In this document: positions 1 through 64,000 of the stretch, one piece after another
Position numbering within the stretch: the stretch's first letter is position 1
How the letters are laid out: the number at the start of each line of letters is the position of its first letter
Source: an uncultured bacterium
GTDB lineage: Bacteria; Zixibacteria; MSB-5A5; JAABVY01; JAHJOQ01
NCBI GenBank assembly: GCA_965369655.1
Contig: CBDUQR010000001.1
Span: 192,001-256,000 of the forward strand
Direction: 5' to 3'
Length of the DNA: 64,000 nucleotides
Notes under the pieces: model-generated
The model's input: only the letters and a program-made list of their open reading frames with translations
Told to the model about the DNA's origin: nothing
Database searches by the model: none
Made by a program: the position numbers and the translations under genes

Positions 1-754
1 TTGTGAGCATGTCCACAGCACTTAGTCCATCGCGCTGCCCGATCTCATTCTGCCAATACCTGAATGGTGGGAACACATCAATAGTAGGATCGCCATTCTT
101 GCTGAATGCATCATCGCTGTAGTGCATCACTGAGTTGAAGTCGTATGGGCCGAACACTTCGCCCGGAAAAGTCGAACTGGGCGAGTGGATTTCGAAATTG
201 TGCATATCGACGGAATCCATGTTTGTCCAGTTTATCCATACGTAGCTGCCGCGATCCTCACGGCTCTGCTCGTGCCAGAGTCCGAGCGCATGTCCGAGTT
301 CGTGAGCGATGATGAATTCATACGACCAATTGTAGATATTAACAACCTGTTCTCCGCCGATACAACCGACGTACGAACTGTTACCTGTTGAACTTTGAAT
401 ATGAATGTAGTTGGTATGGGTGTCTAAAGGAACGAAATCTACTCCGGAGACTTCCTCCCAATTGGACATTGCCTGAAGAGCTCTTGCTTGATTCGTCGGA
501 TTTACATTTGTGTCGAATTCATAGGGGACCACGCCATTGGTCCACAACTGGTTGTACACACAACCGAGTGTCATTTGCTGTTCAAAATCGATAGGGACAA
601 TGATGTCCCCTTCGATAATCTTGAAGCCTTCAGGTATTCCGTCAATTTTCTCACCGGAACCGGGGGTTCCACCCGCAAATGCGATGCATGTCAGCAGCAA
701 AATCATTGTCGCTGCGATAGCAATCCTTCCGGTAATTGTTGTTACGAAGTTCAT
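1..754 (-). CDS. Secreted astacin-family (M12A) zinc metallopeptidase, 3' end outside the window
   Basis: Absent from the ORF track because it runs off the edge. My translation from ATG 754 (purine-rich RBS GGAGAGAGAG upstream) gives a signal peptide MNFVTTITGRIAIAATMILLLTCIAFA, pro-region IIEGDI, the astacin signature HELGHALGLWHEQSREDR and the Met-turn YDFNSVMHY. Confidence 0.93.
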   Translation of the reverse strand, partial: MNFVTTITGRIAIAATMILLLTCIAFAGGTPGSGEKIDGIPEGFKIIEGDIIVPIDFEQQMTLGCVYNQLWTNGVVPYEFDTNVNPTNQARALQAMSNWEEVSGVDFVPLDTHTNYIHIQSSTGNSSYVGCIGGEQVVNIYNWSYEFIIAHELGHALGLWHEQSREDRGSYVWINWTNMDSVDMHNFEIHSPSSTFPGEVFGPYDFNSVMHYSDDAFSKNGDPTIDVFPPFRYWQNEIGQRDGLSAVDMLT

Positions 755-944
755 TTTCTCTCTCTCCCATTCAAGTCTGTTTTGTGAATTGTCCAGGGAC
801 TGTCGCCTGGATTGTCCGTGCAGTAACACTCTACTGCAGTTTGCACTTCTTCTCCATCCTGTCTCCTTCCCTCGTAATTGATTGTGAATTTCTGTATCCG
901 GGTTTCTCATCTCTCATTCCCTCGTTATGTCGTTCACTTATCCC

Positions 945-971
945 AACGACCGGGAATTGCGTTTTCGGAGA
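945..971 (-). promoter_or_regulatory. Putative ECF-type promoter of cassette A, upstream of the astacin gene
   Basis: Minus strand TCTCCGAAAA-N13-CGTT. The same motif with the same spacing recurs at 5318-5344. Confidence 0.6.
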
Positions 972-1094
972 TAGTGACGAAGAATATTACGAGCAAAGTA
1001 CTCGGGATGGGATTATTCAGTGCGCGCAGCGGCTATGCCGCGACGAGCGTTATTTGAGAGATTCGAGTTGGAGTAGGTCGATATGGCAGGGGCG

Positions 1095-4000
1095 TTATCG
1101 CCAGTCGCCGAGAGCGATAAATGCCGCCCAACTGTATGGATGATCGGCAAGGCCGTTCTTGCGAAGATCAGCTATCCGTTCGAGTTCGATCCTTCTGATT
1201 TTCTCGGCCAGTGTCTCGGTGGTGCAGGAATATAGCTCAGCCATGATAGTAGCAGCGGACTGGTCGGGCACAGACCATAGCGCGCTCACGACGGTTCTTG
1301 CCCCTGCCATCTGAAATGCGCGCCTTAGACCGTAGACTCCTTCCCCTTCCTGGACACGTCCAAGTCCCGACTCGCATGCGGACAACACGACCATGTCGGC
1401 GCCGTACAGGTTCATTCCCGACACCTCGTAGGCCGTAAGAACTCCATCGTCGATCCCGGCGCTGTCTGCGCCGTCGCCGTAATGATTTGCCCCGGCAAAA
1501 AACAAACCTGACTGCAGCAACGGGTTCTCTCCGGCGTACGGTTCCGATCCTTCATTCGCATCGGCATCAGCTTCTGATTCACATTGACCCGCAACATAGT
1601 AGCCGTGCGTTGCCAGATGGATACACCTCATGCCGGAAGCACGAGTTTTCAGTACGTCTTCACTCGCTTCCGCCCCGAGAAAAACGGTGACTGGTTCGAG
1701 AGAATTAGCTTGCCAATTGACTGCGATCTGTTCGACCTCGCGTCTCGTTCCCGGCAGTCTGACTAATTTGATATCACTGAAATACTCACATCCTGAGCGC
1801 AGATTTCTTGCCGCGTAGACATCGCTTTCTGCCGAGACATACGCAGGACTGTCGAGCAAATGTTGTCGCGCATAGACATCTGCGTCGTAGTCTGGATCAC
1901 CGATGGCGAGCAGGCCTGAGCCTTTGATGGCGTCATCTTTTAATCGAATAAGTTCGCGTCCTGTCGCAAGATAATGGATCGAGAATCTCTCGATGAGATA
2001 GTCTCCGCTATCATGGATCAATCCGGAAAACGATATGAGATTCAGCCCGCCGTCTGGAGAAATAAACACCATCCGCCTGTCCGAAGTGTAATCCTCGACA
2101 GGATGCACGAGATGGTGATACAGTTCGCGGGCGATGATTGCATAAGATTCTCTGTCCGGCTGCAGAGGCATGTGCCGCAGCTTCGAGAGTCGGAGCATAT
2201 GCTGACGATATTCGGATATCAACGTATCGATACTCGAAGCCCTGCCGAGATTCAGGGCGACAGGGTCTCTCTCCGAATCGATGACGATTGCCATGTAGTG
2301 TGTGACGCTGGTATCCGACTCTGGCAACCTGTAGTTGTACTTCACATATTCTATGAGCGCTGATCCATCGGGCAGGAGCGATCCGATCCGATCGGCACTG
2401 ATCTCTGTTTGCTGTTCTCTGAACAAGGCACTTCTGCTCAGCAGCTGAGCTTCGAGATCGTCCGCAATCCTGTTCAATGAGTCCATCTGCAATCGCAACG
2501 CCTCTGACTCATAGCTTGCCGCCTGCACGTACAGTTCAGAGATATCAGCTTTGACAGACCTGATCTGCTGCGTGAGTGCTCTGGAAGTCGAATCAGTTGT
2601 CAGCGCTGCAATCTTACGACTTTCAAACATACCGTCAAAGACCTGTCCCTTGCACGCCAGGACAATATCGGCAGCCGCTTTCGCACTGTTCGGGTTATCC
2701 AATCCGGCATCCATGAAACATGACAGGTAGTTGTCGACAGAGTTTCTCAGGTATCCCGCATATGTCAGAGCGTCTCTCTCGGATAGCGTGATCGAATTCT
2801 CAATGAAATTGCTGCGCCTGATCACGCAGGCCCGCATCGCAGCATCAAGGGCATCGGCGTACATGTCCTCCAGTCGAAGCAATGTAGATTTCGTTTCGAG
2901 CGCTCTTGCCACGAGATGATGTTCCGATCCATACATCGCCTCCCAGATACCCTGGGCGAGATTCAACAGCGAGTCAGCCTCATCGTATCTGCACTGATAA
3001 ATCTTGAGCCTTGCCAGATTGTGCAGACAGGACGCAGGAGCGGGATGTTCGGGTCCGAGTATCTCCTGCCATATCTTTAACACCTGATTGTACAGCGACT
3101 CAGCTTCATCAAACCGGGACTCTCTGCTCTGGAGCGACGCGAGGATGAACAATGTCCTGGCGACATCGGGGTGAGTCTCTCCCAGAGCCTCTCTCCTGAT
3201 CGCAAGCGCATGCCTGAAAAGACTGTCCGCTTCGGATCGCTTACCGACTCGCATGCAGACGATTGCGAGGTTGTGCACCGCTGTGCCGACACTCGGATGC
3301 TTCCGGCCAAGTCTGTTTTCTAGGTGCCGGAGCGCCAGCCTGCTGAGTGGCTCAGCCTCGTCGAGTTTGCCGAGCTTCAGATAGAGGCTCGCGAGATTAT
3401 GCCGGACAGTCGCGGTAGATGGATGTTCGGAACCGTAGACTCTCTCGATAACCGGTAGCGCGCGCCTGTACAACGGCTCAGCCTTAGAGTACATGCCGAG
3501 GAACACGTAGATGTCCGCGAGATTGCTGGCGTTCTTCGCCGTTTCGGGGTTGTCTGCGCCCAGAAGTTTCTCCTTGATGGCCAGAGATCGTAAGGAGAGA
3601 TCCTCCGCTTCAAAATACCTGCCGCGATCCATCGTCACGGTCGCCAGATTGTTGAGCAGTTGCGCAACCCTGATATGATCAGTGCCAAAGGCTTTCTCGT
3701 TAATGGTCAGCGAGCGTCTGTAGAGATCTTCCGCCTCACGGTAGTCGCCTAAGTAGTAGCACAAGCCAGCCCTGTTCGTGAGGATCATTGCTACATCAGG
3801 GTGATCCGGTCCGAGCACATTCTGCCTGATTTCAAGCGCTCGTTTCAGGAGCGAATCACTCTCGGCGAATTTGCCCTGTTTCAGCATGGTGATTGCGAGG
3901 TTGTTCAGAATACCGGCTATGTCGTTGTGATCTGCACCGAGACGATCTCTCCTGATCGACAGGGCGCGACGCCAGAGCGATTCGGCTTTGACATACTCCG

Positions 4001-4247
4001 CCCGCTCCTCGCAACACTTAGCCAGAACATCGAGAACCCTCGCCACCAAAGTGTCGGAGCTTCCATACTCCGCCTCGGCTCTCTCCAGCAAGTTACCTGC
4101 AAGAGCATACGCTGAATCAAGATCCATCACCTTCTGCAGAGAATCAGCAACATGGATAAGAGCGCTGAGCGTCTGCGCGTGGCTGGTTCCATGCGCTGCG
4201 AACAGAATTAGAATACCCATACAGACTATTCGCGCGATCTGTTTCAT
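1095..4247 (-). CDS. Exported TPR-CHAT (caspase-like, clan CD) protease
   Basis: ATG 4247 follows AGGAG. Signal peptide MKQIARIVCMGILILFAAHGTSHA-Q, then about 10 42-aa TPR repeats (e.g. ALEIRQNVLGPDHPDVA). CHAT domain has catalytic HLATHG and LSACESG, plus GLRRAFQMAGA and HPYSWAAF. Confidence 0.92.
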   Translation of the reverse strand: MKQIARIVCMGILILFAAHGTSHAQTLSALIHVADSLQKVMDLDSAYALAGNLLERAEAEYGSSDTLVARVLDVLAKCCEERAEYVKAESLWRRALSIRRDRLGADHNDIAGILNNLAITMLKQGKFAESDSLLKRALEIRQNVLGPDHPDVAMILTNRAGLCYYLGDYREAEDLYRRSLTINEKAFGTDHIRVAQLLNNLATVTMDRGRYFEAEDLSLRSLAIKEKLLGADNPETAKNASNLADIYVFLGMYSKAEPLYRRALPVIERVYGSEHPSTATVRHNLASLYLKLGKLDEAEPLSRLALRHLENRLGRKHPSVGTAVHNLAIVCMRVGKRSEADSLFRHALAIRREALGETHPDVARTLFILASLQSRESRFDEAESLYNQVLKIWQEILGPEHPAPASCLHNLARLKIYQCRYDEADSLLNLAQGIWEAMYGSEHHLVARALETKSTLLRLEDMYADALDAAMRACVIRRSNFIENSITLSERDALTYAGYLRNSVDNYLSCFMDAGLDNPNSAKAAADIVLACKGQVFDGMFESRKIAALTTDSTSRALTQQIRSVKADISELYVQAASYESEALRLQMDSLNRIADDLEAQLLSRSALFREQQTEISADRIGSLLPDGSALIEYVKYNYRLPESDTSVTHYMAIVIDSERDPVALNLGRASSIDTLISEYRQHMLRLSKLRHMPLQPDRESYAIIARELYHHLVHPVEDYTSDRRMVFISPDGGLNLISFSGLIHDSGDYLIERFSIHYLATGRELIRLKDDAIKGSGLLAIGDPDYDADVYARQHLLDSPAYVSAESDVYAARNLRSGCEYFSDIKLVRLPGTRREVEQIAVNWQANSLEPVTVFLGAEASEDVLKTRASGMRCIHLATHGYYVAGQCESEADADANEGSEPYAGENPLLQSGLFFAGANHYGDGADSAGIDDGVLTAYEVSGMNLYGADMVVLSACESGLGRVQEGEGVYGLRRAFQMAGARTVVSALWSVPDQSAATIMAELYSCTTETLAEKIRRIELERIADLRKNGLADHPYSWAAFIALGDWR

Positions 4248-4294
4248 TGATCTCCTCTCCACGACCCGATGCTCCCACCCGAGAATAATGCAGC

Positions 4295-5239
4295 TTAGAA
4301 CGCTACTGCTGCGACTGCCGAAGCGGCGTACTCAGCACCGATTCTGTACGTAAAGACGATGCACGCCTGGCTGTCGGATTCGGGGTCCAGGACGACAGCG
4401 ACCGAGTCATATTCCATGTCGAGCATCTGCAGGCGTTTCGACGGAAGCGACAGAATCCAGCCTTTGATCTCTCGAGTTGTATCGACAAGGCTTGCCTTGT
4501 GTATCGCAAATGGACTACCGGATTCGTCGACCAGCCTTATCATAACCGACTTGAATCTTCCCTGCGGCGTTTCCGGCTCATCTGACGTGTCGATAGTATA
4601 CTCGCCATCAAGCAACATAATGACTTCCGAGAATGCTGCTTCTGCGGCGAGCAGATGATCGTCGAAAAGAACCTGCACGTCTTTTTCCTCGTCGGGACTT
4701 CGTGTCAGATTCGAGACAAACAGCCCGGCATCCATCTCGGCTACGGTCTCAAGCTTTGCGACCCGCAGGCCATCGATCGTATCCGGTCCGATACGGATAA
4801 ACTGTATGCTGACAAACGCAAGGATAACCACAGCCGCCGCGCCGAATAATGCGACGCGGGGAGCGGCGACAGGTATTAAGAAGCTGTGGATTCGCGACCA
4901 CATAGATATTCTCTCTTTTTGATCCACAGAAGGCTCAGAGAGAACATCCCGGAGCGCAGGAGCTTCCGACACGGGACAATTTACGAAAGCCTGCATAGTC
5001 TCCGGGTCGGTGAGTGACGCCAGATCCTCAGCCATATGAAGAATCTCTCGCCTGAATTCGGCGGACCGGATCAGAGCTTCTTTGACCTCGTCCTTTTGCG
5101 CACCCGTGGCGACACCGAGCAGCCAGGCTTCAATCGAAGCGTCCGATGGCCTCGTGAAATCATCCCGGCTCCGGCTCGCCCTGATCAACCGGCCGAGCTT
5201 CCTGTCTTCACCGGAGCTGTTTTGCTGATTCTCCGACAT
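4295..5239 (-). CDS. Putative single-pass membrane anti-sigma factor
   Basis: Directly downstream of the ECF sigma. The N-terminal PSDASIEAWLLG...EVKEALIRSAEFRREI follows the zf-HC2/ASD pattern but has no His/Cys ligands. TM helix at about aa 129-148, followed by a ~165-aa C-terminal domain. Confidence 0.65.
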   Translation of the reverse strand: MSENQQNSSGEDRKLGRLIRASRSRDDFTRPSDASIEAWLLGVATGAQKDEVKEALIRSAEFRREILHMAEDLASLTDPETMQAFVNCPVSEAPALRDVLSEPSVDQKERISMWSRIHSFLIPVAAPRVALFGAAAVVILAFVSIQFIRIGPDTIDGLRVAKLETVAEMDAGLFVSNLTRSPDEEKDVQVLFDDHLLAAEAAFSEVIMLLDGEYTIDTSDEPETPQGRFKSVMIRLVDESGSPFAIHKASLVDTTREIKGWILSLPSKRLQMLDMEYDSVAVVLDPESDSQACIVFTYRIGAEYAASAVAAVAF

Positions 5240-5317
5240 CGATATATCCGCCTCTCATATCCATTCTCAAATCGGTCATGCCGCCGTGGCAGCCTTTATC
5301 TCATCTCTACTCAACAT

Positions 5318-5344
5318 AACGGTTGGTCGAGCGTTTTTCGGAAA
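5318..5344 (-). promoter_or_regulatory. Putative ECF-type promoter of cassette A, between sigma and anti-sigma
   Basis: Minus strand TTTCCGAAAA-N13-CGTT, matching 945-971. Confidence 0.6.
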
Positions 5345-5380
5345 TCAGATGACAAAAAACTCGGCATCGCAGGCGATATC

Positions 5381-6004
5381 TCACGATTGCAGTATAGATA
5401 CAAGGTCAATTCCTTCCCCTGCAACGATTTTCTTCAGTTGTTTCCGGCACTGTCTCAGATCATCTGACACCTTCTTATTACTCTCCTCTGGCCATCCGAG
5501 AACCAGTGCCATTTCTCTCGGCGTATATTCATCGGCCGCGAGTTGGAGCAATAGCTGACAATGCTTCCTGAGTCTGGAGACACATTCCTTCACACATTCA
5601 ATAACGCGCTTTAGATTCGTCCTGTCGAGCGGGTCAATGTCGGAATCTGACGCGATCCAGTCGAGATCAGGGCTGTTCATATCTGACTCATATTGCACAG
5701 TCATGCTTTCCCGTTTCTTCGCTCGAAGATAGTCCAGGCATTTGCGATGGGCGAGTATGTAGAGCCATGCGGCAAACGGCTTGCCGCAATCGGAGTATTG
5801 CCGCAGGACTCTGAAATTGTCCCGCGCACAGTGCAGGATTATATCCTGGGTCAGATCCTGCGATTCTGCTCTCGACAGTCGCCGCATGCTGCCGGGGGGC
5901 TTCACCTTCAGCAATCGGCATGTAAACGAGTAGAATTGTCTGAAAGCCTCGTCCGGGCTGCTATACAGTATATCCAGGAACGATGGCCAGGATTGGTTCA
6001 GCAT
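5381..6004 (-). CDS. ECF-type RNA polymerase sigma factor
   Basis: 207 aa. Region 2 SQDLTQDIILH...FAAWLYILAHRKCLDYLR; region 4 CVSRLRKHCQLLLQLAADEYTPREMALVLG...VSDDLRQCRKQL. Confidence 0.9.
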   Translation of the reverse strand: MLNQSWPSFLDILYSSPDEAFRQFYSFTCRLLKVKPPGSMRRLSRAESQDLTQDIILHCARDNFRVLRQYSDCGKPFAAWLYILAHRKCLDYLRAKKRESMTVQYESDMNSPDLDWIASDSDIDPLDRTNLKRVIECVKECVSRLRKHCQLLLQLAADEYTPREMALVLGWPEESNKKVSDDLRQCRKQLKKIVAGEGIDLVSILQS

Positions 6005-6057
6005 CTCATCGCCAAATTAGTTCTGCGTATTTCCTGACTAATCAGTGGTCGGACTAA

Positions 6058-6086
6058 AGAATATCTCCTGAATCTCCTTATGTCAA
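6058..6086 (-). promoter_or_regulatory. Sigma70-type promoter for the ECF sigma gene
   Basis: Minus strand TTGACA-N17-TATTCT, about 54 nt before the start codon. Confidence 0.6.
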
Positions 6087-6100
6087 CTGATTTGGAGTGT

Positions 6101-6199
6101 AGTCTTGAGTAGTGACCCGTCCCTCAGGATCGGGATCAGCGACCGATAGCGAAGCGGAGTGGTCCTGCCATCTTCTGTTCATGGCAGAACCACTTCCGT
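6101..6199. repeat. GTAG-type REP-like palindromic element, copy A
   Basis: Contains the core AGCGAAGCGGAGTGGTCCTGCCATCTT and the inverted half ATGGCAGAACCAC, shared with copies at 18848, 34869, 58295 and 61815. Confidence 0.75.
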
Positions 6200-6213
6200 T
6201 TTTTTCCTGCTAA

Positions 6214-8001
6214 CTAATAGATGAAACAGTCCGGTGGTTCCGGGCCACCTCCGAAGATGTAATTGATCAGGAATACAACGTCATCAATGTCGACACTGCC
6301 GCTGCAATTAGCATCACCATTTAGGAGGCGAGGCTGAGGTTCGGGACCTCCGCCGAACACGTAGTTGATGATATAAGTGACGTCATCCACGTCCATCAAA
6401 CCGTTGTTGTCTGCATCGCCGCGAGTCACTGCCAGCAACGCCCGATCAGCATTCACACGCCCCCAGCCTACGTAGTTGTTGACGCGGAGCGTATCGGTTC
6501 CACCATATTGCTCGCGATCTGCTGACAGCCGAATGATCCGCCTGACCCTGTCCGGGTCGCCGATCAGGTCCGGCCTCCTCAGCATCAACAGTATGCATAT
6601 TCCCGACACCTGCGGGCAGGCCGCCGAGGTACCACCGAAGTTGCAGAGGTAGTCTGCGTCCTGCGTCAGGCAGTCCATAGAACCATCGTTTTTCCCCAAC
6701 ACTCCCATCTGGTCAAGGCTCCAGAAATGACCGTTCCAGTTGACATTTGCACCGGGAGCGACGACATCGAGCAGGGGACCATACTGGCTGTAGTACCATC
6801 TCTGGTCAGTGCTGTCCGTCGCACCGACCGAAATCGTGTGAGCATGACAAGCCGGATAGCCGATGGTTGAGTAGCCTGCATTACCTGAGGCAAATACCGT
6901 TACGACTCCAAGATCGTGGGCGCGATTGAGAGCAGAGTCGATTGCTGTGGAAGGCGTTTGAGCTGCTCTCCCCCAACTGTTGGATATTGCCACAGCACCG
7001 GAATCGATAGCGTTGCTCAGAGCTCGACCAATGTCTGACTCGCTTGCAACTGCCCAATGGTGGAATATCTTCTGGTTCAGAACTCGGACGTTGAATCCAG
7101 TTATGCTTGCCAGACCTGTACCATTATTCGTGTTGGCGCAGATTATCCCGGCGGTCGCCATGCCGTGAGCATCAGTTTCCCACGGGGATTCATCGTCCTC
7201 ATCGCTCACGTAGTTCCAGCCATCCGCGAGTCGTCCGGCTGGTAAATCAGCATGTGGGGCAAACCCGTCATCGACTACCGCAACAAGTATCGGTGTTGTC
7301 GGCATGTAGTAATCTCTGGCAAGGTCGAGATCAATGTCGGCATCAGGAGTACCTCCCGTCTGACCGGTATTCTTGAAATGCCACTGGTACTCCCAGTACT
7401 CGTCGTTCGGATCTGAGAAGCGTTCAAACGGTAATATGAAACTCGCGCGTGCAAGCTTAGCGACGCCAAGCTCATAAATGTCGTTTCCGATCGTCAGCAC
7501 ATCCGCAGGAGAGTCCTCTGTTACCTCCAGCGCCTGAAACCGGAAATCACCAAACAGAGTGTCGACAAGAACAAGGTTGTACATGTCGATTATGTTGTAA
7601 ATCGCAGTTCGCGACGTCTCTGCTCTGAATATGACAACCAGACTTCTTGTCAGGTAGATTTCCTGCTCAGTCTCATCGATGAAAGCCGCGTTGGCATAGA
7701 GAATGTCATCTCGGTCCCTTAGCCTGTTGAGCAGGCTGTCGATGTCGTAGCCTTCGTTGACAGTGAGAACGTGAAAGTGACTGGCAATCGGCTCGGGATC
7801 GGCTGTCTCATCCAATGCCTGGTCCGATTCCGTGATGTTCTGCCATGTTGTAAACTGAGCAGGGTCGACCTGCACGGTAACGGCAGTTTCAGAAACATCG
7901 AAGTCAACCCGACCGTCGGGTTCATACCAGAAATAATCCGCTCCATGCGCTGTCATAAAACTGGCAGCTATGAGCGCCAAAATAAGTATTAGCTTTTTCA
8001 T
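6214..8001 (-). CDS. Secreted S8 (subtilisin-like) serine peptidase with C-terminal dockerin
   Basis: Signal peptide. Catalytic motifs VAVVDDG, HGMATAG, GTSAACP and oxyanion ASGN. Duplicated dockerin repeats GDADNNGLMDVDDV and GDANCSGSVDIDDV. Confidence 0.93.
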   Translation of the reverse strand: MKKLILILALIAASFMTAHGADYFWYEPDGRVDFDVSETAVTVQVDPAQFTTWQNITESDQALDETADPEPIASHFHVLTVNEGYDIDSLLNRLRDRDDILYANAAFIDETEQEIYLTRSLVVIFRAETSRTAIYNIIDMYNLVLVDTLFGDFRFQALEVTEDSPADVLTIGNDIYELGVAKLARASFILPFERFSDPNDEYWEYQWHFKNTGQTGGTPDADIDLDLARDYYMPTTPILVAVVDDGFAPHADLPAGRLADGWNYVSDEDDESPWETDAHGMATAGIICANTNNGTGLASITGFNVRVLNQKIFHHWAVASESDIGRALSNAIDSGAVAISNSWGRAAQTPSTAIDSALNRAHDLGVVTVFASGNAGYSTIGYPACHAHTISVGATDSTDQRWYYSQYGPLLDVVAPGANVNWNGHFWSLDQMGVLGKNDGSMDCLTQDADYLCNFGGTSAACPQVSGICILLMLRRPDLIGDPDRVRRIIRLSADREQYGGTDTLRVNNYVGWGRVNADRALLAVTRGDADNNGLMDVDDVTYIINYVFGGGPEPQPRLLNGDANCSGSVDIDDVVFLINYIFGGGPEPPDCFIY

Positions 8002-8004
8002 TTT

Positions 8005-9156
8005 CTATTTCTCCTTTTCCCAGTCAATTGGGATTAGTGCCATTGCTCGGGTATTCCCGAAGTCATTGTGTTTGAAATCGCGAACGATCTGCTTTGTCGC
8101 CATGTCTATCACATGTACCGGCCATGTCCCGAATCCCCAACCATTCAAAACAGCCATCTGTTTGCCGTTGGGTGTAAAGGCAAGGTATCGCGGCATAAAC
8201 CAGGGTGCTCCAAGGTTGTAGTAATCTGCATTAACGAAAGATTCGAAGATACCGGTTGTCAGGTCGTAAACGTCAATTCCACCCATCTCAGGGTTATCAA
8301 ACCCACCGTTCCACGGCATGAACAGGCGTTTCCCGTCCGGATGCCAGATGTACTGTCCGTACGATTGCCATGGGGCTAACCTCAACTCAAACTCGACGCT
8401 GTAATCAGTCGTATTGAGAATCTGGAAGAAAAGCACGCCCGGTCCCTTAATTCCCAGCACGACCAGCGAATCCCCGGAGGGGACAAATGACATGACACCG
8501 GGGACAAGCGGGTCGCCTGCCAGGTTTGTAAGTGGGATTGCAGATATCAGTTCAAGGCTGTCAGATTCGAAGGAGTACACGTACAGACTGTCCTTATGTG
8601 ATTTGGCAACTACCACAACTTTCTTACGTGGATGAAAGGTCATGTTTTCGGAGTGGAATGAGCCATCATTTTCCTCGAAAACCGGGGTCAGTTCCGGAAC
8701 CTTGTAGATAGCTGTGCGGGTTGTTAGGGAAGTGGCAATATACTGACCATCCGCAGAAATCGCCATTTGGATACCGCCATGCTCAGGATCGAATGCGAGT
8801 GTGTCTCCAGTACGGGTATCTGTCACCCATGTTGAGGGCTGTGAGTGCTCACAATTTATTACTGATCTCCGGGTGTAGTATGAGTACTTCCCGTCAGGTG
8901 AAAAAGTCACAGCGTCGAACGGATAGCAGGAGTAGCAAGTCGAATCAATCAGCAGCCCGCTCTTAAGGCTGTAAGTCGTGACAACATAGTCGACCGGCTC
9001 GTAGTTCGGCCGGACATAACTGTACAACAGGTGATAATCCGGCTCGCTCGGACACTCCGGACAAACCGGGCAGTCGTCATCGCCGCAGGAAAGCAGCAGG
9101 GCAAATGCCGATGCCGCGACGAGCATAATAACGATTAGATTAGTTTTGTAGTTCAT
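8005..9156 (-). CDS. Lipoprotein with a YncE/WD40-like beta-propeller
   Basis: Lipobox LLLSC followed by CPVCPEC. Propeller blade motifs FSPDGK, ISADGQ, WHPDGK, FTPNGK. Lies 3 nt upstream of the S8 gene, so probably co-transcribed. Confidence 0.8.
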   Translation of the reverse strand: MNYKTNLIVIMLVAASAFALLLSCGDDDCPVCPECPSEPDYHLLYSYVRPNYEPVDYVVTTYSLKSGLLIDSTCYSCYPFDAVTFSPDGKYSYYTRRSVINCEHSQPSTWVTDTRTGDTLAFDPEHGGIQMAISADGQYIATSLTTRTAIYKVPELTPVFEENDGSFHSENMTFHPRKKVVVVAKSHKDSLYVYSFESDSLELISAIPLTNLAGDPLVPGVMSFVPSGDSLVVLGIKGPGVLFFQILNTTDYSVEFELRLAPWQSYGQYIWHPDGKRLFMPWNGGFDNPEMGGIDVYDLTTGIFESFVNADYYNLGAPWFMPRYLAFTPNGKQMAVLNGWGFGTWPVHVIDMATKQIVRDFKHNDFGNTRAMALIPIDWEKEK

Positions 9157-9177
9157 GTTCCTCCTTTTGTGGCGAAC

Positions 9178-9220
9178 GTGTCAGGTCACACTCGCGCTCC
9201 GCGCGATCAAGACCCGACAC
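9178..9220. repeat. Second-family REP-like palindrome
   Basis: Near-perfect inverted ends GTGTCAGGTC...GACCCGACAC around an inner CGCGC-rich hairpin, in the leader of the lipoprotein gene. Confidence 0.5.
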
Positions 9221-9381
9221 AACGCAAAATGCTGTCGAATGATAATACAGATGCGCGGACACGCGCAATAGATTATGCATAAGCCACCTCCGTTCCCGAG
9301 CCGATAGTATCCACCGACTCAATCTCACCACCGGTGCAATTCGACATTCCCTTTCATCATTGGCGACACTGGTACAGTTGT

Positions 9382-9465
9382 ATGGTAACGCACACAGGAG
9401 CGTTTTGTCAATGGTGATTTGAGCATTGGGAGTCTTCTTGACAATCGACCAGTCAATCATACCTT
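9382..9465. promoter_or_regulatory. Back-to-back sigma70-like promoters
   Basis: Minus strand TTGACA-N18-TACCAT (9411-9382) points to the lipoprotein/S8 operon. Plus strand TTGACA-N16-TACCTT (9438-9465) points to the sigma-like gene. Confidence 0.45.
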
Positions 9466-9510
9466 TATGTAGTGCCCTTAAGAATGTGCAACGACGCGCG
9501 CCGACAGGAT

Positions 9511-10578
9511 ATGGACAACAAATCCGAGATCATCAGGGGTTTTCTGAAAGCTCCGTTGAATCGCGATAGATTCGATGAATTCTATGCTCTGATCTACCGT
9601 CACACGGTCGGATATCTCAGCTATCTGAGACGAACAGGATACACGCTTCCAGCCGAGACCGGCGGCAGAGATAATCAGCTCTCCGATCTCGCGATAGATA
9701 TACTCGGAACACTGCTCCGGTGCGATTCGACGCGACCGTTTTATCTGATATTCGATTGTTTCGACAGGCACGGTATCACGGACTTCGATCGTGCCGCACC
9801 GGATGATCTATACTCCTGCCTGATCTCATTGCTACATGGGCATATACATCAGGAACTCAGCAAGCTGCTGAAAGCAACAAACCCTCAGATAGACAATCTG
9901 AAGCGGAGATTCAAAGATATCCTGAAAGGGAAGAATTATGGCTCTCTGAATACGGCGTCTGATACGTCGGAATGCGTGTATCTGCTGAAATATGAGGATG
10001 CACTTAGGGAGAATATGGTGTCATCGTCGGGCGATTTCCTGCTCTGGATAGCCGAGGATGCCTATCTCCAGAGCAACACGAGAAAAGCCTGGTGCAACAT
10101 GATTTTCGAGATGATAAACGAACAGACAGATCATCAGAATTTCACTCGGAAGCATGAACTTCTGGGCACAGTCGTATCAATCAACAGCCGCCAGATGGAA
10201 ATCGATACTATCCCGATGTACAGGCCTCGGAGTCCGATGCAGGAGTCGCTTCACCGCGAAGCGCAGAAATGCAAATCCGTGACGCTCGAATGGGCAAAGA
10301 ATGAAATCCTGAGCCATTTCGTCGAGAAAGGGAATATCAACAAGAGCGATGCCGTCGGACTGATGGCTGCGCTTGAAAAATATCTGAACGATTTCTGCGA
10401 GCATGGCGACACAGACCCGCTTCCGCGATATTTCAGGGAATGTATGCCTGATGAGACTCACAGGATGTATCTCAGCCACTACAAGTACATTTTCGAGACG
10501 CTTGCGGACAAATCGCTCGAATACCTGAAAGTTATTCTGAGAAAAAGAGCTACAGTTTTGGGTCTTGGAGACTATTAG
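9511..10578 (+). CDS. Divergent, enlarged sigma-factor-like protein (355 aa)
   Basis: The N-terminal helices FDEFYALIYRHTVGYL...LSDLAIDILGTLL...LISLLHGHIHQEL resemble ECF region 2. It lies directly upstream of a ZAS protein. I cannot recognise a canonical region-4 HTH, so the sigma call rests largely on context. Confidence 0.5.
   Translation: MDNKSEIIRGFLKAPLNRDRFDEFYALIYRHTVGYLSYLRRTGYTLPAETGGRDNQLSDLAIDILGTLLRCDSTRPFYLIFDCFDRHGITDFDRAAPDDLYSCLISLLHGHIHQELSKLLKATNPQIDNLKRRFKDILKGKNYGSLNTASDTSECVYLLKYEDALRENMVSSSGDFLLWIAEDAYLQSNTRKAWCNMIFEMINEQTDHQNFTRKHELLGTVVSINSRQMEIDTIPMYRPRSPMQESLHREAQKCKSVTLEWAKNEILSHFVEKGNINKSDAVGLMAALEKYLNDFCEHGDTDPLPRYFRECMPDETHRMYLSHYKYIFETLADKSLEYLKVILRKRATVLGLGDY
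10550..10577 (+). promoter_or_regulatory. Putative ECF-type promoter of cassette B, inside the 3' end of the sigma-like gene
   Basis: CTACAGTTTTGGGTCTTGGAGACTATTA, 21/28 identical and ungapped versus 13852-13879. Confidence 0.6.
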
Positions 10579-10607
10579 TACAATGAACGGACACAGGAGG
10601 GTGGATA

Positions 10608-11462
10608 TTGCATCCGTCTAAAGCAGAACTGAGGCTGTTTGTCGAGAACGCCATGCAGGATGCCGCCGCGCGCGCGCGTATCTCTGAGCACATAGGGAAC
10701 TGCGAATTCTGCTCGGAATTCTGTGAGGAGTACACGTTATATCTCGTCTCTATCGAGGACACGGATAGATTAGATCTCTCACAGGCAGCTTTCAATGCCG
10801 CTGATGATATATTCAGGCACGCTCTGCGAGGGGTGATTATTGATATGCAACCTCTCGCAGGCGATATCGATACGCCTCTCAGGCTTGCAGCCGATGGCAA
10901 GGAGGAATTCCGGCCCGAGATTGTTAATCTCGCAACGCTCTGCTCCGAACAACCCGAAGCTATTCTCCGCGTCATGCGCGACAGCGGTCGTGGCATCGAC
11001 TATGTGCAGTTGATCTCCGACGACCCGGAGTTGTCCCAGAACGTGATGATACGGATACCGGAGATCGGATGGGAGTCGCTCACCGATGATGAAGGCAAAG
11101 CGATCATCGAAAAACAGATCGGCGATGACATATCAAACCTCAAGTGGCAGATTAAACTGCCGGATGCCGTATTCTCGATGAAGCCGCTCGAGTATGATCC
11201 TGACGAGACCAGATGCTCAGGCGAAACCGAACTGACTACGGCCGACTCCGACAGGATTCATGTCGAGCTTCAAAGTAAGACCGAAGGCAAACAGATCGTA
11301 ATCAAAATTCTCGAACTAGACGGCAAGAAAGATTTCGGCGATGTCCGGGTCGCCATATCGCAGGGCGGTGTCACAACTACATCGTCAACGTCCGGAAACA
11401 AGACAATCTCGTTCGATTTGACCGACACAGAGAGTGTCATAAACATCAGGATATTCCAGTAA
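10608..11462 (+). CDS. Soluble zinc-binding (ZAS/zf-HC2) anti-sigma factor with C-terminal beta-rich domains
   Basis: TTG start after AGGAGG. Complete ZAS motif H2-x25-H28-x3-C32-x2-C35. No TM helix. Linker motif LRLAADG at aa 91-97. Confidence 0.8.
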   Translation: MHPSKAELRLFVENAMQDAAARARISEHIGNCEFCSEFCEEYTLYLVSIEDTDRLDLSQAAFNAADDIFRHALRGVIIDMQPLAGDIDTPLRLAADGKEEFRPEIVNLATLCSEQPEAILRVMRDSGRGIDYVQLISDDPELSQNVMIRIPEIGWESLTDDEGKAIIEKQIGDDISNLKWQIKLPDAVFSMKPLEYDPDETRCSGETELTTADSDRIHVELQSKTEGKQIVIKILELDGKKDFGDVRVAISQGGVTTTSSTSGNKTISFDLTDTESVINIRIFQ

Positions 11463-11466
11463 CACA

Positions 11467-13842
11467 ATGTCCCTGCTGCAATTTGCAAAAGAATTCGCGA
11501 AGCTCAAATCGGACCTTGCCGCCCAGCCGGTTCCCGATTTGCAGCTCCTGTGTCTGATTGATTTCTGGCCGAGCCTCGCGGATCACGCTGCCGAGAGTTC
11601 ATACCGGAGTTATCTCGATGAATATGTGCCACTGCTGCTACACCTGATCTCAGCCGAGAATCTCTCCGATCTCACCATGCACGAGCTATTGCACTTACAA
11701 GATGTGCTCGCCGATCTTTCCGCGCTTGAATCGGTGAATGACAAACTCAAAGATCAACGCAGGCTTGTTTCGCAGGAACTTGCGCGACGGTATTTCTATG
11801 CCGGAGCGGTCGAAGATGCCCTGACAATATGCATCGAACCATCGTGGGCGGCAGAAGCAGTAGGTCGGCGTTCCGTAGCAGGCGAAGCCTGCAAGAAACC
11901 CGACACCAGCACAACAAAGAGTAAGTGTCGCGTTTCTCTCCCTCGTACCTCGGCATCGGAACACGACCTACAAGATCTAAGCGAGTTCGAAGCATTTGAA
12001 TCAATCATCGAACATACCCGAGGCCGCGACAACTCGCTCGACGCTTTCCTGAGCAATCTCCATGACGATTGGCAGGGCGACCGCGACGCGATCTATCACG
12101 ACCGGATCAACGCGCTGTTTGTCGACAAGGATGACGCCGGTCGTGCATGGCGCGGCAGGATGAAATCACTCACCGGCAAGGTCGAGCTGTTCGGCAAATC
12201 GGCTACGACCGACGAGATCACGTTCGACAACCAGATCAAATCGCCGGATGATCCATTTATCGGCGTGGCGTATCATTCGCTCGATGCTGTGCGGCAATCG
12301 ATGAAACGCGCAAGGTTTAGGAAACAGTCTGAGGCGTTCTATCATGCTCATTTCGCGGTCGAGAATAGCCAGCAGACATTCACCGGCGATTCGATTGGGC
12401 TGGCGACAGGGCTGCTGACTTACGCGCAGCTTCTGGAACCTGAGATCATGCGGCAGGACAAGTTCATCGGGGCGGATATCGCTGTCACGGGTGGTGTGGA
12501 TGATTCCGGCGCAGTAACACAGGTCAACGACGATACATTGAAGCTCAAAATCGAACGGGCGTTTTTCTCGCCGGTCAGGCATATTATCGTGCCGGATGGG
12601 AATCTGTCTGCTGCGCGTGAGCATATCGAGAAATTGCGAGAGAGATATCCGCGCAGGCGGCTCAGGCTGATCGGAGTTGAATCGCTGACCGATGCAATCG
12701 AGAACAGGAATATCATCCGCGAGGAAAAAGTCTGCATCGGCGAATTCGTCACGAAACAAGTTTACCACTACAGTCGCACAGCCAAAATTCAAGTACCGAT
12801 ACTGCTGATACTCGCATACTTCCTCCTCTGCATGATCTACCCAAAAGCATGGGTGGGATTTGATTGGAATCCGGCAAGTGTGGAACTGACGGAGACTGGA
12901 TTTGTCGCTCTGAACGCTGATTCAAGGTCCTTATGGTCAGTTGAATATGAGTGTGAATTGCTCTATGCGAGATCGCAATGGACAATGAGCGATTTGAACG
13001 GCGATGGCATGAATGACGTAGTTTTCATGCCTATGGCGTCCCCCAATGCTCCCTGCAGAAGCAACGCTCATCTTTTCGCGTACGACCACACAGGCAAAGA
13101 ACTGTTCGCAAGGCAGGGGGCGGTTCTTGGTGAATATGTGAGTGATACATCTGCTAATTTCCCATATTCGGCGGGTTTAATTGACGTTGTACAAGTCAGT
13201 GGAACGAGTGTCATCGTCAGCAGGGTCTATGCATCCTACCCTGCTCGTTACCACATCAAAATGTGGAGTACTGATGGCGACTCTCTCGGTTGGTACATAA
13301 ACTCAGGATATAGCGGTGTTGTGAATGAAAAATGTTTCGCTGTCGATAGATACGGCAACCTGATGTTTCTTGCGCTCAACAATCGTATGGGTTGTGCCTG
13401 CTTTTTCGTAATTGCTCCGGATTCGAGCTATGGCGTGTCACCACCTTATCCTGAATGGCTTCGTGGCCAAAGAGGACTTAGACACGGGAACCAACTATGC
13501 TATCTTCTGTTTCCGCGCACAGATATTAACCGCGAGATAGAACTGGATTACAATGGACCATTCCGTATTGTCATCAACTCCAGTGACGAGATTCGAGTCG
13601 ATATAGGTGAATCTAAAGAACCCGAATGCAACCTAAGCTATTTCCTTGACGAGAACTTCCGTGTTACACATGTAAAAGCCGATGACCGGTTCATCCCACT
13701 TAGGCGTCGCCTCATAGACGAAGGGAAACTCCCTTCAGTGGACTTGTCTACGTATCTGGCCAATCTTGTCGACTCAGTTACCTACTGGACCGACTCCGGC
13801 TGGGTAACCGAAGGCGAACTCCGCGCCTTGGAAAAAAACTGA
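11467..13842 (+). CDS. Membrane-anchored Lon-type (S16) protease domain without AAA+ module, fused to an extracytoplasmic beta-rich domain
   Basis: FTGDS309IGLA...IAVTGGVDDSGAVTQV...LKLK361IERA...IIVPDGN aligns to Lon-C GPSAG...AMTGEI...G.V...LKEK...VLIP..N. No Walker A motif and no signal peptide. TM helix at about aa 441-458. The C-terminal domain contains FG-GAP-like DLNGDGMNDVV. Confidence 0.8.
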   Translation: MSLLQFAKEFAKLKSDLAAQPVPDLQLLCLIDFWPSLADHAAESSYRSYLDEYVPLLLHLISAENLSDLTMHELLHLQDVLADLSALESVNDKLKDQRRLVSQELARRYFYAGAVEDALTICIEPSWAAEAVGRRSVAGEACKKPDTSTTKSKCRVSLPRTSASEHDLQDLSEFEAFESIIEHTRGRDNSLDAFLSNLHDDWQGDRDAIYHDRINALFVDKDDAGRAWRGRMKSLTGKVELFGKSATTDEITFDNQIKSPDDPFIGVAYHSLDAVRQSMKRARFRKQSEAFYHAHFAVENSQQTFTGDSIGLATGLLTYAQLLEPEIMRQDKFIGADIAVTGGVDDSGAVTQVNDDTLKLKIERAFFSPVRHIIVPDGNLSAAREHIEKLRERYPRRRLRLIGVESLTDAIENRNIIREEKVCIGEFVTKQVYHYSRTAKIQVPILLILAYFLLCMIYPKAWVGFDWNPASVELTETGFVALNADSRSLWSVEYECELLYARSQWTMSDLNGDGMNDVVFMPMASPNAPCRSNAHLFAYDHTGKELFARQGAVLGEYVSDTSANFPYSAGLIDVVQVSGTSVIVSRVYASYPARYHIKMWSTDGDSLGWYINSGYSGVVNEKCFAVDRYGNLMFLALNNRMGCACFFVIAPDSSYGVSPPYPEWLRGQRGLRHGNQLCYLLFPRTDINREIELDYNGPFRIVINSSDEIRVDIGESKEPECNLSYFLDENFRVTHVKADDRFIPLRRRLIDEGKLPSVDLSTYLANLVDSVTYWTDSGWVTEGELRALEKN

Positions 13843-13851
13843 AGAACATCT

Positions 13852-13879
13852 CTACAGATTTCCTCCTTGGTGTCTATTA
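13852..13879 (+). promoter_or_regulatory. Putative ECF-type promoter of cassette B, upstream of the secreted target gene
   Basis: CTACAGATTTCCTCCTTGGTGTCTATTA, matching 10550-10577. Confidence 0.6.
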
Positions 13880-13917
13880 TTGGTTTAGAAGTTAAACCTG
13901 AACTGAGGAGATGTCCA

Positions 13918-15333
13918 ATGACTTCAAAATGTTTCTATGTGTTCATCACACTGCTCTTTCTTGCTCCGTATGCTAATGCAACAGACCCGCCCGGAAATGT
14001 GCTGGTCTATGCAACGTACGTGGGCGGCAACGGTTATGACCAGTATATGTTTGATTCAACTCTAGTCGGAGTTTTGTATGAGCGCGGTTACAATGCCACA
14101 GTAACAGACAGGACCGAAACAACGGAGATAACTGCTCTACTGTTGGAGAACTATGATCAGCTTTGGTTTTTCTCTACTCAAGAAGGTCCGAGCGTGGAAC
14201 TAGCCCCTGAGGAGATCAATGCAATTCTGGCATTTCAATCCCAGGGCAAAGGGCTATTCATAGCTGCTGAAAATGCACCACATTATACGTACACTGCTAA
14301 CTTGGTTGCCTGTTCACTAGGTGTGACTTTTTGGGGAATTGTCGATCACGCTGAAGGAGATGCTGGTGGTATCATTATCTTCCCTGAGTTTGAAGACCAT
14401 CCCTTGTTTTGCGGGGTGTCCCAGATTTCTGCATATAGGAACGAATGCGATATGTCTGTTGTGCCGCCTGCTGATGTAGTCGCAACCTACAACGGTCACA
14501 ATCTAATCGCTGTACGAGACGCCGGCGCAGGCCGGTGTGTTTTTGACGTTAGTTTCGTCAGAGCATTCGATGGTCAGATTATGAGGGGTGACAATGCGCA
14601 ATACTACGGCAATATTGCTGATTGGTTGCAGTTCTGCGTTCCGTCCATCACTATGATTTCTCCTGACCCAACCTACGTCTACTGGGCTTTTGCTATGATA
14701 CCGATGGTGGAAAAAGTATACATTGGTGATTTCGGTTGTGGCTATACAGCAAGCGATATAAATCCGTGGTCTGTCCTTCTGAACGGATCGGTTTCGCCAG
14801 TAGATTTCGAGATTCTTCCCGGTATGGAAGGTTTCACAGGCGAAGTGATGGAACTGCACTATCCTCTCGCAGATTTCATCTGGACATACCCTGTTCTTTA
14901 CGACACAACCTTGCAGGAATATGGCGTTGCTGGTATGTTTACCGATGGTCATACTTTCGCTGCCTCGGGAGATGTCACGATCATTGGCAAGAACTCTCGC
15001 GCAACTCGTAATGTATACCTCAAGCCAGACAACGACGAAATCAGCATTAAGCCATCAGAGTTCGCGCTGTACCAGAATCAGCCGAATCCATTCAATCCGA
15101 CGACTGAGATCAGTTTCAATCTGCCTGTGATGTCGAATGTCAGGCTTGATGTCTACAATATCACTGGACAGAAAGTCACAACGCTCGTCGATGGACCGAT
15201 GCAGCCGGGACCGCATTCGGTGACATGGAACGGCATGTCCGACAGCGGCGAACCGGTCGCGTCCGGCATTTATTTCTATCGTATCGAGGCCGGAGATTTC
15301 ACGGAGAACAAGAAGATGCTGCTTCTCAAATAG
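13918..15333 (+). CDS. Secreted protein with a GATase/DUF4350-like N-domain and FlgD-Ig/T9SS-like C-terminal sorting domain
   Basis: ATG after GAGGAG; signal peptide ending ANA-T. C-terminal YQNQPNPFNPTTEISF...VASGIYFYRI...KKMLLLK. The N-domain call (LLENYDQLWF...GKGLFIAAE) is tentative. Confidence 0.75.
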   Translation: MTSKCFYVFITLLFLAPYANATDPPGNVLVYATYVGGNGYDQYMFDSTLVGVLYERGYNATVTDRTETTEITALLLENYDQLWFFSTQEGPSVELAPEEINAILAFQSQGKGLFIAAENAPHYTYTANLVACSLGVTFWGIVDHAEGDAGGIIIFPEFEDHPLFCGVSQISAYRNECDMSVVPPADVVATYNGHNLIAVRDAGAGRCVFDVSFVRAFDGQIMRGDNAQYYGNIADWLQFCVPSITMISPDPTYVYWAFAMIPMVEKVYIGDFGCGYTASDINPWSVLLNGSVSPVDFEILPGMEGFTGEVMELHYPLADFIWTYPVLYDTTLQEYGVAGMFTDGHTFAASGDVTIIGKNSRATRNVYLKPDNDEISIKPSEFALYQNQPNPFNPTTEISFNLPVMSNVRLDVYNITGQKVTTLVDGPMQPGPHSVTWNGMSDSGEPVASGIYFYRIEAGDFTENKKMLLLK

Positions 15334-15345
15334 AGCGAATGAAGC

Positions 15346-15491
15346 GTGTCAAGACCTCACCCCAAGGGGTGAGCCACCCGAAATCGCAGCATCAAATCGG
15401 GGTGGGCGAAAAGCCTGCCCCTTATTGTTGTGCGATTCAAATTGATCCTCACTGTGAAGATGGACCCCGGCAGGTCCTGAGTATAGCGAAG
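15346..15491. repeat. Cluster of short palindromic REP-like elements between convergent genes
   Basis: Hairpins CTCACCCC-AA-GGGGTGAG and CCACCCGA...TCGGGGTGG. The segment 15475-15491 is a 16/17 inverted match to 58265-58281. Confidence 0.5.
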
Positions 15492-15708
15492 GGTTTTCAC
15501 CGGGGTGACATGAGAGGCAACCATCCGACCGCAGTGGGTGAGTCCAGTAGCGCAGGAGTCGGAGGCTTATGCGAAATTTTTCTTGCGGCTACGGCTTCAC
15601 ATCCCAGGAATGCAGGAATGCCAAAACGGTTTTCGTGTTCGGGTGGTCGGATCCAAGTATGGCGAGATATATCCCGTACGCGCGTTTGACCATTTCGACA
15701 CGCACACT

Positions 15709-18700
15709 TTAATTCTTGACTGCGGCAGAACCCTTGACTTTGACGATGATTTTCCTCGCACATTCTTCAGGCTTCAATCCTGAGATGTCAATGTACCCGA
15801 CGAGTGAAGACAAACCTTCAAGCTCAGAGTTATCAAATCTCATCGGTAGGATATAACCTTCAGCTTTCTGAGCGATGACTTTCGACAATGCGGACTTGAA
15901 CTCATGATTCGTCCATCCCTTTTCAACATAGTCCTTAGATATGAATATAACGACCCGTTCGGATTCCTTCCCATAGATCCTGCTAAATTCATTAGCCAAA
16001 TCCTTTCCCCAAAGCTCCACTTCATAATCCTCGTCATAGAAAACGTTAATGTCGCCTTCTTCATCTAAAGTCTTTTTCACTTGACGAACATAGTTCCGTT
16101 GCTCACCTGCAAAGGAGAGAGCGACATCGAATTTCTTGCCTCCCACAGTACCAACCTTGACCTTCGGTACAGCTTCTTCATGTTCAACCCTTGCAAGCTC
16201 AGCCTTAATTTCGGCGTATCTGCTCGGATCAATCCTAAAGGACTGCGCTCCGCTCAGTCCATTAATCATAACATACTTAATATTTGTGTTCGAAGGCACC
16301 CGCTCAAGCAAACCAGCCCTGTTCAAATTTCGTAGCCAATTGGACATTTCCTCCTGTTCGTTGGGGAAGTTGTGGCACAGATCGAAGATACTAATCGGTT
16401 GTTCTGGCATCTCGCTATTGATGTCAAGGATGAACTTGAGTATCAGACTGCGGAGTGTACGACCTTTACTTATTGGAATATGTGGTGGAGATTCATAGTC
16501 ATCAGTTTTAAAGGTAAATTCCGTGGCACCAGGCTCTTCGGAAATCATTCTCAAGGCGAATCTGATGGTCTCATAGTGCATCTGGTTTTTTTGCTCATCG
16601 AAGTGTGTCTTAATCAGCAATGATGTTACCAATACTCTGAAACTTGAGTCCCCGTTTACTTGACGGAAATCATATATCCACCTGATCATATCTTGTGGAT
16701 CATCTTTACCAAAGTCAGATTTTCTGGCCAATACCAGATAGCGGCGAGGTTCACCTTTCACAACGGTTATCGTGTAACCTAAATGAGCCATATTGTGTCT
16801 TCCCCTTAGTACTAGCGAGTAGTGCTCGTCTTTGAGTACTTCGATCGCTTTCTCCCTGATTTCATACGCCCTTTCATACAGCGGCTCCGCATCATCATAT
16901 CTGCCCTGAGTCTCGTAGAGTATGGCGAGGCTTTCGAGGTCAGCAGCGACCTTTAGGTGATCTGAACCGTAGATATTCTCGTCAATCTTAAGCGCCCTCT
17001 TGTACAACAGTTCCGCTTGGCCGTAGTCAGCTCGGTCATGAAGATAGTAGCCGGTGCGACTGAATAGCTGGGCTACAGTCTCGTTAGAAATCTCCAGCGA
17101 ATCTGTATGTTGAACTAGTGAGAGTATGTGCGGCAATATTGTCTCGCATTCAGACCAGGTCCTATAATCTCTTTCATCCGGGAGCGTCTCTGAGGTGCAA
17201 ACTATAGCCAACTCCGCCCACTTACGCGCATCACCTGATTCAGTGTGATTATCACGTATAACCGCCTGGAGCAGACGGTGCAAGCTGAATTCATCAGTAT
17301 CTCGTTTGCGACGGATCAGCGAATAGCTCTGAAGTGCCCCGAGAGCCTTGTCCAATTCGAATGTGTCATAGGCAACACTCTTGAGATTATCGTCGAATGA
17401 ATCCACTCTCTTCCTGAACAGACCAAGCGGAATGGCATCAGGTGCGAAGTATGCCGCAAGCGATAGAACATCAATTGCTACCTTACTCTTCTGCTGAAGT
17501 GTTTCTAGAGACATCGACCATGTTGTGGCAACAGTGTGATCATAATCATCTGGCGAGTAACGTTTATCTTTAAGTACCTCGATCCCCTTTTCCTTGAGAT
17601 CGTTCAGGTAATCGTCCAGACTGCACCGTGTCTTTTCGACAAACGCACCCGCCTGATCGACTGCCAGCGGCAGCAGACCGAGCTCATTGGAGATATCCTT
17701 CGCTGTCCGGTGTTGATCATCCGTCGGCTCTTCGATATTAGCTCGTTTCAGGAGAAAATCTATAGCTTCATCTTCGGCCATCTCGGTTACTTCGAGAGCC
17801 TTCGCAAGATTACCAAAAGCCGAAGCTCTGGAGGTTAAGAGTGTTTGTCCCTGCCCTGAGCGTGGTTGATACTCTTTGATGATCTCAGGTTTGTCCGCAT
17901 TATCGTATATCAGCAGCCATTCGTTGTGAGTTTCAAGCCATGTCTTGACAGCAGCAACAACAACTCCTAATTCCTTATCATCCTTCTCCGGAAGATTAAG
18001 AAGTCTGGCGATTTCACTGTAGCTGGATGTTATTGTAGTTTCAGATTCAGAGTTGACCCAGATTATGAACTTGTAGTCTTTGATATGTTGATATGCATAT
18101 TCGACAGCGATCTGTGTCTTGCCGATTCCTCCCAATCCTGATATGGCTTGAGGCTGTGACAATGCAGTACTGCCAGACTTACTCAGCGATTCATGAAGAT
18201 CCTTCAACAAGTCTTCACGACCGGTAAACAGAGGATTCTGCGGGAAAGGGAGATTGTGCAGTGTCACACCGGGAATTTCGTATGGCTTGAATGCCTCGGA
18301 ATCGATGTATCCTCTAACATCAAGAGGTAACTCTGCAGGATTCCTGATTTCTATTTGTTGTCTCATTCCCATGCGTTCAAATATCATTTTGAGAAAGAGA
18401 TCCAACCGTCTACTAACTTTCGCCGAAAGCAACTGTTGCAGCGGCTGCTGAGACCACATGCGATCTTCGAGTCTTTGTACGAAGAACATGATCGCTTCTT
18501 TCTCATTATCTCCAATGGTAAAGTCGCGATATGTATCTTCCAAATCTTTCCACAACCTGTCAAAATCGACTGGTTCTGTGATACCCGGATCGAGTAATTT
18601 CCGCCACAGTTCGTCATTCACTGATTCGTTGATAATGAAGCTGTGGTCAACAGAACCATGACCACCAGTGTCGTATCCCTGTTTAGCCAAATCTTTAAGA

Positions 18701-18819
18701 GTTTCTTTGAGAGCATCGCGAAACGCTGACCGCTGCTTTTTATCTGTGAGCCATTGATCAACTTTGTGGCCAAGAATTGCCGTAGCCGCGAGTTCTATAA
18801 TCTTGAAAATCATGCTCAA
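15709..18819 (-). CDS. NLR-like STAND (NB-ARC) NTPase with TPRs, a winged helix and a C-terminal TIR domain
   Basis: HNLPFPQNPLFTGRE, Walker A GLGGIGKT, Walker B LLIYDNAD, LLTSR, LGLLPLA and MHD-like LHRL, followed by about 2 TPRs. C-terminal TIR FDVALSFAGEQR...VFYD...FISKDY...WTNHE. Start is TTG 18819 or ATG 18813. Confidence 0.88.
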   Translation of the reverse strand: MSMIFKIIELAATAILGHKVDQWLTDKKQRSAFRDALKETLKDLAKQGYDTGGHGSVDHSFIINESVNDELWRKLLDPGITEPVDFDRLWKDLEDTYRDFTIGDNEKEAIMFFVQRLEDRMWSQQPLQQLLSAKVSRRLDLFLKMIFERMGMRQQIEIRNPAELPLDVRGYIDSEAFKPYEIPGVTLHNLPFPQNPLFTGREDLLKDLHESLSKSGSTALSQPQAISGLGGIGKTQIAVEYAYQHIKDYKFIIWVNSESETTITSSYSEIARLLNLPEKDDKELGVVVAAVKTWLETHNEWLLIYDNADKPEIIKEYQPRSGQGQTLLTSRASAFGNLAKALEVTEMAEDEAIDFLLKRANIEEPTDDQHRTAKDISNELGLLPLAVDQAGAFVEKTRCSLDDYLNDLKEKGIEVLKDKRYSPDDYDHTVATTWSMSLETLQQKSKVAIDVLSLAAYFAPDAIPLGLFRKRVDSFDDNLKSVAYDTFELDKALGALQSYSLIRRKRDTDEFSLHRLLQAVIRDNHTESGDARKWAELAIVCTSETLPDERDYRTWSECETILPHILSLVQHTDSLEISNETVAQLFSRTGYYLHDRADYGQAELLYKRALKIDENIYGSDHLKVAADLESLAILYETQGRYDDAEPLYERAYEIREKAIEVLKDEHYSLVLRGRHNMAHLGYTITVVKGEPRRYLVLARKSDFGKDDPQDMIRWIYDFRQVNGDSSFRVLVTSLLIKTHFDEQKNQMHYETIRFALRMISEEPGATEFTFKTDDYESPPHIPISKGRTLRSLILKFILDINSEMPEQPISIFDLCHNFPNEQEEMSNWLRNLNRAGLLERVPSNTNIKYVMINGLSGAQSFRIDPSRYAEIKAELARVEHEEAVPKVKVGTVGGKKFDVALSFAGEQRNYVRQVKKTLDEEGDINVFYDEDYEVELWGKDLANEFSRIYGKESERVVIFISKDYVEKGWTNHEFKSALSKVIAQKAEGYILPMRFDNSELEGLSSLVGYIDISGLKPEECARKIIVKVKGSAAVKN

Positions 18820-18847
18820 TCCTAAATTGCTCCGGTAACCATTGACA

Positions 18848-18899
18848 AAAGATGGCAGGACCGCTCCGCTTCGCTACGGGTCGCTGCCCTACTCAAGAT
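18848..18899. repeat. GTAG-type REP-like element, copy B
   Basis: Reverse complement reads TCTTGAGTAGGGCAGCGACCCGTAGCGAAGCGGAGCGGTCCTGCCATCTT. Confidence 0.75.
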
Positions 18900-18912
18900 T
18901 CCTGCGTCAACA

Positions 18913-20367
<1,455 letters not shown>

Positions 20368-20374
20368 CTAATTG

Positions 20375-20423
20375 TTGACAAATCCCCGATCATGTTTAAT
20401 TTACGTAACTCCGATAGGAGTTA
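20375..20423 (+). promoter_or_regulatory. Promoter and palindromic operator upstream of the Rrf2 gene
   Basis: TTGACA at 20375. Inverted repeat TAACTCC-gata-GGAGTTA (20406-20423) overlaps the RBS. Confidence 0.5.
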
Positions 20424-20429
20424 TGTATT

Positions 20430-20864
20430 ATGGCTGGATCGAAATTGAATTTTGCAGTGTCCGCTCTGATCGAGATTTACAGATCAGGCTCCAACGGACC
20501 GATAGGTGCAAGGGAGATAGCCGAGGCAACCGGTCTGTCAAAGCGTTATCTCGAGCAGGTGCTTGGGCTGCTGAAAACGTCGGGGATCATCAAGAGCACT
20601 CGAGGTAAACATGGCGGCTATGAGTTGGCGATGACTCCCGAGAAACTACACCTTATGGATGTCTGGATGGCATTGCGCGAGGATCTGACTATTCCGGTGA
20701 ATAAGGCAGTCCTTGCCGCTCCGAACGACGGTTTCTCCGGAAGCAAAGCCGTATCATCGCTTTGGATCGATATCCATGAGATCGTGACAGAGTATATGGA
20801 GCAACAGACTCTTCGCTCGTTGGCGCTGCTTGATCTTGAAAGAGAAGGCATGTATTACATTTAG
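20430..20864 (+). CDS. Rrf2-family transcriptional regulator (CymR-like, no Fe-S cysteines)
   Basis: REIAEATGLSKRYLEQVLGLLKTSGIIKSTRGKHGGYEL; C-terminal MYYI; directly upstream of cysK. Confidence 0.88.
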   Translation: MAGSKLNFAVSALIEIYRSGSNGPIGAREIAEATGLSKRYLEQVLGLLKTSGIIKSTRGKHGGYELAMTPEKLHLMDVWMALREDLTIPVNKAVLAAPNDGFSGSKAVSSLWIDIHEIVTEYMEQQTLRSLALLDLEREGMYYI

Positions 20865-20889
20865 TCGAACCTGATTACTGGAGGTCGCT

Positions 20890-21822
20890 GTGAAAGTCGC
20901 TGATTCGATACTTGAATTGATCGGCAGTACGCCGCTGGTCAGACTGAACAAGATGTCCACCGGACTCAATGCCACGATTTTGGGCAAACTCGAATTCTAC
21001 AACCCGTGCGCATCTGTCAAGGACCGGATCGGTCTCGCCATGATCGAGGCTGCAGAATCTGATGGAAAGATCAACAAAGACACGGTTATTATAGAGCCGA
21101 CATCGGGAAATACCGGCATAGCTCTGGCATTTGTTTGCTCGGTGAGAGGCTACCGATGTGTGTTGGTGATGCCCGACACGATGAGTGTCGAGCGCCAATC
21201 TCTGCTTCTGGCTTTCGGCGCCGAAGTCATCCTGACTCCGGGCGCCGATGGCATGACTGGAGCGATCAATAAGGCCACGGAGATTGCAGAATCGGACTCC
21301 GGCAAGTATTTCATGCCGCAGCAATTCGAGAATCCGGCCAATGTGGATATCCATCGACGAACTACCGCAGAAGAGCTCTGGAACGACACCGATGGCAAGA
21401 TCGATATTCTCTGCGCTGGCGTCGGCACAGGTGGGACGATCACCGGTTGCGCTGAAGTCATCAAGGCTCGCAAGCCGGAGTTCAAAGCTATCGCGATAGA
21501 GCCGGAAGCATCGCCGTTTTTGTCGAAGGGCGAGAAAGGTCCCCATCCGATACAGGGCATCGGCGCAGGATTCAAACCGGATGTGCTGAATCTTGATCTG
21601 ATCGATGAGATCATCACGATCACGAACGATGAAGCTATGATGACCACCCGCCGGCTTGTCCGCGAAGAGGGGATATTGTGCGGCATTTCGTCGGGAGCCG
21701 CCGTCGCGGGCGCTCTCAAGATTGCCGCGCGGGCGGAGAACAATGGCAGGCTGATTGTCGCGATTCTTCCCGATACCGGCGAAAGGTATCTTTCGACGCC
21801 GACATACATGGAGTTAACGTAA
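20890..21822 (+). CDS. cysK: Cysteine synthase A
   Basis: [16 protein letters not shown] (PLP Lys), [34 protein letters not shown]. Confidence 0.96.
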
Positions 21823-21944
21823 CGTTCCCTGGTGGAACCTCATCCAATTGATGAGCGTACAACTCGACAGAGTCGCAGAAGGCGCTCGATTTGCAGTTGC
21901 GAATATCGGTTTGCGGTGTTATATAAGGTGCGTTCTGATTTGCC

Positions 21945-22031
21945 GGAGAGGTGGCCGAGTGGCTGAAGGCAGCTGCCTGCTAAGCAGTTATACGTTCACG
22001 CGTATCCAGGGTTCGAATCCCTGCCTCTCCG
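21945..22031 (+). tRNA. tRNA-Ser (anticodon GCT); CCA not encoded
   Basis: Acceptor stem GGAGAGG/CCTCTCC with discriminator G. Anticodon arm GCTGC-CT-GCT-AA-GCAGT, long variable arm, T-loop GGTTCGAATCC. Upstream promoter-like TTGCGA-N17-TATATA. Confidence 0.95.
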
Positions 22032-22098
22032 CTTTATCATATCAGATTCTTGTCAGTACATAATCAAGCCCGAAAATTGTCAGACAACGAGAATTGTC

Positions 22099-22131
22099 TT
22101 GACAATATTGACTGATTGGCTATTTTGCCAA
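22099..22131 (+). promoter_or_regulatory. ars operon promoter with putative ArsR operator
   Basis: TTGACA-N16-TATTTT, with inverted repeat TTGGC-N6-GCCAA spanning the -10 box. Confidence 0.55.
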
Positions 22132-22155
22132 ATAACCTAATAGGAGTGTGGTGAT

Positions 22156-22479
22156 ATGGATGGCAAGACTCGCAGGAAATTCGAAGCGAGAGCGAAAATC
22201 ATCAAAGCAATGGCGCATCCGACAAGGCTGTTCATCGTCGATCAATTGTCTCAACAGGAGAGGTGCGTCTGTGATCTTACGGAAATGATCGGTGCCGACA
22301 TCTCGACCGTATCAAAGCACCTCTCGATCCTCAGGGAGGCCGGAATCGTCGAGGACGAGAAGCGAGGCTTGCAGGTGTGGTATAAGCTGAGAGTCCCATG
22401 CGTGCTAAATTTCTTTGGCTGTGTTGAGTCGGTTCTCAACTCGGAGGCAAAGCGGCAGGCAGAAATAGCCGAGCGCTGA
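22156..22479 (+). CDS. arsR: ArsR/SmtB-family repressor
   Basis: KAMAHPTRLFI, ERCVCDL, STVSKHLSILREAGIV. Confidence 0.9.
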   Translation: MDGKTRRKFEARAKIIKAMAHPTRLFIVDQLSQQERCVCDLTEMIGADISTVSKHLSILREAGIVEDEKRGLQVWYKLRVPCVLNFFGCVESVLNSEAKRQAEIAER

Positions 22480-22558
22480 TTTGACTTCCGTTAGCATATA
22501 GCTGAGGATATGACCAGATGATTCAAGTATTGCAACATATGTTTGAGCGAGTGATCCC

Positions 22559-23866
22559 ATGAACTGGAAATCGGAGTGGAAGGCATTAGCGGGCATCGTG
22601 GTTGTCTTCCTGACTATCTACAATCTGCCTGTCGGTTCGAATCGATTTCAGGGTGCAACAATGGAGGCTCTGTACCTTGCGAAATGGTACGCTCAGGAGC
22701 ACGTTTTGCTGTGCCTGATTCCTGCGTTCTTTATCGCCGGGGCAATAGCAGCTTTTGTCAGTCAAGCCTCGGTTATGAAATACCTCGGTTCCGAAGCCAG
22801 GAAGATCATGTCGTACGGTGTAGCCTCTGTTTCCGGTACTATCCTCGCGGTCTGCTCATGTACAATTCTCCCGCTATTTGCCGGTATTTACCGTATGGGT
22901 GCAGGTCTGGGTCCGGCAACAGCCTTTCTCTACTCGGGACCCGCTATCAATGTTCTGGCTATCATTCTTACCGCTCGCGTGCTTGGGGTTGAATTAGGCA
23001 TTGCCCGAGCAGTCGGCGCAGTATTCTTCAGCATTGTAATCGGTCTCCTCATGCACTTCATCTTTCGCAAGGAAGAAACAGAAAGAACTCAGGCTCGGAT
23101 GGTTTTGCCTGAACAGGAAGTGTCAAGGCCGTTGTGGCAGAATGCCTGTTACTTCGGAGTAATGGTAGCGATACTTATCTTTGCAAACTGGGGCAAGCCC
23201 GACGAAACGGTCGGGTTCTGGTACATCATTCATGATTTGAAATGGACTATCACCGGTGCGGCTTCAATCCTGCTTGGAATAATGTTAGTTGTGTGGTTCG
23301 GGCTGAAATGCTGGAAAGTGCTCGGTGTTGGAGCTGTCACAGCGGTATTAGCGTTTTGCTTCCCATCTGATCCGCTGATTCCCTTTGGTGCAGCCGTGAT
23401 AGGCCTCTCCTGGTTCACAAGCACAAATAAAGGCGAAGCCGGAGAATGGTTCTCGCAGTCATGGGGATTTGCAAGGCAGATACTGCCACTCTTGATGTTT
23501 GGCGTGCTTATTGCCGGTTTCTTGTTAGGTCGTCCGGGACAGGAAGGGATGATTCCCTCGAACTGGATCAGTCAATCAGTCGGTGGCAACTCGCTCGGCG
23601 CAAATCTTTTTGCCTCAGTCGCCGGAGCGTTTATGTACTTCGCCACGCTCACTGAAGTACCTATCCTGCAGGGTCTTATCGGTAACGGCATGGGCAAAGG
23701 ACCGGCGCTTGCATTACTCTTGGCCGGTCCCGCGCTGTCGCTGCCAAACATGCTGGTTATCAGGTCGATCATCGGGACGAAGAAAGCAATCGTGTTCACA
23801 GTCCTCGTGGTCATAATGGCCACTCTCTCAGGACTGGTATACGGAACCTTGTTTCAGGAGACATGA
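22559..23866 (+). CDS. ArsP/DUF318-family permease
   Basis: Polytopic membrane protein with AVCSCTILP, FLYSGPAIN, MYFATLTEVP and LLAGPALSLP. Confidence 0.88.
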   Translation: MNWKSEWKALAGIVVVFLTIYNLPVGSNRFQGATMEALYLAKWYAQEHVLLCLIPAFFIAGAIAAFVSQASVMKYLGSEARKIMSYGVASVSGTILAVCSCTILPLFAGIYRMGAGLGPATAFLYSGPAINVLAIILTARVLGVELGIARAVGAVFFSIVIGLLMHFIFRKEETERTQARMVLPEQEVSRPLWQNACYFGVMVAILIFANWGKPDETVGFWYIIHDLKWTITGAASILLGIMLVVWFGLKCWKVLGVGAVTAVLAFCFPSDPLIPFGAAVIGLSWFTSTNKGEAGEWFSQSWGFARQILPLLMFGVLIAGFLLGRPGQEGMIPSNWISQSVGGNSLGANLFASVAGAFMYFATLTEVPILQGLIGNGMGKGPALALLLAGPALSLPNMLVIRSIIGTKKAIVFTVLVVIMATLSGLVYGTLFQET

Positions 23867-24105
23867 AAATGAAAAAGATCGAAGTACTCGGAACTGGCTG
23901 TCCCAAGTGCAGGAAACTGGAAGAAGAGACACGAAAGGCAGTGAGTCATTTGGGTCTGGATTGTGAGATTGAGAAAATTGAAGACATTCAGAAAATCACC
24001 GCCTATGGAGTGATGATGACACCGGCATTGGTAGTTGACGGTCAGGTGAAAGTTGTTGGTAAAGTACCGTCAATAGAAGAATTGAAAAAACACATTAGCG
24101 ATTAG
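23863..24105 (+). CDS. Small thioredoxin-like redox-active disulfide protein
   Basis: IEVLGTGCPKC...GVMMTPALVVDG. Confidence 0.9.
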   Translation: MKMKKIEVLGTGCPKCRKLEEETRKAVSHLGLDCEIEKIEDIQKITAYGVMMTPALVVDGQVKVVGKVPSIEELKKHISD

Positions 24106-24117
24106 GAGATAAATAGA

Positions 24118-24495
24118 ATGGCGGAGAATGAAGACCATTGCTGCTGCGGATCGCCACGTCTCATTTTTGCCTGTTCGGGTGCTTCCGATGTTGGTACTAT
24201 TGCAGATCAGGCGGCGCGGCGACTTTCCATAACAAAAGTGGCATCCATGGGATGTCTGGCAGCCATTAACAGTCAGTTAGGCTTCGTTATCGATTCACTA
24301 AGCGTCGCATCAAAGATAGTTGCTATTGATGGTTGCTCGGAAGGCTGCGCCAAACTGACCCTTGAAAAAGTTGGCGTGACCGATTTTCATCAGCTTCTGC
24401 TATCGGATATGGGAATGGAAAAAGGGCATTCTAAAGTCGATCAGACCAATATAGCAAGAGTATATAAGCAGGTTCAGATAATCTTGGATAATTAG
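24118..24495 (+). CDS. DGC-domain putative zinc-binding protein
   Basis: FACSGASDVG, MGCLA, AIDGCSEGCA. Confidence 0.85.
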   Translation: MAENEDHCCCGSPRLIFACSGASDVGTIADQAARRLSITKVASMGCLAAINSQLGFVIDSLSVASKIVAIDGCSEGCAKLTLEKVGVTDFHQLLLSDMGMEKGHSKVDQTNIARVYKQVQIILDN

Positions 24496-24515
24496 GTTTG
24501 GAGGAGTTTAGAGTA

Positions 24516-25037
24516 ATGAAAGCTAAGACATCGATGATGGGATTACTTGCTGTCGCGCTCATGGTTCTATTAGCCTTCAGCAATGTCGTGTGTTCGGACA
24601 CGAATGGCAAGAATTCTAAACCAGCCAATGAGGAAAAAACCAACATAGATTCTGCTGCCATAAATGCGGTGGAATTGTCTGCAGATTCAACAGATGATTT
24701 CCCTGAAGTAATTGCGTATTACTTTCACACAACATACCGCTGCGTTTCTTGTAAGAAAATAGAAGCATATTCAAAGGAGGCGATTGAATCTGGATTTGAT
24801 GAAGAATTAGCAGATGGTACTATGGAATTTTATTCATTGAATACTGATGAAGATGAAAACAAGCATTTTAGGGTTGATTATCAATTGTACACCAAGTCGC
24901 TTATTATCTGTGATATGAAAGATGGTAAGCTGGTTGCCTGGAAAAACCTGGACAAAGTCTGGCAACTTATCCGCAACAAAGATGAATTCATGAAATATGT
25001 CCAGGATGAAATCAATGCATATCTGAAGGAGAGCTAA
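24516..25037 (+). CDS. Exported thioredoxin-like protein, ArsF-like family
   Basis: ATG after GGAGG; signal peptide; YYFHTTYRCVSCKKIE; WKNLDKVW. Confidence 0.75.
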   Translation: MKAKTSMMGLLAVALMVLLAFSNVVCSDTNGKNSKPANEEKTNIDSAAINAVELSADSTDDFPEVIAYYFHTTYRCVSCKKIEAYSKEAIESGFDEELADGTMEFYSLNTDEDENKHFRVDYQLYTKSLIICDMKDGKLVAWKNLDKVWQLIRNKDEFMKYVQDEINAYLKES

Positions 25038-25732
25038 TGGAATCATATTTGTTGGGCATCAGCTCTGCGATCTGGTTCGGGATATTGACATCAATCAGTC
25101 CTTGCCCTCTGGCAACAAATATTGCGGCAATCTCCTTTATTGGGAAACGGGTAAGTAGCCCGAGACTTGTTGTTATGTCAGGCTTGCTATATATGTTCGG
25201 GCGTATGCTGGCTTATTTGGTTTTAGGATATATCTTGGTCGCCAGTATTCTGTCAATTCCCGATCTGTCTTACTTCCTGCAGGAGAATATGAATAAGCTT
25301 CTTGGCCCTTTGTTACTAATAGTCGGCGTCTTTTTGCTTGAGTTGCTACCTTTGAGCCTGCCCCGATTGGGTATTAATCAGAATATACAGCACAAAGTCT
25401 CCAAGATGGGTATATGGGGTGCCGGTATTTTAGGATTAGTGTTTGCATTATCGTTTTGTCCGGTATCTGCGGCTCTGTTTTTCGGAAGTTTAATTCCGTT
25501 GGCAGTAAAACATGATTCTAACTTCGTTATGCCTCTGGTGTATGGTATTGGGACGGCCTTGCCAGTCATGCTTTTTGCATTCCTGGTCGGATTTGGGACA
25601 ACACTTGTAGGGAAGTTCTTTAATAGAATTAAAATCTTCGAAATCTGGGCGCGTCGGATTACAGGCGTCGTTTTCATCGTTGTTGGGCTGTACTACTCTG
25701 TGACGTACTTGCTAAATGTCAACATCTGGTGA
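25037..25732 (+). CDS. ArsG-like / DsbD-CcdA-type membrane protein
   Basis: ISPCPLATNIAAISFI and LSFCPVSAALFFG; about 6 TM helices. Confidence 0.8.
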   Translation: MESYLLGISSAIWFGILTSISPCPLATNIAAISFIGKRVSSPRLVVMSGLLYMFGRMLAYLVLGYILVASILSIPDLSYFLQENMNKLLGPLLLIVGVFLLELLPLSLPRLGINQNIQHKVSKMGIWGAGILGLVFALSFCPVSAALFFGSLIPLAVKHDSNFVMPLVYGIGTALPVMLFAFLVGFGTTLVGKFFNRIKIFEIWARRITGVVFIVVGLYYSVTYLLNVNIW

Positions 25733-26725
25733 TTTTGCACGCGATCCATTGTCCCTTTTGTGTTGATAATCGAACGGCAGCGCGTATCTTCCATTGGCCG
25801 ATCTAACGAGGAGATATGCGATGCGACTGATTCTACAGATCGCTACTCTCATACTGAGACGTTTCACTCGGCTGCCAATTTCCATGAAGCTATATTTAAT
25901 TCTGGGGCTGGTTTCATGGAGGTAACCTTCGATTCTACGGCTGGTTTTGCGGGGGCTGACGATTGATATGCCCCAAAGCGAACACGCGAGGAAATCGACA
26001 TCGACTCAGTTTCCCACTTGTTTGGGGCGGATTACTCTTTGACATTTTGTTGATATTAGAAGTCTTACGGTTAACACCGGGAGAACAAGAAAAGTTGTGG
26101 TGACAGTTGCGCACAGAGAGCTTTGATTCTTTTTGCACAACTGCTTATGCACATCTGAAAACCTAAAGAATAAGTTGATTTGCTGCCACAGATCATCTGA
26201 TTCGACCTGAGATGTATCATGTCTGATGGAATCGAAGACTGCATGAATCTGTTGGTAAGAGTGACTGGAAACTTCTATTTATACATTCACTGCCACATTC
26301 GCAATCTGACAACGAAATAAATCGATGGATATGCTGAACGGCTCGGCTGTCTGATAGCCTGGTGCAGCGAAAACCAACCGATCTACAGATAAATAAGTAG
26401 ATTGCCTACCCATTGCATGGGTAAATTTGTACTATCGAGATCACTTGACAATTGCCTGCTATAATGATAATCTATTACACGAAGAGGCATATCGACAGTC
26501 TTATATACCTCGTGCATTACAGCAGGGTGTGGGAATCGACATACACCTGGTTTAAGTGGTGGCCGGTGTGAATGAGTGCTCCATATCACCGGTCCCACTG
26601 AGCCCAATACGTGCCTGATCAGGTCGAATACGGCCTGCGTCATTGATTCAAATGATTGAAATTGCACCTGATGAGAATCAATTCAAGTCTAATAATCGCT
26701 TCCGCCAACCAGGTTGGAAGATCCC

Positions 26726-26737
26726 AAAGGAGGTGAT
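26726..26737 (+). promoter_or_regulatory. Orphan extended Shine-Dalgarno sequence (possible STAB-SD) in a long leader
   Basis: AAAGGAGGTGAT is complementary to the conserved 16S 3' tail. No properly spaced start codon follows. It lies 240 nt upstream of ATG 26978. Confidence 0.45.
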
Positions 26738-26977
26738 AAGTTAGTACAGACAAAACGTCTAAGTAGGTACAGACGGCTGTCAGGTGGCCTCTCCTTTTCG
26801 AGGGAGAACGGCTTCCTGGATTCTATCAGAGAGAGGCGGGGGGGGGAATCCAATTCGTCCCAGAGAAGAACTGACTGATCGTAAACGTCAAGAGAGCCCT
26901 TGGGAGATCAGAGAATTCATTGGGGGGAGTATCCTGTGCAATGCAGGATCGACAATTGTAAAGGAAGGAAGAAGAAA

Positions 26978-29900
26978 ATGACAAGAATTCTAATTTTGTC
27001 TCTAATCGTAGCGCTCGGACCATGCATTGCTCTGGGAGCAAATGCAGGACCGGCAACATTCTGGACCGGTAATCCGGCCGACGTGATCGGAAGTGGCGAG
27101 CCTCCGATCCAAACTCCGCTCGAAAATCTGTCGCTGGATGTCGGCGATCCGGTCGATTTCGACGCTGCGCTCACCGCTGGTGCGGATTATCTGAAAGGAA
27201 TGCAGGCGGACATAACTGAGGACAACGCCGGCAACGGCACTGACGGTGTTGATGAAAGTCCCGACGATCCTGACGATGGTGGCTGGGATTGGAGAGTAAC
27301 TTCACCACCAGCTCCGTTCTCGCATACAACTACCGCAAGCTCTACAAACCTATATGGCGTTACAGTGATGGGACTATATAGCGCCTATCTTGAGTCGGGC
27401 GACGCAACACATTTCACAGCTATGCAGGATGCCGCCGACAGAGCAGTAGCGGCCGGGGTCGACAGCATCAGGACAGGCGCGGATTTGAAATTCCTGATGC
27501 TGTTCAATGATCTTTACAGCAGTGAGGTCGCGCCGACCACAGTTTACGAGGATGCTGCCAAGGCCAAGTACGACGGAAAAATCACCGCATGGGGCGGCTC
27601 CGCTACTGCGTTGGCAGAGTACATTCGCGATGCGCGCGCCGGACAGGGCTACGAAAATGGTATTATCGCGTGGGACATTGGCATTTACGCAGTGGTTGCG
27701 CAGATGCTGTATGATCGTTTCGGCGGAACATATGATGTCGACGCCGACGATATATCAGAAGTTCTCTGGCAGGATTCGTACAATGATAATCCCGGCTATT
27801 TTGATATCGTAGATGATGCCGGTTGGGATCCGACATACGCCACCTATGACTACTACTGGTATTCACTCGGAATAACAGGATTGATCGACGCCTTCTCAGC
27901 TTCCGGTGCGCACACATCCGAGTTGTCAGGTCTCTTGACGATACTGTTTGACTGCCAGTATACCGGCGGTGGAATCAGCTTCAGCTATGGTGCCAATACC
28001 GATGATGAGGACTGGCAATCGACAGCTTACGCGATGATCTCCCTCGGCAATTATGACCAGGCTACCTACCAGATGGAGATTAACTGGATGGGTTACTGGC
28101 TCGGCGCCACACAGGACGCCAGTGGAGGCTGGGTCTACAGTTCCGGCAACCATTATCCCGAAGTCGGCGGTGAGTGTACGCATGGTTTGCATTTCACATC
28201 GAATACACTTGCGGATGTCATCGTTGACGACGACTTCACCAGCCAGGCGGATGTAGACGCATACAACACAGCTAACGGCACAGACTACGTCTGGGGTTAC
28301 GACGCCTTTGCCACGATCCAGGATGGTATCGACGGCGTCACAGGTAGCACGGTCAACGTAGCAGCGGGAATCTATCGCGAGCAACTCTATGTTGATCATA
28401 GCTTGGACCTGCTTGGAGCAGGGGTCGGGATATCAATCATTGAAGCGCCGGACCCGGTCGACCGAACGACCTACCCTGTTACGCAGTGGACGAGTGACGT
28501 ACGGACAATTGATGCCGTTATCGGCGTTGTTGCCGCTGGAACTGTCAATATTAGTGGGTTCACGGTCGATGGCCGTGACGTTGGCCCAGACAATTTCTAT
28601 GGTATCCATTTCTTTGATACCGACGGTTCAGTCACCTACTGCACGATTGACAATATCACGAATGCCGCGGCTCCGAGCAACTCGCGCGTAGTCAGTGTGG
28701 CTGCCACTCACAGTCTGGGGCAGACATTCACGATTGATATATCAAACAACGCTATCCCTGTACTCCAAAAGGGTGGTATCTTGGTTATGGGACCGGGTGC
28801 CAGTTTCACGGTTAACCACAACACCGTGACAAATACACCCTCTCCGGTTCTAGCCGGCAATGGTATACAGCTTTCGTATGGAGCTAGTGGCTCTACTTTG
28901 CAAAACATTGTCGCCGGCACTATATACTCTGGTGACGATTGGGCCGCCACCGGTATCTTGCTTTTCGAGAGTGGTGATGTCTCGATGGTTGGAGACGAAG
29001 TCTACAATTGTCAGTCAGGTGTGAATTTCAGCGATTGGGGTTGGGTGCACCTACAGCCGTCACCGGTTATCCTAAGTTTCACCGATCTCAACCTGCACGA
29101 GAACGAGTGGACACTCGGTATCCAGCTAAGTCGTGACAACAGCGATGTTAATATGACTGTCACCGACTGCGATATTCTCAACAGCACCGGTGATGGGATT
29201 GATCTTTACTGCACAGGTGTGGACCCATGGGGTGGGTCCTACTACACCGGCTGGAACAATGGTGATCTTAACGCCACGATTACCGGGTGTTACGTCAATG
29301 GTTCTACCCTTGATGGCATTTGGGGTGGAGACTATTCCGGGAACGTGAATAATGTTGCTGTGTCTGTATCCAACTGTGGATTTGCAGGCAATACTGGATC
29401 GGCCATTAACAACGGTTTCACTCAGCTCATGGATGCTTCAGGCTGCTATTGGAATGATCCTACCGGACCGACAATTGGCGTTAAATCCGGCGGTATGCGC
29501 TCTGTAGCGCCCATCGTCAACCCGTTTGGCGGTGAGCTACCAGCAAAGGCTAGCTCGGTTTCCACAGAATTGATAGGCGCTGACAAGGGTTCCGGTGAAA
29601 CCATCTTTGGTAATGTCGACTACACACCATGGCTCGGTGGTGGTGCCCAAACCAGCCCTGGTTTCGCTGGTGACTTTGCCACCCTCTATGTTGACGACGA
29701 CAGCCCACAGGCTGGCGCCACAACTCGCATTCAAGAAGGTGTTGATCTGGTTTCCGGCAGCACGGTATATGTCAAGGACGGAATATATGGAGCCGATCCC
29801 GTAACCGGAAGAGGCGTCTACATCACCAACGATGGCCTCAGCCTGATCGGTGAATCACAGGCCGGCACCATCATTGACGGCGCTATTGGAGGTGTGGGCA

Positions 29901-32900
29901 GTTCTGGTTCATACTGGTCAAGAGGCATCCACGTCCAAGCCAATAACGTCACTATTCAGAACTTCACTGTTCAAGGATTCACCGGTGACCTCGTTAGCTC
30001 CGGTGGGTACGGTGTACTTCACCGGGACTACGCTCATGACACGCCAACCGAGGGTTATATCTTCTATGACGGTTGCTCCGTGAATCATGTTACGGTTCAC
30101 AGCTGCTACTCGGTTGTCTACGCTCTCTGTTTCACCAACTTGACGGTGGCCGATTGCTACCTCCACGACAACTACTCGGACGGGATGTTCATTGCTCGCG
30201 GATCGGATGGTGCAATTATCCACGATAACATCGTGACCAACTCGGGCGATCAGGGAATCTGGGTTGGTAAGTGTTGGTCGGGGCTTGATCCATCTGACAA
30301 CGCTACCATCTACGATAACACCGTCAACGGTGCTCGTGAAGGTGGAATCTGCTTTGTGGGCTCGGACGTGGCTGAGATATATGGCAACTCTATTACCAAT
30401 GCTGCCTCTGAAGGTTGGTCAGTAGGTGCCTTGAATCTCAAAGACGGCCCGACCAACGTAAACGCTTACGAGAACAGGATATTCAACAACGACGGAGCCT
30501 GGAACGGTTACAGTGGCCTCGGACATGGCGTTGGAATTGATGGAGGTGCCGGGAGCATCAATCTCTACGACAACGCTATTTTCGGGAACACCGGACTGGG
30601 TGTCTATAACGCCTCAACAAAGGCCTCCTCTGGCATGTGGGAAACGCGCTTGATTGAGGACGAACTGCCATCCACTCCTGAGCACATGACTTCCGGGAGT
30701 TCCGACAAGGGCACTCGCGGACTGATTATGGCCGAAGACAACTGGTGGGGCAGCTTCGATGGTCCTGAGGACCTTACCGGTACCGATGAGGCCACTCTCA
30801 ACACCTGCTTTGATGTCTCGACGATGATCAACGCTATTGACGAACTGGGCAATGGTCTCGGTAACGGTGTCAGCGATGACGTTGACTACTGTCCGTGGGC
30901 CAGTGGCCTGTATCTCAGTCCGGACGAAATCCTGTATCACTGTAGTGGCAACTTCACTTTTGATGCTGGTATTGACGTCGCTGTGACTGATATGAAGGTT
31001 GGAGCGTTCAAGTTCGAGTATGATATGAACATCACGTATGTCAACGTGACTACTTCACTCACCGGAGACGTAATACTGCAGCATCAGGTTGTCGGATCAA
31101 ATCCGACGAGGACGAAGGACACTCTTTTCGTTGACATCGGCTTTGGATCAGGAGAATCACTTGACGGCCCTGCGACATTGTTTACTGTCGAAATGAACAG
31201 CAATACCGATTTCTGCAATGGTACTCCGATCGACATGTTCTACGCATTGGTGAAGGACATCAATGACGATCCGATTACACTGCCACTTCCGGTTCCAATC
31301 AATCTGATCGCAGACTGCGAGGATCCGGATGTATGGGTCAATGCGCCTGCAGAAGATGTGCATTACAACACTGCGCCGATTCTCGATATCGAAGCGTATG
31401 ACAACTGCGATCTCGATGCTGTCTACTATCAAGTTGACGGCTGTGGCGGAACCTGGATCTCGATCGCAACCGGTTTAAGTGGACAGAGCTACAACAACAT
31501 AGCCTGGACATTCCCGGATTTCGGTTCGGTGAGTGAAGGCCAGCACTGCATCTATTTCAGAGTCACCGATGATGCTACTCGGGAGAACTTTGACAAATGC
31601 GATGCTGATTCCGCGTGGTGTTTCGTCAAAGATACGGAGAATCCGGAACCGTCGGAGAACTTCACGGCACTTCCCGGACATAACAAAGTGCTTTTGAGCT
31701 GGGATGCCTCCCCGAGTGGAGATGTAGTCAGATACCAGATTCAGCGGATTGGCTGGGCAGATTATCCGCTCTACGGACTTCCTGCCCCGTCGTATCCGCT
31801 TGATCCGACGGTAGGCACGACTGTTTACAACGATGATGGTCTCGACACTACCGACACACAGGGGCTTGAAAACGCGACTCGTGATATCTACTACTACTCG
31901 ATATTTGCGTTTGATGCCGCGGGCAATTACTCTGCGAACGTGAATCCACCGACTCCGGGAACGGGAACACGTGACCGTGCCACATCATACTGGCTCGGCG
32001 ATATCGCGGGCGGCCTGCCGCCGACACATGGTGATTTCGATGGATTCGTCTATTTTGCGGATCTTGATTTCTTCACACTCACTTACTATCTGTCGACAGG
32101 TGATACTGGGTTTGATCCGCATTCCGATATCGGACCGACAGTCGCTGGCAGCGCCGGAGGCGGTCCAGACAAGGCCAGGGGTATACCCGAACCTGACGGC
32201 GCAATCGACATCAACGACCTTTGGATATTCGCGACCAACTTCAACACCGTCGACGATTCAAAGTTGCGCAAGCCTGTCCTTGTCGTGCAGCCCGTACCGA
32301 ATAATACAGGTTTGAGGATCGTCCAGCGTCACGATGGGCACGATCTGCGCGTTGAACTCTATCTCGATAATGCCGCGAACAATGTTAAACTGCTCGAGGC
32401 AGAGATCTCATTCGATATGTCGATGTTGGCATATAATGGTGCGGATCAATTGATAAGCGCATCGAGCGGGAATGTACCGGTGTTCTTCCACGCGACAGAT
32501 AGGAAAGACAAGGTGTACATCACTGCTGGAGCATTGGGATCCAATGTCACGTTTGAAGGATCAGGCCTGATCGCCGATGTGAGGTTCTCGCTGATCTCGG
32601 AAGGGCCTGCACGCGTATCTCTGACCGGAGTCACGCTGCGTGATGCCGACAACAACGAGATTGTTCCCGACGTCATCCCGACCGATGATTTGGAGGGCTC
32701 AGGCGATGAGTCGTCGCTGACCTATGATCTTAAACAGAACGTTCCGAACCCGTTTAATCCGACTACGACTATATCGTACAGTGTACCGACAGGCACACAT
32801 GTCTCGGTGAAAGTCTACAACGTGATGGGGCAGCTTGTGAAAACGCTCGTCGACGATTATCGTTCGGCCGGGCGTCATGAAATAACCTGGCACGGAAGAA

Positions 32901-32995
32901 ACGAAGCGGGAGAGGATGCAGCTTCGGGTGTCTATTTCTACAGATTCCAAACATCCGAATACTCTAAGACGGTCAAGATGACTCTTGTGAAGTAA
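26978..32995 (+). CDS. 2005-aa secreted multidomain protein: alpha/alpha-barrel, two parallel beta-helices, cohesin-like, Ig/Fn3, dockerin-like, cohesin-like, FlgD/T9SS-like CTD
   Basis: Signal peptide MTRILILSLIVALGPCIALG. Prenyltransferase-like QxxxGGW motifs (LGATQDASGGW). Two TIQDGID/RIQEGVD beta-helix starts, each ending in a YW/WW..GP...VDY.PW motif. GDFDGFVYFAD...PDGAIDINDL; GSGLIADVRF; QNVPNPFNPTT...KMTLVK. Confidence 0.8.
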   Translation: MTRILILSLIVALGPCIALGANAGPATFWTGNPADVIGSGEPPIQTPLENLSLDVGDPVDFDAALTAGADYLKGMQADITEDNAGNGTDGVDESPDDPDDGGWDWRVTSPPAPFSHTTTASSTNLYGVTVMGLYSAYLESGDATHFTAMQDAADRAVAAGVDSIRTGADLKFLMLFNDLYSSEVAPTTVYEDAAKAKYDGKITAWGGSATALAEYIRDARAGQGYENGIIAWDIGIYAVVAQMLYDRFGGTYDVDADDISEVLWQDSYNDNPGYFDIVDDAGWDPTYATYDYYWYSLGITGLIDAFSASGAHTSELSGLLTILFDCQYTGGGISFSYGANTDDEDWQSTAYAMISLGNYDQATYQMEINWMGYWLGATQDASGGWVYSSGNHYPEVGGECTHGLHFTSNTLADVIVDDDFTSQADVDAYNTANGTDYVWGYDAFATIQDGIDGVTGSTVNVAAGIYREQLYVDHSLDLLGAGVGISIIEAPDPVDRTTYPVTQWTSDVRTIDAVIGVVAAGTVNISGFTVDGRDVGPDNFYGIHFFDTDGSVTYCTIDNITNAAAPSNSRVVSVAATHSLGQTFTIDISNNAIPVLQKGGILVMGPGASFTVNHNTVTNTPSPVLAGNGIQLSYGASGSTLQNIVAGTIYSGDDWAATGILLFESGDVSMVGDEVYNCQSGVNFSDWGWVHLQPSPVILSFTDLNLHENEWTLGIQLSRDNSDVNMTVTDCDILNSTGDGIDLYCTGVDPWGGSYYTGWNNGDLNATITGCYVNGSTLDGIWGGDYSGNVNNVAVSVSNCGFAGNTGSAINNGFTQLMDASGCYWNDPTGPTIGVKSGGMRSVAPIVNPFGGELPAKASSVSTELIGADKGSGETIFGNVDYTPWLGGGAQTSPGFAGDFATLYVDDDSPQAGATTRIQEGVDLVSGSTVYVKDGIYGADPVTGRGVYITNDGLSLIGESQAGTIIDGAIGGVGSSGSYWSRGIHVQANNVTIQNFTVQGFTGDLVSSGGYGVLHRDYAHDTPTEGYIFYDGCSVNHVTVHSCYSVVYALCFTNLTVADCYLHDNYSDGMFIARGSDGAIIHDNIVTNSGDQGIWVGKCWSGLDPSDNATIYDNTVNGAREGGICFVGSDVAEIYGNSITNAASEGWSVGALNLKDGPTNVNAYENRIFNNDGAWNGYSGLGHGVGIDGGAGSINLYDNAIFGNTGLGVYNASTKASSGMWETRLIEDELPSTPEHMTSGSSDKGTRGLIMAEDNWWGSFDGPEDLTGTDEATLNTCFDVSTMINAIDELGNGLGNGVSDDVDYCPWASGLYLSPDEILYHCSGNFTFDAGIDVAVTDMKVGAFKFEYDMNITYVNVTTSLTGDVILQHQVVGSNPTRTKDTLFVDIGFGSGESLDGPATLFTVEMNSNTDFCNGTPIDMFYALVKDINDDPITLPLPVPINLIADCEDPDVWVNAPAEDVHYNTAPILDIEAYDNCDLDAVYYQVDGCGGTWISIATGLSGQSYNNIAWTFPDFGSVSEGQHCIYFRVTDDATRENFDKCDADSAWCFVKDTENPEPSENFTALPGHNKVLLSWDASPSGDVVRYQIQRIGWADYPLYGLPAPSYPLDPTVGTTVYNDDGLDTTDTQGLENATRDIYYYSIFAFDAAGNYSANVNPPTPGTGTRDRATSYWLGDIAGGLPPTHGDFDGFVYFADLDFFTLTYYLSTGDTGFDPHSDIGPTVAGSAGGGPDKARGIPEPDGAIDINDLWIFATNFNTVDDSKLRKPVLVVQPVPNNTGLRIVQRHDGHDLRVELYLDNAANNVKLLEAEISFDMSMLAYNGADQLISASSGNVPVFFHATDRKDKVYITAGALGSNVTFEGSGLIADVRFSLISEGPARVSLTGVTLRDADNNEIVPDVIPTDDLEGSGDESSLTYDLKQNVPNPFNPTTTISYSVPTGTHVSVKVYNVMGQLVKTLVDDYRSAGRHEITWHGRNEAGEDAASGVYFYRFQTSEYSKTVKMTLVK

Positions 32996-33006
32996 CTCTT
33001 CAGGCA

Positions 33007-33035
33007 GAAGGCGGAGGGAATTCCCCTCCGCCTTC
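33007..33035 (+). terminator. Strong intergenic stem-loop without a U-tract
   Basis: Perfect 12-bp stem GAAGGCGGAGGG-aattc-CCCTCCGCCTTC between co-directional genes. It may be a stabiliser or attenuator rather than a true terminator. Confidence 0.55.
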
Positions 33036-33050
33036 ATAAGGTTCCAAGCT

Positions 33051-33890
33051 ATGAAACACGCACTTAACAGAATCGCACCCTGGATCTGCCTGATCATGTT
33101 GGCGACACTTGTTGTCGGACCAGGCAGCATTAGCGCTGGAATGCCTCCTGCATATGCACTCCCACACGATGTGCCGGGAAACCAGAGCAAACAAACGGAT
33201 CACGATCCGGCGAAGGTTGTCATTCTGCCCGAATGGAAGATCGTGGATATCGATGACACTTTCGACTTGACGATCGAAGTTGACTCGCTCTCTCCGGTCG
33301 ACAGCCTTAGATCATTCTTCTTTTCTGTTGAAACTGATACCAACGTGATCAAACTGGACTTCGACGGAACGGAGGTGGGTGATTTCTTTTCCCAGTCCGG
33401 ACAAACTAATTTTCATGCCTATGGAGCGGTCTACTATTTTGACCCACCGGGAGAATCCCTTTATGTCTATGATATTTTTGACGCATTGAATCAGCCACAG
33501 TATGTTTCGGGTTACGGCGATCTGGCAAGAATGAGTTTCGTTGCCGTAGGGTCCGGATTCAGCGAAGTGAAATTCCGCGTCACCTATCTTGGAGCTCTGC
33601 TCGGTGAAGGGCAAACCGGTCCAATAGCAATCAGCGACTCTGTTGACGCGATTGTATTCGTCTGTCCGCTGGCTGATATTTGGGGCGATGCTGACGGCAG
33701 CGGAGGCGTAGACATTGATGACGTGGTGTATCTGATTCAGTACATCTTTGCCGGCGGACCGGAGCCAATTCCTCACACGCTTGTGGGAGATGTGGATTGC
33801 TCGGAGTTTGTGGATATCGATGATGTAGTCTACTTGATTCAGTATATTTTCGCTGGTGGCCCCCCACCTTGCGATCCGTGTACTGAATAG
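33051..33890 (+). CDS. Secreted cohesin-like + dockerin protein
   Basis: Signal peptide. Beta-sandwich DDTFDLTIEVD...DTNVIKL..VGDFF...VSGYGDLARMSFVAVGSGFSEVKF. Dockerin GDADGSGGVDIDDVVYLIQYIFAGG twice. Confidence 0.75.
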   Translation: MKHALNRIAPWICLIMLATLVVGPGSISAGMPPAYALPHDVPGNQSKQTDHDPAKVVILPEWKIVDIDDTFDLTIEVDSLSPVDSLRSFFFSVETDTNVIKLDFDGTEVGDFFSQSGQTNFHAYGAVYYFDPPGESLYVYDIFDALNQPQYVSGYGDLARMSFVAVGSGFSEVKFRVTYLGALLGEGQTGPIAISDSVDAIVFVCPLADIWGDADGSGGVDIDDVVYLIQYIFAGGPEPIPHTLVGDVDCSEFVDIDDVVYLIQYIFAGGPPPCDPCTE

Positions 33891-33902
33891 AGAGGATACG
33901 AT

Positions 33903-34616
33903 ATGATAAGAACCAAAATAATGATTATCGCATTGTTACTCAGCGCCCTGCTGTTGCCTGCAGTGCTATTCGCCCAGAACCCTGTCGTGTTTTTCGATCC
34001 CGATTCGCTACAGGTGAGAAACGACAGTCTTTTCGAGGTTGTACTTGCGATTGATGACAACTCGGTGGACTTGAAGGCATATGCTGTCAGGATTCATTTC
34101 GATACAAGTGTCGTTAAACTTGATACGGTTTTCGAGGGACCGCTCTTGCCGTCAACGGATTCGGTTACTTTCTTTGCGTATAATCTCGTGGAATCGCAGG
34201 ATACTGTCTTTATAGATGGGGCGATTCTTGGCGGCAGCGGAACTGTCTCCGGCGGCGGCGTTATTGCATATCTATGGTTCAGAGCCGACAGCCTGAGTTC
34301 AGGCATTACAGATCTCGAATTCACTCTGACTGACTTCAGAGATCAGGATGATCAGTCTATGGCATACTCTACTGACGATGGCAAAATCAGGGTATGTCTT
34401 AGACGCGGCGATGTCGACAATAGCTATTTCATCGATATCGATGATGTGACTTACTTACTTCGCTGGATATTCCAGAACGGCCCTGCGCCAATACCACATT
34501 ACCTGGTGGGCGATGTTGATTGCAAGGATGAAACAGATATTGACGATGTAGTTTACCTGATACAGTACATCTTTGCGGGCGGGCCGCCACCGTGCACATA
34601 CTGTTATCCTGAGTAG
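33903..34616 (+). CDS. Secreted cohesin-like + dockerin protein
   Basis: Signal peptide ending LFA-Q. FEVVLAID...LKAYAVRIHFDTSVVKLDTVFEGPLL...VSGGGVIAYLWF...DGKIRV. Dockerin GDVDNSYFIDIDDV and GDVDCKDETDIDDV. Confidence 0.8.
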   Translation: MIRTKIMIIALLLSALLLPAVLFAQNPVVFFDPDSLQVRNDSLFEVVLAIDDNSVDLKAYAVRIHFDTSVVKLDTVFEGPLLPSTDSVTFFAYNLVESQDTVFIDGAILGGSGTVSGGGVIAYLWFRADSLSSGITDLEFTLTDFRDQDDQSMAYSTDDGKIRVCLRRGDVDNSYFIDIDDVTYLLRWIFQNGPAPIPHYLVGDVDCKDETDIDDVVYLIQYIFAGGPPPCTYCYPE

Positions 34617-34868
34617 GATACTATCTGCACGTGGATCAGCAGCGTGGTATTTCGTTGGCGCTTGTTGGGTGTTTGGATATTGAATTGAGTGATAAGTTTT
34701 ATCTGACATGTCGGATGAGTCAATTCCATAGTGCCATCTTCCCAGCTTGTTGAGGTTTTATGGCAATTATCGCCTGGAAATACTGCTCACTTGGCCGCAT
34801 TGCCCCCAGAACCTATTCATTTGACTGAGACTCGCGCTTTCGCTATTTTGAATATGGATAAGACGATA

Positions 34869-34962
34869 CAGTCGAGTAGGGCAAAACTCCTTCGCGGTTC
34901 TGCCATCCTATCAAGATGGCTGAACCGCTCCGTTTCACTCCGGGTTCATCCCTACAAGACTG
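34869..34962. repeat. GTAG-type REP doublet (REPIN-like), copy C
   Basis: Inverted ends CAGTCGAGTAGGG...CCCTACAAGACTG. Its reverse complement closely matches 61815-61883. Confidence 0.8.
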
Positions 34963-34986
34963 GGCTCTGATCTACATGATACAGGC

Positions 34987-35016
34987 AAAACGGGAGCCGC
35001 CTTCGCGACTCCCGTT
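34987..35016 (-). terminator. Rho-independent terminator of the 1075-aa dockerin protein gene
   Basis: Minus strand AACGGGAGTCGC-GAAG-GCGGCTCCCGTTTT. Confidence 0.65.
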
Positions 35017-35044
35017 CTGATTCTCAAACATCAAACGTATGCTA

Positions 35045-38000
35045 TCAGCAATCCGGCACACCGTCGCCATCGGGATCACCTGGTGGCGGGCCTCCTGCAA
35101 AGATGTAGTTTATCAGATAGACTACATCATCTATGTCGATGAAGCCAGAGCAGTCAGCATCGCCTGCAGCCAGCGGAACCGGCGCCGGGCCGCCTGCGAA
35201 GATGTAGTTTATCAGGTGGACTACATCATCGATATCGACAAAGCCGCTTCCATCGGCATCGCCGCAGACGTATGTTTCAGCCTGACCGAATATCAGGTCG
35301 CCATCGTAGGTGAGTTCACCGGTGAACGGTGTAGTCGAGAACGGATTCTCTGATGGGGGTGCAAACGGATCGAATGTGATCGGCGTTGTACCGATCAGAT
35401 AACCCGGCAGATCATCACACTCACCGTCTATGATGGTGTAATACGGCAGCGGCTCTCTGGGATCGGCAAGCCACTCTGAGGGGTTGACGACTGTGTGAAT
35501 GTACCGGGTTTCACCCGTTTCGTCGCCGATGGTCGGCAGGATCATCCCTCCAGGCGGAAGGTTATCTTCCAGCCACGGTCCAAACGGATACAGACGCCAG
35601 TATTCTCCATCCCAGTAAGGATCGGCAACTTTGAACGAATCAACATTATTGCAGAACCAATCCCACTCGAATATGATGAGATAATCGTTCGCCCATAGCG
35701 GGATGTAACCTTCGTATGTCGTGCAATATTCGACATACGTCCTCTCGAAGATAGGAGGCTCATATGTCTGGCAATCAATGGTACCGTAGACTGTCAGCCA
35801 ACCGTCGACATACTTCGGATGGTATCGCCAGCCCATGTCGAAGGACTTCGGAGACTCCGCCATCCCTGTCTTGATAATATCGTTATGAGCGTCAAAGCCG
35901 TAGTCACCGTTCAGACCTCCCCAGGTTCCTCCGACTTGAGTGCACATGTCCTCGCTGGTGATATATGTGTTTGGGCCCACAACGCACTCTCCCAGCGGAA
36001 CGAGTGCGGTTTCCTTCACAGCCTTGTCGCCCTTGGTATTGTCCCCCTGTGTCTCATCATCACGGTACTCAATCTTGTTGTTCTTCTTGTCGAGACCAAC
36101 AAGAGTGACGGAATGACCACCACCCCCAAACCACGAAATTGTAAGTTCGATATCCTGTCCCTTCTTCAGTTCACGCCAGAGCCATGATTTGAGATCGATA
36201 TCATCATCATCGTTATTCTCTGAAGGAATACCTGGCGTACCGACGCCGGTAGGATAAACCGAGTTCGAATACCAGTAGTGAACTTCCAGAGGCAGATTGT
36301 TGTCGTCAATGTACTTCTTCTTAGCGATGAGTTGTTCTTTGTCCGTTACACCCTGATTCATGTATTCAGGATTGTCGAGTTCTTCCTGTATGCTCTGAGC
36401 TGTGCCCAATCCGAGATTATGCTCGTTCGAGAGCCATTTCAGGCTTCGCGCAGTAGAACCTGATGCACATTCGTCGTCATCCTCCTGAACTGAAGGAACT
36501 CCAGTCATGCCAAGGTCCTTGTGTTTAATCAACGAGTCAGTATCCACCTCTGAAGTATAGTATGGTGGTACCATCACTGACGGTCCCTCAAATAAATAGT
36601 CTCCACCGGGAATGTAGCTTCCAAAGCGACTGATATCGATATCGTAGATATTAGTCGGTGTCATGGTACCGATCGGGCCTGAAGTCTGAATCGCTGAGCT
36701 TACTGCCATTACATATTGCAGAGAAGACACATCAGTTCCAGAACTTACACCCAACTCATTGAAGTCGAAATGCAGAGCACATCGGCCAGGATCGATGATG
36801 TCGCCCGGAAGAATCGGGAAATTGCGTACAATCCAGCCTGTGTCAACCATAGCCACAGCAGAAATGTTCATATACCGCACAACATCGTCAAACATGGGGG
36901 TTACATCGAATGAGAGTTGTCCCCAATCGGAGTTGGGCGTTACCAGTGTGCCATTCTGATCGTAGAAGTCCATCTGTTCGAACAACAGGTTTGAGACCAG
37001 ATCCAACTCAGAATCACAATTGAGCGTCACGACATAGTCGTTCTCATAGCCGCATGGCAGATCATAGTAATCCTGGTGGCTGACGAAGAACCAGTAAGTT
37101 CCGGGAACGGTTGCTTCGTACTCAACAGAGATGACCTCGTTACAGCCGCCCGTGATGTACGGATTAAGACCTGTAACACATGAACAGTCTGGAATGCCAT
37201 CGGGGCAGCCGGCGATGTAACCGATTACGACATCGAACTCGGCTTCGCATGTCCAGGTCATCGTACCCGGAGAAGTCATGACGACTTCGTACCAGTCAGT
37301 GTCACGCGTACCGTCGCTGGCCCAGATCGTGCCACAGACTGTCTCGCCGCATCCAATCGGCTCCCAAGTCTGAGTGCCGGGCTCCATGTTGCAGCCGCCG
37401 TTCATGTCGGAACCGCATGGCTCACTCTCCATGGTCGCGCCAGGAGGACATTCGACAACGCATTCCATGGCACACTCGGTGACGTCAAGAACATAGTTGC
37501 CGCAATAGCTGCTGTAACCATCGATAACGATGTAGTACGTGTTACCACCAGTAAGCGCCAGTCCCAGGATCTCGGAGACATAGCCCGGACAGGCGTCGTC
37601 ATTACAGGCGTAAGGAGGAACTCCGTCATCCGGTTCCTGACACTCATTCTCGTACACATACAACTTGGTGTCGTAGTCCGAGCCATTGCACAGCGTGATG
37701 TCGACACACATGTCGGCACCATGTGTATACACGTAGACCACATCGGGTGAGTTCGACGCAGAAGGACACTCTTCATCATAATCGTCGTTGAAATCACAAG
37801 TGTTACCTGTAGCGTTGTATGGCAGAGATGGGATCCCCGCAGCGGTTTCGCACACGTCATTGTCACCGACAACCGGGCACGGGCACACTTCGCCAGCATC
37901 CCAGTCATACGCATCGCCGTGAATGGCATAACAGTCTTCGTATGTGATGCCGTCTTCGCAATCCGGAGCACCCGGATCGCCATAGCAGCAACGACCGGTC

Positions 38001-38272
38001 GAGGGCTCACCGCAGTCTTCGCCGCCAGAACGGTAGTTGCCGTCCGGCTGATTTACGGGACCGGTATACGTATACTTCTCAGGAGCGACATTGCCGATGT
38101 ATGCGGCAGGATGAATCGCTGATGAAGGATTAGAATTGACGACCACAGTCTGGGTCGGTTTGAAGGCGATGTCCTCAGGATGCGAAACGACCTCTCCCAG
38201 GACAATAGCAGTCATGGCGATAATACAAGCTGATATAATCACCGTGCGAAACGGTTTTCTCAATCTTGACAT
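35045..38272 (-). CDS. Secreted Cys-rich multidomain protein with a putative papain-like (C39-like) peptidase domain and dockerin
   Basis: ATG 38272 after GGAGG; signal peptide; Cys-rich modules (GRCCYG, CNDDACPG). Papain-like motifs VQ596EDDDEC602ASGS...GGH720SVTLVG...IEYRD738. C-terminal dockerin GDADGSGFVDIDDV and GDADCSGFIDIDDV. Confidence 0.7.
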   Translation of the reverse strand: MSRLRKPFRTVIISACIIAMTAIVLGEVVSHPEDIAFKPTQTVVVNSNPSSAIHPAAYIGNVAPEKYTYTGPVNQPDGNYRSGGEDCGEPSTGRCCYGDPGAPDCEDGITYEDCYAIHGDAYDWDAGEVCPCPVVGDNDVCETAAGIPSLPYNATGNTCDFNDDYDEECPSASNSPDVVYVYTHGADMCVDITLCNGSDYDTKLYVYENECQEPDDGVPPYACNDDACPGYVSEILGLALTGGNTYYIVIDGYSSYCGNYVLDVTECAMECVVECPPGATMESEPCGSDMNGGCNMEPGTQTWEPIGCGETVCGTIWASDGTRDTDWYEVVMTSPGTMTWTCEAEFDVVIGYIAGCPDGIPDCSCVTGLNPYITGGCNEVISVEYEATVPGTYWFFVSHQDYYDLPCGYENDYVVTLNCDSELDLVSNLLFEQMDFYDQNGTLVTPNSDWGQLSFDVTPMFDDVVRYMNISAVAMVDTGWIVRNFPILPGDIIDPGRCALHFDFNELGVSSGTDVSSLQYVMAVSSAIQTSGPIGTMTPTNIYDIDISRFGSYIPGGDYLFEGPSVMVPPYYTSEVDTDSLIKHKDLGMTGVPSVQEDDDECASGSTARSLKWLSNEHNLGLGTAQSIQEELDNPEYMNQGVTDKEQLIAKKKYIDDNNLPLEVHYWYSNSVYPTGVGTPGIPSENNDDDDIDLKSWLWRELKKGQDIELTISWFGGGGHSVTLVGLDKKNNKIEYRDDETQGDNTKGDKAVKETALVPLGECVVGPNTYITSEDMCTQVGGTWGGLNGDYGFDAHNDIIKTGMAESPKSFDMGWRYHPKYVDGWLTVYGTIDCQTYEPPIFERTYVEYCTTYEGYIPLWANDYLIIFEWDWFCNNVDSFKVADPYWDGEYWRLYPFGPWLEDNLPPGGMILPTIGDETGETRYIHTVVNPSEWLADPREPLPYYTIIDGECDDLPGYLIGTTPITFDPFAPPSENPFSTTPFTGELTYDGDLIFGQAETYVCGDADGSGFVDIDDVVHLINYIFAGGPAPVPLAAGDADCSGFIDIDDVVYLINYIFAGGPPPGDPDGDGVPDC

Positions 38273-38369
38273 CTTTTTTTCCTCCACATGAAGTAAGTTT
38301 GGATATGTAAAGACTTCTTAACACAGCGAACAATACTCCTCTCGAGTAGTGACAGGTTCCGGATATGTG

Positions 38370-38379
38370 CACCTCCTTA
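38370..38379 (-). promoter_or_regulatory. Orphan extended Shine-Dalgarno sequence (possible STAB-SD)
   Basis: Minus strand TAAGGAGGTG, about 100 nt upstream of ATG 38272 and not followed by a properly spaced start codon. Confidence 0.4.
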
Positions 38380-38780
38380 TCCATTTCCCGCGTTTGCGGT
38401 TTTGGATTTTCGTCTCTCGATGTTGTCAGTCGTTGTACTCAAGCAGAATCAGAGACACGCATTCTATATTTATCCGCACGTTCTGGATGCAGCTTCAGAT
38501 AAATCACCCACCGGCTGTCGCAGGACAGACCAATCCCCGAACCCTGTGCTGAATCGCAGAATCACGAACGGTGTATTATGCTGTTCTGTCACAATCAGAC
38601 TGTTTGATCCCGTTTTGTCAAGCTTTTTCTACAGTAGATTCCGGGTTGAATCACATGCAGGTTGGCTGATGTCCCTTCGACGGCCTCACTACGGGCAGGC
38701 CGCTCATTCCATATGCCCTCTCGTGTATTGACAATCACACCGAATAAGCCGTTATTGTGGACGAATGTCTGGAGGTTCCG

Positions 38781-39320
38781 ATGCTCAAACTTGATAATTC
38801 GTTTCTGCTGCTCGTCGATATGCAGGGCAAGCTCGCATCTCTGATGCACAAGCGCAAAGAACTGCTCGAAAGTCTGACGAAGCTGATACAGGGTGTGCGC
38901 ATACTCGAAATGCCGATCATCTGGATGGAACAGTATCCGAAGGGCTTGGGGGAGACCATCCCCGAAATCAAGTCGCTGCTCGATGGCCTGACCCCATTCG
39001 ACAAGATCAGCTTCGGCTGCGGTAGCGATGAGAAGATCATGACGGCAATTCGCGCACTTGATCGCAAGCAGGCGATAGTGGCCGGTATCGAGACACATGT
39101 CTGCGTATATCAGAGTTGCAAGCAGTTGCTCGAAAAAGAATTCGATGTGACACTCGTCACTGACTGCACATCATCGAGGCACAAATACGACCGCAAGATC
39201 GCGATCAAGGCGCTCAGAGATGTTGGCGTCAAAATGTCGACAGTCGAGATGGTACTTTTTGAGCTGATGCACAAAGCGGGCGGCGACAAGTTCAAGCAAA
39301 TATCGCAACTCGTGAAGTAG
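38781..39320 (+). CDS. Isochorismatase-family cysteine hydrolase
   Basis: LLLVDMQGKL, EQYPKGLGET, KISFGC, GIETHVCVYQS. Confidence 0.92.
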   Translation: MLKLDNSFLLLVDMQGKLASLMHKRKELLESLTKLIQGVRILEMPIIWMEQYPKGLGETIPEIKSLLDGLTPFDKISFGCGSDEKIMTAIRALDRKQAIVAGIETHVCVYQSCKQLLEKEFDVTLVTDCTSSRHKYDRKIAIKALRDVGVKMSTVEMVLFELMHKAGGDKFKQISQLVK

Positions 39321-39328
39321 GCAATGCG

Positions 39329-40096
39329 ATGATACTCTGCATCGATATAGGCAACACCAATGTCGTCATGGGGCTGTTCCGTGACGATGAACTTATTGCG
39401 AACGCTCGCTTTGCGACATCGAATCTGCGGACTGCGGACGAATGCGGCCTGCAGGCGTATCATCTTGTCCAGCGACATCACCCTGACAGCCGGGTCGAGG
39501 TTGACGGCGTGATCATATCGTCGGTGGTGCCGTTCCTGACTCCCCGGATGGCAGACATGAGCAGGCGCTATCTCGATCAGGAACCGATCATTGTGTCACC
39601 TGATCTCGATCTGGGGATTGATCTCGTGGTCGAGAACCCTCGCGAGGTGGGAGCGGACAGGCTTGCTAATTCAGTCGCCGTGATGAAGCTATATGGCGAA
39701 ACCTGTATCGTGATTGACCTCGGGACTGCGACGACGTTTGACATCGTGACGAATCGCGGAGAATATCTCGGCGGAGTGATCGCACCGGGTATCGAGACGG
39801 CGTCATCAAATCTTGTGAAACGAGCCGCGCAGCTCTTTTCGGTTGAGATTGCTCCTCCGAAGAAAACAATCGGCCGGTCTACCGAGGAATGTATGAAGTC
39901 TGGCATATTCTGGGGACAGGTCGAGATGATCAATGGTTTGATCGCGCGCATAGAGGAGGAGCTTCAGGAGGATTGCAGGGTTGTGTTCACCGGCGGTTAC
40001 GGAAAGATATTTGCCGAGCATATAGATCGAGATGCGGTGTGCAATCCTGATCTCACATTGATCGGCCTCAAGATGATCTACGAAAGGCTCGCCTGA
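39329..40096 (+). CDS. coaX: Type III pantothenate kinase
   Basis: IDIGNTN, SSVVP, VGADR, IDLGTATT, GGVIAPG, TGG, LTLIGL. Confidence 0.95.
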   Translation: MILCIDIGNTNVVMGLFRDDELIANARFATSNLRTADECGLQAYHLVQRHHPDSRVEVDGVIISSVVPFLTPRMADMSRRYLDQEPIIVSPDLDLGIDLVVENPREVGADRLANSVAVMKLYGETCIVIDLGTATTFDIVTNRGEYLGGVIAPGIETASSNLVKRAAQLFSVEIAPPKKTIGRSTEECMKSGIFWGQVEMINGLIARIEEELQEDCRVVFTGGYGKIFAEHIDRDAVCNPDLTLIGLKMIYERLA

Positions 40097-40134
40097 GGGC
40101 TATTTGTCGGCGAGAGAGCAATAGAGTAGATATG

Positions 40135-40167
40135 AAAAACCCCGCCGCATCTGCGACGGGGCTTTTT
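40135..40167. terminator. Bidirectional rho-independent terminator
   Basis: AAAAACCCCGCCGCA-TC-TGCGACGGGGCTTTTT between convergent genes. Confidence 0.7.
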
Positions 40168-40172
40168 GATTC

Positions 40173-41186
40173 TTAGAATCTTATCCCGAATGAAAACCTG
40201 TGCACTGATTCGAGATGTCCGAAATCAGACCATGCGTAGTCGACCGCGAGATTGGCATCCTGGGCCGGACTGAGAAGCAACCCACCGCCAAGGGTCAGGC
40301 CTTCTTCCTCGTATCTGAATTTGTATCCGGCGCGAAGGGCGACCGTGCTGTTCCACGAATACTCGGTACCGAGTGACAATTGCTGCATATTGTCATTCGG
40401 ATGCTTCCCTTCGGCGGTAACTGTCCAGGTAGACATGCTTGTCTGGAGCAGGTCATACGCCACTCCAAGCCTGAAGACGAGCGGAAGATCATAGCCTTCG
40501 GTTGCAAGGCTCGCATTCACCGGATCGTAGTTGGTATTATCCTGATCGCGTTGGTATTTGAAATTGAGATTCGATCCTGAGAATTGCAGACTCGGTCCCA
40601 TATTCGAGATATTGACGCCCATTCTCAGGTTTCGATATCCGGTTGCGAATTTGGTACCGAAATCAAAGGCAATCGCGCTGCTTCGCGCTTCGGCGATCCG
40701 CTCGGCTACATACTTGACATTGAGTCCGAACGCGAATCTGTCGGTCAGGCTCCTCGCATAGCCAGCGGCCAGCGAGTAACTCGATGCATCGAATGTGTTG
40801 CCGGTGCCGTTCGGTTCCCAGACCGTTGTCTCCTCCATTTCCCCGATACTCAGCAGGCTCATCGAGAATCCGATTGTTCCGCCGAAACCCATTGGCCTGG
40901 CGAAGGAGATGAAATTCAGACTGACATCTTCGATCCAGTTGACATTTGTAAAGGCGAATTCGGTCTGCTCCATATTGGCCATGCCTGCCGGATTCCAGTA
41001 CATCGAATAGGCGTCATCAACCATAGCGACCGATGCTTCACCCATTCCGATATATCTTGCGCCGACTCCGATCTTCAGGAACTGCGCTCCGGCTGTCCCG
41101 ACCTTCGAGAATTCGCCGGAATAGCCTGTCGAGGCAAGCAGGACGAATATCAAGCACGCTGTTATTGCATATCGACATATTCTCAT
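40173..41186 (-). CDS. PorV/PorQ-like (UPF0164) outer-membrane beta-barrel
   Basis: Signal peptide; KVGTAGAQFLKIGVGAR..GMGEA; YWNPAG; C-terminal HRFSFGIRF. Confidence 0.85.
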   Translation of the reverse strand: MRICRYAITACLIFVLLASTGYSGEFSKVGTAGAQFLKIGVGARYIGMGEASVAMVDDAYSMYWNPAGMANMEQTEFAFTNVNWIEDVSLNFISFARPMGFGGTIGFSMSLLSIGEMEETTVWEPNGTGNTFDASSYSLAAGYARSLTDRFAFGLNVKYVAERIAEARSSAIAFDFGTKFATGYRNLRMGVNISNMGPSLQFSGSNLNFKYQRDQDNTNYDPVNASLATEGYDLPLVFRLGVAYDLLQTSMSTWTVTAEGKHPNDNMQQLSLGTEYSWNSTVALRAGYKFRYEEEGLTLGGGLLLSPAQDANLAVDYAWSDFGHLESVHRFSFGIRF

Positions 41187-41196
41187 TACGCCACCC

Positions 41197-43872
41197 TCAC
41201 TTTATTACCGCAAACTTGCCAATTTTCGAACCGTACTCTGATTCCACAGCATAGAAATATATTCCGGGCGCAACTCCCTGGGCATTGAATGACATGATAT
41301 CCCAGTACGCCGTCCCGTCATTGCCCGAGTGCTCGATTGTCTGCACCAAATCGCCTGCAAGTGTATAGATTCTGACTGTGCAGACATCCGGGAGATTCAC
41401 GAATTCGAGTCGACGATCGCCCTCGGTGCTTTCCCATGCCGCATTGACCAGGTAAGGATTCGGAACTACCTTGATGTTATCGAGCCCGGACTTGGCCGCG
41501 GCGAAATCGATACCCGGTCCCCGGAAGGTGAACACATCGTCAGGTCCGTTCAGTGGAGCTCCCTGAATTGTCAGGACGTCTCCAGATCCCCACCTGTCCA
41601 TCCCAATTGTATCGAGATAAAAGAACCAGGTGTGGAAATACGGATAGGCTTCGGGGTGAGGCTCGTCGTCGTACGGATAATCCACGACGACTATTGCATC
41701 TTTGCTCTCATCCTCGGGATCCCATGGTGTCCACTCGCCGTCGAATTTCCAGTCGACGATCTCCGCAATGACCTGTTCACCGGTGGTGACGTTCCATATC
41801 TCAAACGGAAGCGCAACCGGAGTCACATCATCCCACCACCAGTAGCCTTCAGAGCCTGAAGTTGTGAAGCGAAGCTCGTAATCTGCTCTGTAATGTTTAC
41901 CACCCGTTTGAGGCAAACCGGCTGCATACACCATTGAGTAGACGATATCATTAGTTGTTCTGAGCGTTGTGTCACCCGCTATAGAAAACTCGGTCTGAGC
42001 CGTCACGGTCGTGTCGTTCTCCACATCAATGACAATCAGGCTGAAACCGTCGGTCACAGTGGCCGATTCGTCATCTTCTTCAATCTGAACGAATTGATTC
42101 GCCAGCAGAGTATCGCCGGTTGACGCATTCAGCAGATGCCAGTATGTAGCGTAATCGTCATCGCTGAATCTCACTTCGTACTCGTTACCCGTCATCTGGG
42201 AGGCATCGTATTCCGTAACAATGATACGGCCATCGCTCAGCCTGCCCTGATTCTCTGCCGTGTGAGAAATGGTTTTCTCAATCGGGTAGTATCCTGCAGG
42301 TAGTGACCTGGGTCGCACCTCGATAGCGTTCGAATCGGACCCCGGCGTACCGATCGCGCATGCGAGCGAAGATATATTTTCGTCACCCTCATCGTATGCC
42401 ACTATCGAGTACCAGTAGTCGAAGCCATTAGTGGCGGTTGTGTCGATGAATGTGTGCGCGATCATATCGCTTATGTCGAGCTTTTCGAATTTCGTTATGG
42501 GGACATATCCCGGCCCGATGCTTCCGTCTTCGTTCCTGATCTTCTTTCCCCATGTAAGTCCGTAATCGGTTGATCTGTAGAGTCTGTATCCGGCAAAATC
42601 GAACTCGCCTGTCGATGGGTCGATCGAGTATTCCGATGAGTTGTCCCACCAGAGCTTAGCTTTGTCGTCGCCCGCTTTCACATGGAGTTTCGGTTGACTC
42701 GGCGGCTCGGGACCGACGAAGTAGTTATCGTAGATCATCTGAGCAACATCTGCGTTGCTCTTGAGTTGCACAGAGTCCTGGCCTGCAATCAGGGCATATA
42801 CCACTCTGACCGTCTTGCCTGCCTGAAGGTCAATCCCTCGTGTGCATTGAATATAGTACTGGTCGTTCGGCGGAAGACTCTCATCGAATTGATCGCTGTT
42901 GATCAACTCAAATCGCTCCTGATCCGTGTATCTGCTCACCCATTCGCCGGTACGGAACGAGGTCATTCCGATGCCGTCGGGCGTCTCGATATACTTGGTT
43001 CCCATGACGCCGGTCTCAACATCGCGTCCCCATCCCGGATCGTACGCGTCCTCATCATATGTCCAGGCGAGATTCCTCTCCTCGTCGAAAGCAACCAAAT
43101 CGCCTAATCTACCGTTTTCCCCCTGACCATCAGGACCACCAATATCGAAATCGCAATAGAGGCCGAAGGCGAAATCCGAGTAATCCTGCTCGCTTGCATT
43201 TGTTATCTGCAGTACGATGAACAGGTAATCCTCATTGTAGCTGAAATTCCACTGATAGACTGTGTGAGTTATTTCGATCCCGAGTTGACTTGTCCCCAGA
43301 GCGTCATCGCTCATTCTAAAATGGCTTTCCTGCTGAGCAATCGGACCGCCATCATAATATTCTTCCTCGATTGGATCCCAGATACTGTTATATCTCCACA
43401 GATCGAGTTCAGGATCATAAATACGCCACCCATAAGACGGTCGACCACGTCCGAGGCCTGCAGTGTCGGACATATCATAGTCATATGTCGTATTGATAGT
43501 CGACATCCTGATGCCATAAGTATTAATGTTGGAGACAAGAGAGGGGATCGGCATGAGATCTTCCTCTGAATTGACGACGACTGTATCGCCGTCCTCGGTG
43601 ACAGCGCCCATCCAGTATTTGATCTCAGCCAGGTATTCGCGTCCGGAGTTTTTCGGCCATTCTCCGGATGGTTGGAAAATTGAGTATCCGCCGATTTCGC
43701 CCCAGTTTGCGACAGTGACGCGGATATTTCCCTTGTCATGCACAACGTTGTCCCGGAACTGGGCCGGAGGCAACATAGACGAAAGTAAGGCGGCATACGA
43801 TGCCGCAAGCGGCATCATGGCGAATACGGCCACCATCGCCAGAACCGTGATTTTAACTGCTATTCTTGACAT
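41197..43872 (-). CDS. Large secreted protein with a Fn3-like domain and T9SS-like CTD
   Basis: Signal peptide; GEWPKNSG; FAGYRLYRSTD...NGFDYWYSIVAYD; C-terminal IKVVPNPY...VAPGIYFY...GKFAVIK. Confidence 0.75.
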   Translation of the reverse strand: MSRIAVKITVLAMVAVFAMMPLAASYAALLSSMLPPAQFRDNVVHDKGNIRVTVANWGEIGGYSIFQPSGEWPKNSGREYLAEIKYWMGAVTEDGDTVVVNSEEDLMPIPSLVSNINTYGIRMSTINTTYDYDMSDTAGLGRGRPSYGWRIYDPELDLWRYNSIWDPIEEEYYDGGPIAQQESHFRMSDDALGTSQLGIEITHTVYQWNFSYNEDYLFIVLQITNASEQDYSDFAFGLYCDFDIGGPDGQGENGRLGDLVAFDEERNLAWTYDEDAYDPGWGRDVETGVMGTKYIETPDGIGMTSFRTGEWVSRYTDQERFELINSDQFDESLPPNDQYYIQCTRGIDLQAGKTVRVVYALIAGQDSVQLKSNADVAQMIYDNYFVGPEPPSQPKLHVKAGDDKAKLWWDNSSEYSIDPSTGEFDFAGYRLYRSTDYGLTWGKKIRNEDGSIGPGYVPITKFEKLDISDMIAHTFIDTTATNGFDYWYSIVAYDEGDENISSLACAIGTPGSDSNAIEVRPRSLPAGYYPIEKTISHTAENQGRLSDGRIIVTEYDASQMTGNEYEVRFSDDDYATYWHLLNASTGDTLLANQFVQIEEDDESATVTDGFSLIVIDVENDTTVTAQTEFSIAGDTTLRTTNDIVYSMVYAAGLPQTGGKHYRADYELRFTTSGSEGYWWWDDVTPVALPFEIWNVTTGEQVIAEIVDWKFDGEWTPWDPEDESKDAIVVVDYPYDDEPHPEAYPYFHTWFFYLDTIGMDRWGSGDVLTIQGAPLNGPDDVFTFRGPGIDFAAAKSGLDNIKVVPNPYLVNAAWESTEGDRRLEFVNLPDVCTVRIYTLAGDLVQTIEHSGNDGTAYWDIMSFNAQGVAPGIYFYAVESEYGSKIGKFAVIK

Positions 43873-43894
43873 ATATCGCACTCCACACAACTGG

Positions 43895-46570
43895 TTAGAA
43901 TATCAACTCTATACCCCATCGAATTTGTCTCGGCGTGTCGAAATTCTGGGGGTCTCTTGCCAGCAACCGCCTGACGTCGTTCATATCATCCGAGGTCAAC
44001 GGTCCCGCACCATCCGGATCGTAAGCCAGCAGCGGGTCCCATCCGTCATCATCCGGCTGACCCGTGTTCGAATAGACATTTATTACATTCCGGCTATCGA
44101 AAAGGTTTTCGACTTCGAGGAAAACCGATACAAACGAGTTGCTCGTCTTTCCGAGATAAAAATCCTTGTTCAGCTTCAGGCTGACAGTATTTGTCGACGG
44201 CATACGTCCCTCGTTGAGCAGGCCGATCCTGTTGCCCTGGTTATCTGTTTTCGTGTATGGCATTCCGCTGCCGTAACTGAACAACACATTCAGACCGGTT
44301 GTACTCGGAAGTCTCACGCCGAACAGCCTCGCCTTGAAATCTTTCGGGGTGCGGTAGTCAAAATTGACAGAGAGCGTATGTCTCTGATCGAATGCCAGCG
44401 GATACTCTCGAACCGGGACTACCGGCGAGTTCTCTTCGGTGTAATAATCGTAATAACCTTCATATGGATAGGAGGCGTTGCCGCGAGCAATCATGAACCC
44501 GTAGTTTATCGATCCAGCGAAGTTGTTGGACCTTCTCTTCGTCAGGACAACATCCAGCCCCTTGACGGAGCCGTAATCTGCGTTGTCATAGGCGACATAC
44601 GTTCCACCCGGATAGCGAACGAGCTGAGTGGTCGTCAGATCGGAGATGTCTCTGTAATATGTGACCAGCCTGAGCATGGTGTTCTGATCCAGCAAATGGT
44701 TGACGCCGAGTTCGTAGCCGACGGTCTTCTCCGGCTCCAGATTCGGGTTACCGACAAGCGGGAAACCGGAGTTCAGCTCAGCCTGCAGATTCGTGTACAT
44801 GTACGAATAGAGAGGCACCTGAAAGTAGAGCCCATAGTTGAAGTGAATCACCGTATGCTCTGATATCGGGTGCGACATACCGAGCCTGGGTGATACCTGG
44901 AATTTCGGATCTGCGGTCAGCCAGTTGTCTTTCTTAACCGGGTTTTCCCAGTATCCGATGGCTGCGTCGAGGTAATCGAGTCTCAGGCCGGCGTTTATCA
45001 CCATCTCCTGCAGTTCGATCTTGTCCTGGACATATGCCGCCGCGTATCTCGGCTCGACATTGTATTTCTCTCCGTACGGGATCGAATTGAAGAACTGCTT
45101 GCTGTCCCAGTTCAGCTTGTTGAACCTGTACTCTGCGCCGATTTTCACCTGATGGTGTTTGTCGACCTGCATGAGCATGTCTCCCGACAGGCTTTTGTAC
45201 GAGTTGTATCTATTGGAGTAGACCGGGTAGAAATCGCTCCCTTCGGTGAATCCGGAATAGAAATAGGTCTCGCTCGCCAGATAGTTATTGTCGTCGATAT
45301 CACCGTCGTAAATCCCGTCTGTTTCCTTGTATCCGGGCCACTCCGACCAGTAGAGGTCGAAGAGATGTTCCGGCGCGAGCTTTGTCCAACTCTCGAAATG
45401 GTTCAGCCTTGCATTCAGGACCATGTTCGCTTTCGGCGTCAGCGTAAGGCGGAGGCCGAAACGGGATGATTCCGTCTTAACGAGTCCCAAGCCATCGAGA
45501 TTGAAATCGTATGAGCGTCCGTTGACGTCCCTGTGGACGTACCGGTGTCTTTTCGCCTTGTAGTAATTGCCGAACAGGTTGATCTTCATATTCGGTATGG
45601 GTTGGAAGGCTACCTTGCCCACCTGTGAGATTGATCTCAGGTCATTGTGCGGAAGATATCCCTCGATCTCTCTGATCTCTGTGGAACTGAAAAATGTCGC
45701 CTTGTAACGATCATACATATATGGTACAGGACCACCGATATTACCAATTCCGCTGTTGCGGCCAATTCGTTTCAGGTCATCGAATTCGCCCGTGTTGACG
45801 TCATAGGTTTTTGTCAGACCGTCGTAGAGTCTGAGTTTACCGTGGTACTTATTGGATCCCTCCTGTGTCATCGCGCTGATAACGCCGGAGAGAGCTTCGC
45901 CGTACTCAGCCGAAAAGCCACCCGGAACAATATCGATTTCTTCGAGCGCATCGGGCGCAATACGGGTTCCGGCATTGCCATAGAATGGATCCTGGACCGG
46001 GATACCATCAAAATAGTAACTGTTTGTGCCGTCTCTACCTCCGCGAACATGCAGGAAGCCGTTGGCGTCGGTAACTGTGCCGGCCGTGATGTTCACAATG
46101 TTATCGATTGAGAGAGCGTTTGGAAGGTGTCTCAACTCATCCCTGGTGATAACATTGACAGAGGCTGTCCGATCTTTTCTCAGGAGCGGTTTCTCAGCAA
46201 GGACTCTGACAACTTCATCAGTCTGGATCGTCGTTGGATCCAGATCGAAGCTGATCGGTGTTGTCAGGTCGAGAAGAACTCTGACCTCATGCATGGCGAG
46301 AGATTTGTGACCGAGAGATTGTGCCACAAGAGTGTACATTCCTACCGGCACATTGATGAAGTAGTACTCTCCGTCGGCGTCTGTGACGCAGGTAATCTCG
46401 AATTCCTCGATAGTAACGGTTGCGCCCGCGAGAGGTTCGCCGGTGTCCGCGTTGTAGATTGTTCCCGCTATTTTACCTGCCGTGCCGGCTAACACGAAAC
46501 ATGGTATCAACAACGCTGCGAGCGCAATCATGAGAACCGACAGCTTGTATCCATTTCTTATAAGTTTCAT
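43895..46570 (-). CDS. TonB-dependent receptor with an N-terminal carboxypeptidase-regulatory-like domain
   Basis: GKIAGTIYNADTGEPLAGATV; plug HVRGGR...GGFSAEYG; GNPNLEPEKT; NLFD; PRQIRWGIELIF. Confidence 0.92.
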   Translation of the reverse strand: MKLIRNGYKLSVLMIALAALLIPCFVLAGTAGKIAGTIYNADTGEPLAGATVTIEEFEITCVTDADGEYYFINVPVGMYTLVAQSLGHKSLAMHEVRVLLDLTTPISFDLDPTTIQTDEVVRVLAEKPLLRKDRTASVNVITRDELRHLPNALSIDNIVNITAGTVTDANGFLHVRGGRDGTNSYYFDGIPVQDPFYGNAGTRIAPDALEEIDIVPGGFSAEYGEALSGVISAMTQEGSNKYHGKLRLYDGLTKTYDVNTGEFDDLKRIGRNSGIGNIGGPVPYMYDRYKATFFSSTEIREIEGYLPHNDLRSISQVGKVAFQPIPNMKINLFGNYYKAKRHRYVHRDVNGRSYDFNLDGLGLVKTESSRFGLRLTLTPKANMVLNARLNHFESWTKLAPEHLFDLYWSEWPGYKETDGIYDGDIDDNNYLASETYFYSGFTEGSDFYPVYSNRYNSYKSLSGDMLMQVDKHHQVKIGAEYRFNKLNWDSKQFFNSIPYGEKYNVEPRYAAAYVQDKIELQEMVINAGLRLDYLDAAIGYWENPVKKDNWLTADPKFQVSPRLGMSHPISEHTVIHFNYGLYFQVPLYSYMYTNLQAELNSGFPLVGNPNLEPEKTVGYELGVNHLLDQNTMLRLVTYYRDISDLTTTQLVRYPGGTYVAYDNADYGSVKGLDVVLTKRRSNNFAGSINYGFMIARGNASYPYEGYYDYYTEENSPVVPVREYPLAFDQRHTLSVNFDYRTPKDFKARLFGVRLPSTTGLNVLFSYGSGMPYTKTDNQGNRIGLLNEGRMPSTNTVSLKLNKDFYLGKTSNSFVSVFLEVENLFDSRNVINVYSNTGQPDDDGWDPLLAYDPDGAGPLTSDDMNDVRRLLARDPQNFDTPRQIRWGIELIF

Positions 46571-47029
46571 GGCATATTCCTCGCCCTTTCACGTGACTGT
46601 ATGTCTCTTAGAACCTTCCTTTAGCAATTGACGAAGATCCTCATATGTGAATTCCCTAGTTTGCTGAACTGAATCATGAGATAGTCTCTTTCTGCAACAA
46701 TTATCGACAGGAGCATCCCAGACTTTAGAGGGCATTTGTCGATCTAATGGAAACGGACTCATTCAGATCGACTTTCTGTCAGGATTAAGCCGAACCACAG
46801 ACAAATCATATTGATATTGACTCTGCATCACTATCTATGATCGGCAGAACTGATCATTCTATTAGCAGGTGAAGAGTCCTTTTATTCAAGCTGGTACACA
46901 AAACGCCGATAATCACTGGAAGGAGAGGTGCATGCCGCTCAGGTGTTTGCGGATGTGCTTTCCAACAGATTAGGTAACGCTCGGTAATTTGGGAACATCG
47001 GGACATTGCATAGAACTACCATTCTAAAG

Positions 47030-47983
47030 ATGCGAGCGGTATTCATCGTGCTGTTATGCACCATTGCCGCAGCGTCCACGCTATTTGAGTCGACAGGCTA
47101 CGCCGACAGTTCCAGCGTGATCATCATCTCCGATGATCAGCAGAAATCCACACAGAGATCTATCAAGGGAGTAAGGCAGACGCTCGAAAGAAGCGGCCTT
47201 CCGGTCAGAATCGAGTATTTCGTTGCTGTCCCTGGCGGTGACAACGAGGCCTCCCTGTCGGAGATGGTTCGACAATCAGAGCCCAGAGTGCTCGTGACCA
47301 TCGGGTCACGCTGCACCAAACTTGCCATGTCTATCGAATCGGGAGTTCCCGTCGTATTTGCATCGGTGCTCAACCCTGTGACGAGCGGGCTTGTGCAGAG
47401 CTACGATAAACCGGGCGATAAAGTGACCGGAGCATCACTGGACATAGACCTTGGAATGCAGATCGAAAGATTCAGAGAGCTCGTTCCATCGACAAAGAAA
47501 CTCGGCATTTTCTACAGCGACAGAACGAAATACATTATTGAACAAGCTCGTGATCTCGCGCTCGACCGATCTGTGCAGATTATCGGTTACGAAATTTCAT
47601 CACAGAAGGACGTGCCCAGGGGGATCGATTCGCTGACAAGATCGTGCGACGGGATTCTCGCAATACCTGATGAACTGATATACACTCCTCAGTCAACCAG
47701 GTTTATTCTGCTCGAATCATTCCGAAGTAAAGTCCCAGTGATGGGTTTCTCCCCATCATTCGTCAAATCGGGTGCGCTGTTCGCGCTTATTGTAGACCAC
47801 AAATTCGTTGGCGTTCAGGCCGGTCTTCTAGTAGTGAAAGTGTTGAAGGGAATACCTGCCGGTCTGCTTGCAGTGACGACACCCGAAGCCCCCTACCTCT
47901 ACATCAACAGGAACACTGCCGAGAAGATGCGCCTGGACATTCCGTCAGAATACTATAGTGTCGCCAAGGAGGTGTACGAATGA
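47030..47983 (+). CDS. Periplasmic ABC-substrate-binding-like protein, probably a sensor partner
   Basis: Signal peptide; VLVTIG, PVVFASVLNP, VTGAS, FVKSGAL, LYINRNTAEKM. Overlaps the kinase gene, and no permease or ATPase gene is nearby. Confidence 0.8.
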   Translation: MRAVFIVLLCTIAAASTLFESTGYADSSSVIIISDDQQKSTQRSIKGVRQTLERSGLPVRIEYFVAVPGGDNEASLSEMVRQSEPRVLVTIGSRCTKLAMSIESGVPVVFASVLNPVTSGLVQSYDKPGDKVTGASLDIDLGMQIERFRELVPSTKKLGIFYSDRTKYIIEQARDLALDRSVQIIGYEISSQKDVPRGIDSLTRSCDGILAIPDELIYTPQSTRFILLESFRSKVPVMGFSPSFVKSGALFALIVDHKFVGVQAGLLVVKVLKGIPAGLLAVTTPEAPYLYINRNTAEKMRLDIPSEYYSVAKEVYE

Positions 47984-49671
47984 GACGACGCGTGTCATTC
48001 ACAAGCCTCCGCTTCAGGGCGATGATTACTATCTCGGGGCTGATCATTCTCACATCGGCAGTTGTCGGAGCCTTCCTGTTCAGTCAGATGAAGAACGAGA
48101 TGAAACAGGAACTTCTCAATTGGGGTGAGACGACTGTCAGGCAGATAGCAAATAGTTGTGAGTATGGCGTACTGACAGAGAACTCTGCAGAACTAAACAG
48201 CATTCTCGAAGGACTGACAGTTCAGAATGTTTTCGTATATGCAGCAGTACAGGACAGTGCGGGCGAGATTCTCGCGCAATTCAATCTATTAGGATTAGGT
48301 GCTGTGGATCTTGTAACATGGATTGCAAAGCGTGATTTCTCGAAGGAATATCAGTTGGATACCACGCACATTAGCTACTGGAGTATTCCGGAAGATGAAA
48401 TTGACATTGCTGATTTCAGCTTCCCGGTCCGTACTGCGACATTTGATATAGCTCTCGAAGATCTCGGTGTTACAGTCGTCGAGAGTGACACATATGACGT
48501 GACGTATGAAAAGATCGGTTTGATCAGGATCGGCTTCTCGCTCAAGGAGATGAACAGCCGCATCTATGCCGCCGCAAGACTTATCTCGATAATCATACTG
48601 CTCGTTGCGGCTGCAGTCATCGCGCTGACAGCCGTTCTGGTCAACGTGATCATCAAACCCATCGACAGACTGGCGGGAGCAGTCGAGCGAATATCCAAAG
48701 GAGATCTGTCACAGTCGGTAGAGGAGAGTTCCATTGACGAACTCAGAAAACTAGCTAAAGCATTCAATGTGATGGTGAAATCTCTGAGGGAATCTCGAGA
48801 TGAGATCGAGATGTATAATCGCACCCTTGAATTGAAAATCACCGAGCGCACGAGAGAACTGGAAGAGGCTCAGACGCAGCTTGTCCAGTCTGAAAAGATG
48901 AGCGCGATAGGTCAACTCGCGGCAGGCGTAGCACATGAGTTGAACAATCCTATGGGAGGAATACTTGGCTACGCCCAGTTCGCACTCGAAAAAATGTCGA
49001 TGGCTATTCCTGAAAATCTGACCGAGAAGGATATCAAGTCTCAAGTCAAGTATCTGACGGATATCGAGCAGCAGGCGCGTCGATGCCGAGGAATAATAAG
49101 GAATCTTCTGAAGTTCTCCAGGTCGTCCGACAAGAAGGAATGGGAAGAGTTTGACTTCAATGTGATGTTGCTCGATACCATATCTCTGATACAACATCAG
49201 TTCGACCTCAGCAACATCGAGTTGGAAAAGGACTTTTCAGATGATCTGCTATTGTATTATGGCAATACGAGCCAGTTGCAGCAGGTGTTCACGAACCTGT
49301 TGCTGAACGCTCAGCACGCGGTGCTTGATGGGGGCAGGATCACTCTAACAACACAGTTGTTGCCGAGTCTGGGTGAGTTCTCCGGATGTGTCGAAGTGGT
49401 TGTCGAAGATAGCGGCAATGGCATTGAAGCTGAGAATTTGAACAGGGTCTTTGAGCCATTCTTTACGACTAAGGAAAGCGGCAAAGGCACCGGACTCGGA
49501 CTATCCGTCAGCTTCGGAATTGTGAAGGAGCATGGGGGCGATATAACGGTAAGCAGCGAAGTCGGTGTGGGGACGCGTTTTACTGTCATATTGCCGCTTG
49601 ACAACACCTCCACAGGATCGACCGGCAAGATAAGTCAGGTTTTGAGCGGAAAGGTTCAATCCGAGCAATGA
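47980..49671 (+). CDS. Membrane sensor histidine kinase (HAMP, NtrB-like)
   Basis: Two TM helices and HAMP; H-box AGVAHELNNP; N-box QVFTNLLLNA; DSGNGI; FEPFFTTK; GTGLGL. Confidence 0.95.
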   Translation: MRRRVSFTSLRFRAMITISGLIILTSAVVGAFLFSQMKNEMKQELLNWGETTVRQIANSCEYGVLTENSAELNSILEGLTVQNVFVYAAVQDSAGEILAQFNLLGLGAVDLVTWIAKRDFSKEYQLDTTHISYWSIPEDEIDIADFSFPVRTATFDIALEDLGVTVVESDTYDVTYEKIGLIRIGFSLKEMNSRIYAAARLISIIILLVAAAVIALTAVLVNVIIKPIDRLAGAVERISKGDLSQSVEESSIDELRKLAKAFNVMVKSLRESRDEIEMYNRTLELKITERTRELEEAQTQLVQSEKMSAIGQLAAGVAHELNNPMGGILGYAQFALEKMSMAIPENLTEKDIKSQVKYLTDIEQQARRCRGIIRNLLKFSRSSDKKEWEEFDFNVMLLDTISLIQHQFDLSNIELEKDFSDDLLLYYGNTSQLQQVFTNLLLNAQHAVLDGGRITLTTQLLPSLGEFSGCVEVVVEDSGNGIEAENLNRVFEPFFTTKESGKGTGLGLSVSFGIVKEHGGDITVSSEVGVGTRFTVILPLDNTSTGSTGKISQVLSGKVQSEQ

Positions 49672-49816
49672 TATCTAAACGGGCGCAGCCTGAGCATAGA
49701 GCCGGATAATGATTATCGCCAGGAAATTCATCGTCACGAACAGGAATAATCCCGAGTAGTTTCTTGTTCAGAATATCTCGCGAGCTCCCGATAAGAAGAT
49801 ACGGAGCAGTTGATAT

Positions 49817-50230
49817 ATGGCAGATACCAAACAGGTAAAGACAATCCTTATTGTCGATGACACGGCAGTCATTCGGAATCTGCTGACCGAGCTTCTCGAG
49901 TCGGATGGTTACGATATCGTTTGTGCCAACGACGGTGTAGAGGCTCTGGATGTGATAAAATCGAAGCAGGTGGATCTGGTATTCTGTGACATCCACATGC
50001 CGAGGCGGAATGGTCTCGATACTCTGAAGAAATCGAGGGAGATCAGGCCGGATCTCTTGTTTGTGATGACTGACAGTCTCCCGGATGAGATGGCTAAAGC
50101 TGCTCAATCGATTGGGGCGATTACATGCATCAGCAAGCCATTCGACCTCGATGAAATTCGCAGCAGTGTCCGGCAGGCAGAAGCTCTCTATTCGAAAGGC
50201 CGGAATGTCGAACGAATCACCTCACGGTAA
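49817..50230 (+). CDS. Single-domain response regulator
   Basis: ILIVDD, FCDIHMP, ISKPF. Confidence 0.92.
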   Translation: MADTKQVKTILIVDDTAVIRNLLTELLESDGYDIVCANDGVEALDVIKSKQVDLVFCDIHMPRRNGLDTLKKSREIRPDLLFVMTDSLPDEMAKAAQSIGAITCISKPFDLDEIRSSVRQAEALYSKGRNVERITSR

Positions 50231-51869
50231 CACTCCCACCAAATTGCTCGTGGTCGACGACGAGGAAATCATCCTGAGCGTCGCCACAGACGTCCTCGAA
50301 GGTGAAGGCTATGTGGTCAAAACTGAGACTAATCCGCTCGAAGCTCTGAAGAGAGTCAAAGAGGAAACATTCGATTTCGTCCTGACCGATATCAGCATGC
50401 CGGAAATGAACGGCCTCGAAATGGTCAAGCAGATCAAGAAGATCGACGCGAATATCGGAGCGATTTTCATGACAGGCTATGCGAATCTCGAAACAGCCAA
50501 GGAGGCCATCAAGACAGGCGCCTATGATTATATTATGAAGCCGTTCGAGTTAGTCGAACTCAGAGCGGCCGTTACCAAGGCAGTCGAAAAAAGACGTGAG
50601 GAGATGTCAAAAACCGAGGGAGCTCGTCTCGACCGCCTCTCGGATCTGGTGGAAGTTCTCTACACCGTGGGCGACAAGAAGAGTCTGCTCAGATTGTCAC
50701 TCGGACTGGCGTTGATTAATTCCGGTCTGACCACCGGATTCATGTCGTGCTGGGATAGCAAGTCGGAAGTTCTGGACCTGATCTGGACGGACAATGTCAA
50801 AGAAAGCGACTTCAGAGAGATTTCGGCATACCTCGGAGCTGATGCCGCAAGAGATTGTTTTGATTTCGTCACCCCGCTGCGGATTGGTGATCTGGCCGAA
50901 CATCCATTCGTCACGAAGTTGCAGCATATCATCCCGGAATCCAACAGCCTGATTCAATACTTCGATTCAAAGAAGGGCAGCACCACGCTGAGAGTGATAC
51001 ATCGCGATGAATTCCTGATGACTCTCTGCACACAGAATGAGTCGGCTGAAGTGCCCTTTTCGGATGGAGACCTGAAACTTCTGAATCTTGTGTTGAATAT
51101 GGCAATGGTGGTCGTGGAAAATGTCCTTCTGCTGAGAGAATCGCAGGCAGCCCTTGCGGAACTGGCGACCATTCACGATCAGATCGTCAATCTCGAACGT
51201 GTCGCGGCGCAGGGCATCATGTCTGCCGAGATCGGGCATGAATTGAACAACTACCTGAACATAGTCCAGTCCAACTTCGAACTGCTAAAACTGAAAGCAA
51301 AGATCACAAACTCTGATGATGTCGACAAGTATGTACGAGGGATAGAGGAAAGTCTTGAACAGATGACCAGGTTCACGACCGGTCTGGTTGATTCCGCCAA
51401 GCTCAAGTCTGAGAAAACTGAATTCGACCTTGATGATCTGATCGAAGACATAGTTTCTTTCCTGTCACCTCAGAAAAAATACCGCCAGATCAAATTGATT
51501 CACGACAAGAGCGGCAATCTGCCGAAGATGACAGCGGACGTGCAGCAGTTGCAGCAACTGTTCTACAATCTGCTGAACAATGCCGCTGAATCATTTCCGG
51601 AGGACTTCGAAGAACAGCGGCAGATTTCAATAACTACTCAACTCTCCGGCTCCGATGTAAAAATCGATGTGGTAGACAATGGAAGCGGTATACCTAAGCG
51701 CCTTCAGAAAACAATGTTCTCCGACCGGTTTACCACGAAGACGAGCGGCCATGGTTTTGGACTCCTGGTGTGCAAGAAAGTTGTGGAAAGCCACAACGGA
51801 CAGATTGCAGTCGAGTCGACCGAAGGCCGGGGGACAGTGTTCCATATCACGTTCCCGACATCAGGCTGA
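50205..51869 (+). CDS. Cytoplasmic hybrid kinase (receiver, GAF-like, histidine kinase)
   Basis: LLVVDDE, LTDISMPEMNG, YIMKPF; H-box EIGHELNN; NLLNNA; DNGSGI; GHGFGL. Probable start ATG 50205. Confidence 0.9.
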   Translation: MSNESPHGNTPTKLLVVDDEEIILSVATDVLEGEGYVVKTETNPLEALKRVKEETFDFVLTDISMPEMNGLEMVKQIKKIDANIGAIFMTGYANLETAKEAIKTGAYDYIMKPFELVELRAAVTKAVEKRREEMSKTEGARLDRLSDLVEVLYTVGDKKSLLRLSLGLALINSGLTTGFMSCWDSKSEVLDLIWTDNVKESDFREISAYLGADAARDCFDFVTPLRIGDLAEHPFVTKLQHIIPESNSLIQYFDSKKGSTTLRVIHRDEFLMTLCTQNESAEVPFSDGDLKLLNLVLNMAMVVVENVLLLRESQAALAELATIHDQIVNLERVAAQGIMSAEIGHELNNYLNIVQSNFELLKLKAKITNSDDVDKYVRGIEESLEQMTRFTTGLVDSAKLKSEKTEFDLDDLIEDIVSFLSPQKKYRQIKLIHDKSGNLPKMTADVQQLQQLFYNLLNNAAESFPEDFEEQRQISITTQLSGSDVKIDVVDNGSGIPKRLQKTMFSDRFTTKTSGHGFGLLVCKKVVESHNGQIAVESTEGRGTVFHITFPTSG

Positions 51870-51870
51870 C

Positions 51871-54621
51871 TCAGTCGGATTCCACACAGCCATATCCCGG
51901 CGGATCGCCATCGAGATAGATGTAGGCGAACAGATAGACCACATCTCGCAAGTCGAAGATGCAGTCTGCATTGACGTCGAGTCGATTCACATCATCTGGC
52001 AGCGGCATCGATGAATACAACATCCCGATCATCAGCACCGCATCGAGAAGTGTGTGCTGCATGTCGTCGTCCAGATCACCGGCGCCGCTCCTCGTAATTC
52101 CAAACTGGTCGGCTGCATGATTGAGAATCCTCCTGCCGGAATCAATTTCGAGATTGTATAGCGGGAAGTTCAGATAGGCGAGTCTTGACTCTCCGATTTC
52201 GGCATATATACCACACGGCTTGTTGTGGAAAGCGGTGTCTGCATCAACTGCCTGATACAAGTATATCGGCACAGCGATTTCAGGGTCATAGTCGAGCGCA
52301 GACATGCTCCGAAGAAACTCACTGTTTCCATAGCCATTCCATTCCGAGTTGATTGAATTATCGAGTATTGCATCCGGCCAGCCCTCGATTCCATCTGCGG
52401 ATGCGAAGTCAAATTCCAGTGACAGCGTGTTTCCGAGTAACCCAAGAAGTCCGCCTAGCTTCCCGACAAGCTTGGGACCCATCAGCAGGATGTTGCCGCC
52501 ACCCTCTTTGAACCATTTCAACTCGCTCATCGTGGGGGCCACAGTTACGATCGCATCTGCTATCCAGAAAACCGACCTGTATTGTCCGATCTCTTCCATG
52601 TGGAGGACGAATGAGTCACCCGGTGCCACGATGAATTCGTTATGTGGGATGTCGGCCAGCATCGAGCGATACCGAGGCATTACAATTGATGTGTCGAATC
52701 CCCAATCTCTCTCCAGTACGACCAGCAGATTGCGGTTGAAAAATACGCCCCTACTGGAAGCAACATCCGTTGCAGCAGACTGAAGATTATCCTCGTCGAC
52801 CGCTTTGACAAAGTAATCGTAGTAGCTTTCCTGCAATACAAGTTCGTCTGTCCATGCTGTGTCTGCGATTTCTGCTACCAGTGAGAAATCACCCAGATTG
52901 GCGAATGATCGGAACACCCGGTATGAAGTCACATCAGGATGAATTGATGCAGGCCAGTCAAGATGTATCGACCTAAGCTGTGGAGCAGCTATCAGTGTAT
53001 CCGGAGCAAATGGTATTGAGTAGGGAACGCCTGATTCCTCAACTTGCACGATGCTGAAAAGCGTGTCATCAATTACCGCCGTAACTGCGATGAAGTATTT
53101 GGTTCCCTCGGTCAGTCCGGTCACTTCAGTTGATGTTGATCCCTTCTGGACCATGTGGTAGCTGGTATAGTGACCTGATGATGTTCCAACAAAGATCTTA
53201 TATTCAAAATCGCGAGAATCCTCAGGCTCATCCCATTCGACGAGAAGCCGATCGCCCTTGCCGGCATCAGTAATCACGACATTCTTGATATTCGGCGGCG
53301 AAACCGCGATCCTGTATGTCGCCGCTGCAGATCCTCTGACGATCTCTGTCATGTATTCGAAATCGAGGAAATCGGCGATGTCTAATATTGTGTGGTAGTG
53401 CATCGAGAAATTCTGCTCATGGATGAACAGTGCGGGCCAATACCGTTGGAATGGTGCATGATCTGAGCGTCCAGAGTTGCCGACATTCACGTTTCCAGAA
53501 AGAGAGGTATGCGTATTCATTTCGCTGGAGATAACATCAGCATACGGTTTCGAAGCCAGCGTATTGTAAATTTTAACTGTCGAATTCGTAGGCAGGTTGT
53601 TGCCGATCATATCCGCGTTAATCATAACTTCAATATTCTGGTCGAGATGACTGTTCACATATGCTTTACTCCCTATCAGCCCTTGTTCTTCCGCTGCAAA
53701 GCAAATAAATCTAACTGTCTTGGGTGTTTCGAACTGCTGAAGAACCCTTGCGATTTCAAGACAAAATGCTGTTCCACTCGCGTTGTCATCTGCGCCCGGT
53801 GCCAGACCTAATGAATCCAGTAAACTTCTTGCTCTGCAATCATAGTGAGCGCCGACAATAATATAAATATCGGGTGCTAATGTACCTAAATGGGATGCTA
53901 CTACATTATGACCGTAATCACCATATTGTGTAGGCTGTCCGTGAAGGAAGGAATCCAGTGTCACTTCATATCCGAAAGAGCTGAATTTCTCCATCAGCCA
54001 GTTACGAGCATTAATGACAAGATTTGACATCGTGTTTCTGGAATAGAAACCCTCCAGCCTCCGCACATAAGCCTCAACACTATCTTTTGATACCAGACTC
54101 ACGAGCGAATCGATCAGGTCGAGATTTGGATAAGACACATCAGGATGAACGTCAGGATAATATCGGACCGGAACGTCCCTCGATGGCAACGACAGCGTCC
54201 AGAGTTCATCGCGGAATCCTACCTGTGGGATGTCTGTCTTCCTGACGAGTACATACGAACCGAACACAATCCGATCAGTCATTCCAAGACTCATGGAACG
54301 TACGGCATGTTCGACATCGGGATTCTCTGACGTCACGATCACCCAATCATCAGGATTGAACTCATGATGCATCAAGTCGATCTCGATGCCAGCAGCGCGA
54401 ATCCTCTCTATGGATTCGGCTCTACCTGAAACGAGATACTCATTCCCCTCGGCGAGAATGCCTCTCACTCCGGATGAATTGACCAGTCGGGCATCCGCGT
54501 AGCTCGATATGCTGATCCGATAGAGCGGCTCGGCACTCTCCGTTAGTCCGGCAACTGCCACGAGCGGGAACAGGACTGAATAGATCAGTCCGATGACAAT
54601 ATGTTTCATTATTGCTTTCAT
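51871..54621 (-). CDS. Secreted M28-family Zn peptidase with two Fn3 domains and a divergent dockerin
   Basis: Signal peptide; GAHYD, GADDNASG, AEEQGL, NADMIG, SDH, YHT. C-terminal GDLDDDMQHTLLDAV and DVNADCIFDLRDVVYL. Confidence 0.9.
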   Translation of the reverse strand: MKAIMKHIVIGLIYSVLFPLVAVAGLTESAEPLYRISISSYADARLVNSSGVRGILAEGNEYLVSGRAESIERIRAAGIEIDLMHHEFNPDDWVIVTSENPDVEHAVRSMSLGMTDRIVFGSYVLVRKTDIPQVGFRDELWTLSLPSRDVPVRYYPDVHPDVSYPNLDLIDSLVSLVSKDSVEAYVRRLEGFYSRNTMSNLVINARNWLMEKFSSFGYEVTLDSFLHGQPTQYGDYGHNVVASHLGTLAPDIYIIVGAHYDCRARSLLDSLGLAPGADDNASGTAFCLEIARVLQQFETPKTVRFICFAAEEQGLIGSKAYVNSHLDQNIEVMINADMIGNNLPTNSTVKIYNTLASKPYADVISSEMNTHTSLSGNVNVGNSGRSDHAPFQRYWPALFIHEQNFSMHYHTILDIADFLDFEYMTEIVRGSAAATYRIAVSPPNIKNVVITDAGKGDRLLVEWDEPEDSRDFEYKIFVGTSSGHYTSYHMVQKGSTSTEVTGLTEGTKYFIAVTAVIDDTLFSIVQVEESGVPYSIPFAPDTLIAAPQLRSIHLDWPASIHPDVTSYRVFRSFANLGDFSLVAEIADTAWTDELVLQESYYDYFVKAVDEDNLQSAATDVASSRGVFFNRNLLVVLERDWGFDTSIVMPRYRSMLADIPHNEFIVAPGDSFVLHMEEIGQYRSVFWIADAIVTVAPTMSELKWFKEGGGNILLMGPKLVGKLGGLLGLLGNTLSLEFDFASADGIEGWPDAILDNSINSEWNGYGNSEFLRSMSALDYDPEIAVPIYLYQAVDADTAFHNKPCGIYAEIGESRLAYLNFPLYNLEIDSGRRILNHAADQFGITRSGAGDLDDDMQHTLLDAVLMIGMLYSSMPLPDDVNRLDVNADCIFDLRDVVYLFAYIYLDGDPPGYGCVESD

Positions 54622-54919
54622 ATATTAAACCTCACTTTCTTTGGGCGGCAGATGTGGACATCTGCCGGGCACATAATGAGAAGACGGGACAACTCAACGT
54701 TTGTCAATTTACAGATTCAATCTAACACAAGTTACCGTTATGGGCAATAAGCCATATGTCCGTGCATGTCACTCTCTTACTCGTAGCGCTCATTAGAATC
54801 AACGCGAATTGCCGCGCGGCGTTCCATATCAGAGATCGGCAATCGATATCGTCATTTTCGACATCCGCGATGCACGAAATGACTTGATTTCGTGGCTCAG
54901 TCTCGCTTAATAGTATGAT

Positions 54920-56272
54920 ATGTTTCTCCGACGTACATTCTTCGTGACTCAATGCCTGTTCCTGATGGGAGTCTTACTGCTGTCGGGCGTTTCTCATGCC
55001 TCGATGGATATCGGGCTCGACGTCGAAAGAACTGTCCTTCCGAACGGTTTGACCGTCCTGACCTGTGTCGACACGACAGCATCGACTGTCTCCTATCAGA
55101 CATTCATCAACGCAGGTTCCCGCGACGAGACCAGGGCCGGAGCGACTGGAATAGCCCATGTTTTTGAGCACATGATGTTTCGCGGGACCGAGAAATATCC
55201 GAGCTTCAGCGATGCTGTGGCGCCTATGGGCGCGCAGACCAACGCCTACACATCGGAAGATTATACCTGCTATTACGTGAACGCCAAAGCCGGGTTCCTC
55301 GAGAGAATCATCCAAATCGAATCGGATCGAGTCAGGAACCTGAGATTCACGCGCGATGCCTTCCGGCGCGAACTCGGACCGGTCAGAGAGGAGCGCAGGA
55401 GAGGGGTCGATGATGATCCCGGCGGATACCTGCATCAGGAACTCTATCGGCTCGCATTCCGCAAGCATACGTATCATCACCCGGTGATCGGCTGGGAGCG
55501 GGATCTCGAAAAGACTCTTCGCTACGAGGACGCGTATGACTTCAAGAGGATTTTCTACGCGCCGAACTACTGCATGATCGTGATCTGCGGTAATTTCGAT
55601 CCTGACAAGGCTGGAGAGTTGATACTTGAACACTACGGCGACTGGAAACAATCACTACCGCCGACATCGCGCGTCAGGAATGAACCGGTGCAGAAAAAAC
55701 CGCGCAGGCGCGACCTCGAATTCAAGGATACTCATACGCCGAATAAGATGCTGATCGGATACAAGGCGCCTGATCTGAATCTGGATTCGCCCGACCTGGT
55801 TGCGCTGCAAGCGCTCGACAACATTCTGTTCTCCAGAACGGGACGGTTGTATCGAAAGCTGAAACTGGAATTGGATCTCGTCCAGTCGGTGAGGGGGGAG
55901 ATCGACGGCAGGAAAGACCCATGTTTGTTCGTGATAGATGCCACACTCAAGTCTGATATTGCATTCGATTCGGTCGTTGCCGTCGTGAGAGGCGAGATCG
56001 CAACCCTCGCAAACCAGCCGGTTTCGGAAGCCGAACTGACAAGGGCGGTCAATCCGATGAAGTCGAGATTTCTTCGAAGACTCAGCACTCCGTTTCGCGT
56101 GGGTGGCATGCTCGGATACTATCATCTCGTGGGGGGCGATTACCGGATGCTGTTCCAGCATTATGATATGCTCGGCACGATCAGCACCGACGACATCAGG
56201 AACGCGGTCGAAACATATCTTACGCCGTCGAACTCCACTATCGTAACTCTCTCACCCTTGTCGGAGAATTGA
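54920..56272 (+). CDS. M16 peptidase, catalytic subunit (exported)
   Basis: Signal peptide; LPNGLTV; GIAHVFEHMMFRGT (HxxEH); NAYT; VREERR; HPVIG; FYAPN. Confidence 0.92.
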   Translation: MFLRRTFFVTQCLFLMGVLLLSGVSHASMDIGLDVERTVLPNGLTVLTCVDTTASTVSYQTFINAGSRDETRAGATGIAHVFEHMMFRGTEKYPSFSDAVAPMGAQTNAYTSEDYTCYYVNAKAGFLERIIQIESDRVRNLRFTRDAFRRELGPVREERRRGVDDDPGGYLHQELYRLAFRKHTYHHPVIGWERDLEKTLRYEDAYDFKRIFYAPNYCMIVICGNFDPDKAGELILEHYGDWKQSLPPTSRVRNEPVQKKPRRRDLEFKDTHTPNKMLIGYKAPDLNLDSPDLVALQALDNILFSRTGRLYRKLKLELDLVQSVRGEIDGRKDPCLFVIDATLKSDIAFDSVVAVVRGEIATLANQPVSEAELTRAVNPMKSRFLRRLSTPFRVGGMLGYYHLVGGDYRMLFQHYDMLGTISTDDIRNAVETYLTPSNSTIVTLSPLSEN

Positions 56273-56276
56273 CTGT

Positions 56277-57773
56277 ATGCTCTTTGTGCGTATCTCGACC
56301 GCTGCGATGATCCTTCTGTTTCTGGCATGTTCGCCCGGAGATACACCGAAGGATCAGCAACCGGGCACTCTGGTTGAGTTCAAGAAACCGGGCATACCAC
56401 TGATCGACATCCAGGTACTCGTGAAATCCGGTTCCGTCGATGATCCGGTCGGGAAAGAAGGACTTGCGCGTTTTACCGCGAACCTGATGATGCGGGGAGC
56501 GGGTGATCGGACTCGCGAGGAAATCGACATTGAATTGCAGGAGCTCGGGTCCGAGATCAGTGTCCGCGTCGACAGGGAGACCATTCTGTTTAGCTGCCAG
56601 TCGCTGAAAGAGAACATCGCTCGAACGTATGAGATACTCTCCGATATTCTCCTGCGCCCGACGTTTCCGGAGCAGGAAATTGCGTTGCTTGTATCTGAGC
56701 AAGTCGATGACATAGATGAAATCGTACGTGATGACGCCGAACTGGCGCTAGCTGTCTTTCAGCAGACGCTCTATTCCGGGCATCGGTACGCTCACCCGAC
56801 GGCGGGGCTGAGGTCGTCTGTTGAATCGTTCACTTCCGAAGATTGTGATTCGTTCTATCAGACGCATTTCGATCTGAACAACATTATCATCGGCATAGCA
56901 GGCGACTACCCTGACGGTTTCGCCGACTCGATCAGTTCCGATTTCGGCATATTGTCCGCCGTATCGGTTGAAGAGACGCATCAGCCAGTGGCGCCTGTAA
57001 AGGGCCGCAAAGTCGTTCTTGTCGAGAAAGAGAACAGGGCGCAGACTCATTTTCGCATAGGCAACATCGTCGAATATGATCGCAACAGCAGCGATTACTA
57101 CCCTCTGCTGGTTGCCGGAGCGTATCTCGGGCAGCACAGGCAGGCATTCGGGAGACTCTACCGGACGATCAGGTCCGAGCGGGGGCTGGCGTACGGGGCG
57201 TATGCATATCACGAGCACTTCGATCAGTACAATTGGTCGAAGATGTCTGAACTGCTGATCCCGTGGAACCCGACGTATTTCTCGATCTGGACCTATCCCA
57301 AAGCGGTCAATGCTGAATTCGCGATGAAACTCGCGGTGCTTGAATGGTCAAAGATTATCGATGGCTCTATAATCGAGAGCGACCTGGAGAAGACGAAGCA
57401 GTTCCTCGTCAATCATTTCCCGTTCATCCATGAAATGCCTGAGCGCAGGCTGAGTATCGAAATCGAACAAATCTACTTCGATGATCCGCAGTTTTTGTTT
57501 GATTACGGGAACCGTATATCAGGTGTGATTTCGGATGACATTCGATCCGCCGTATCTCGGCGCTGGTCCGCGGATAACTTTCTGCTCGTGGCTGTTGTCT
57601 CCGATGGCGAAAAGTTCAAATCGGAACTGCTGGATGACACGACATTCATCGAGTACCCATCCGGAACGACCAGCGACAACCTTGAGACTGCCGACGCGGA
57701 AGTCAGGGCTTATGATCTGAAATTGACCGCAGACGATATCACGATCCTGAAAGCATCCGATCTATTCGAGTGA
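56277..57773 (+). CDS. M16 peptidase, non-catalytic partner subunit (lipoprotein)
   Basis: Lipobox FLAC. GLARFTANLMMRG lacks HxxEH. R/Y motif IRSERGLAYG. Confidence 0.88.
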   Translation: MLFVRISTAAMILLFLACSPGDTPKDQQPGTLVEFKKPGIPLIDIQVLVKSGSVDDPVGKEGLARFTANLMMRGAGDRTREEIDIELQELGSEISVRVDRETILFSCQSLKENIARTYEILSDILLRPTFPEQEIALLVSEQVDDIDEIVRDDAELALAVFQQTLYSGHRYAHPTAGLRSSVESFTSEDCDSFYQTHFDLNNIIIGIAGDYPDGFADSISSDFGILSAVSVEETHQPVAPVKGRKVVLVEKENRAQTHFRIGNIVEYDRNSSDYYPLLVAGAYLGQHRQAFGRLYRTIRSERGLAYGAYAYHEHFDQYNWSKMSELLIPWNPTYFSIWTYPKAVNAEFAMKLAVLEWSKIIDGSIIESDLEKTKQFLVNHFPFIHEMPERRLSIEIEQIYFDDPQFLFDYGNRISGVISDDIRSAVSRRWSADNFLLVAVVSDGEKFKSELLDDTTFIEYPSGTTSDNLETADAEVRAYDLKLTADDITILKASDLFE

Positions 57774-57784
57774 AGCTATAAGAT

Positions 57785-58177
57785 TCACTCGATCAGATTA
57801 GAATCGCCTGTGAGTTCGACAAGCGCCATAGCAATGGCGTGTTTTTCTGTGTGGGATATCGAGATAGCGATTTGGACTTCCGGGGTGATTCCGGACACCC
57901 TGTCTGATATATGGACTACCGGCGCTCGCGACGCGTCGTCGAGTATCTCAATGTCTTTCCATGAATAACCTGAGACCCCGTACCTGTAGAGAGCTTTGTA
58001 GACAGCCTCTTTCGATGCGATTCTCCCCGCCACCGATTGCAGAAAATTCGCCTTGGTCCTGCAGTATTGCTGCTCTTTGTCTGTAAGCAGGCGGTTGAGA
58101 AGCTTCTGCCCCCACCGTGCATACGACCCCCGCAACTTCTCGATGTCTATTATGTCTGTACCGACTGATAATCTCAT
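57785..58177 (-). CDS. acpS: Holo-ACP synthase
   Basis: VGTDIIDI, AGRIASKEAVYKAL, ISISHT. Confidence 0.93.
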   Translation of the reverse strand: MRLSVGTDIIDIEKLRGSYARWGQKLLNRLLTDKEQQYCRTKANFLQSVAGRIASKEAVYKALYRYGVSGYSWKDIEILDDASRAPVVHISDRVSGITPEVQIAISISHTEKHAIAMALVELTGDSNLIE

Positions 58178-58246
58178 GGCATTGCCTTCTGACTTGTTAT
58201 CAATATAGCCCTGTTCTGCTTATTCCGGCAAGAAGTATTGGGCGGC

Positions 58247-58365
58247 GTCATTCCCGCGAAGGCTCTTCGCTATGCTCAGGATATCACGGGAATCCAGTCT
58301 TGTAGGGCAGCGACCCGCGAAGTCCTGAGCCCTGAGAAGGGAAGCGCAGCGGAGTGGTCCTGCCA
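58247..58365. repeat. Nested repeat cluster: GTCATTCCCGCG...CGGGAATCCAG element plus GTAG-type REP copy D
   Basis: 58247-58297 is an ATTCCC...GGGAAT palindrome interrupted by CTTCGCTATGCTCAGGA. 58295-58365 reads CAGTCTTGTAGGGCAGCGACCCG[insert]AGCGGAGTGGTCCTGCCA. Confidence 0.75.
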
Positions 58366-58379
58366 CTTGGCTGTGAATC

Positions 58380-61300
58380 TCAATTGATTGGCCAGCCGCC
58401 TTGATTCTCTATGGCTTCATCTATTTCGGCCATCAGCCGGATCGTCTCCGAAAGTGCTGATACGATATGCTGGTAGTGATCCAGGTCATCGCAGCTTAAG
58501 TTGCGCCTCTTACGGTCTTTGAGCCACTTCTGACAGACCTGATAACCACCGATATGAAACTCCCAAACTTCCGGAGCTACGCCTTCAAAAAACTGCTCTT
58601 TGTTGATCCAGACACGACCCAGAGGATTCTTGGCACCCGGCTCGGAGTAGCGAATCTTCTCGACGAGATGATCGCCGTCTACGGGGTAAGCCGTCAGGTT
58701 CGGACCGTGTTTCTCCATAAGATGGAGACCGACCAGTTCCTCGCCCAGGGCGCACAGATTGCGGAACAACCTCTCCTTAGACGTCAGTGGAATGCGCGGG
58801 AAATCAATCTTGAGAAACTCGGCGTAGCGGCTGCGGTAGGTTGGGGAATGAAGAACAGCATAGATGTAGTCGAAGACATCCTCCGGACCAAATGTCTTTT
58901 TCAGATCACCTTTACCGTCTGGGATAAATGTCATTCTGAGTCCCTTCGCACAGTCTTCCATGAACTCTGCGCTTAAGTTGGATCGGCGCGCACCCTGTGC
59001 ATTAGTTGACGAATCACCGTCGAACAGGTCATGCTTCTTGTGCGCAAGACACCTGTAAAGGGGAAACTGAAAGCTGTTGCCCCCACCGGCAGACTTATTT
59101 GCCGCAACACATTGGTCCCCAATCATTCTAGTACAGTAGGCAAATGTGAAATCTCTGGGTGACTGAGGGCGATGAGTAAGTAAGGCTAGATTCCCGGGAA
59201 CCATATGACCCAGGACATCTTGACGTAACCGTTCGCATACAGCCTTATGATAGAGCACATATCGGAAATCAAATGGCCTGTAGCACAACGGCTTGATGAA
59301 ATTCTCGATGTCATCCGCCTCACGCAGTTCATCGCGGGCTGAGCTTAGTTTCCAGTACGAGACATCTCTGAGACCGTACTCACTTCTCAACCAATCATCG
59401 TTGATCGACTCACTTACCAAATCACTGGCCCTGTGCATTAACGTCTCCGGCTCATATGCTATCGAGAAGCGATTTCTGGCCGTAGTCATCGTGCTTCCGG
59501 AAAGGCTGAACACATTCGTTATTAACCAGCATCGATCATATTCGGGTCTAAGGTTCTCATCCTGCGGAATGAAGAGATAGTGTGGGTGCGACGGACTCAG
59601 AGTGAGCCAGTCGGTGTTCTGCACATTCTCACTCACGAGTTGTCCATATTTCTGTTCTCGTAGACCCCACATGCTGCCGTAGTTCACCTTGATTGATTTC
59701 TTTCTGTCTTCTCCCGTGACGAAGATACCTACGGCAACACCCTGCTGAATATCAAAGACGTTCTCATCCTTCGACCCATCCGGGCAGATCTCTTTCTTCT
59801 TCGTGTTGCCATGTAAGTCGAGTACGTGTATCCGGTCAAAAGTCGTAAGCAAACTCTGACGCATTCCGCGAAACGTTGGGTTATCCAAATAAGAGTGATT
59901 TGAGATGAAAGCGAGAATTCCGTAGCCGGTTTTTTCTATTCGCCACTGTGCAAATCGGATGAACTTCACATAATCATCGTTCAGCCATTTCGGATTGCGT
60001 TCTCCAAGCGGCTTACCATCTACCTCGAAGTAGTTGGCTGTTGATTCCCCCGTCATCGTGTCTTTGCCCCGGAGCAACCTGCTTATCCATTCGCCCTTGT
60101 TGGCAGAATGCCCCGAATACGGCGGATTGCCCAAAATGACCATAACCGGGGCTTCTGACTTGATCTCGACAGCCTGATTAGCCTCTTCCGCAATAATGTC
60201 TGCAAAAGGAACGCCGATCTGCTTGTCCCTGGCTTTCTCCAAGGTATTAGTCAAGTACACACGTAATCGCTCGCCCGATTTGAAATCGTATCCAAGTTCT
60301 TTCAACTGCAGTCCGAGCTTCATATGTGCCACCGCGTATGGCGCCATGAGGAGTTCAAATCCAAAAAGACGCGGCAACAGATGTTCGGAAACATAGCTCG
60401 ACCACGTACCTTTCTGTCCCTTGCTTACGAGATGTTCGTGGATATGATCGATCACGCCATGAAGGAATGTGCCGGTGCCTACAGCAGGGTCGAGGATCAG
60501 AACCTTGTGACATTCGCCAACTTTTTTTCGTAGGGGCTTGCCGTTCTTGTTCTTTTCAGTTTTATATACGGGAATCTTGGACGTATCTGCGAGTCCGTCC
60601 TCTATCCCGAAATCAGTCTTCAGAATGTGGTCTATGCTCCGGACGATATAGGAAACCACAGGTTCGGGAGTGTAGTAGACGCCGCGGGCTTTGCGCATTT
60701 TCGGATCGTATGCTGCAAGGAATGTCTCATAGAAGTGAACTACCGGATCCTCCCGTCGCGTGCGCTGGCCGAAGTCCTTGAGGATTGCGTGCAGGTCAGC
60801 TCGATTCAGCAATTCAACAAGATGGTCAACCGCCCAGACCAGGCGTTCGTCCAGACGACGACCGGCGATATAATCAAACATCTCAATGAGGAAGGGGTTG
60901 GTTTTCGGAAGAGCGTAAACGGCATCCTTGCGTCGAAAGGACTTGGATTCAGGATGGTTGCATTTGGCCGAAAACAGACCATAGCAAATTGTCTGTGCGT
61001 ACATATCGGCAAACTGATCGGGCTTGAGATCGTGGAGCAGAACCTCGCGGAAACCCTCCAACTGGCTGTGAAGCGATCCTCCCTTATCTTCATCACCGAA
61101 TGCCTCAATAATGGTGCTCTTGAGGATTTTCGCCAAACCCGCCATTCGCTTTGCAAGTTCCTTCGGATCGCTTACAGTGGAAACACGTGTAACAAGGAAT
61201 TCATTCATTAGATCAAAGAACTGTTCGATGCCACTTTTATCCTCGCGCAACTTTCTGTCCGCAGTTACCGATGCAATTCTGGCCGTCAGCCTGTGCTTGC

Positions 61301-61682
61301 CACCCTCAAACCAGCGGAATTCCAGATAGTCTGTGAGGATGAGATTGCCGAGCCCCTGGCGATATCGCTTGAGTTGCTCGCCATCTCGGATTTTAGGTTT
61401 GACCCGCCCGGAGTCTGATTCGATGGCATCCAGGGACTTGCCAATGTCCTTTGCCTCGATATAGCCGAGCGGTGTCTGACCGTGAGTGATAATAAAATCC
61501 GGTGCGCCGCATTTCTCGCGCTTTGGTTCGTTGGTAGCTTTGATCCCTGTCCGGAATGATTCGATCAGTTCCTTAAGAGCAGGTCGGTAGGTATGTTTAG
61601 TTGCATTGCCAGTACGGAAGTCGCTTCCAATGCTCTTCAAGTAGCGAGCGACAGCCCCAGCTTCGTTATTCGCTTTCGTCAT
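58380..61682 (-). CDS. Single-chain restriction-modification enzyme (PD-(D/E)xK nuclease, N6-adenine MTase, type ISP-like C-terminal specificity region; no helicase)
   Basis: APDFII...YIEAK; GVYYTP; motif I LDPAVGTG; motif IV GNPPY; ENVFDIQQGV; YRPFD; FLKIDFPRIP; VWEFHIGGYQVCQKWLKDRK. Confidence 0.9.
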   Translation of the reverse strand: MTKANNEAGAVARYLKSIGSDFRTGNATKHTYRPALKELIESFRTGIKATNEPKREKCGAPDFIITHGQTPLGYIEAKDIGKSLDAIESDSGRVKPKIRDGEQLKRYRQGLGNLILTDYLEFRWFEGGKHRLTARIASVTADRKLREDKSGIEQFFDLMNEFLVTRVSTVSDPKELAKRMAGLAKILKSTIIEAFGDEDKGGSLHSQLEGFREVLLHDLKPDQFADMYAQTICYGLFSAKCNHPESKSFRRKDAVYALPKTNPFLIEMFDYIAGRRLDERLVWAVDHLVELLNRADLHAILKDFGQRTRREDPVVHFYETFLAAYDPKMRKARGVYYTPEPVVSYIVRSIDHILKTDFGIEDGLADTSKIPVYKTEKNKNGKPLRKKVGECHKVLILDPAVGTGTFLHGVIDHIHEHLVSKGQKGTWSSYVSEHLLPRLFGFELLMAPYAVAHMKLGLQLKELGYDFKSGERLRVYLTNTLEKARDKQIGVPFADIIAEEANQAVEIKSEAPVMVILGNPPYSGHSANKGEWISRLLRGKDTMTGESTANYFEVDGKPLGERNPKWLNDDYVKFIRFAQWRIEKTGYGILAFISNHSYLDNPTFRGMRQSLLTTFDRIHVLDLHGNTKKKEICPDGSKDENVFDIQQGVAVGIFVTGEDRKKSIKVNYGSMWGLREQKYGQLVSENVQNTDWLTLSPSHPHYLFIPQDENLRPEYDRCWLITNVFSLSGSTMTTARNRFSIAYEPETLMHRASDLVSESINDDWLRSEYGLRDVSYWKLSSARDELREADDIENFIKPLCYRPFDFRYVLYHKAVCERLRQDVLGHMVPGNLALLTHRPQSPRDFTFAYCTRMIGDQCVAANKSAGGGNSFQFPLYRCLAHKKHDLFDGDSSTNAQGARRSNLSAEFMEDCAKGLRMTFIPDGKGDLKKTFGPEDVFDYIYAVLHSPTYRSRYAEFLKIDFPRIPLTSKERLFRNLCALGEELVGLHLMEKHGPNLTAYPVDGDHLVEKIRYSEPGAKNPLGRVWINKEQFFEGVAPEVWEFHIGGYQVCQKWLKDRKRRNLSCDDLDHYQHIVSALSETIRLMAEIDEAIENQGGWPIN

Positions 61683-61814
61683 TCCAGGTCAGCTCCATAT
61701 TCTGGACAGATGTCCTGTATGCTCTGGCAACGGTGCAATTATCCCTGAATATTGAGACAAAAGCAAGCTCAAATTCGGAGCCAGTGCGACAGGTGACCCA
61801 CCCCTATACTTCTT

Positions 61815-61908
61815 CAGTCGAGTAGGGATGAACCCGTAGTGAAGCGGAGTGGTTCAGCCGTCTTAACAAGATGGCAGAACCGCTCCGTTACACTTCGGAT
61901 TCTACCCT
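61815..61908. repeat. GTAG-type REP doublet, copy E
   Basis: CAGTCGAGTAGGGATGAACCCGTAGTGAAGCGGAGTGGTTCAGCC...GATGGCAGAACCGCTCCG...CTACCCT. Confidence 0.8.
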
Positions 61909-61952
61909 CTGGCAATGTGCGGAAAATGTACATCTTTGATACAAGAATCTTG

Positions 61953-61981
61953 TTGCAAATACAGCGAATGTGCCGTATGTT
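61953..61981 (+). promoter_or_regulatory. Sigma70-like promoter preceding the ncRNA candidate
   Basis: TTGCAA-N17-TATGTT. Predicted start near 61988, just before the 5' arm of the rod. Confidence 0.5.
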
Positions 61982-61992
61982 ATATACACATT

Positions 61993-62173
61993 GGAGAGAG
62001 TGGGTGGTCGTTTGATTTACTAACACTTTACCAATGAAGGTCGCCCCTTGTGAGTTGAAAGGGATGCCGTGACCTCCAGGATGGAGCAGCGTCTCTCAAA
62101 TACTGCGGTGGCTGTGAAAACCCTTTACCGTATGTAAACGGTGTTCTTCCAAACGCCCAGTGCCCCTCTCTCC
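61993..62173 (+). ncRNA. Candidate 181-nt rod-shaped non-coding RNA (6S-like shape and size)
   Basis: Nested pairings found by hand: GGAGAGAG/CTCTCTCC, GGGTG/TGCCC, CGTTTG/CAAACG, AACAC/GTGTT, TTTAC/GTAAA, GAAGG/CCTTT, TCGCC/GGTGG, TTGA/TCAA, GGGATGC/GCGTCTC, CTCCA/TGGAG. The G-U pairs favour the + strand. No credible ORF is present. Confidence 0.55.
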
Positions 62174-62316
62174 TCCTTCTAATTCCCGCGCGTATATTTT
62201 TCAGTTTGAATCAATCATCGTTGTATTAGAAACAATCTGAGCCGCCAGTGTTAACTTCCGGCACATCCGACCGATTAAATGGGAGAAAAGGTCAAACTTT
62301 GAACAGGGAGTTCCCG

Positions 62317-62736
62317 ATGGAAAAAACCACTTATGCTGATCGTGCTGGTGGCGCGGAGAGAAGAGAATCGTCTCGCATAAAGCGAAGCATGGCTATCAAA
62401 GCTACCCGGATCGAGTATCCGATGAGTCTGGTAGTCTCTGCTGAAGGAGCTATGGTCAACCTGTCGCGCGGCGGCGTTCAGTTCACTTGCAGCAAAGAAT
62501 TCGACTTGAATTCGCTGGTGCAACTCAATATGACTCTCCCGGGCTGGACGAAACATCATCCTGGATTTATCAGGGTTTACGAGGATTCGATAGGCCGCCC
62601 ATTCACCGCTGTAGGCGAGGTTCTGCGCTGTGAGAAATCGGGCGACGATTACAGCATCGCAACACGTTTCGTGAACATCGATCCCGATGATATGATCGGC
62701 TTCGAAGGCTATCTGTCAGCTAAGGATCTTATGTAA
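62317..62736 (+). CDS. PilZ-domain c-di-GMP-binding protein
   Basis: RxxxR motif ERRESSR and NxSxxG motif NLSRGG; ATG after GGGAG. Confidence 0.88.
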   Translation: MEKTTYADRAGGAERRESSRIKRSMAIKATRIEYPMSLVVSAEGAMVNLSRGGVQFTCSKEFDLNSLVQLNMTLPGWTKHHPGFIRVYEDSIGRPFTAVGEVLRCEKSGDDYSIATRFVNIDPDDMIGFEGYLSAKDLM

Positions 62737-62763
62737 GCCTGACGGTCCGGCTTCGGATGACGT

Positions 62764-63672
62764 TTATTTCAGTGCCTTCCAGACAAAGCCGTCCGCCTCT
62801 CGAAGCAGTCTGCGGGCTGTTGAAGAATCGACTTCTTTAAGAATCATCACGATCGCGGTCTTAACGTTTCTCCGTGACAGCGACAGATATTTCCCTGCCT
62901 CTCTGTACGAAACGCCGGTCACCTCCATCAGGATTCGCTTCGATCTCTCGGTCAGTTTCTCAGATCTCGCTTCGAGATCGACCATGCGATTACCATATGT
63001 CTTGCCGAGTCTGACCATCGCTGTCGTCGTTATCATATTGAGGATCAACTTTGTCGCCGTGCCAGCCTTCATCCGTGTCGATCCTGTCACGACTTCCGGA
63101 CCGAGAATCGGGTTGACCAGCACATCGACTTTCACAGGCAGGCTCTCGACCGGATTGCAGCAAAGATATATTGTCATTGCCCCGATTTTTCGGGCTTCAG
63201 CGACTCCGGCCAGTGTGTAGGGTGTCCGCCATGATGCCGCGATGCCAACGACAATATCCCCCTTCCGTACGCCGTTTTTCCTGATGTCCGCCCTGGCTGC
63301 GGCACGATCGTCTTCAACGCCCTCACGGGATCGCACAAGCGTGCGCCTGCCGCCCGCGATAATCCCGGTGACAATCGACGGTTTCACTCCGAATGTCGGT
63401 GGACATTCCGATGCATCGAGCACACCCAATCGTCCCGATGTTCCCGCGCCTATGTAGAAAAGCCTGCCTCCTGCTCGTAGCGAATCGACGACATGGCGAA
63501 CAGCCTGCTCTATCTGAGGGATTGCTTTCCTGACAGCTGGCGCGATCCTGTGATCTTCCGTGTTGATTAGACGCAGGATTTCCCTGATGGAGAGCTTATC
63601 GAGATCGGAACTGGAGGATAGTACGCTTTCGGTGATAAGATTCTGAAGTTCGTTAAAGACTCGTTTTGACAT
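62764..63672 (-). CDS. murQ: N-acetylmuramic acid 6-phosphate etherase
   Basis: GAGTSGRLGVLDASECPPTFG; GPEVVTGSTRMKAGTATK; GKTYGNRMVD. Confidence 0.95.
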   Translation of the reverse strand: MSKRVFNELQNLITESVLSSSSDLDKLSIREILRLINTEDHRIAPAVRKAIPQIEQAVRHVVDSLRAGGRLFYIGAGTSGRLGVLDASECPPTFGVKPSIVTGIIAGGRRTLVRSREGVEDDRAAARADIRKNGVRKGDIVVGIAASWRTPYTLAGVAEARKIGAMTIYLCCNPVESLPVKVDVLVNPILGPEVVTGSTRMKAGTATKLILNMITTTAMVRLGKTYGNRMVDLEARSEKLTERSKRILMEVTGVSYREAGKYLSLSRRNVKTAIVMILKEVDSSTARRLLREADGFVWKALK

Positions 63673-64000
63673 CTACTGCGGATTTATTCGCGCTACCAGT
63701 GTATCGCTTTTCGATAATGTCCCGACGCCGATGGTGCCGGAGATATCGTGTCCATCTACATTGCCGGTTGGAAGCTGCATTGTCAATGGAAAAAAGAGAC
63801 CGGGCCACGAATTGAATGTCTCGCGATAAGAAAGAACATAAATGCGATACGTTCCGGGGAGTGGATCATCCGTGCCGTCGGCTTTGCGGAACGCTCCGTC
63901 CGGAACCGTTGCTGCAGTTGTGCCGGTTGTCACGAATTCCGCAATGTCGGGCGCGGCTGCAGCCGAGTCAGGCTTGACCACTGTCAGGATATACCCCTGA
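63673..64000 (-). CDS. 3' part of a hypothetical protein (5' end outside the window)
   Basis: The frame stays open to the window edge (QGYILTVVKPDSAAAAP...), and its stop codon abuts the murQ start. Confidence 0.6.
   Translation of the reverse strand, partial: QGYILTVVKPDSAAAAPDIAEFVTTGTTAATVPDGAFRKADGTDDPLPGTYRIYVLSYRETFNSWPGLFFPLTMQLPTGNVDGHDISGTIGVGTLSKSDTLVARINPQ

Follow-up and report, generated by a model that had tools for sequence, protein, structure and literature searches.

Two candidate protease-gated sigma switches with T9SS-exported outputs encoded in one region of an uncultured Zixibacteria genome

Introduction

In the sigma-E system the trigger is an envelope signal, and the anti-sigma factor lies within the regulon of its own sigma factor. 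Control proceeds through the RseA/DegS/RseP/ClpXP pathway by stepwise proteolysis of the anti-sigma factor, with a C-terminal VAA degron and clearance by ClpXP (10.1101/2024.05.08.593097, available text). In the DdvS-DdvA system of Myxococcus xanthus an ECF sigma factor is paired with a transmembrane anti-sigma factor that itself carries a periplasmic TPR-CHAT region. Its authors propose that CHAT is the site-1 protease, clipping the anti-sigma factor outside the membrane before intramembrane proteolysis, and in the available part of their account DdvA-like fusions are reported only from Myxococcota and one Comamonas (PMC11506125).

Proteases that act on sigma inhibitors are also found among CRISPR effectors. 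CalpL-CalpT-CalpS is a type III CRISPR set of SAVED-Lon protease, anti-sigma factor and ECF-like sigma factor, in which CalpL cuts CalpT within an LAAA motif and so exposes an LAA degron used by cellular proteases (bioRxiv 10.1101/2024.05.08.593097, available text). In Craspase (Cas7-11, Csx29, Csx30, CASP-sigma) the TPR-CHAT protein Csx29 cleaves the sigma inhibitor, which frees an ECF-like sigma factor (10.1101/2024.05.08.593097, available text). Here we describe two gene cassettes that resemble these systems in different ways.

Results

Layout of the region

The window is a 64,000-nt stretch of DNA from an uncultured Zixibacteria bacterium with a genome of 2.99 Mb (GCA_965369655.1, contig CBDUQR010000001.1, positions 192,001-256,000, forward strand; GTDB lineage Bacteria; Zixibacteria; MSB-5A5; JAABVY01; JAHJOQ01). 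The region studied comprises its positions 1-15333. Cassette 1 occupies the minus strand from 6086 to 1 and reads sigma70-like promoter, ECF sigma factor, motif, single-pass anti-sigma, secreted TPR-CHAT protease, motif, astacin. Cassette 2 occupies the plus strand at 9511-15333 and reads sigL, motif, soluble zinc anti-sigma-type protein, receptor-Lon, motif, T9SS cargo gene. The two are 3.5 kb apart, both end in T9SS cargo, and an S8 protease operon lies between them.

6214-9156, minus strand: intervening operon, outside both cassettes (beta-propeller protein, 8005-9156; S8 subtilase with dockerin, 6214-8001)
9411-9382, minus strand: promoter-like TTGACA-18-TACCAT of the S8 operon, from the promoter scan

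The subtilase matched Peptidase_S8 (1.8e-37) and Dockerin_1. An earlier sequence-only reading had proposed a common four-gene layout, and its elements were found in place, with two private promoter-like motifs in each cassette. It had also described the cassettes as divergent around the S8 operon. They do lie on opposite strands, but the S8 operon is co-directional with cassette 1 and the point of divergence is 9157-9510.

The short distance, the secreted S8 operon flanked by both cassettes and the T9SS cargo at both ends could be taken as signs that the adjacency is functional, through cross-talk or a single regulon around the S8 operon. We consider this highly improbable. None of 23 cassette-2 loci (flanks up to 7 kb) holds a match to the ECF sigma factor, the cassette-1 anti-sigma or CHAT, other genomes that have both cassettes carry them on separate contigs, or, in G010, on a single contig with 23 kb in between, and the motifs of the two cassettes differ, neither being found before the S8 operon.

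Cassette 1 encodes an ECF sigma factor, a membrane anti-sigma-type protein and a secreted TPR-CHAT protease

6086-6058, minus strand: sigma70-like promoter TTGACA-17-TATTCT, upstream of the ECF gene, 10/12 in the promoter scan
5381-6004, minus strand: ECF (group IV) sigma factor, 207 aa (TIGR02937, Sigma70_r2)
5318-5341, minus strand: ECF-type motif CCGAAA-N14-CGTT, 79 nt upstream of the anti-sigma start
4295-5239, minus strand: single-pass membrane anti-sigma-type protein, 314 aa, with one membrane helix (sequence and alignment)
1095-4262, minus strand: secreted TPR-CHAT protease (clan CD), 1055 aa, with an N-terminal signal peptide (PF12770, 212 bits; TPR_12, 282 bits)
945-968, minus strand: ECF-type motif CCGAAA-N14-CGTT, 35 nt upstream of the astacin ATG at 910
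1..910 (ORF 2-910), minus strand: astacin (M12A) metalloprotease, 5' part of the cassette-1 target gene (Astacin, 1.4e-43)

The sigma factor exceeded the cut-offs of TIGR02937 (48.4 bits; cut-off 42.9) and Sigma70_r2 (26.5 bits; cut-off 24), and a profile of 12 homologues matched the solved ECF sigma factors ShbA, SigH, SigW, AlgU, RpoE and CnrH. Boxes of the form TTGAC-N17-TAT, similar to the promoter listed above, were read by eye upstream of the ECF gene at other loci. An alignment of 14 homologues gave the anti-sigma-type protein a conserved N-terminal cytoplasmic region of ~80 aa that lacks a zinc motif, a helix at ~130-150 and an outside domain of ~165 aa; against the model NF052375 'antisigma' it reached only E 0.0059 (16.6 bits, with a cut-off of 100). 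The catalytic His886 and Cys963 of the TPR-CHAT protease are invariant in 16/16 homologues. The astacin gene extends beyond the window, the whole gene being G000:C1:190301-192910 (869 aa). The full-length protein has a signal-peptide-like stretch from residue 53, dockerin-like repeats and a C-terminal T9SS sorting domain (Por_Secre_tail 29.1 bits, cut-off 27; Astacin 151 bits).

The motif proved specific to the cassette. The window holds three copies of CCGAAA-N14/15-CGTT against 0.32 expected, a number reached by 0/100 shuffles, and the longer form TCCGAAA-N14/15-CGTTR has three matches genome-wide, two of them in the window, with none for the reversed control. A matrix trained on 14 sites from seven other loci, with this genome left out, ranked 5318-5341 first (23.8 bits) and 945-968 second (22.7 bits) in the genome; the next unrelated site scored 18.6 bits, and the maxima of five shuffles were 18.9-20.2. 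At other loci the strict motif precedes the anti-sigma gene in 6/11 (it is missing in 5/11) and the following gene in 5/9.

Homologues of the cassette-1 anti-sigma were found in 24/285 genomes of the phylum; among the genomes of good quality the count is 21/198, and among genera 15/130. ECF, anti-sigma and TPR protein stood in that order at 13/26 other loci of the anti-sigma search (1.5-kb flanks). Longer flanks were taken from 14 loci, 13 of them chosen for this very order, whereas the remaining one (L063) has its CHAT match ahead of the ECF gene; twelve of these read ECF, anti-sigma, full TPR-CHAT, one has CHAT before ECF and one ends at a contig end.

These data bear on whether the TPR-CHAT protein is a gate or a product of the switch. 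Cassette 1 could be a conventional ECF and anti-sigma pair that standard site-1 and site-2 proteolysis takes apart, TPR-CHAT being just one of its regulated outputs, another secreted protease beside the astacin. The CHAT gene lies in an operon behind an ECF-type motif, which makes it a target of the ECF sigma factor and thus perhaps an output rather than an activator. Three loci carry tandem pairs of CHAT genes, as cargo families would, and the downstream genes at two loci are themselves proteases (astacin here, S8 in L051). However, the order of ECF, anti-sigma and CHAT is constant in the 12 of 14 loci just described, while the next gene varies; the CHAT proteins lack the T9SS and dockerin tails found on outputs; and in DdvA, as described in the available text of PMC11506125, anti-sigma and TPR-CHAT form one protein. 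We therefore hold a pure output role to be unlikely and prefer TPR-CHAT as the gate.

Cassette 1 is a split form of the known DdvA-like design. As far as the available description of DdvS-DdvA goes, both combine an ECF sigma factor, a single-pass anti-sigma and a periplasmic TPR-CHAT, but anti-sigma and TPR-CHAT are fused in DdvA and are separate genes here. The N-terminal domain of the cassette-1 anti-sigma differs in having no zinc motif, the catalytic site is described as incomplete in DdvA whereas the His/Cys dyad of cassette 1 is complete and invariant, and the target of DdvS-DdvA is a CBASS/CRISPR island rather than a T9SS protease. Relative to RseA/DegS/RseP, a clan CD cysteine protease would replace the DegS-type serine protease.

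Cassette 2 combines a sigma-like protein, a soluble zinc anti-sigma and a membrane-bound Lon protease

9511-10578, plus strand: sigma-like protein 'sigL', 355 aa, with a predicted sigma-2-like fold in its N-terminal domain; alternative GTG start at 9472
10550-10576, plus strand: CTACA-N17-CTATT, copy 1, overlapping the last sigL codons, 31 nt upstream of the anti-sigma start
10608-11462, plus strand: soluble zinc-type (ZAS-like) anti-sigma protein, 284 aa, HxxxCxxC, with no membrane segment (alignment of 18)
11467-13842, plus strand: receptor-Lon, 791 aa, membrane protein with cytoplasmic helical region, Lon proteolytic domain, helix and outside propeller
13852-13878, plus strand: CTACA-N17-CTATT, copy 2, 39 nt upstream of the cargo ATG at 13918
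13918-15333, plus strand: cassette-2 target gene, secreted protein, 471 aa, with signal peptide and T9SS type A sorting domain

The earlier reading had placed a sigma70-like promoter in both cassettes. Cassette 1 has one, but before sigL no such site passed the scan; the only candidate is a TTGACA box at 9438-9443, whose partner hexamer is weak.

Receptor-Lon has a Lon domain at ~200-422, a membrane helix at ~424-457 and an outside FG-GAP-like beta-propeller at ~465-791. G307-D308-S309-I310 and K361 are invariant in 33 sequences, giving a Ser309/Lys361 dyad. Although Pfam Lon_C gave no match, the model (pLDDT 86.9) matched the E. coli Lon P domain in Foldseek (1e-8, TM 0.79) and 6x27_D in VIA (Z 20.8, rmsd 2.5 A, 178 residues); further matches were LonB 1z0b (0.0079) and the propellers 6mlt and 2z8r. 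Across LonA, LonB and the ATP-independent MtaLonC (6x27, 3wu4, 1z0e, 4fwh) the P-domain fold is shared at Z 18-21 and rmsd 2.5-3.5 A, as is the Ser-Lys dyad. Unlike these families, receptor-Lon has no ATPase (AAA+) core and carries the C-terminal membrane helix and propeller; modelled residues 68-200 of its helical region align with the Lon lid subdomain.

All 18 aligned sequences of the cassette-2 anti-sigma keep the zinc ligands H2, H28, C32 and C35, and all 18 have [LMI]-A-A-[DH]-[GS] at residues 93-97, with A94 and A95 invariant. A zf-HC2 match was obtained for 3/18 members (best 0.0018). The N-terminal part of the family profile also matches further anti-sigma-sized ORFs in the phylum. 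The cargo protein matched TIGR04183 (31.1 bits; cut-off 23) and FlgD_ig (39.2 bits), while its N-terminal domain received no family assignment.

The cassette genes could be identified with the exception of sigL, which matched nothing in Pfam, NCBIfam, PADLOC or PDB sequences. Its model (pLDDT 84.8) has an N-terminal domain (1-123), a middle domain (~125-235) and a C-terminal four-helix bundle (238-355), and no sigma-4-like DNA-binding domain was identified in it. In both of two VIA lists, sigma-factor chains made up 11/12 rows covering residues 1-123, at Z 4.8-7.5, a range (Z <=7.5) that the tool itself calls common for helical models. Matches to sigma domain 2 included pro-sigmaK (Z 7.1, rmsd 3.3 A, 91 residues), SigB (Z 6.8), BldN (Z 6.6, rmsd 2.7 A), sigmaS (Z 6.2) and sigma70 (Z 6.1). 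In complex modelling sigL was predicted to bind anti-sigma residues 1-100 with a score of 0.71 (best of three controls 0.00), a mark reached by 116/157 solved complexes and 2/215 mismatched pairs; because zinc anti-sigma/ECF complexes have already been solved, part of this pass may reflect likeness to those. Between runs at least 79% of contacts were shared, partner pLDDT was at least 75, and the predicted sigL interface comprises residues 15-77, 185-191 and 228-232.

A matrix for the cassette-2 motif was built from 15 sites at 11 loci of other genomes. It ranked 10550-10576 first in the genome (24.7 bits) and 13852-13878 third (22.0 bits), the second-ranked site (C26:33156) having no gene behind it; shuffle maxima were 17.7-22.4, so one shuffle exceeded the cargo site. 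The strict motif, CTACA-N17-CTAYT, precedes the anti-sigma gene at 7/18 loci (missing at 11) and follows the Lon gene at 10/18. The genes for sigL, anti-sigma and Lon occur together in 17/23 loci; four of the six exceptions end at contig ends, and L013 has a Lon-like gene with neither partner gene. SigL itself is encoded in 90/285 genomes of the phylum with the anti-sigma gene directly adjoining, and a distant second subfamily has the same three genes in six of seven loci, no anti-sigma ORF being called in the seventh.

Could sigL partner the zinc protein in another capacity, such as adaptor, substrate or non-sigma regulator, with CTACA-N17-CTAYT read by another factor? Neither sequence nor profile comparisons connect it to sigma factors (against the cassette-1 ECF family profile the probability was 0.14%), Foldseek returned no match at E <= 0.001, its 355 residues far exceed an ECF sigma factor, two of its domains have no assignment, and its ESM Atlas neighbours are unnamed. 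Against this stand the dominance of sigma factors over its N-terminal domain in both VIA lists, a constant neighbour with a zinc anti-sigma motif that is predicted to bind that very domain, and a motif of two blocks with rigid 17-nt spacing placed shortly before two start codons. We judge a non-sigma role to be rather unlikely; fold, predicted binding and motif geometry suggest that sigL may act as a sigma factor.

Relationship to CRISPR-associated effectors

Both cassettes follow the same logic of protease, anti-sigma and sigma factor as CalpL-T-S and Csx29-Csx30-sigma, and it had been suggested that CRISPR effectors were recruited from such modules. In the available descriptions CalpL-T-S shares with cassette 2 an ATPase-less Lon Ser-Lys protease that adjoins a soluble anti-sigma and a divergent sigma factor. 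Cleavage in the alanine-rich linker of CalpT yields an LAA degron, and the conserved L-A-A-D-G of the cassette-2 anti-sigma resembles that cut site (bioRxiv 10.1101/2024.05.08.593097). Craspase likewise shares with cassette 1 a TPR-CHAT protease, a sigma inhibitor and an ECF-type sigma factor, though in cassette 1 cleavage is presumed. The PADLOC CARF_LON model matched 5/33 members of the receptor-Lon family weakly (best 3.3e-4), and the CAS_III-E sigma model gave a weak match to the cassette-1 ECF sigma factor (1.7e-4).

LonB and Lon models, however, match the receptor-Lon family as often or more (8, 5, 4 and 3 of 33; housekeeping LonB 8/33 against CARF-Lon 5/33), the structures closest to it in the comparisons are canonical Lon P domains, CalpL is absent among the matches listed, and no sequence-level link to CalpL was found in model and PDB comparisons. 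The Csx29 model reached 12.5 bits (cut-off 300) and the CAS sigma model 21.6 (cut-off 100). Among the ORFs scanned (1-20337), none was noted as a SAVED, CARF or cas gene. As far as the sources describe them, the CRISPR systems also differ in their parts: CalpL senses through a cytoplasmic cA4-binding SAVED domain and cassette 2 has a membrane helix and an outside propeller; CalpT consists of MazF and DUF2080 (bioRxiv 10.1101/2024.05.08.593097) and the cassette-2 anti-sigma is of the zinc HHCC type; cassette 2 has no CRISPR context, and its output promoter and cargo can be recognised. Csx29 resides in the cytoplasm and is activated by RNA via Cas7-11, whereas the cassette-1 CHAT is exported and has no cas genes nearby. 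The recruitment idea thus found no specific support, and that these modules are sisters or ancestors of the CRISPR effectors is very unlikely.

Discussion

In the model we favor, a housekeeping-type promoter would provide a sigma or sigma-like protein constitutively, an anti-sigma would keep it inactive, and a dedicated protease would sense an extracytoplasmic cue and remove the anti-sigma. The freed sigma factor would then read a private promoter present in two copies, of which the copy before the anti-sigma/protease operon would provide feedback and re-arming and that before the gene of a T9SS-exported protein would give the output.

In cassette 1 the single-pass anti-sigma would hold the ECF sigma factor until the secreted TPR-CHAT, as site-1 protease, cuts its outside domain; an intramembrane protease would act next, and the released sigma factor would transcribe the anti-sigma/CHAT operon and the astacin gene from CCGAAA-N14-CGTT. 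In cassette 2 the outside propeller of receptor-Lon would be the sensor and its ATP-independent cytoplasmic Ser309/Lys361 domain would cut the soluble zinc anti-sigma, the conserved L-A-A-D-G linker being the likeliest place. The resulting N-terminal piece, with an LAA-like end degron, could then be cleared by proteases of the ClpXP type (ClpX is encoded in the same genome), and the freed sigL would guide RNA polymerase to the two CTACA-N17-CTAYT sites, upstream of the anti-sigma/Lon operon and of the T9SS cargo gene. In contrast to the RseA/DegS/RseP relay of site-1 and site-2 steps, a single protein would both pass the signal through the membrane and itself cleave the soluble anti-sigma.

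The proposal that CHAT acts outside and Lon inside agrees with the topology, given the signal peptide of CHAT, the single membrane helix of its anti-sigma, the position of the Lon domain before its helix and the soluble partner of Lon; the cleavage itself we infer. The view of a modular, recurrent class holds for the phylum, where both triplets recur, but not within this genome, where the CHAT, Lon-like and sigma-like genes are each present as a single copy. Control of secreted proteins, also part of that view, is borne out by the following gene, which is often T9SS- or dockerin-tailed and in both cassettes here encodes a T9SS protein. Some cassette-1 loci (L053, L059 and L062) speak against it, for there the gene behind CHAT encodes a non-secreted protein.

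We found no description of the cassette-2 design in the literature searched. In each cassette the protease probably destroys its own anti-sigma, and on balance we favor the reading that this bacterium has two independent signalling modules sharing one design, a protease-gated sigma switch with a T9SS-exported output.

Genes of cassette 1

The window corresponds to C1:192001-256000 of a 2.99-Mb genome (99.5% complete). Cassette 1 lies on its reverse strand and follows an S8 protease operon encoded on the same strand. The features are:

9156-6214, minus strand: S8 operon unrelated to the cassettes (beta-propeller protein and S8-dockerin protease), upstream of cassette 1
6086-6058, minus strand: sigma70-like box TTGACA-17-TATTCT before the ECF sigma gene, which lacks the cassette 1 motif
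5381-6004, minus strand: ECF sigma factor, by family models
4295-5239, minus strand: anti-sigma-type protein, 314 aa, one membrane helix
1095-4262, minus strand: TPR-CHAT protein, 1055 aa, with its own signal peptide
910-1, minus strand, continuing to C1:190301 outside the window: astacin gene; the whole protein has 869 aa and a C-terminal T9SS sorting domain

Between the S8 stop codon and the ECF promoter (6140-6200, minus strand) an A run is followed by a near-perfect 13-bp inverted repeat, GTGGTTCTGCCAT / ATGGCAGGACCAC. From its sequence this may be a terminator between the S8 operon and cassette 1; the terminator scan had no entry for it.

The sigma factor passed the curated cut-offs of TIGR02937 (48.4 bits over residues 39-192, cut-off 42.9) and Sigma70_r2 (26.5, cut-off 24), and its profile matched solved ECF sigma factors at 1e-5 to 5e-4. 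Having sigma-2 and sigma-4 regions only, it is assigned by these models to the ECF (group IV) branch of the sigma70 family. The product of the adjacent gene, which adjoins the ECF gene in all loci examined, is a putative class I anti-sigma factor that scored only 16.6 bits against the anti-sigma model NF052375 (cut-off 100). Class I factors carry an N-terminal domain for binding the cognate ECF sigma and, after it, one membrane helix. Alignment of the homologues showed an N-terminal stretch of some 80 aa that is conserved, one membrane helix and an outside domain, with the HxxxCxxC motif absent. The product of 1095-4262 scored 212.3 bits against PF12770 (cut-off 24) and its dyad, H886 and C963, is invariant in 16 of 16 sequences, which classes it as a CHAT protein (clan CD) with a predicted catalytic His-Cys dyad. 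A PDB search with the full protein at E <= 1 returned TPR proteins only (kinesin light chain) and no CHAT structure.

The Lon-domain protein of cassette 2

Cassette 2 reads in the opposite direction:

9511-10578, plus strand: sigL, a sigma-like protein of 355 aa
10608-11462, plus strand: soluble HxxxCxxC protein of 284 aa, a zinc anti-sigma candidate
11467-13842, plus strand: membrane protein of 791 aa, here called the receptor-Lon
13918-15333 (ORF 13867-15333), plus strand: T9SS cargo gene

At the sequence level the receptor-Lon had no Pfam match for Lon, and its PDB profile search matched LonB at 0.0079. The predicted structure (pLDDT 86.9) matched the E. coli Lon P domain by Foldseek at 1.2e-8 with a TM score of 0.79, and VIA superimposed it on 6x27_D with a Z value of 20.8 (rmsd 2.5 A over 178 residues). 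All 33 aligned sequences share G307-D308-S309-I310 and K361. Given the P-domain fold of the model together with the Ser-Lys dyad, 11467-13842 is assigned a Lon (S16) proteolytic domain. AAA family searches (Pfam, NCBIfam) found no match and no ATPase core, and outside the P domain only the helical lid region (model residues 68-200) aligns with Lon; the protein is not an ATP-dependent LonA/LonB protease, in which an AAA+ module comes ahead of the P domain. A long helix (424-457) is followed by a beta-rich domain with profile matches to FG-GAP-type propellers. As charged residues precede the helix and the sequence reads as lacking a signal peptide, we place the Lon domain in the cytoplasm.

The putative zinc anti-sigma protein

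In the 284-aa protein H2, H28, C32 and C35 are invariant in 18 of 18 homologues; the pattern that defines zinc anti-sigma (ZAS, zf-HC2) proteins is H/C-x(23-26)-H-x3-C-x2-C within an N-terminal helical sigma-binding domain. The spacing of this zinc site may be comparable with that of RsrA and ChrR. Pfam zf-HC2 itself matched three of the 18 members, at best with 0.0018. Further along, the 18 homologues keep [LMI]-A-A-[DH]-[GS] at residues 93-97, in which A94 and A95 never vary. Other anti-sigma-sized ORFs in the phylum are also matched by the N-terminal part of the family profile. One such ORF (167 aa, 5e-7) lies outside the window in the same genome at C1:183605-183760 on the minus strand and, judged by sequence, is probably an ordinary ZAS anti-sigma factor.

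A complex model of sigL with anti-sigma residues 1-100 supports predicted binding, with a score of 0.71 against 0.00 for the best of three controls. Of 157 solved complexes 116 reach that mark, as do 2 of 215 mismatched pairs. At least 79% of contacts agreed between runs, partner pLDDT was at least 75, and the predicted interface on sigL comprises residues 15-77, 185-191 and 228-232. As structures of zinc anti-sigma/ECF complexes are already solved, part of the score may be owed to likeness to these. The genome encodes ClpX; ARAGORN found no tmRNA, which would show the degradation tag of the organism, in 100 contigs.

sigL has a predicted sigma-2-like N-terminal fold

Pfam, NCBIfam and PADLOC had no match for sigL, and Pfam also had none for 17 family members and 13 distant relatives, including a 951-aa candidate fusion. 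Sequence and profile searches of the PDB returned nothing above noise, hhalign against the cassette 1 ECF family gave a probability of 0.14%, Foldseek of the sigL model against the PDB returned no match at E <= 0.001, and the neighbours in the ESM Atlas were unnamed clusters only.

Part of the evidence for a sigma factor is the predicted structure (pLDDT 84.8, pTM 0.40), next to the predicted binding and the geometry of the motif. When the model was compared with representatives by VIA, sigma factors filled 11 of the 12 listed rows that cover sigL residues 1-123. The best were ShbA (Z 7.5), pro-sigmaK (Z 7.1, rmsd 3.3 A over 91 residues), SigB (Z 6.8) and BldN (Z 6.6, rmsd 2.7 A), with SigE, SigI6, CnrH, SigK, RpoS, AlgU and one more in the further rows. 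A second VIA list showed the same pattern, with sigma70, sigmaS and sigma32, and among the matches listed residues 1-123 reached Z values of 4.8-7.5 to more than 20 sigma chains. As these values fall in the range that VIA warns is common for helical models, we call the modelled fold sigma-2-like, not proven. Members of the sigma70 family combine a sigma-2 domain, for core binding and -10 recognition, with a sigma-4 domain, for -35 recognition. None of the VIA matches listed was to sigma-4, and VIA barely tested the middle part of the protein.

Distribution of the two cassettes

The sequence-only reading had expected the sigma, anti-sigma and protease triplets to recur in the genome and its phylum. 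In the phylum they do: homologues of the cassette 1 anti-sigma protein occur in 24 of 285 genomes, 17 of 23 genome loci hold the complete cassette 2 trio (contig ends cut four of the remaining six) and sigL is found in 90 of the 285 genomes, or 52 of 130 genera. Within the genome itself the expectation failed, each cassette being single-copy, and the two were not found side by side in the other genomes examined.

For cassette 1, the order ECF, anti-sigma, TPR protein was found in the short flanks of 13 of 26 other loci. Long flanks were fetched for 14 places, 13 of them preselected for that order and the last (L063) with CHAT matched upstream of its ECF gene; in this sample 12 places carried the ECF gene, the anti-sigma gene and a full-length TPR-CHAT gene, three of these with a second tandem CHAT gene, and the remaining two comprised one with CHAT before the ECF gene and one cut by a contig end.

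For cassette 2, the receptor-Lon has 91 relatives in a 90%-clustered collection and sigL has relatives in 854 clusters at 50% identity (E <= 0.001). Among the 23 loci L023 had an 80-residue match only, and L013 (contig CAZAZQ010000007.1) alone clearly departs from the trio, its Lon-like gene (910-aa ORF) lacking a detectable upstream sigL or zinc anti-sigma gene. A distant second subfamily of the trio was seen in seven loci, L065-L071 (genomes G113, G149, G185, G115, G102, G188 and G061). Its sigL-like protein has about 340 aa, its zinc protein about 270 aa and its Lon-like protein about 715 aa without profile positions 90-185. Six of the seven loci have called ORFs for the full trio, L065 having no zinc-protein ORF between sigL and Lon, and in some loci T9SS cargo comes next. 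The 951-aa protein P0234 matches the sigL profile at residues 624-947 (6e-26), its first 620 residues having no Pfam match, and by this alignment may be a fused form of sigL.

Motifs before the anti-sigma and target genes

In cassette 1 an ECF-type, promoter-like motif, CCGAAA-N14-CGTT, lies 79 nt 5' of the anti-sigma start (5318-5341) and 35 nt 5' of the astacin ATG (945-968). Under the strict pattern 6 of 11 other loci have it ahead of the anti-sigma gene, and five of nine have it ahead of the gene that follows CHAT; several others have near-matches, judged by eye. A two-block matrix trained only on 14 foreign sites, none from the window genome, gave these window sites the two highest scores in the genome, 23.8 and 22.7 bits. 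The next site scored 18.6 bits and the maxima of five shuffles were 18.9-20.2 bits. The pattern also occurs at C5:16690 and at window 39819-39842, both inside ORFs and taken as chance. In loci L053, L054 and L057 the region after the CHAT gene holds two copies each of TTTCCGAAATCG-N-CGTT(A/G/T)GG, and in L057 three dockerin genes stand in a row there. These paired copies and the dockerin row suggest that the ECF regulons span several genes.

Within the first 20 kb of the window the cassette 2 motif, CTACA-N17-CTAYT, has two copies, one overlapping the end of sigL (10550-10576) and one directly 3' of the Lon gene (13852-13878), and the exact pattern occurs six times genome-wide. Of 18 loci, 7 have the strict form ahead of the anti-sigma gene and 10 have it behind the Lon gene, with near-matches in L002 and L007. 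By a matrix built from 15 foreign sites the window sites rank first (24.7 bits) and third (22.0 bits) in the genome. As shuffle maxima run from 17.7 to 22.4 bits, the 13852-13878 site taken singly is within the range of chance; the two together lie beyond it, because both have the right orientation and start codons follow 31 and 39 nt further on. Two other matrix sites were taken as chance: no ORF follows C26:33156, and C7:56858 is inside a coding region. At window 10563-10578, and at the corresponding position in L001, L007, L018 and L020, the final codons of sigL overlap with the second block, GnCTAT; with shorter sigL proteins the motif sits in the spacer instead. Because of this overlap, the G-[DG]-Y that many sigL proteins conserve at their C terminus may be due to the DNA motif rather than to protein constraint.

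Secreted targets and the neighbouring gene

The product of 13918-15333 scored 31.1 against TIGR04183 (cut-off 23) and the full astacin scored 29.1 against Por_Secre_tail (cut-off 27), so that by their C-terminal sorting domains both cassette targets are assigned to T9SS type A cargo. The claim that such switches control the secretome stood in part. The gene after Lon supports it: of 14 proteins in 13 other loci nine are T9SS-tailed and one more has a dockerin only, with varying N-terminal domains (FG-GAP, Laminin_G, CBM, lactonase-type propeller, BACON/PKD). After the CHAT gene, T9SS proteins are found in L051 (S8-Kelch) and L052 and dockerin proteins in L054 and L057; against the claim, L053, L056, L059 and L062 have unrelated genes there. 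As the downstream genes vary among loci, control of secreted surface proteins is a tendency, not a rule.

Directly after cassette 2, on the minus strand at 15709-18819, is a gene for a 1036-aa NB-ARC/TPR/TIR protein. It scored 313 bits (cut-off 300) against NF040586 (FxSxx-COOH system TPR protein) and its TIR end matches the PADLOC PDC-S66 and RT-TIR models; by sequence it is likely a STAND-type defence or signalling gene.

Relation to DdvA, Csx29 and CalpL

DdvA of Myxococcus is described as a natural fusion of an anti-sigma factor with a periplasmic TPR-CHAT, the CHAT being proposed as the site-1 protease (PMC11506125). A DdvA-type protein joins in a single chain a zinc anti-sigma domain in the cytoplasm, a membrane helix and a TPR-CHAT in the periplasm, whereas cassette 1 has two genes, the CHAT protein with its own signal peptide and the anti-sigma protein without HxxxCxxC. 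Csx29 is defined by family score and by association with Cas7-11, Csx30 and CASP-sigma; cassette 1 falls outside this definition, with 12.5 bits against NF041237 (cut-off 300) and, for its sigma factor, 21.6 against NF041236 (cut-off 100). The scan of ORFs at 1-20337 noted no cas families.

CalpL, a Lon protease that has no ATPase, cleaves CalpT within an LAAA motif and exposes an LAA degron (bioRxiv 10.1101/2024.05.08.593097), and this cut site resembles the conserved L-A-A-D-G of the cassette 2 anti-sigma protein. Of the evidence from outside, the work on DdvA and on CalpL lends the proposed mechanism most support. CalpL combines Lon with a cA4-binding SAVED domain, has CalpT (MazF plus DUF2080) as its partner and stands in a type III CRISPR context; in contrast, the C-terminal part of the receptor-Lon is a membrane helix and propeller, and its partner is a zinc HHCC protein. 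The CARF_LON model matched 5 of 33 receptor-Lon members at 3e-4 or worse, compared with 8, 5, 4 and 3 of the 33 for LonB, Lon and LonC models. CalpL was absent from the listed Foldseek and VIA matches of the Lon model and from the PDB profile search (E <= 10); as the matches listed number 50-60, this is absence from lists, not a measured distance. The suggestion that CRISPR-associated protease and sigma effectors were recruited from this class thus gained no specific tie: LonB-type models match at least as often, and the Csx29 and CAS sigma models score far below their cut-offs.

Neither the receptor-Lon trio nor the split CHAT cassette was described in the literature searched. The word CHAT appears nowhere in the main text of the ECF reclassification paper (PMC7826278), the supplements of which may list gene neighbourhoods.

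Discussion

Regulated proteolysis of anti-sigma factors is a main bacterial route from envelope signals to transcription. Our tentative reading, which we consider possible and not quite probable, is that sigL and its relatives form a so far unrecognised and strongly divergent sigma branch with its own promoter, TCTACAA-N15-GnCTAYT, switched by a receptor-Lon relay, and that together with cassette 1 it exemplifies a general FCB-group design of sensor-protease, sigma factor and T9SS cargo, of which CalpL and Csx29 would be cytoplasmic special cases. The receptor-Lon would sense outside and cut the soluble zinc anti-sigma protein inside at L-A-A|D-G; the cut would create a ClpXP degron on the anti-sigma protein, and this relay, made of one transmembrane protein, would turn sigL on. 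In the shared design a sensor-protease would gate the sigma factor, which would drive T9SS cargo.

Cassette 2 would thereby shorten the classical site-1/site-2 relay, with sensor and protease in one membrane protein, a soluble anti-sigma protein and a sigma-like partner that is recognised by no family library. It would be a non-CRISPR counterpart to CalpL-T-S in which promoter and regulated gene are both readable from sequence, and hence the output of such a switch is directly testable. Cassette 1 would extend the DdvA design to a split form, outside Myxococcota and with the catalytic dyad intact. Both cassettes would link signalling to type IX secretion cargo in the Zixibacteria, to our knowledge a phylum without a cultured model, and the motifs of both may be used for regulon finding in metagenomes.

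Follow-up and report, generated by a model that had tools for sequence, protein, structure and literature searches.

A near-invariant LAA island in a soluble zinc anti-sigma-like protein of an uncultured Zixibacteria bacterium is probably the cut site of a neighboring membrane-anchored Lon-type protease

The window is a 64,000-nt stretch of DNA from an uncultured bacterium (GTDB lineage Bacteria; Zixibacteria; MSB-5A5; JAABVY01; JAHJOQ01), taken from positions 192,001 to 256,000 of the forward strand of contig CBDUQR010000001.1 (assembly GCA_965369655.1). It contains three adjacent genes, which encode a protein of no known family (up368), an anti-sigma-like protein (as284), and a Lon-type protease (lon791) (Table 1). 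The TTG start of as284 is supported by an N-terminal MHPS shared between the query and its homologues and by a GGAGG located 8 nt upstream; lon791 starts 4 nt past the as284 stop. Within as284, window positions 10872-10898 (+) read ACG CCT CTC AGG CTT GCA GCC GAT GGC and are translated as TPLRLAADG (T89 to G97). Numbered from the TTG start, L93, A94, and A95 are encoded by 10884-10886, 10887-10889, and 10890-10892, respectively. Of 44 related loci, 43 carry up368 immediately upstream of the anti-sigma gene, and 37 carry a Lon-type gene downstream. Three of the seven loci without an adjacent Lon-type gene are contig ends; the other four are informative, and three of their genomes encode a Lon-type protease elsewhere. 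An NB-ARC/TPR/TIR gene lies 1.9 kb from the module, and no Cas family was detected among the eight neighboring genes that were scanned.

Table 1. Features of the three-gene locus, in window positions (residues are numbered within each protein)
Feature	Positions	Strand	Basis
up368 (368 aa), not assigned to a known family; candidate for a highly divergent sigma-like partner	9472..10578	+	
as284 (284 aa), soluble anti-sigma-like protein of the ZAS type	10608..11462	+	ORF, TTG start
as284 four-helix anti-sigma domain, residues 5-73	10620..10826	+	AlphaFold2 helices 5-12, 19-31, 33-54, 59-73
as284 zinc motif, H28-x3-C32-x2-C35	10689-10712	+	sequence; invariant in homologues
as284 flexible linker, residues 74-104	10827..10919	+	AlphaFold2 low pLDDT
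as284 [LMI]-A-A-[D/Q/E]-[G/S] island, L93 A94 A95 D96 G97	10884..10898	+	family conservation
as284 two beta-sandwich domains, residues 105-195 and 197-284	10920..11459	+	AlphaFold2 strands
lon791 (791 aa), Lon-type protease anchored in the membrane, with an FG-GAP-like outer domain	11467..13842	+	
lon791 N-terminal helical region, residues 2-60, predicted as284 docking site	11470..11646	+	complex model
lon791 Lon_C-type (S16) protease domain, residues 269-412	12271..12702	+	hhalign
lon791 catalytic pair, Ser309 and Lys361	12391-12393 and 12547-12549	+	hhalign to LonA
lon791 single transmembrane helix, residues 439-459	12781..12843	+	Kyte-Doolittle mean 2.19 over 19 residues
lon791 extracytoplasmic FG-GAP-like (beta-propeller-like) domain, candidate sensor	12844..13839	+	profile matches

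The assignment of as284 as a soluble zinc-binding anti-sigma protein is supported by its homologues (51 close homologues and 203 representatives) and by family profiles rather than by a Pfam match of its own. Every ungapped row of the 177-member family alignment carries H28, C32, and C35, zf-HC2 (PF13490) was matched by 21 of the 51 close homologues (best E value, 2.3e-7), and RsiW was the top sequence match of the family profile among solved structures (E value, 0.018). The query itself had no match to PF13490 at E values up to 0.1, and the Pfam, NCBIfam, and PADLOC scans of this protein gave no match. The predicted fold of residues 1-74 resembles those of RslA (3hug_B; Z, 6.4; rmsd, 5.1; 61 aligned residues), RsiW (Z, 6.2), and MucA (8z6g_A; Z, 6.1; rmsd, 2.3; 52 aligned residues), all at middling Z values. 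Together, the invariant HxxxCxxC, the zf-HC2 and RsiW matches, and the fold likeness support the original prediction that the N-terminal part is a ZAS domain. No hydrophobic segment was detected in as284 (highest 19-residue Kyte-Doolittle mean, 0.8).

Downstream of this domain, the AlphaFold2 model showed a linker without regular structure except for a three-residue helical turn at residues 94-96. The mean pLDDT was 64, 50, and 60 for residues 71-80, 81-90, and 91-100, respectively, and 87-93 for the following blocks. Translation and model confirm the placement of LAA that had been predicted, i.e., between the ZAS domain and the C-terminal beta domains; in the model, the motif lies in the low-confidence linker and is not buried in a folded domain. 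The two beta-sandwich domains gave only generic Ig, macroglobulin, or cupredoxin-like fold matches (Z up to 7.2), and a Foldseek search with the as284 model returned nothing at E values up to 0.001, with weak arrestin/Vps26-like hits.

A Lon domain had also been predicted in the neighbor of as284, and profile-profile comparison recovered it. The lon791 family was aligned by hhalign with the Lon_C domains of the genome's own LonA proteins over 130 columns (probability, 94.9%; E value, 4.8e-8), with GDS309IG placed on GPSAG and K361 on the catalytic Lys of LonA. The residues G307, D308, S309, I310, T341, and K361 are invariant in 36 lon791-family sequences. The family profile also showed a weak match to the LonB protease domain 1z0b (E value, 0.005), and Lon_C was matched by 6 of the 36 members (best E value, 5.7e-4); lon791 itself had no match to Pfam Lon_C (PF05362) at E values up to 0.1 and was absent from the genome's eight matches to PF05362 at E values up to 10. 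No AAA ATPase module was found in lon791 or among the families matched by its 36 members, unlike in canonical LonA and LonB. The region preceding the Lon domain is helical and matches no family; its residues 2-60 include S2, A7, Y46, and Y49, which are nearly invariant in the family alignment. Because K, R, and K precede the membrane helix and acidic residues follow it, the Lon half should be cytoplasmic according to the positive-inside rule. The family profile further matched the hemolysin-related FG-GAP protein 6mlt (E value, 6.3e-5) and the YesW propeller, and FG-GAP_3 and FG-GAP were matched by nine and five of the 36 members, respectively. Pfam, NCBIfam, and PADLOC scans of lon791 itself yielded nothing beyond a weak PADLOC CARF_LON match. 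When the lon791 sequence alone was compared with solved chains, the sole result was an antibody match, which was dismissed as chance; no similarity to CalpL was found among solved chains at E values up to 10.

The third protein, up368, had no match in Pfam, NCBIfam, or PADLOC, including sigma70 regions 2 and 4. No sigma family was found among 39 up368 members (Pfam, E values up to 0.05), and the family profile retrieved no sigma among solved chains. In the AlphaFold2 model (mean pLDDT, 90.2), residues 13-135 resembled ECF sigma-2 domains in 9 of 50 fold matches, with Z values of 5.4-6.6, a range (Z < 8) that may reflect a common helical arrangement. These matches included SigC (2o7g_B; Z, 6.6; rmsd, 3.0; 86 aligned residues), AlgU (8z6g_B; Z, 6.2; rmsd, 3.1; 85 aligned residues), BldN, SigI6, SigE, CnrH, SigK, and others. 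Foldseek returned nothing for the up368 model at E values up to 0.001, with scattered helical hits, and the protein atlas gave unnamed clusters only, with sigma-family leads at 0.83, below the atlas trust level. We regard the predicted fold likeness as only suggestive of a sigma-like partner, and gene adjacency is what makes up368 a candidate for binding by as284. The locus shares with the ZAS anti-sigmas RsiW, RslA, and ChrR the HxxxCxxC motif, and the predicted fold of residues 1-74 resembles those of RslA and RsiW at the middling Z values given above. It differs from them in that as284 has no membrane helix, that its C-terminal half consists of two unrecognized beta-sandwich domains, and that the neighboring partner is not a recognizable ECF sigma. 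RsiW reportedly carries an alanine-rich cryptic tag.

The occurrence of one LAA in a single protein does not exceed chance (expected from composition, 0.12 LAA and 0.29 [LMI]AA per 284 residues); its conservation in the as284 family far exceeds chance. The family set comprised 195 members, of which 177 with lengths of 225-340 residues were aligned and 18 shorter or longer pieces were left out. In this alignment, whose members extend down to 16% identity to the query, 176 of the 177 sequences retain A94, and likewise 176 retain A95; at position 93, 148 have L, 15 have M, and 9 have I (i.e., L/M/I in 172 of 177). D96 is kept in 139 of 177, and at position 97, 119 sequences have G and 35 have S. 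The column entropies at positions 93-97 are 0.9, 0.05, 0.05, 1.2, and 1.6 bits, compared with near-random values of 3.2-3.8 bits at positions 84-92 and 3.4-3.7 bits at positions 98-102; only the columns of H28, C32, and C35 have lower entropy than those of A94 and A95. LAA is therefore conserved while its flanks vary, as had been anticipated. Since AA is lacking in only 2 of the 177 members, at least 58 of the 60 members that are less than 30% identical to the query retain it. The column is no alignment artifact, because 161 of the 177 sequences have no other AA in the linker. Among homologues, the linker N-terminal of the motif varies in both sequence and length, and the distance from the motif to the zinc motif ranges from 40 to 96 residues. 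The spacing between the motif and R121, the anchor in the docking domain described below, is 22-28 residues (mode, 25), as expected if this segment served as a ruler from docking site to active site. Because the island is near invariant in the family and lies beside a membrane-anchored Lon-type protease, we consider it a likely cut site. The neighboring protease probably cuts as284 there, which would target the protein for degradation and turn on a gene program.

A precedent is provided by the Lon protease CalpL of a type III CRISPR system. In the available part of its description, CalpL cuts the anti-sigma CalpT between LAA and A, within a stretch of little structure, the resulting LAA end acts as a C-degron, which A204D abolishes, and the C-terminal part of CalpT docks on CalpL, with the neighboring subunit making the cut (10.1101/2024.05.08.593097). 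The analogy to CalpL and CalpT drawn in the original prediction is exact in that respect, i.e., an LAA C-degron is exposed by the cut. As in CalpL-CalpT-CalpS, a Ser-Lys Lon-type protease without an ATPase module is encoded here beside an anti-sigma and a sigma-like gene. Unlike in CalpL, neither lon791 nor its 36 members contain a SAVED or CARF family, and the candidate sensor is the outer FG-GAP-like domain behind the membrane helix. The locus also differs from the CalpL system in its scanned neighbors, which are free of Cas families, and as284 has a zinc-binding helical domain in contrast to the MazF-like domain of CalpT.

The complex model of as284 and lon791 points to a direct interaction. 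The ipSAE values were 0.70, 0.70, and 0.71 (best control, 0.00), and the runs shared at least 94% of contacts, with a partner pLDDT of at least 74. In calibration, 116 of 157 solved complexes and 2 of 215 mismatched pairs attained the ipSAE mark; these counts hold only roughly here because analysis-specific alignments were used in the complex model. The predicted interface joins lon791 residues 2-60 with as284 residues 83-93, 101-138, and 162-163, so that the first beta-sandwich domain, just after the motif, is predicted to be the docking surface for the protease. As in CalpT, the part following the motif would thus dock on the N-terminal region of the protease, away from the active site. The confident contacts do not include A94, A95, D96, or G97, although residues not named among them are uncertain rather than excluded. 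The lon791 active site is outside the confident interface, the model does not place A94 or A95 at Ser309, and it gave no support to cleavage in cis, i.e., by the active site of the lon791 chain to which as284 is docked; for these reasons, cleavage in trans was assumed.

Linker residues 83-87, 91, 93, and 101 of as284 touch lon791 in the model, which would also suit a different function for LAADG, namely, a short docking or latch motif that is never cut and that holds on to the N-terminal helices of lon791 or to the protein's own beta-domain. Regulation would then rely either on binding followed by release or on breakdown of the entire protein. The fixed spacing between motif and docking domain and the short helical turn predicted at 94-96 are consistent with such a latch; however, the region is of low pLDDT, and the four residues from A94 to G97 fall outside the confident contacts, with the reservation given above. 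A near-absolute Ala-Ala beside a protease with an intact catalytic pair, moreover, matches the CalpT site as described in the available part of that paper (10.1101/2024.05.08.593097). We consider a latch unlikely.

Cleavage by lon791 would be followed by degradation if the new C terminus were recognized. A cut after A95 would leave a tail ending in ...DIDTPLRLAA behind approximately 20 linker residues, and a hydrophobic-Ala-Ala end fits the form of a ClpX C-degron. ClpX (615 bits) and ClpP (324 bits) are both encoded in the window's own genome, with scores above the cut-offs. ARAGORN found no tmRNA in the window's own assembly (100 contigs), and the matches to the Rfam tmRNA model there were all of tRNA size and below the cut-off; tags were therefore taken from 10 related genomes. 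All 10 end in [LMI]AA (ALAA in six, AMAA in three, and AIAA in one), so that as284 residues 93-95 correspond to the A-[L/M/I]-A-A endings of the relatives' tags and the set of residues at tag position -3 equals that at as284 position 93. Unlike the ssrA tag, which is added at the C terminus by trans-translation, the tripeptide of as284 sits inside the protein and could act only after a cut. Tag and motif were both read in two genomes, and the -3 residue showed no within-genome covariation between them (AMAA with LAA in G003; AIAA with MAA in G023). The conservation order in the island (AA > L > D and G) matches the statement, in the available part of the CalpT paper, that the terminal AA of ClpX tags is crucial (10.1101/2024.05.08.593097).

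In the accessible portion of PMC3597663, RseA and RsdA expose VAA on the sigma-binding fragment, which ClpXP removes unless VAA is changed to VDD, and RslA, with an AAA end, is not degraded by ClpXP; an xAA end alone is thus insufficient. As in the sigma-E pathway (RseA/DegS/RseP/ClpXP) and in RsdA/ClpX-ClpP1P2 of M. tuberculosis, a cryptic xAA end would be bared by proteolysis in as284. There, a membrane-spanning anti-sigma is processed first by a site-1 and then by a site-2 protease; here, as284 is soluble and lon791 is the part that crosses the membrane, with no S2P-type step implied.

The D96 and G97 residues are also conserved; a pure degron would not need them, and this counts against the full mechanism. 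Their conservation beyond the proposed bond points to protease specificity, and the island could be a site of recognition and cleavage by the Lon-type protease whose LAA end is not a ClpX degron. In that case the partner would be freed by the cut alone, by lon791 trimming, by LonA, or by another protease, and the bond might differ, e.g., between A94 and A95. The genome encodes three full LonA-type genes, and the resistance of RslA is in keeping with this reading. On the other hand, AA is far more invariant than D/G (0.05 versus 1.2-1.6 bits), and distant members swap D for Q, K, or E while LAA stays. In CalpT and RseA, furthermore, the cut alone leaves the sigma factor bound, as far as the available parts of these sources describe (10.1101/2024.05.08.593097; PMC3597663). 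Cleavage without a degron appears to us improbable, though worth weighing.

The distribution of the module bears on the roles of lon791 and of the locus as a whole. It is patchy, being present in 8 of 31 related genomes and absent from a same-genus genome that is 94% complete. This pattern, together with the nearby NB-ARC/TPR/TIR gene, a weak PADLOC CARF_LON match on the Lon domain (E value, 5.8e-4), and the four loci without an adjacent Lon-type gene, might indicate that a different protease uses the site, with lon791 as a scaffold or sensor only, or that the module is a defense system rather than a sigma pathway. Such readings are very improbable in our estimation, given that the catalytic Ser and Lys and the surrounding motif are invariant in 36 sequences, that as284 and up368 have no PADLOC match, and that three of the four genomes without an adjacent Lon-type gene carry the protease elsewhere. 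Loss of the motif was not seen in the loci without an adjacent protease, where it reads SVAADG, SIAADN, SLAAHG, and LLAADG.

In the mechanism that we favor, the three genes would form a signaling module composed of the sigma-like up368, the anti-sigma as284, and lon791, a Ser-Lys Lon-type protease whose single membrane helix links it to an external FG-GAP-like domain. Through its first beta-sandwich domain, as284 would dock on the N-terminal helices of the protease. When the outer domain receives a signal, a Lon domain, which may come from a neighboring subunit as in CalpL, would cut the linker between [LMI]-A-A and D-G. The N-terminal fragment, with its partner still bound, would end in ...LAA, a mimic of the clade's ssrA tag, and ClpXP would unfold and degrade it, releasing the partner for transcription. 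The sequence of events from the cut by the sensor-protease to the freeing of the partner by ClpXP has, in our judgment, about an even chance of being correct. We are somewhat more tentative in proposing that the locus represents a novel form of transmembrane signaling, in which an ATP-independent Lon-type sensor-protease docks a soluble zinc anti-sigma and cuts it between LAA and DG at a fixed distance, the cut copies the cell's own ssrA tag, and ClpXP frees a sigma-like protein whose divergence puts it beyond the reach of any sequence profile. A literature search in a limited collection of papers, directed at this module and at CalpL and CalpT, retrieved no description of a ZAS anti-sigma paired with a membrane Lon-type protease.

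Removal of anti-sigma factors usually takes several membrane proteases acting in relay. If the proposal is true, one membrane-anchored Lon-type protein would act as both sensor and protease on a soluble anti-sigma, and the module would be a CRISPR-independent counterpart of CalpL-CalpT-CalpS. An LAA cut followed by ClpXP would then be general to Lon-type signaling proteases and not a quirk of one defense system. Should the cut be confirmed, the LAA-exposing logic, so far represented by one CRISPR-linked protease, would extend to envelope signaling in an uncultured phylum, the five-residue motif would offer a handle for finding substrates of orphan Lon-type proteases, and up368 would become a candidate for a very divergent sigma-like class.

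The LAA motif lies at L93-A94-A95 of the anti-sigma protein (as284), as stated in the original prediction. This numbering is right because homologues share the N-terminal MHPS and GGAGG precedes the start codon. On the basis of composition, 0.12 LAA is expected per protein of 284 amino acids; therefore, a lone LAA carries no meaning by itself. A word-indexed search yielded 51 relatives that, where the source gives a name, are Zixibacteria hypothetical proteins, with one Fe-S oxidoreductase. With HMMER, 1.84 billion representatives were searched exhaustively; this gave 203 matches (E ≤ 0.001), and the best 150 of the 203 were taken. The alignment comprised 177 of 195 sequences (225 to 340 residues; 18 fragments or odd lengths left out), with 16 to 84% identity to the query (median, 35%). 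An overlapping antisense ORF was taken as a by-product of the coding strand.

Features of the module and its surroundings in the window
Feature	Positions	Strand	Description
up368, 368 aa	9472-10578	+	ORF upstream of anti-sigma
Anti-sigma (as284), 284 aa	10608-11462	+	ORF call; TTG start
T-P-L-R-L-A-A-D-G	10872-10898	+	Translation of bases
lon791, 791 aa	11467-13842	+	ORF; starts 4 nt past anti-sigma stop
Antisense ORF, 148 aa	10550-10996	-	Overlaps motif region
ECF-type sigma factor	5381-6004	-	3.5 kb upstream
Secreted-protein gene(s)	6214-9156	-	One side of module
Secreted-protein gene(s)	13867-15333	+	Other side of module
NB-ARC/TPR/TIR protein, 1036 aa	15709-18819	-	1.9 kb from module

The check proposed originally, whether LAA is conserved while its flanks vary, came out positive in this alignment. 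A94 and A95 are each alanine in 176 of the 177 members, and position 93 is occupied by L (148), M (15), or I (9). D96 is conserved in 139 members, and position 97 mostly holds G (119) or S (35). The entropies of columns 93 to 97 are 0.9, 0.05, 0.05, 1.2, and 1.6 bits, compared with 3.2 to 3.8 bits at positions 84 to 92 and 3.4 to 3.7 bits at positions 98 to 102. The only more invariant positions of the 284 are H28, C32, and C35, which form an H28-x3-C32-x2-C35 motif. Six members deviate (NAA, WAA, RAA twice, PAG, and LRA); in distant members, D is replaced by Q, K, or E, yet LAA is retained. In two longer members, P0206 (331 aa) and P0212 (324 aa), a tandem pair of HxxxCxxC domains precedes the usual LAAD linker and the beta domains. 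The AA pair is unique within the linker in 161 of the 177 sequences, and the motif column is thus no alignment artefact. At the level of genome loci, [LMIV]AA occupies this place in 41 of the 43 that cover the linker, the remaining two having NAA and FAA.

The original placement of the motif in a linker between a ZAS domain and C-terminal beta domains is also supported. An AlphaFold2 model (51-row alignment; mean pLDDT, 84.8) has four helices within residues 5 to 73, a stretch without regular structure at residues 74 to 104 except for a turn at 94 to 96 (block pLDDT, 64, 50, and 60), and beta strands from residue 105 to the C terminus (block pLDDT, 83 to 93). LAA is therefore not buried in this model. 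Several weak but concordant lines point to an anti-sigma domain in the N-terminal part: the Pfam family zf-HC2 matches 21 of the 51 homologues (with no Pfam match to zf-HC2 in the window's own protein), the best sequence match of the family profile among solved structures is RsiW (E = 0.018), and the fold matches RslA (Z = 6.4), RsiW (6.2), MucA (6.1), and PupR (5.6), in 4 of 50 rows. The remainder forms two beta-sandwiches with generic structure matches only. No hydrophobic segment was found in the anti-sigma sequence.

The neighbouring Lon domain was recovered by profile-profile comparison. A direct Pfam scan of lon791, the protein encoded downstream, gave no family match, and its profile matched Lon_C of the three LonA proteins of the source genome (probability, 94.9%; E = 4.8e-8; 130 columns), with Ser309 and Lys361 aligned onto their catalytic residues. 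G307-D308-S309-I310, T341, and K361 are invariant in the 36-sequence family alignment. Weaker lines are matches to the LonB protease domain 1z0b (E = 0.005), of Lon_C to 6 of the 36 members, and to PADLOC CARF_LON (E = 5.8e-4). A single strong hydrophobic helix (residues 439 to 459) is preceded by basic residues and followed by an FG-GAP-like domain (6mlt, E = 6.3e-5; FG-GAP_3 in 9 and FG-GAP in 5 of the 36 members). No ATPase module was found in lon791.

Complex prediction with lon791 residues 1 to 435 and the whole anti-sigma, each with a separate alignment, supports binding of the two proteins without demonstrating it. The ipSAE values were 0.70, 0.70, and 0.71 (best control, 0.00); 116 of 157 solved complexes reach this ipSAE mark, as do 2 of 215 mismatched pairs, a calibration that is only a rough guide here, as our own alignments were supplied. 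The runs shared at least 94% of contacts, with partner pLDDT of at least 74. The predicted interface joins lon791 residues 2 to 60, including the nearly invariant S2, A7, Y46, and Y49, to anti-sigma residues 83 to 93, 101 to 138, and 162 to 163, that is, the linker end and first beta-sandwich, with conserved N107, T110, E117, R121, and M123. With the linker end in contact, the motif might remain uncut and serve in docking, a reading we consider unlikely. The lon791 active site lies outside the confident interface, and a cut by the same chain is therefore unsupported; cleavage would probably occur in trans. The motif lies 22 to 28 residues (mode, 25) from the docking-domain anchor R121 and 40 to 96 residues from the zinc motif, which ties the site to the docking domain, the spacing that a ruler model predicts.

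For ClpX, the ssrA determinants are L, A, and A, in that order of importance, and RsiW carries a cryptic alanine-rich tag. A clpP-clpX-lon cluster on contig 47 of the source genome encodes ClpX (615 bits) and ClpP (324 bits). The assembly, rated 99.5% complete, yielded no tmRNA, and the gene probably sits in an unassembled gap; within the relatives set, 23 of 31 genomes carry a tmRNA over the cutoff. Each of the 10 tags read ends in ALAA (6), AMAA (3, including same-genus and same-family genomes), or AIAA (1), sharing L/M/I-A-A with anti-sigma positions 93 to 95. In the two genomes with both read, the -3 residues of tag and motif do not match. In published work on the SAVED-Lon protease CalpL, the cut in CalpT falls in LAAA and separates A204 from A205 within a poorly structured stretch; the fragments remain on CalpS, the new ...LQLAA end is a C-degron abolished by A204D, and it is the terminal AA that is crucial in ClpX tags (10.1101/2024.05.08.593097). 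The precedent invoked originally, a C-degron exposed by CalpL cleavage of CalpT, stands. The ClpXP idea for CalpT is repeated in PMC11417357. RseA and RsdA have VAA ends, with a VDD mutant, and RslA with an AAA end is not degraded by ClpXP, as described in PMC3597663. A cut not followed by ClpXP, or a cut at a neighbouring bond, seems improbable to us.

The gene directly upstream, up368, may encode the sigma-like partner. Family scans and profile searches assigned it to no sequence family; its model (pLDDT, 90.2) has an N-terminal domain matching sigma-2 domains of ECF sigmas (9 of 50 rows; Z = 5.4 to 6.6), which is suggestive, not proof. The 368-aa gene directly precedes the anti-sigma gene in 43 of 44 related loci, and a Lon-type gene directly follows in 37. 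Of the seven loci without this arrangement, three run into a contig end and four have other genes downstream (in L008, for example, alanine racemase, rex, and recA), the protease being encoded elsewhere in three of these four genomes. The module is an accessory, expandable system: it is single-copy in the source genome, present in 8 of 31 genomes including that one, absent from the majority of relatives, and was not found in a same-genus genome (94% complete). One relative among the 31 has three copies; three copies on different contigs occur in G010 (L076, L082, and L083), DSEQ01 (L015, L022, and L023), and CAYJKI01 (L026, L028, and L029), of which L028 and L029 appear identical. A weak anti-sigma relative, L080 (G019:C19:58292-58810), has one in-frame TGA and is possibly a broken copy.

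Near the module, the ECF-type sigma gene (TIGR02937, E = 7.9e-13; Sigma70_r2) had no adjoining anti-sigma gene that we noticed. The 1036-aa protein combines NB-ARC, TPR, and a C-terminal TIR; this STAND-type arrangement is typical of defence genes (PADLOC PDC-S66, E = 6.7e-12). The flanking secreted proteins comprise an S8 subtilase ending in a dockerin-like tail, a beta-propeller-like protein of 383 aa, and a protein of 488 aa that bears a type IX secretion sorting tail; many of the related loci likewise have proteins matching this sorting tail near the module. The flanking secreted-protein genes are possible targets of the pathway.

The original interpretation survives all computational tests run. 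The anti-sigma would dock on the membrane Lon-type protease lon791, its linker would be cut at [LMI]AA|DG, and ClpXP would remove the sigma-binding fragment ending in ...LAA; we regard this whole chain as the most likely mechanism, with an even chance of being right. A search of part of the literature found no paper pairing a membrane Lon-type protease with a ZAS anti-sigma. The solved CalpL-CalpT10 complex has the same docking logic as our predicted complex; recall of that structure by the model seems unlikely because no sequence likeness to CalpL is detectable (profile versus solved chains). CalpL has a SAVED domain and CRISPR context, whereas lon791 has neither and falls outside the CalpL family. 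The lon791 system appears to work like CalpL, with an envelope sensor replacing the nucleotide sensor.
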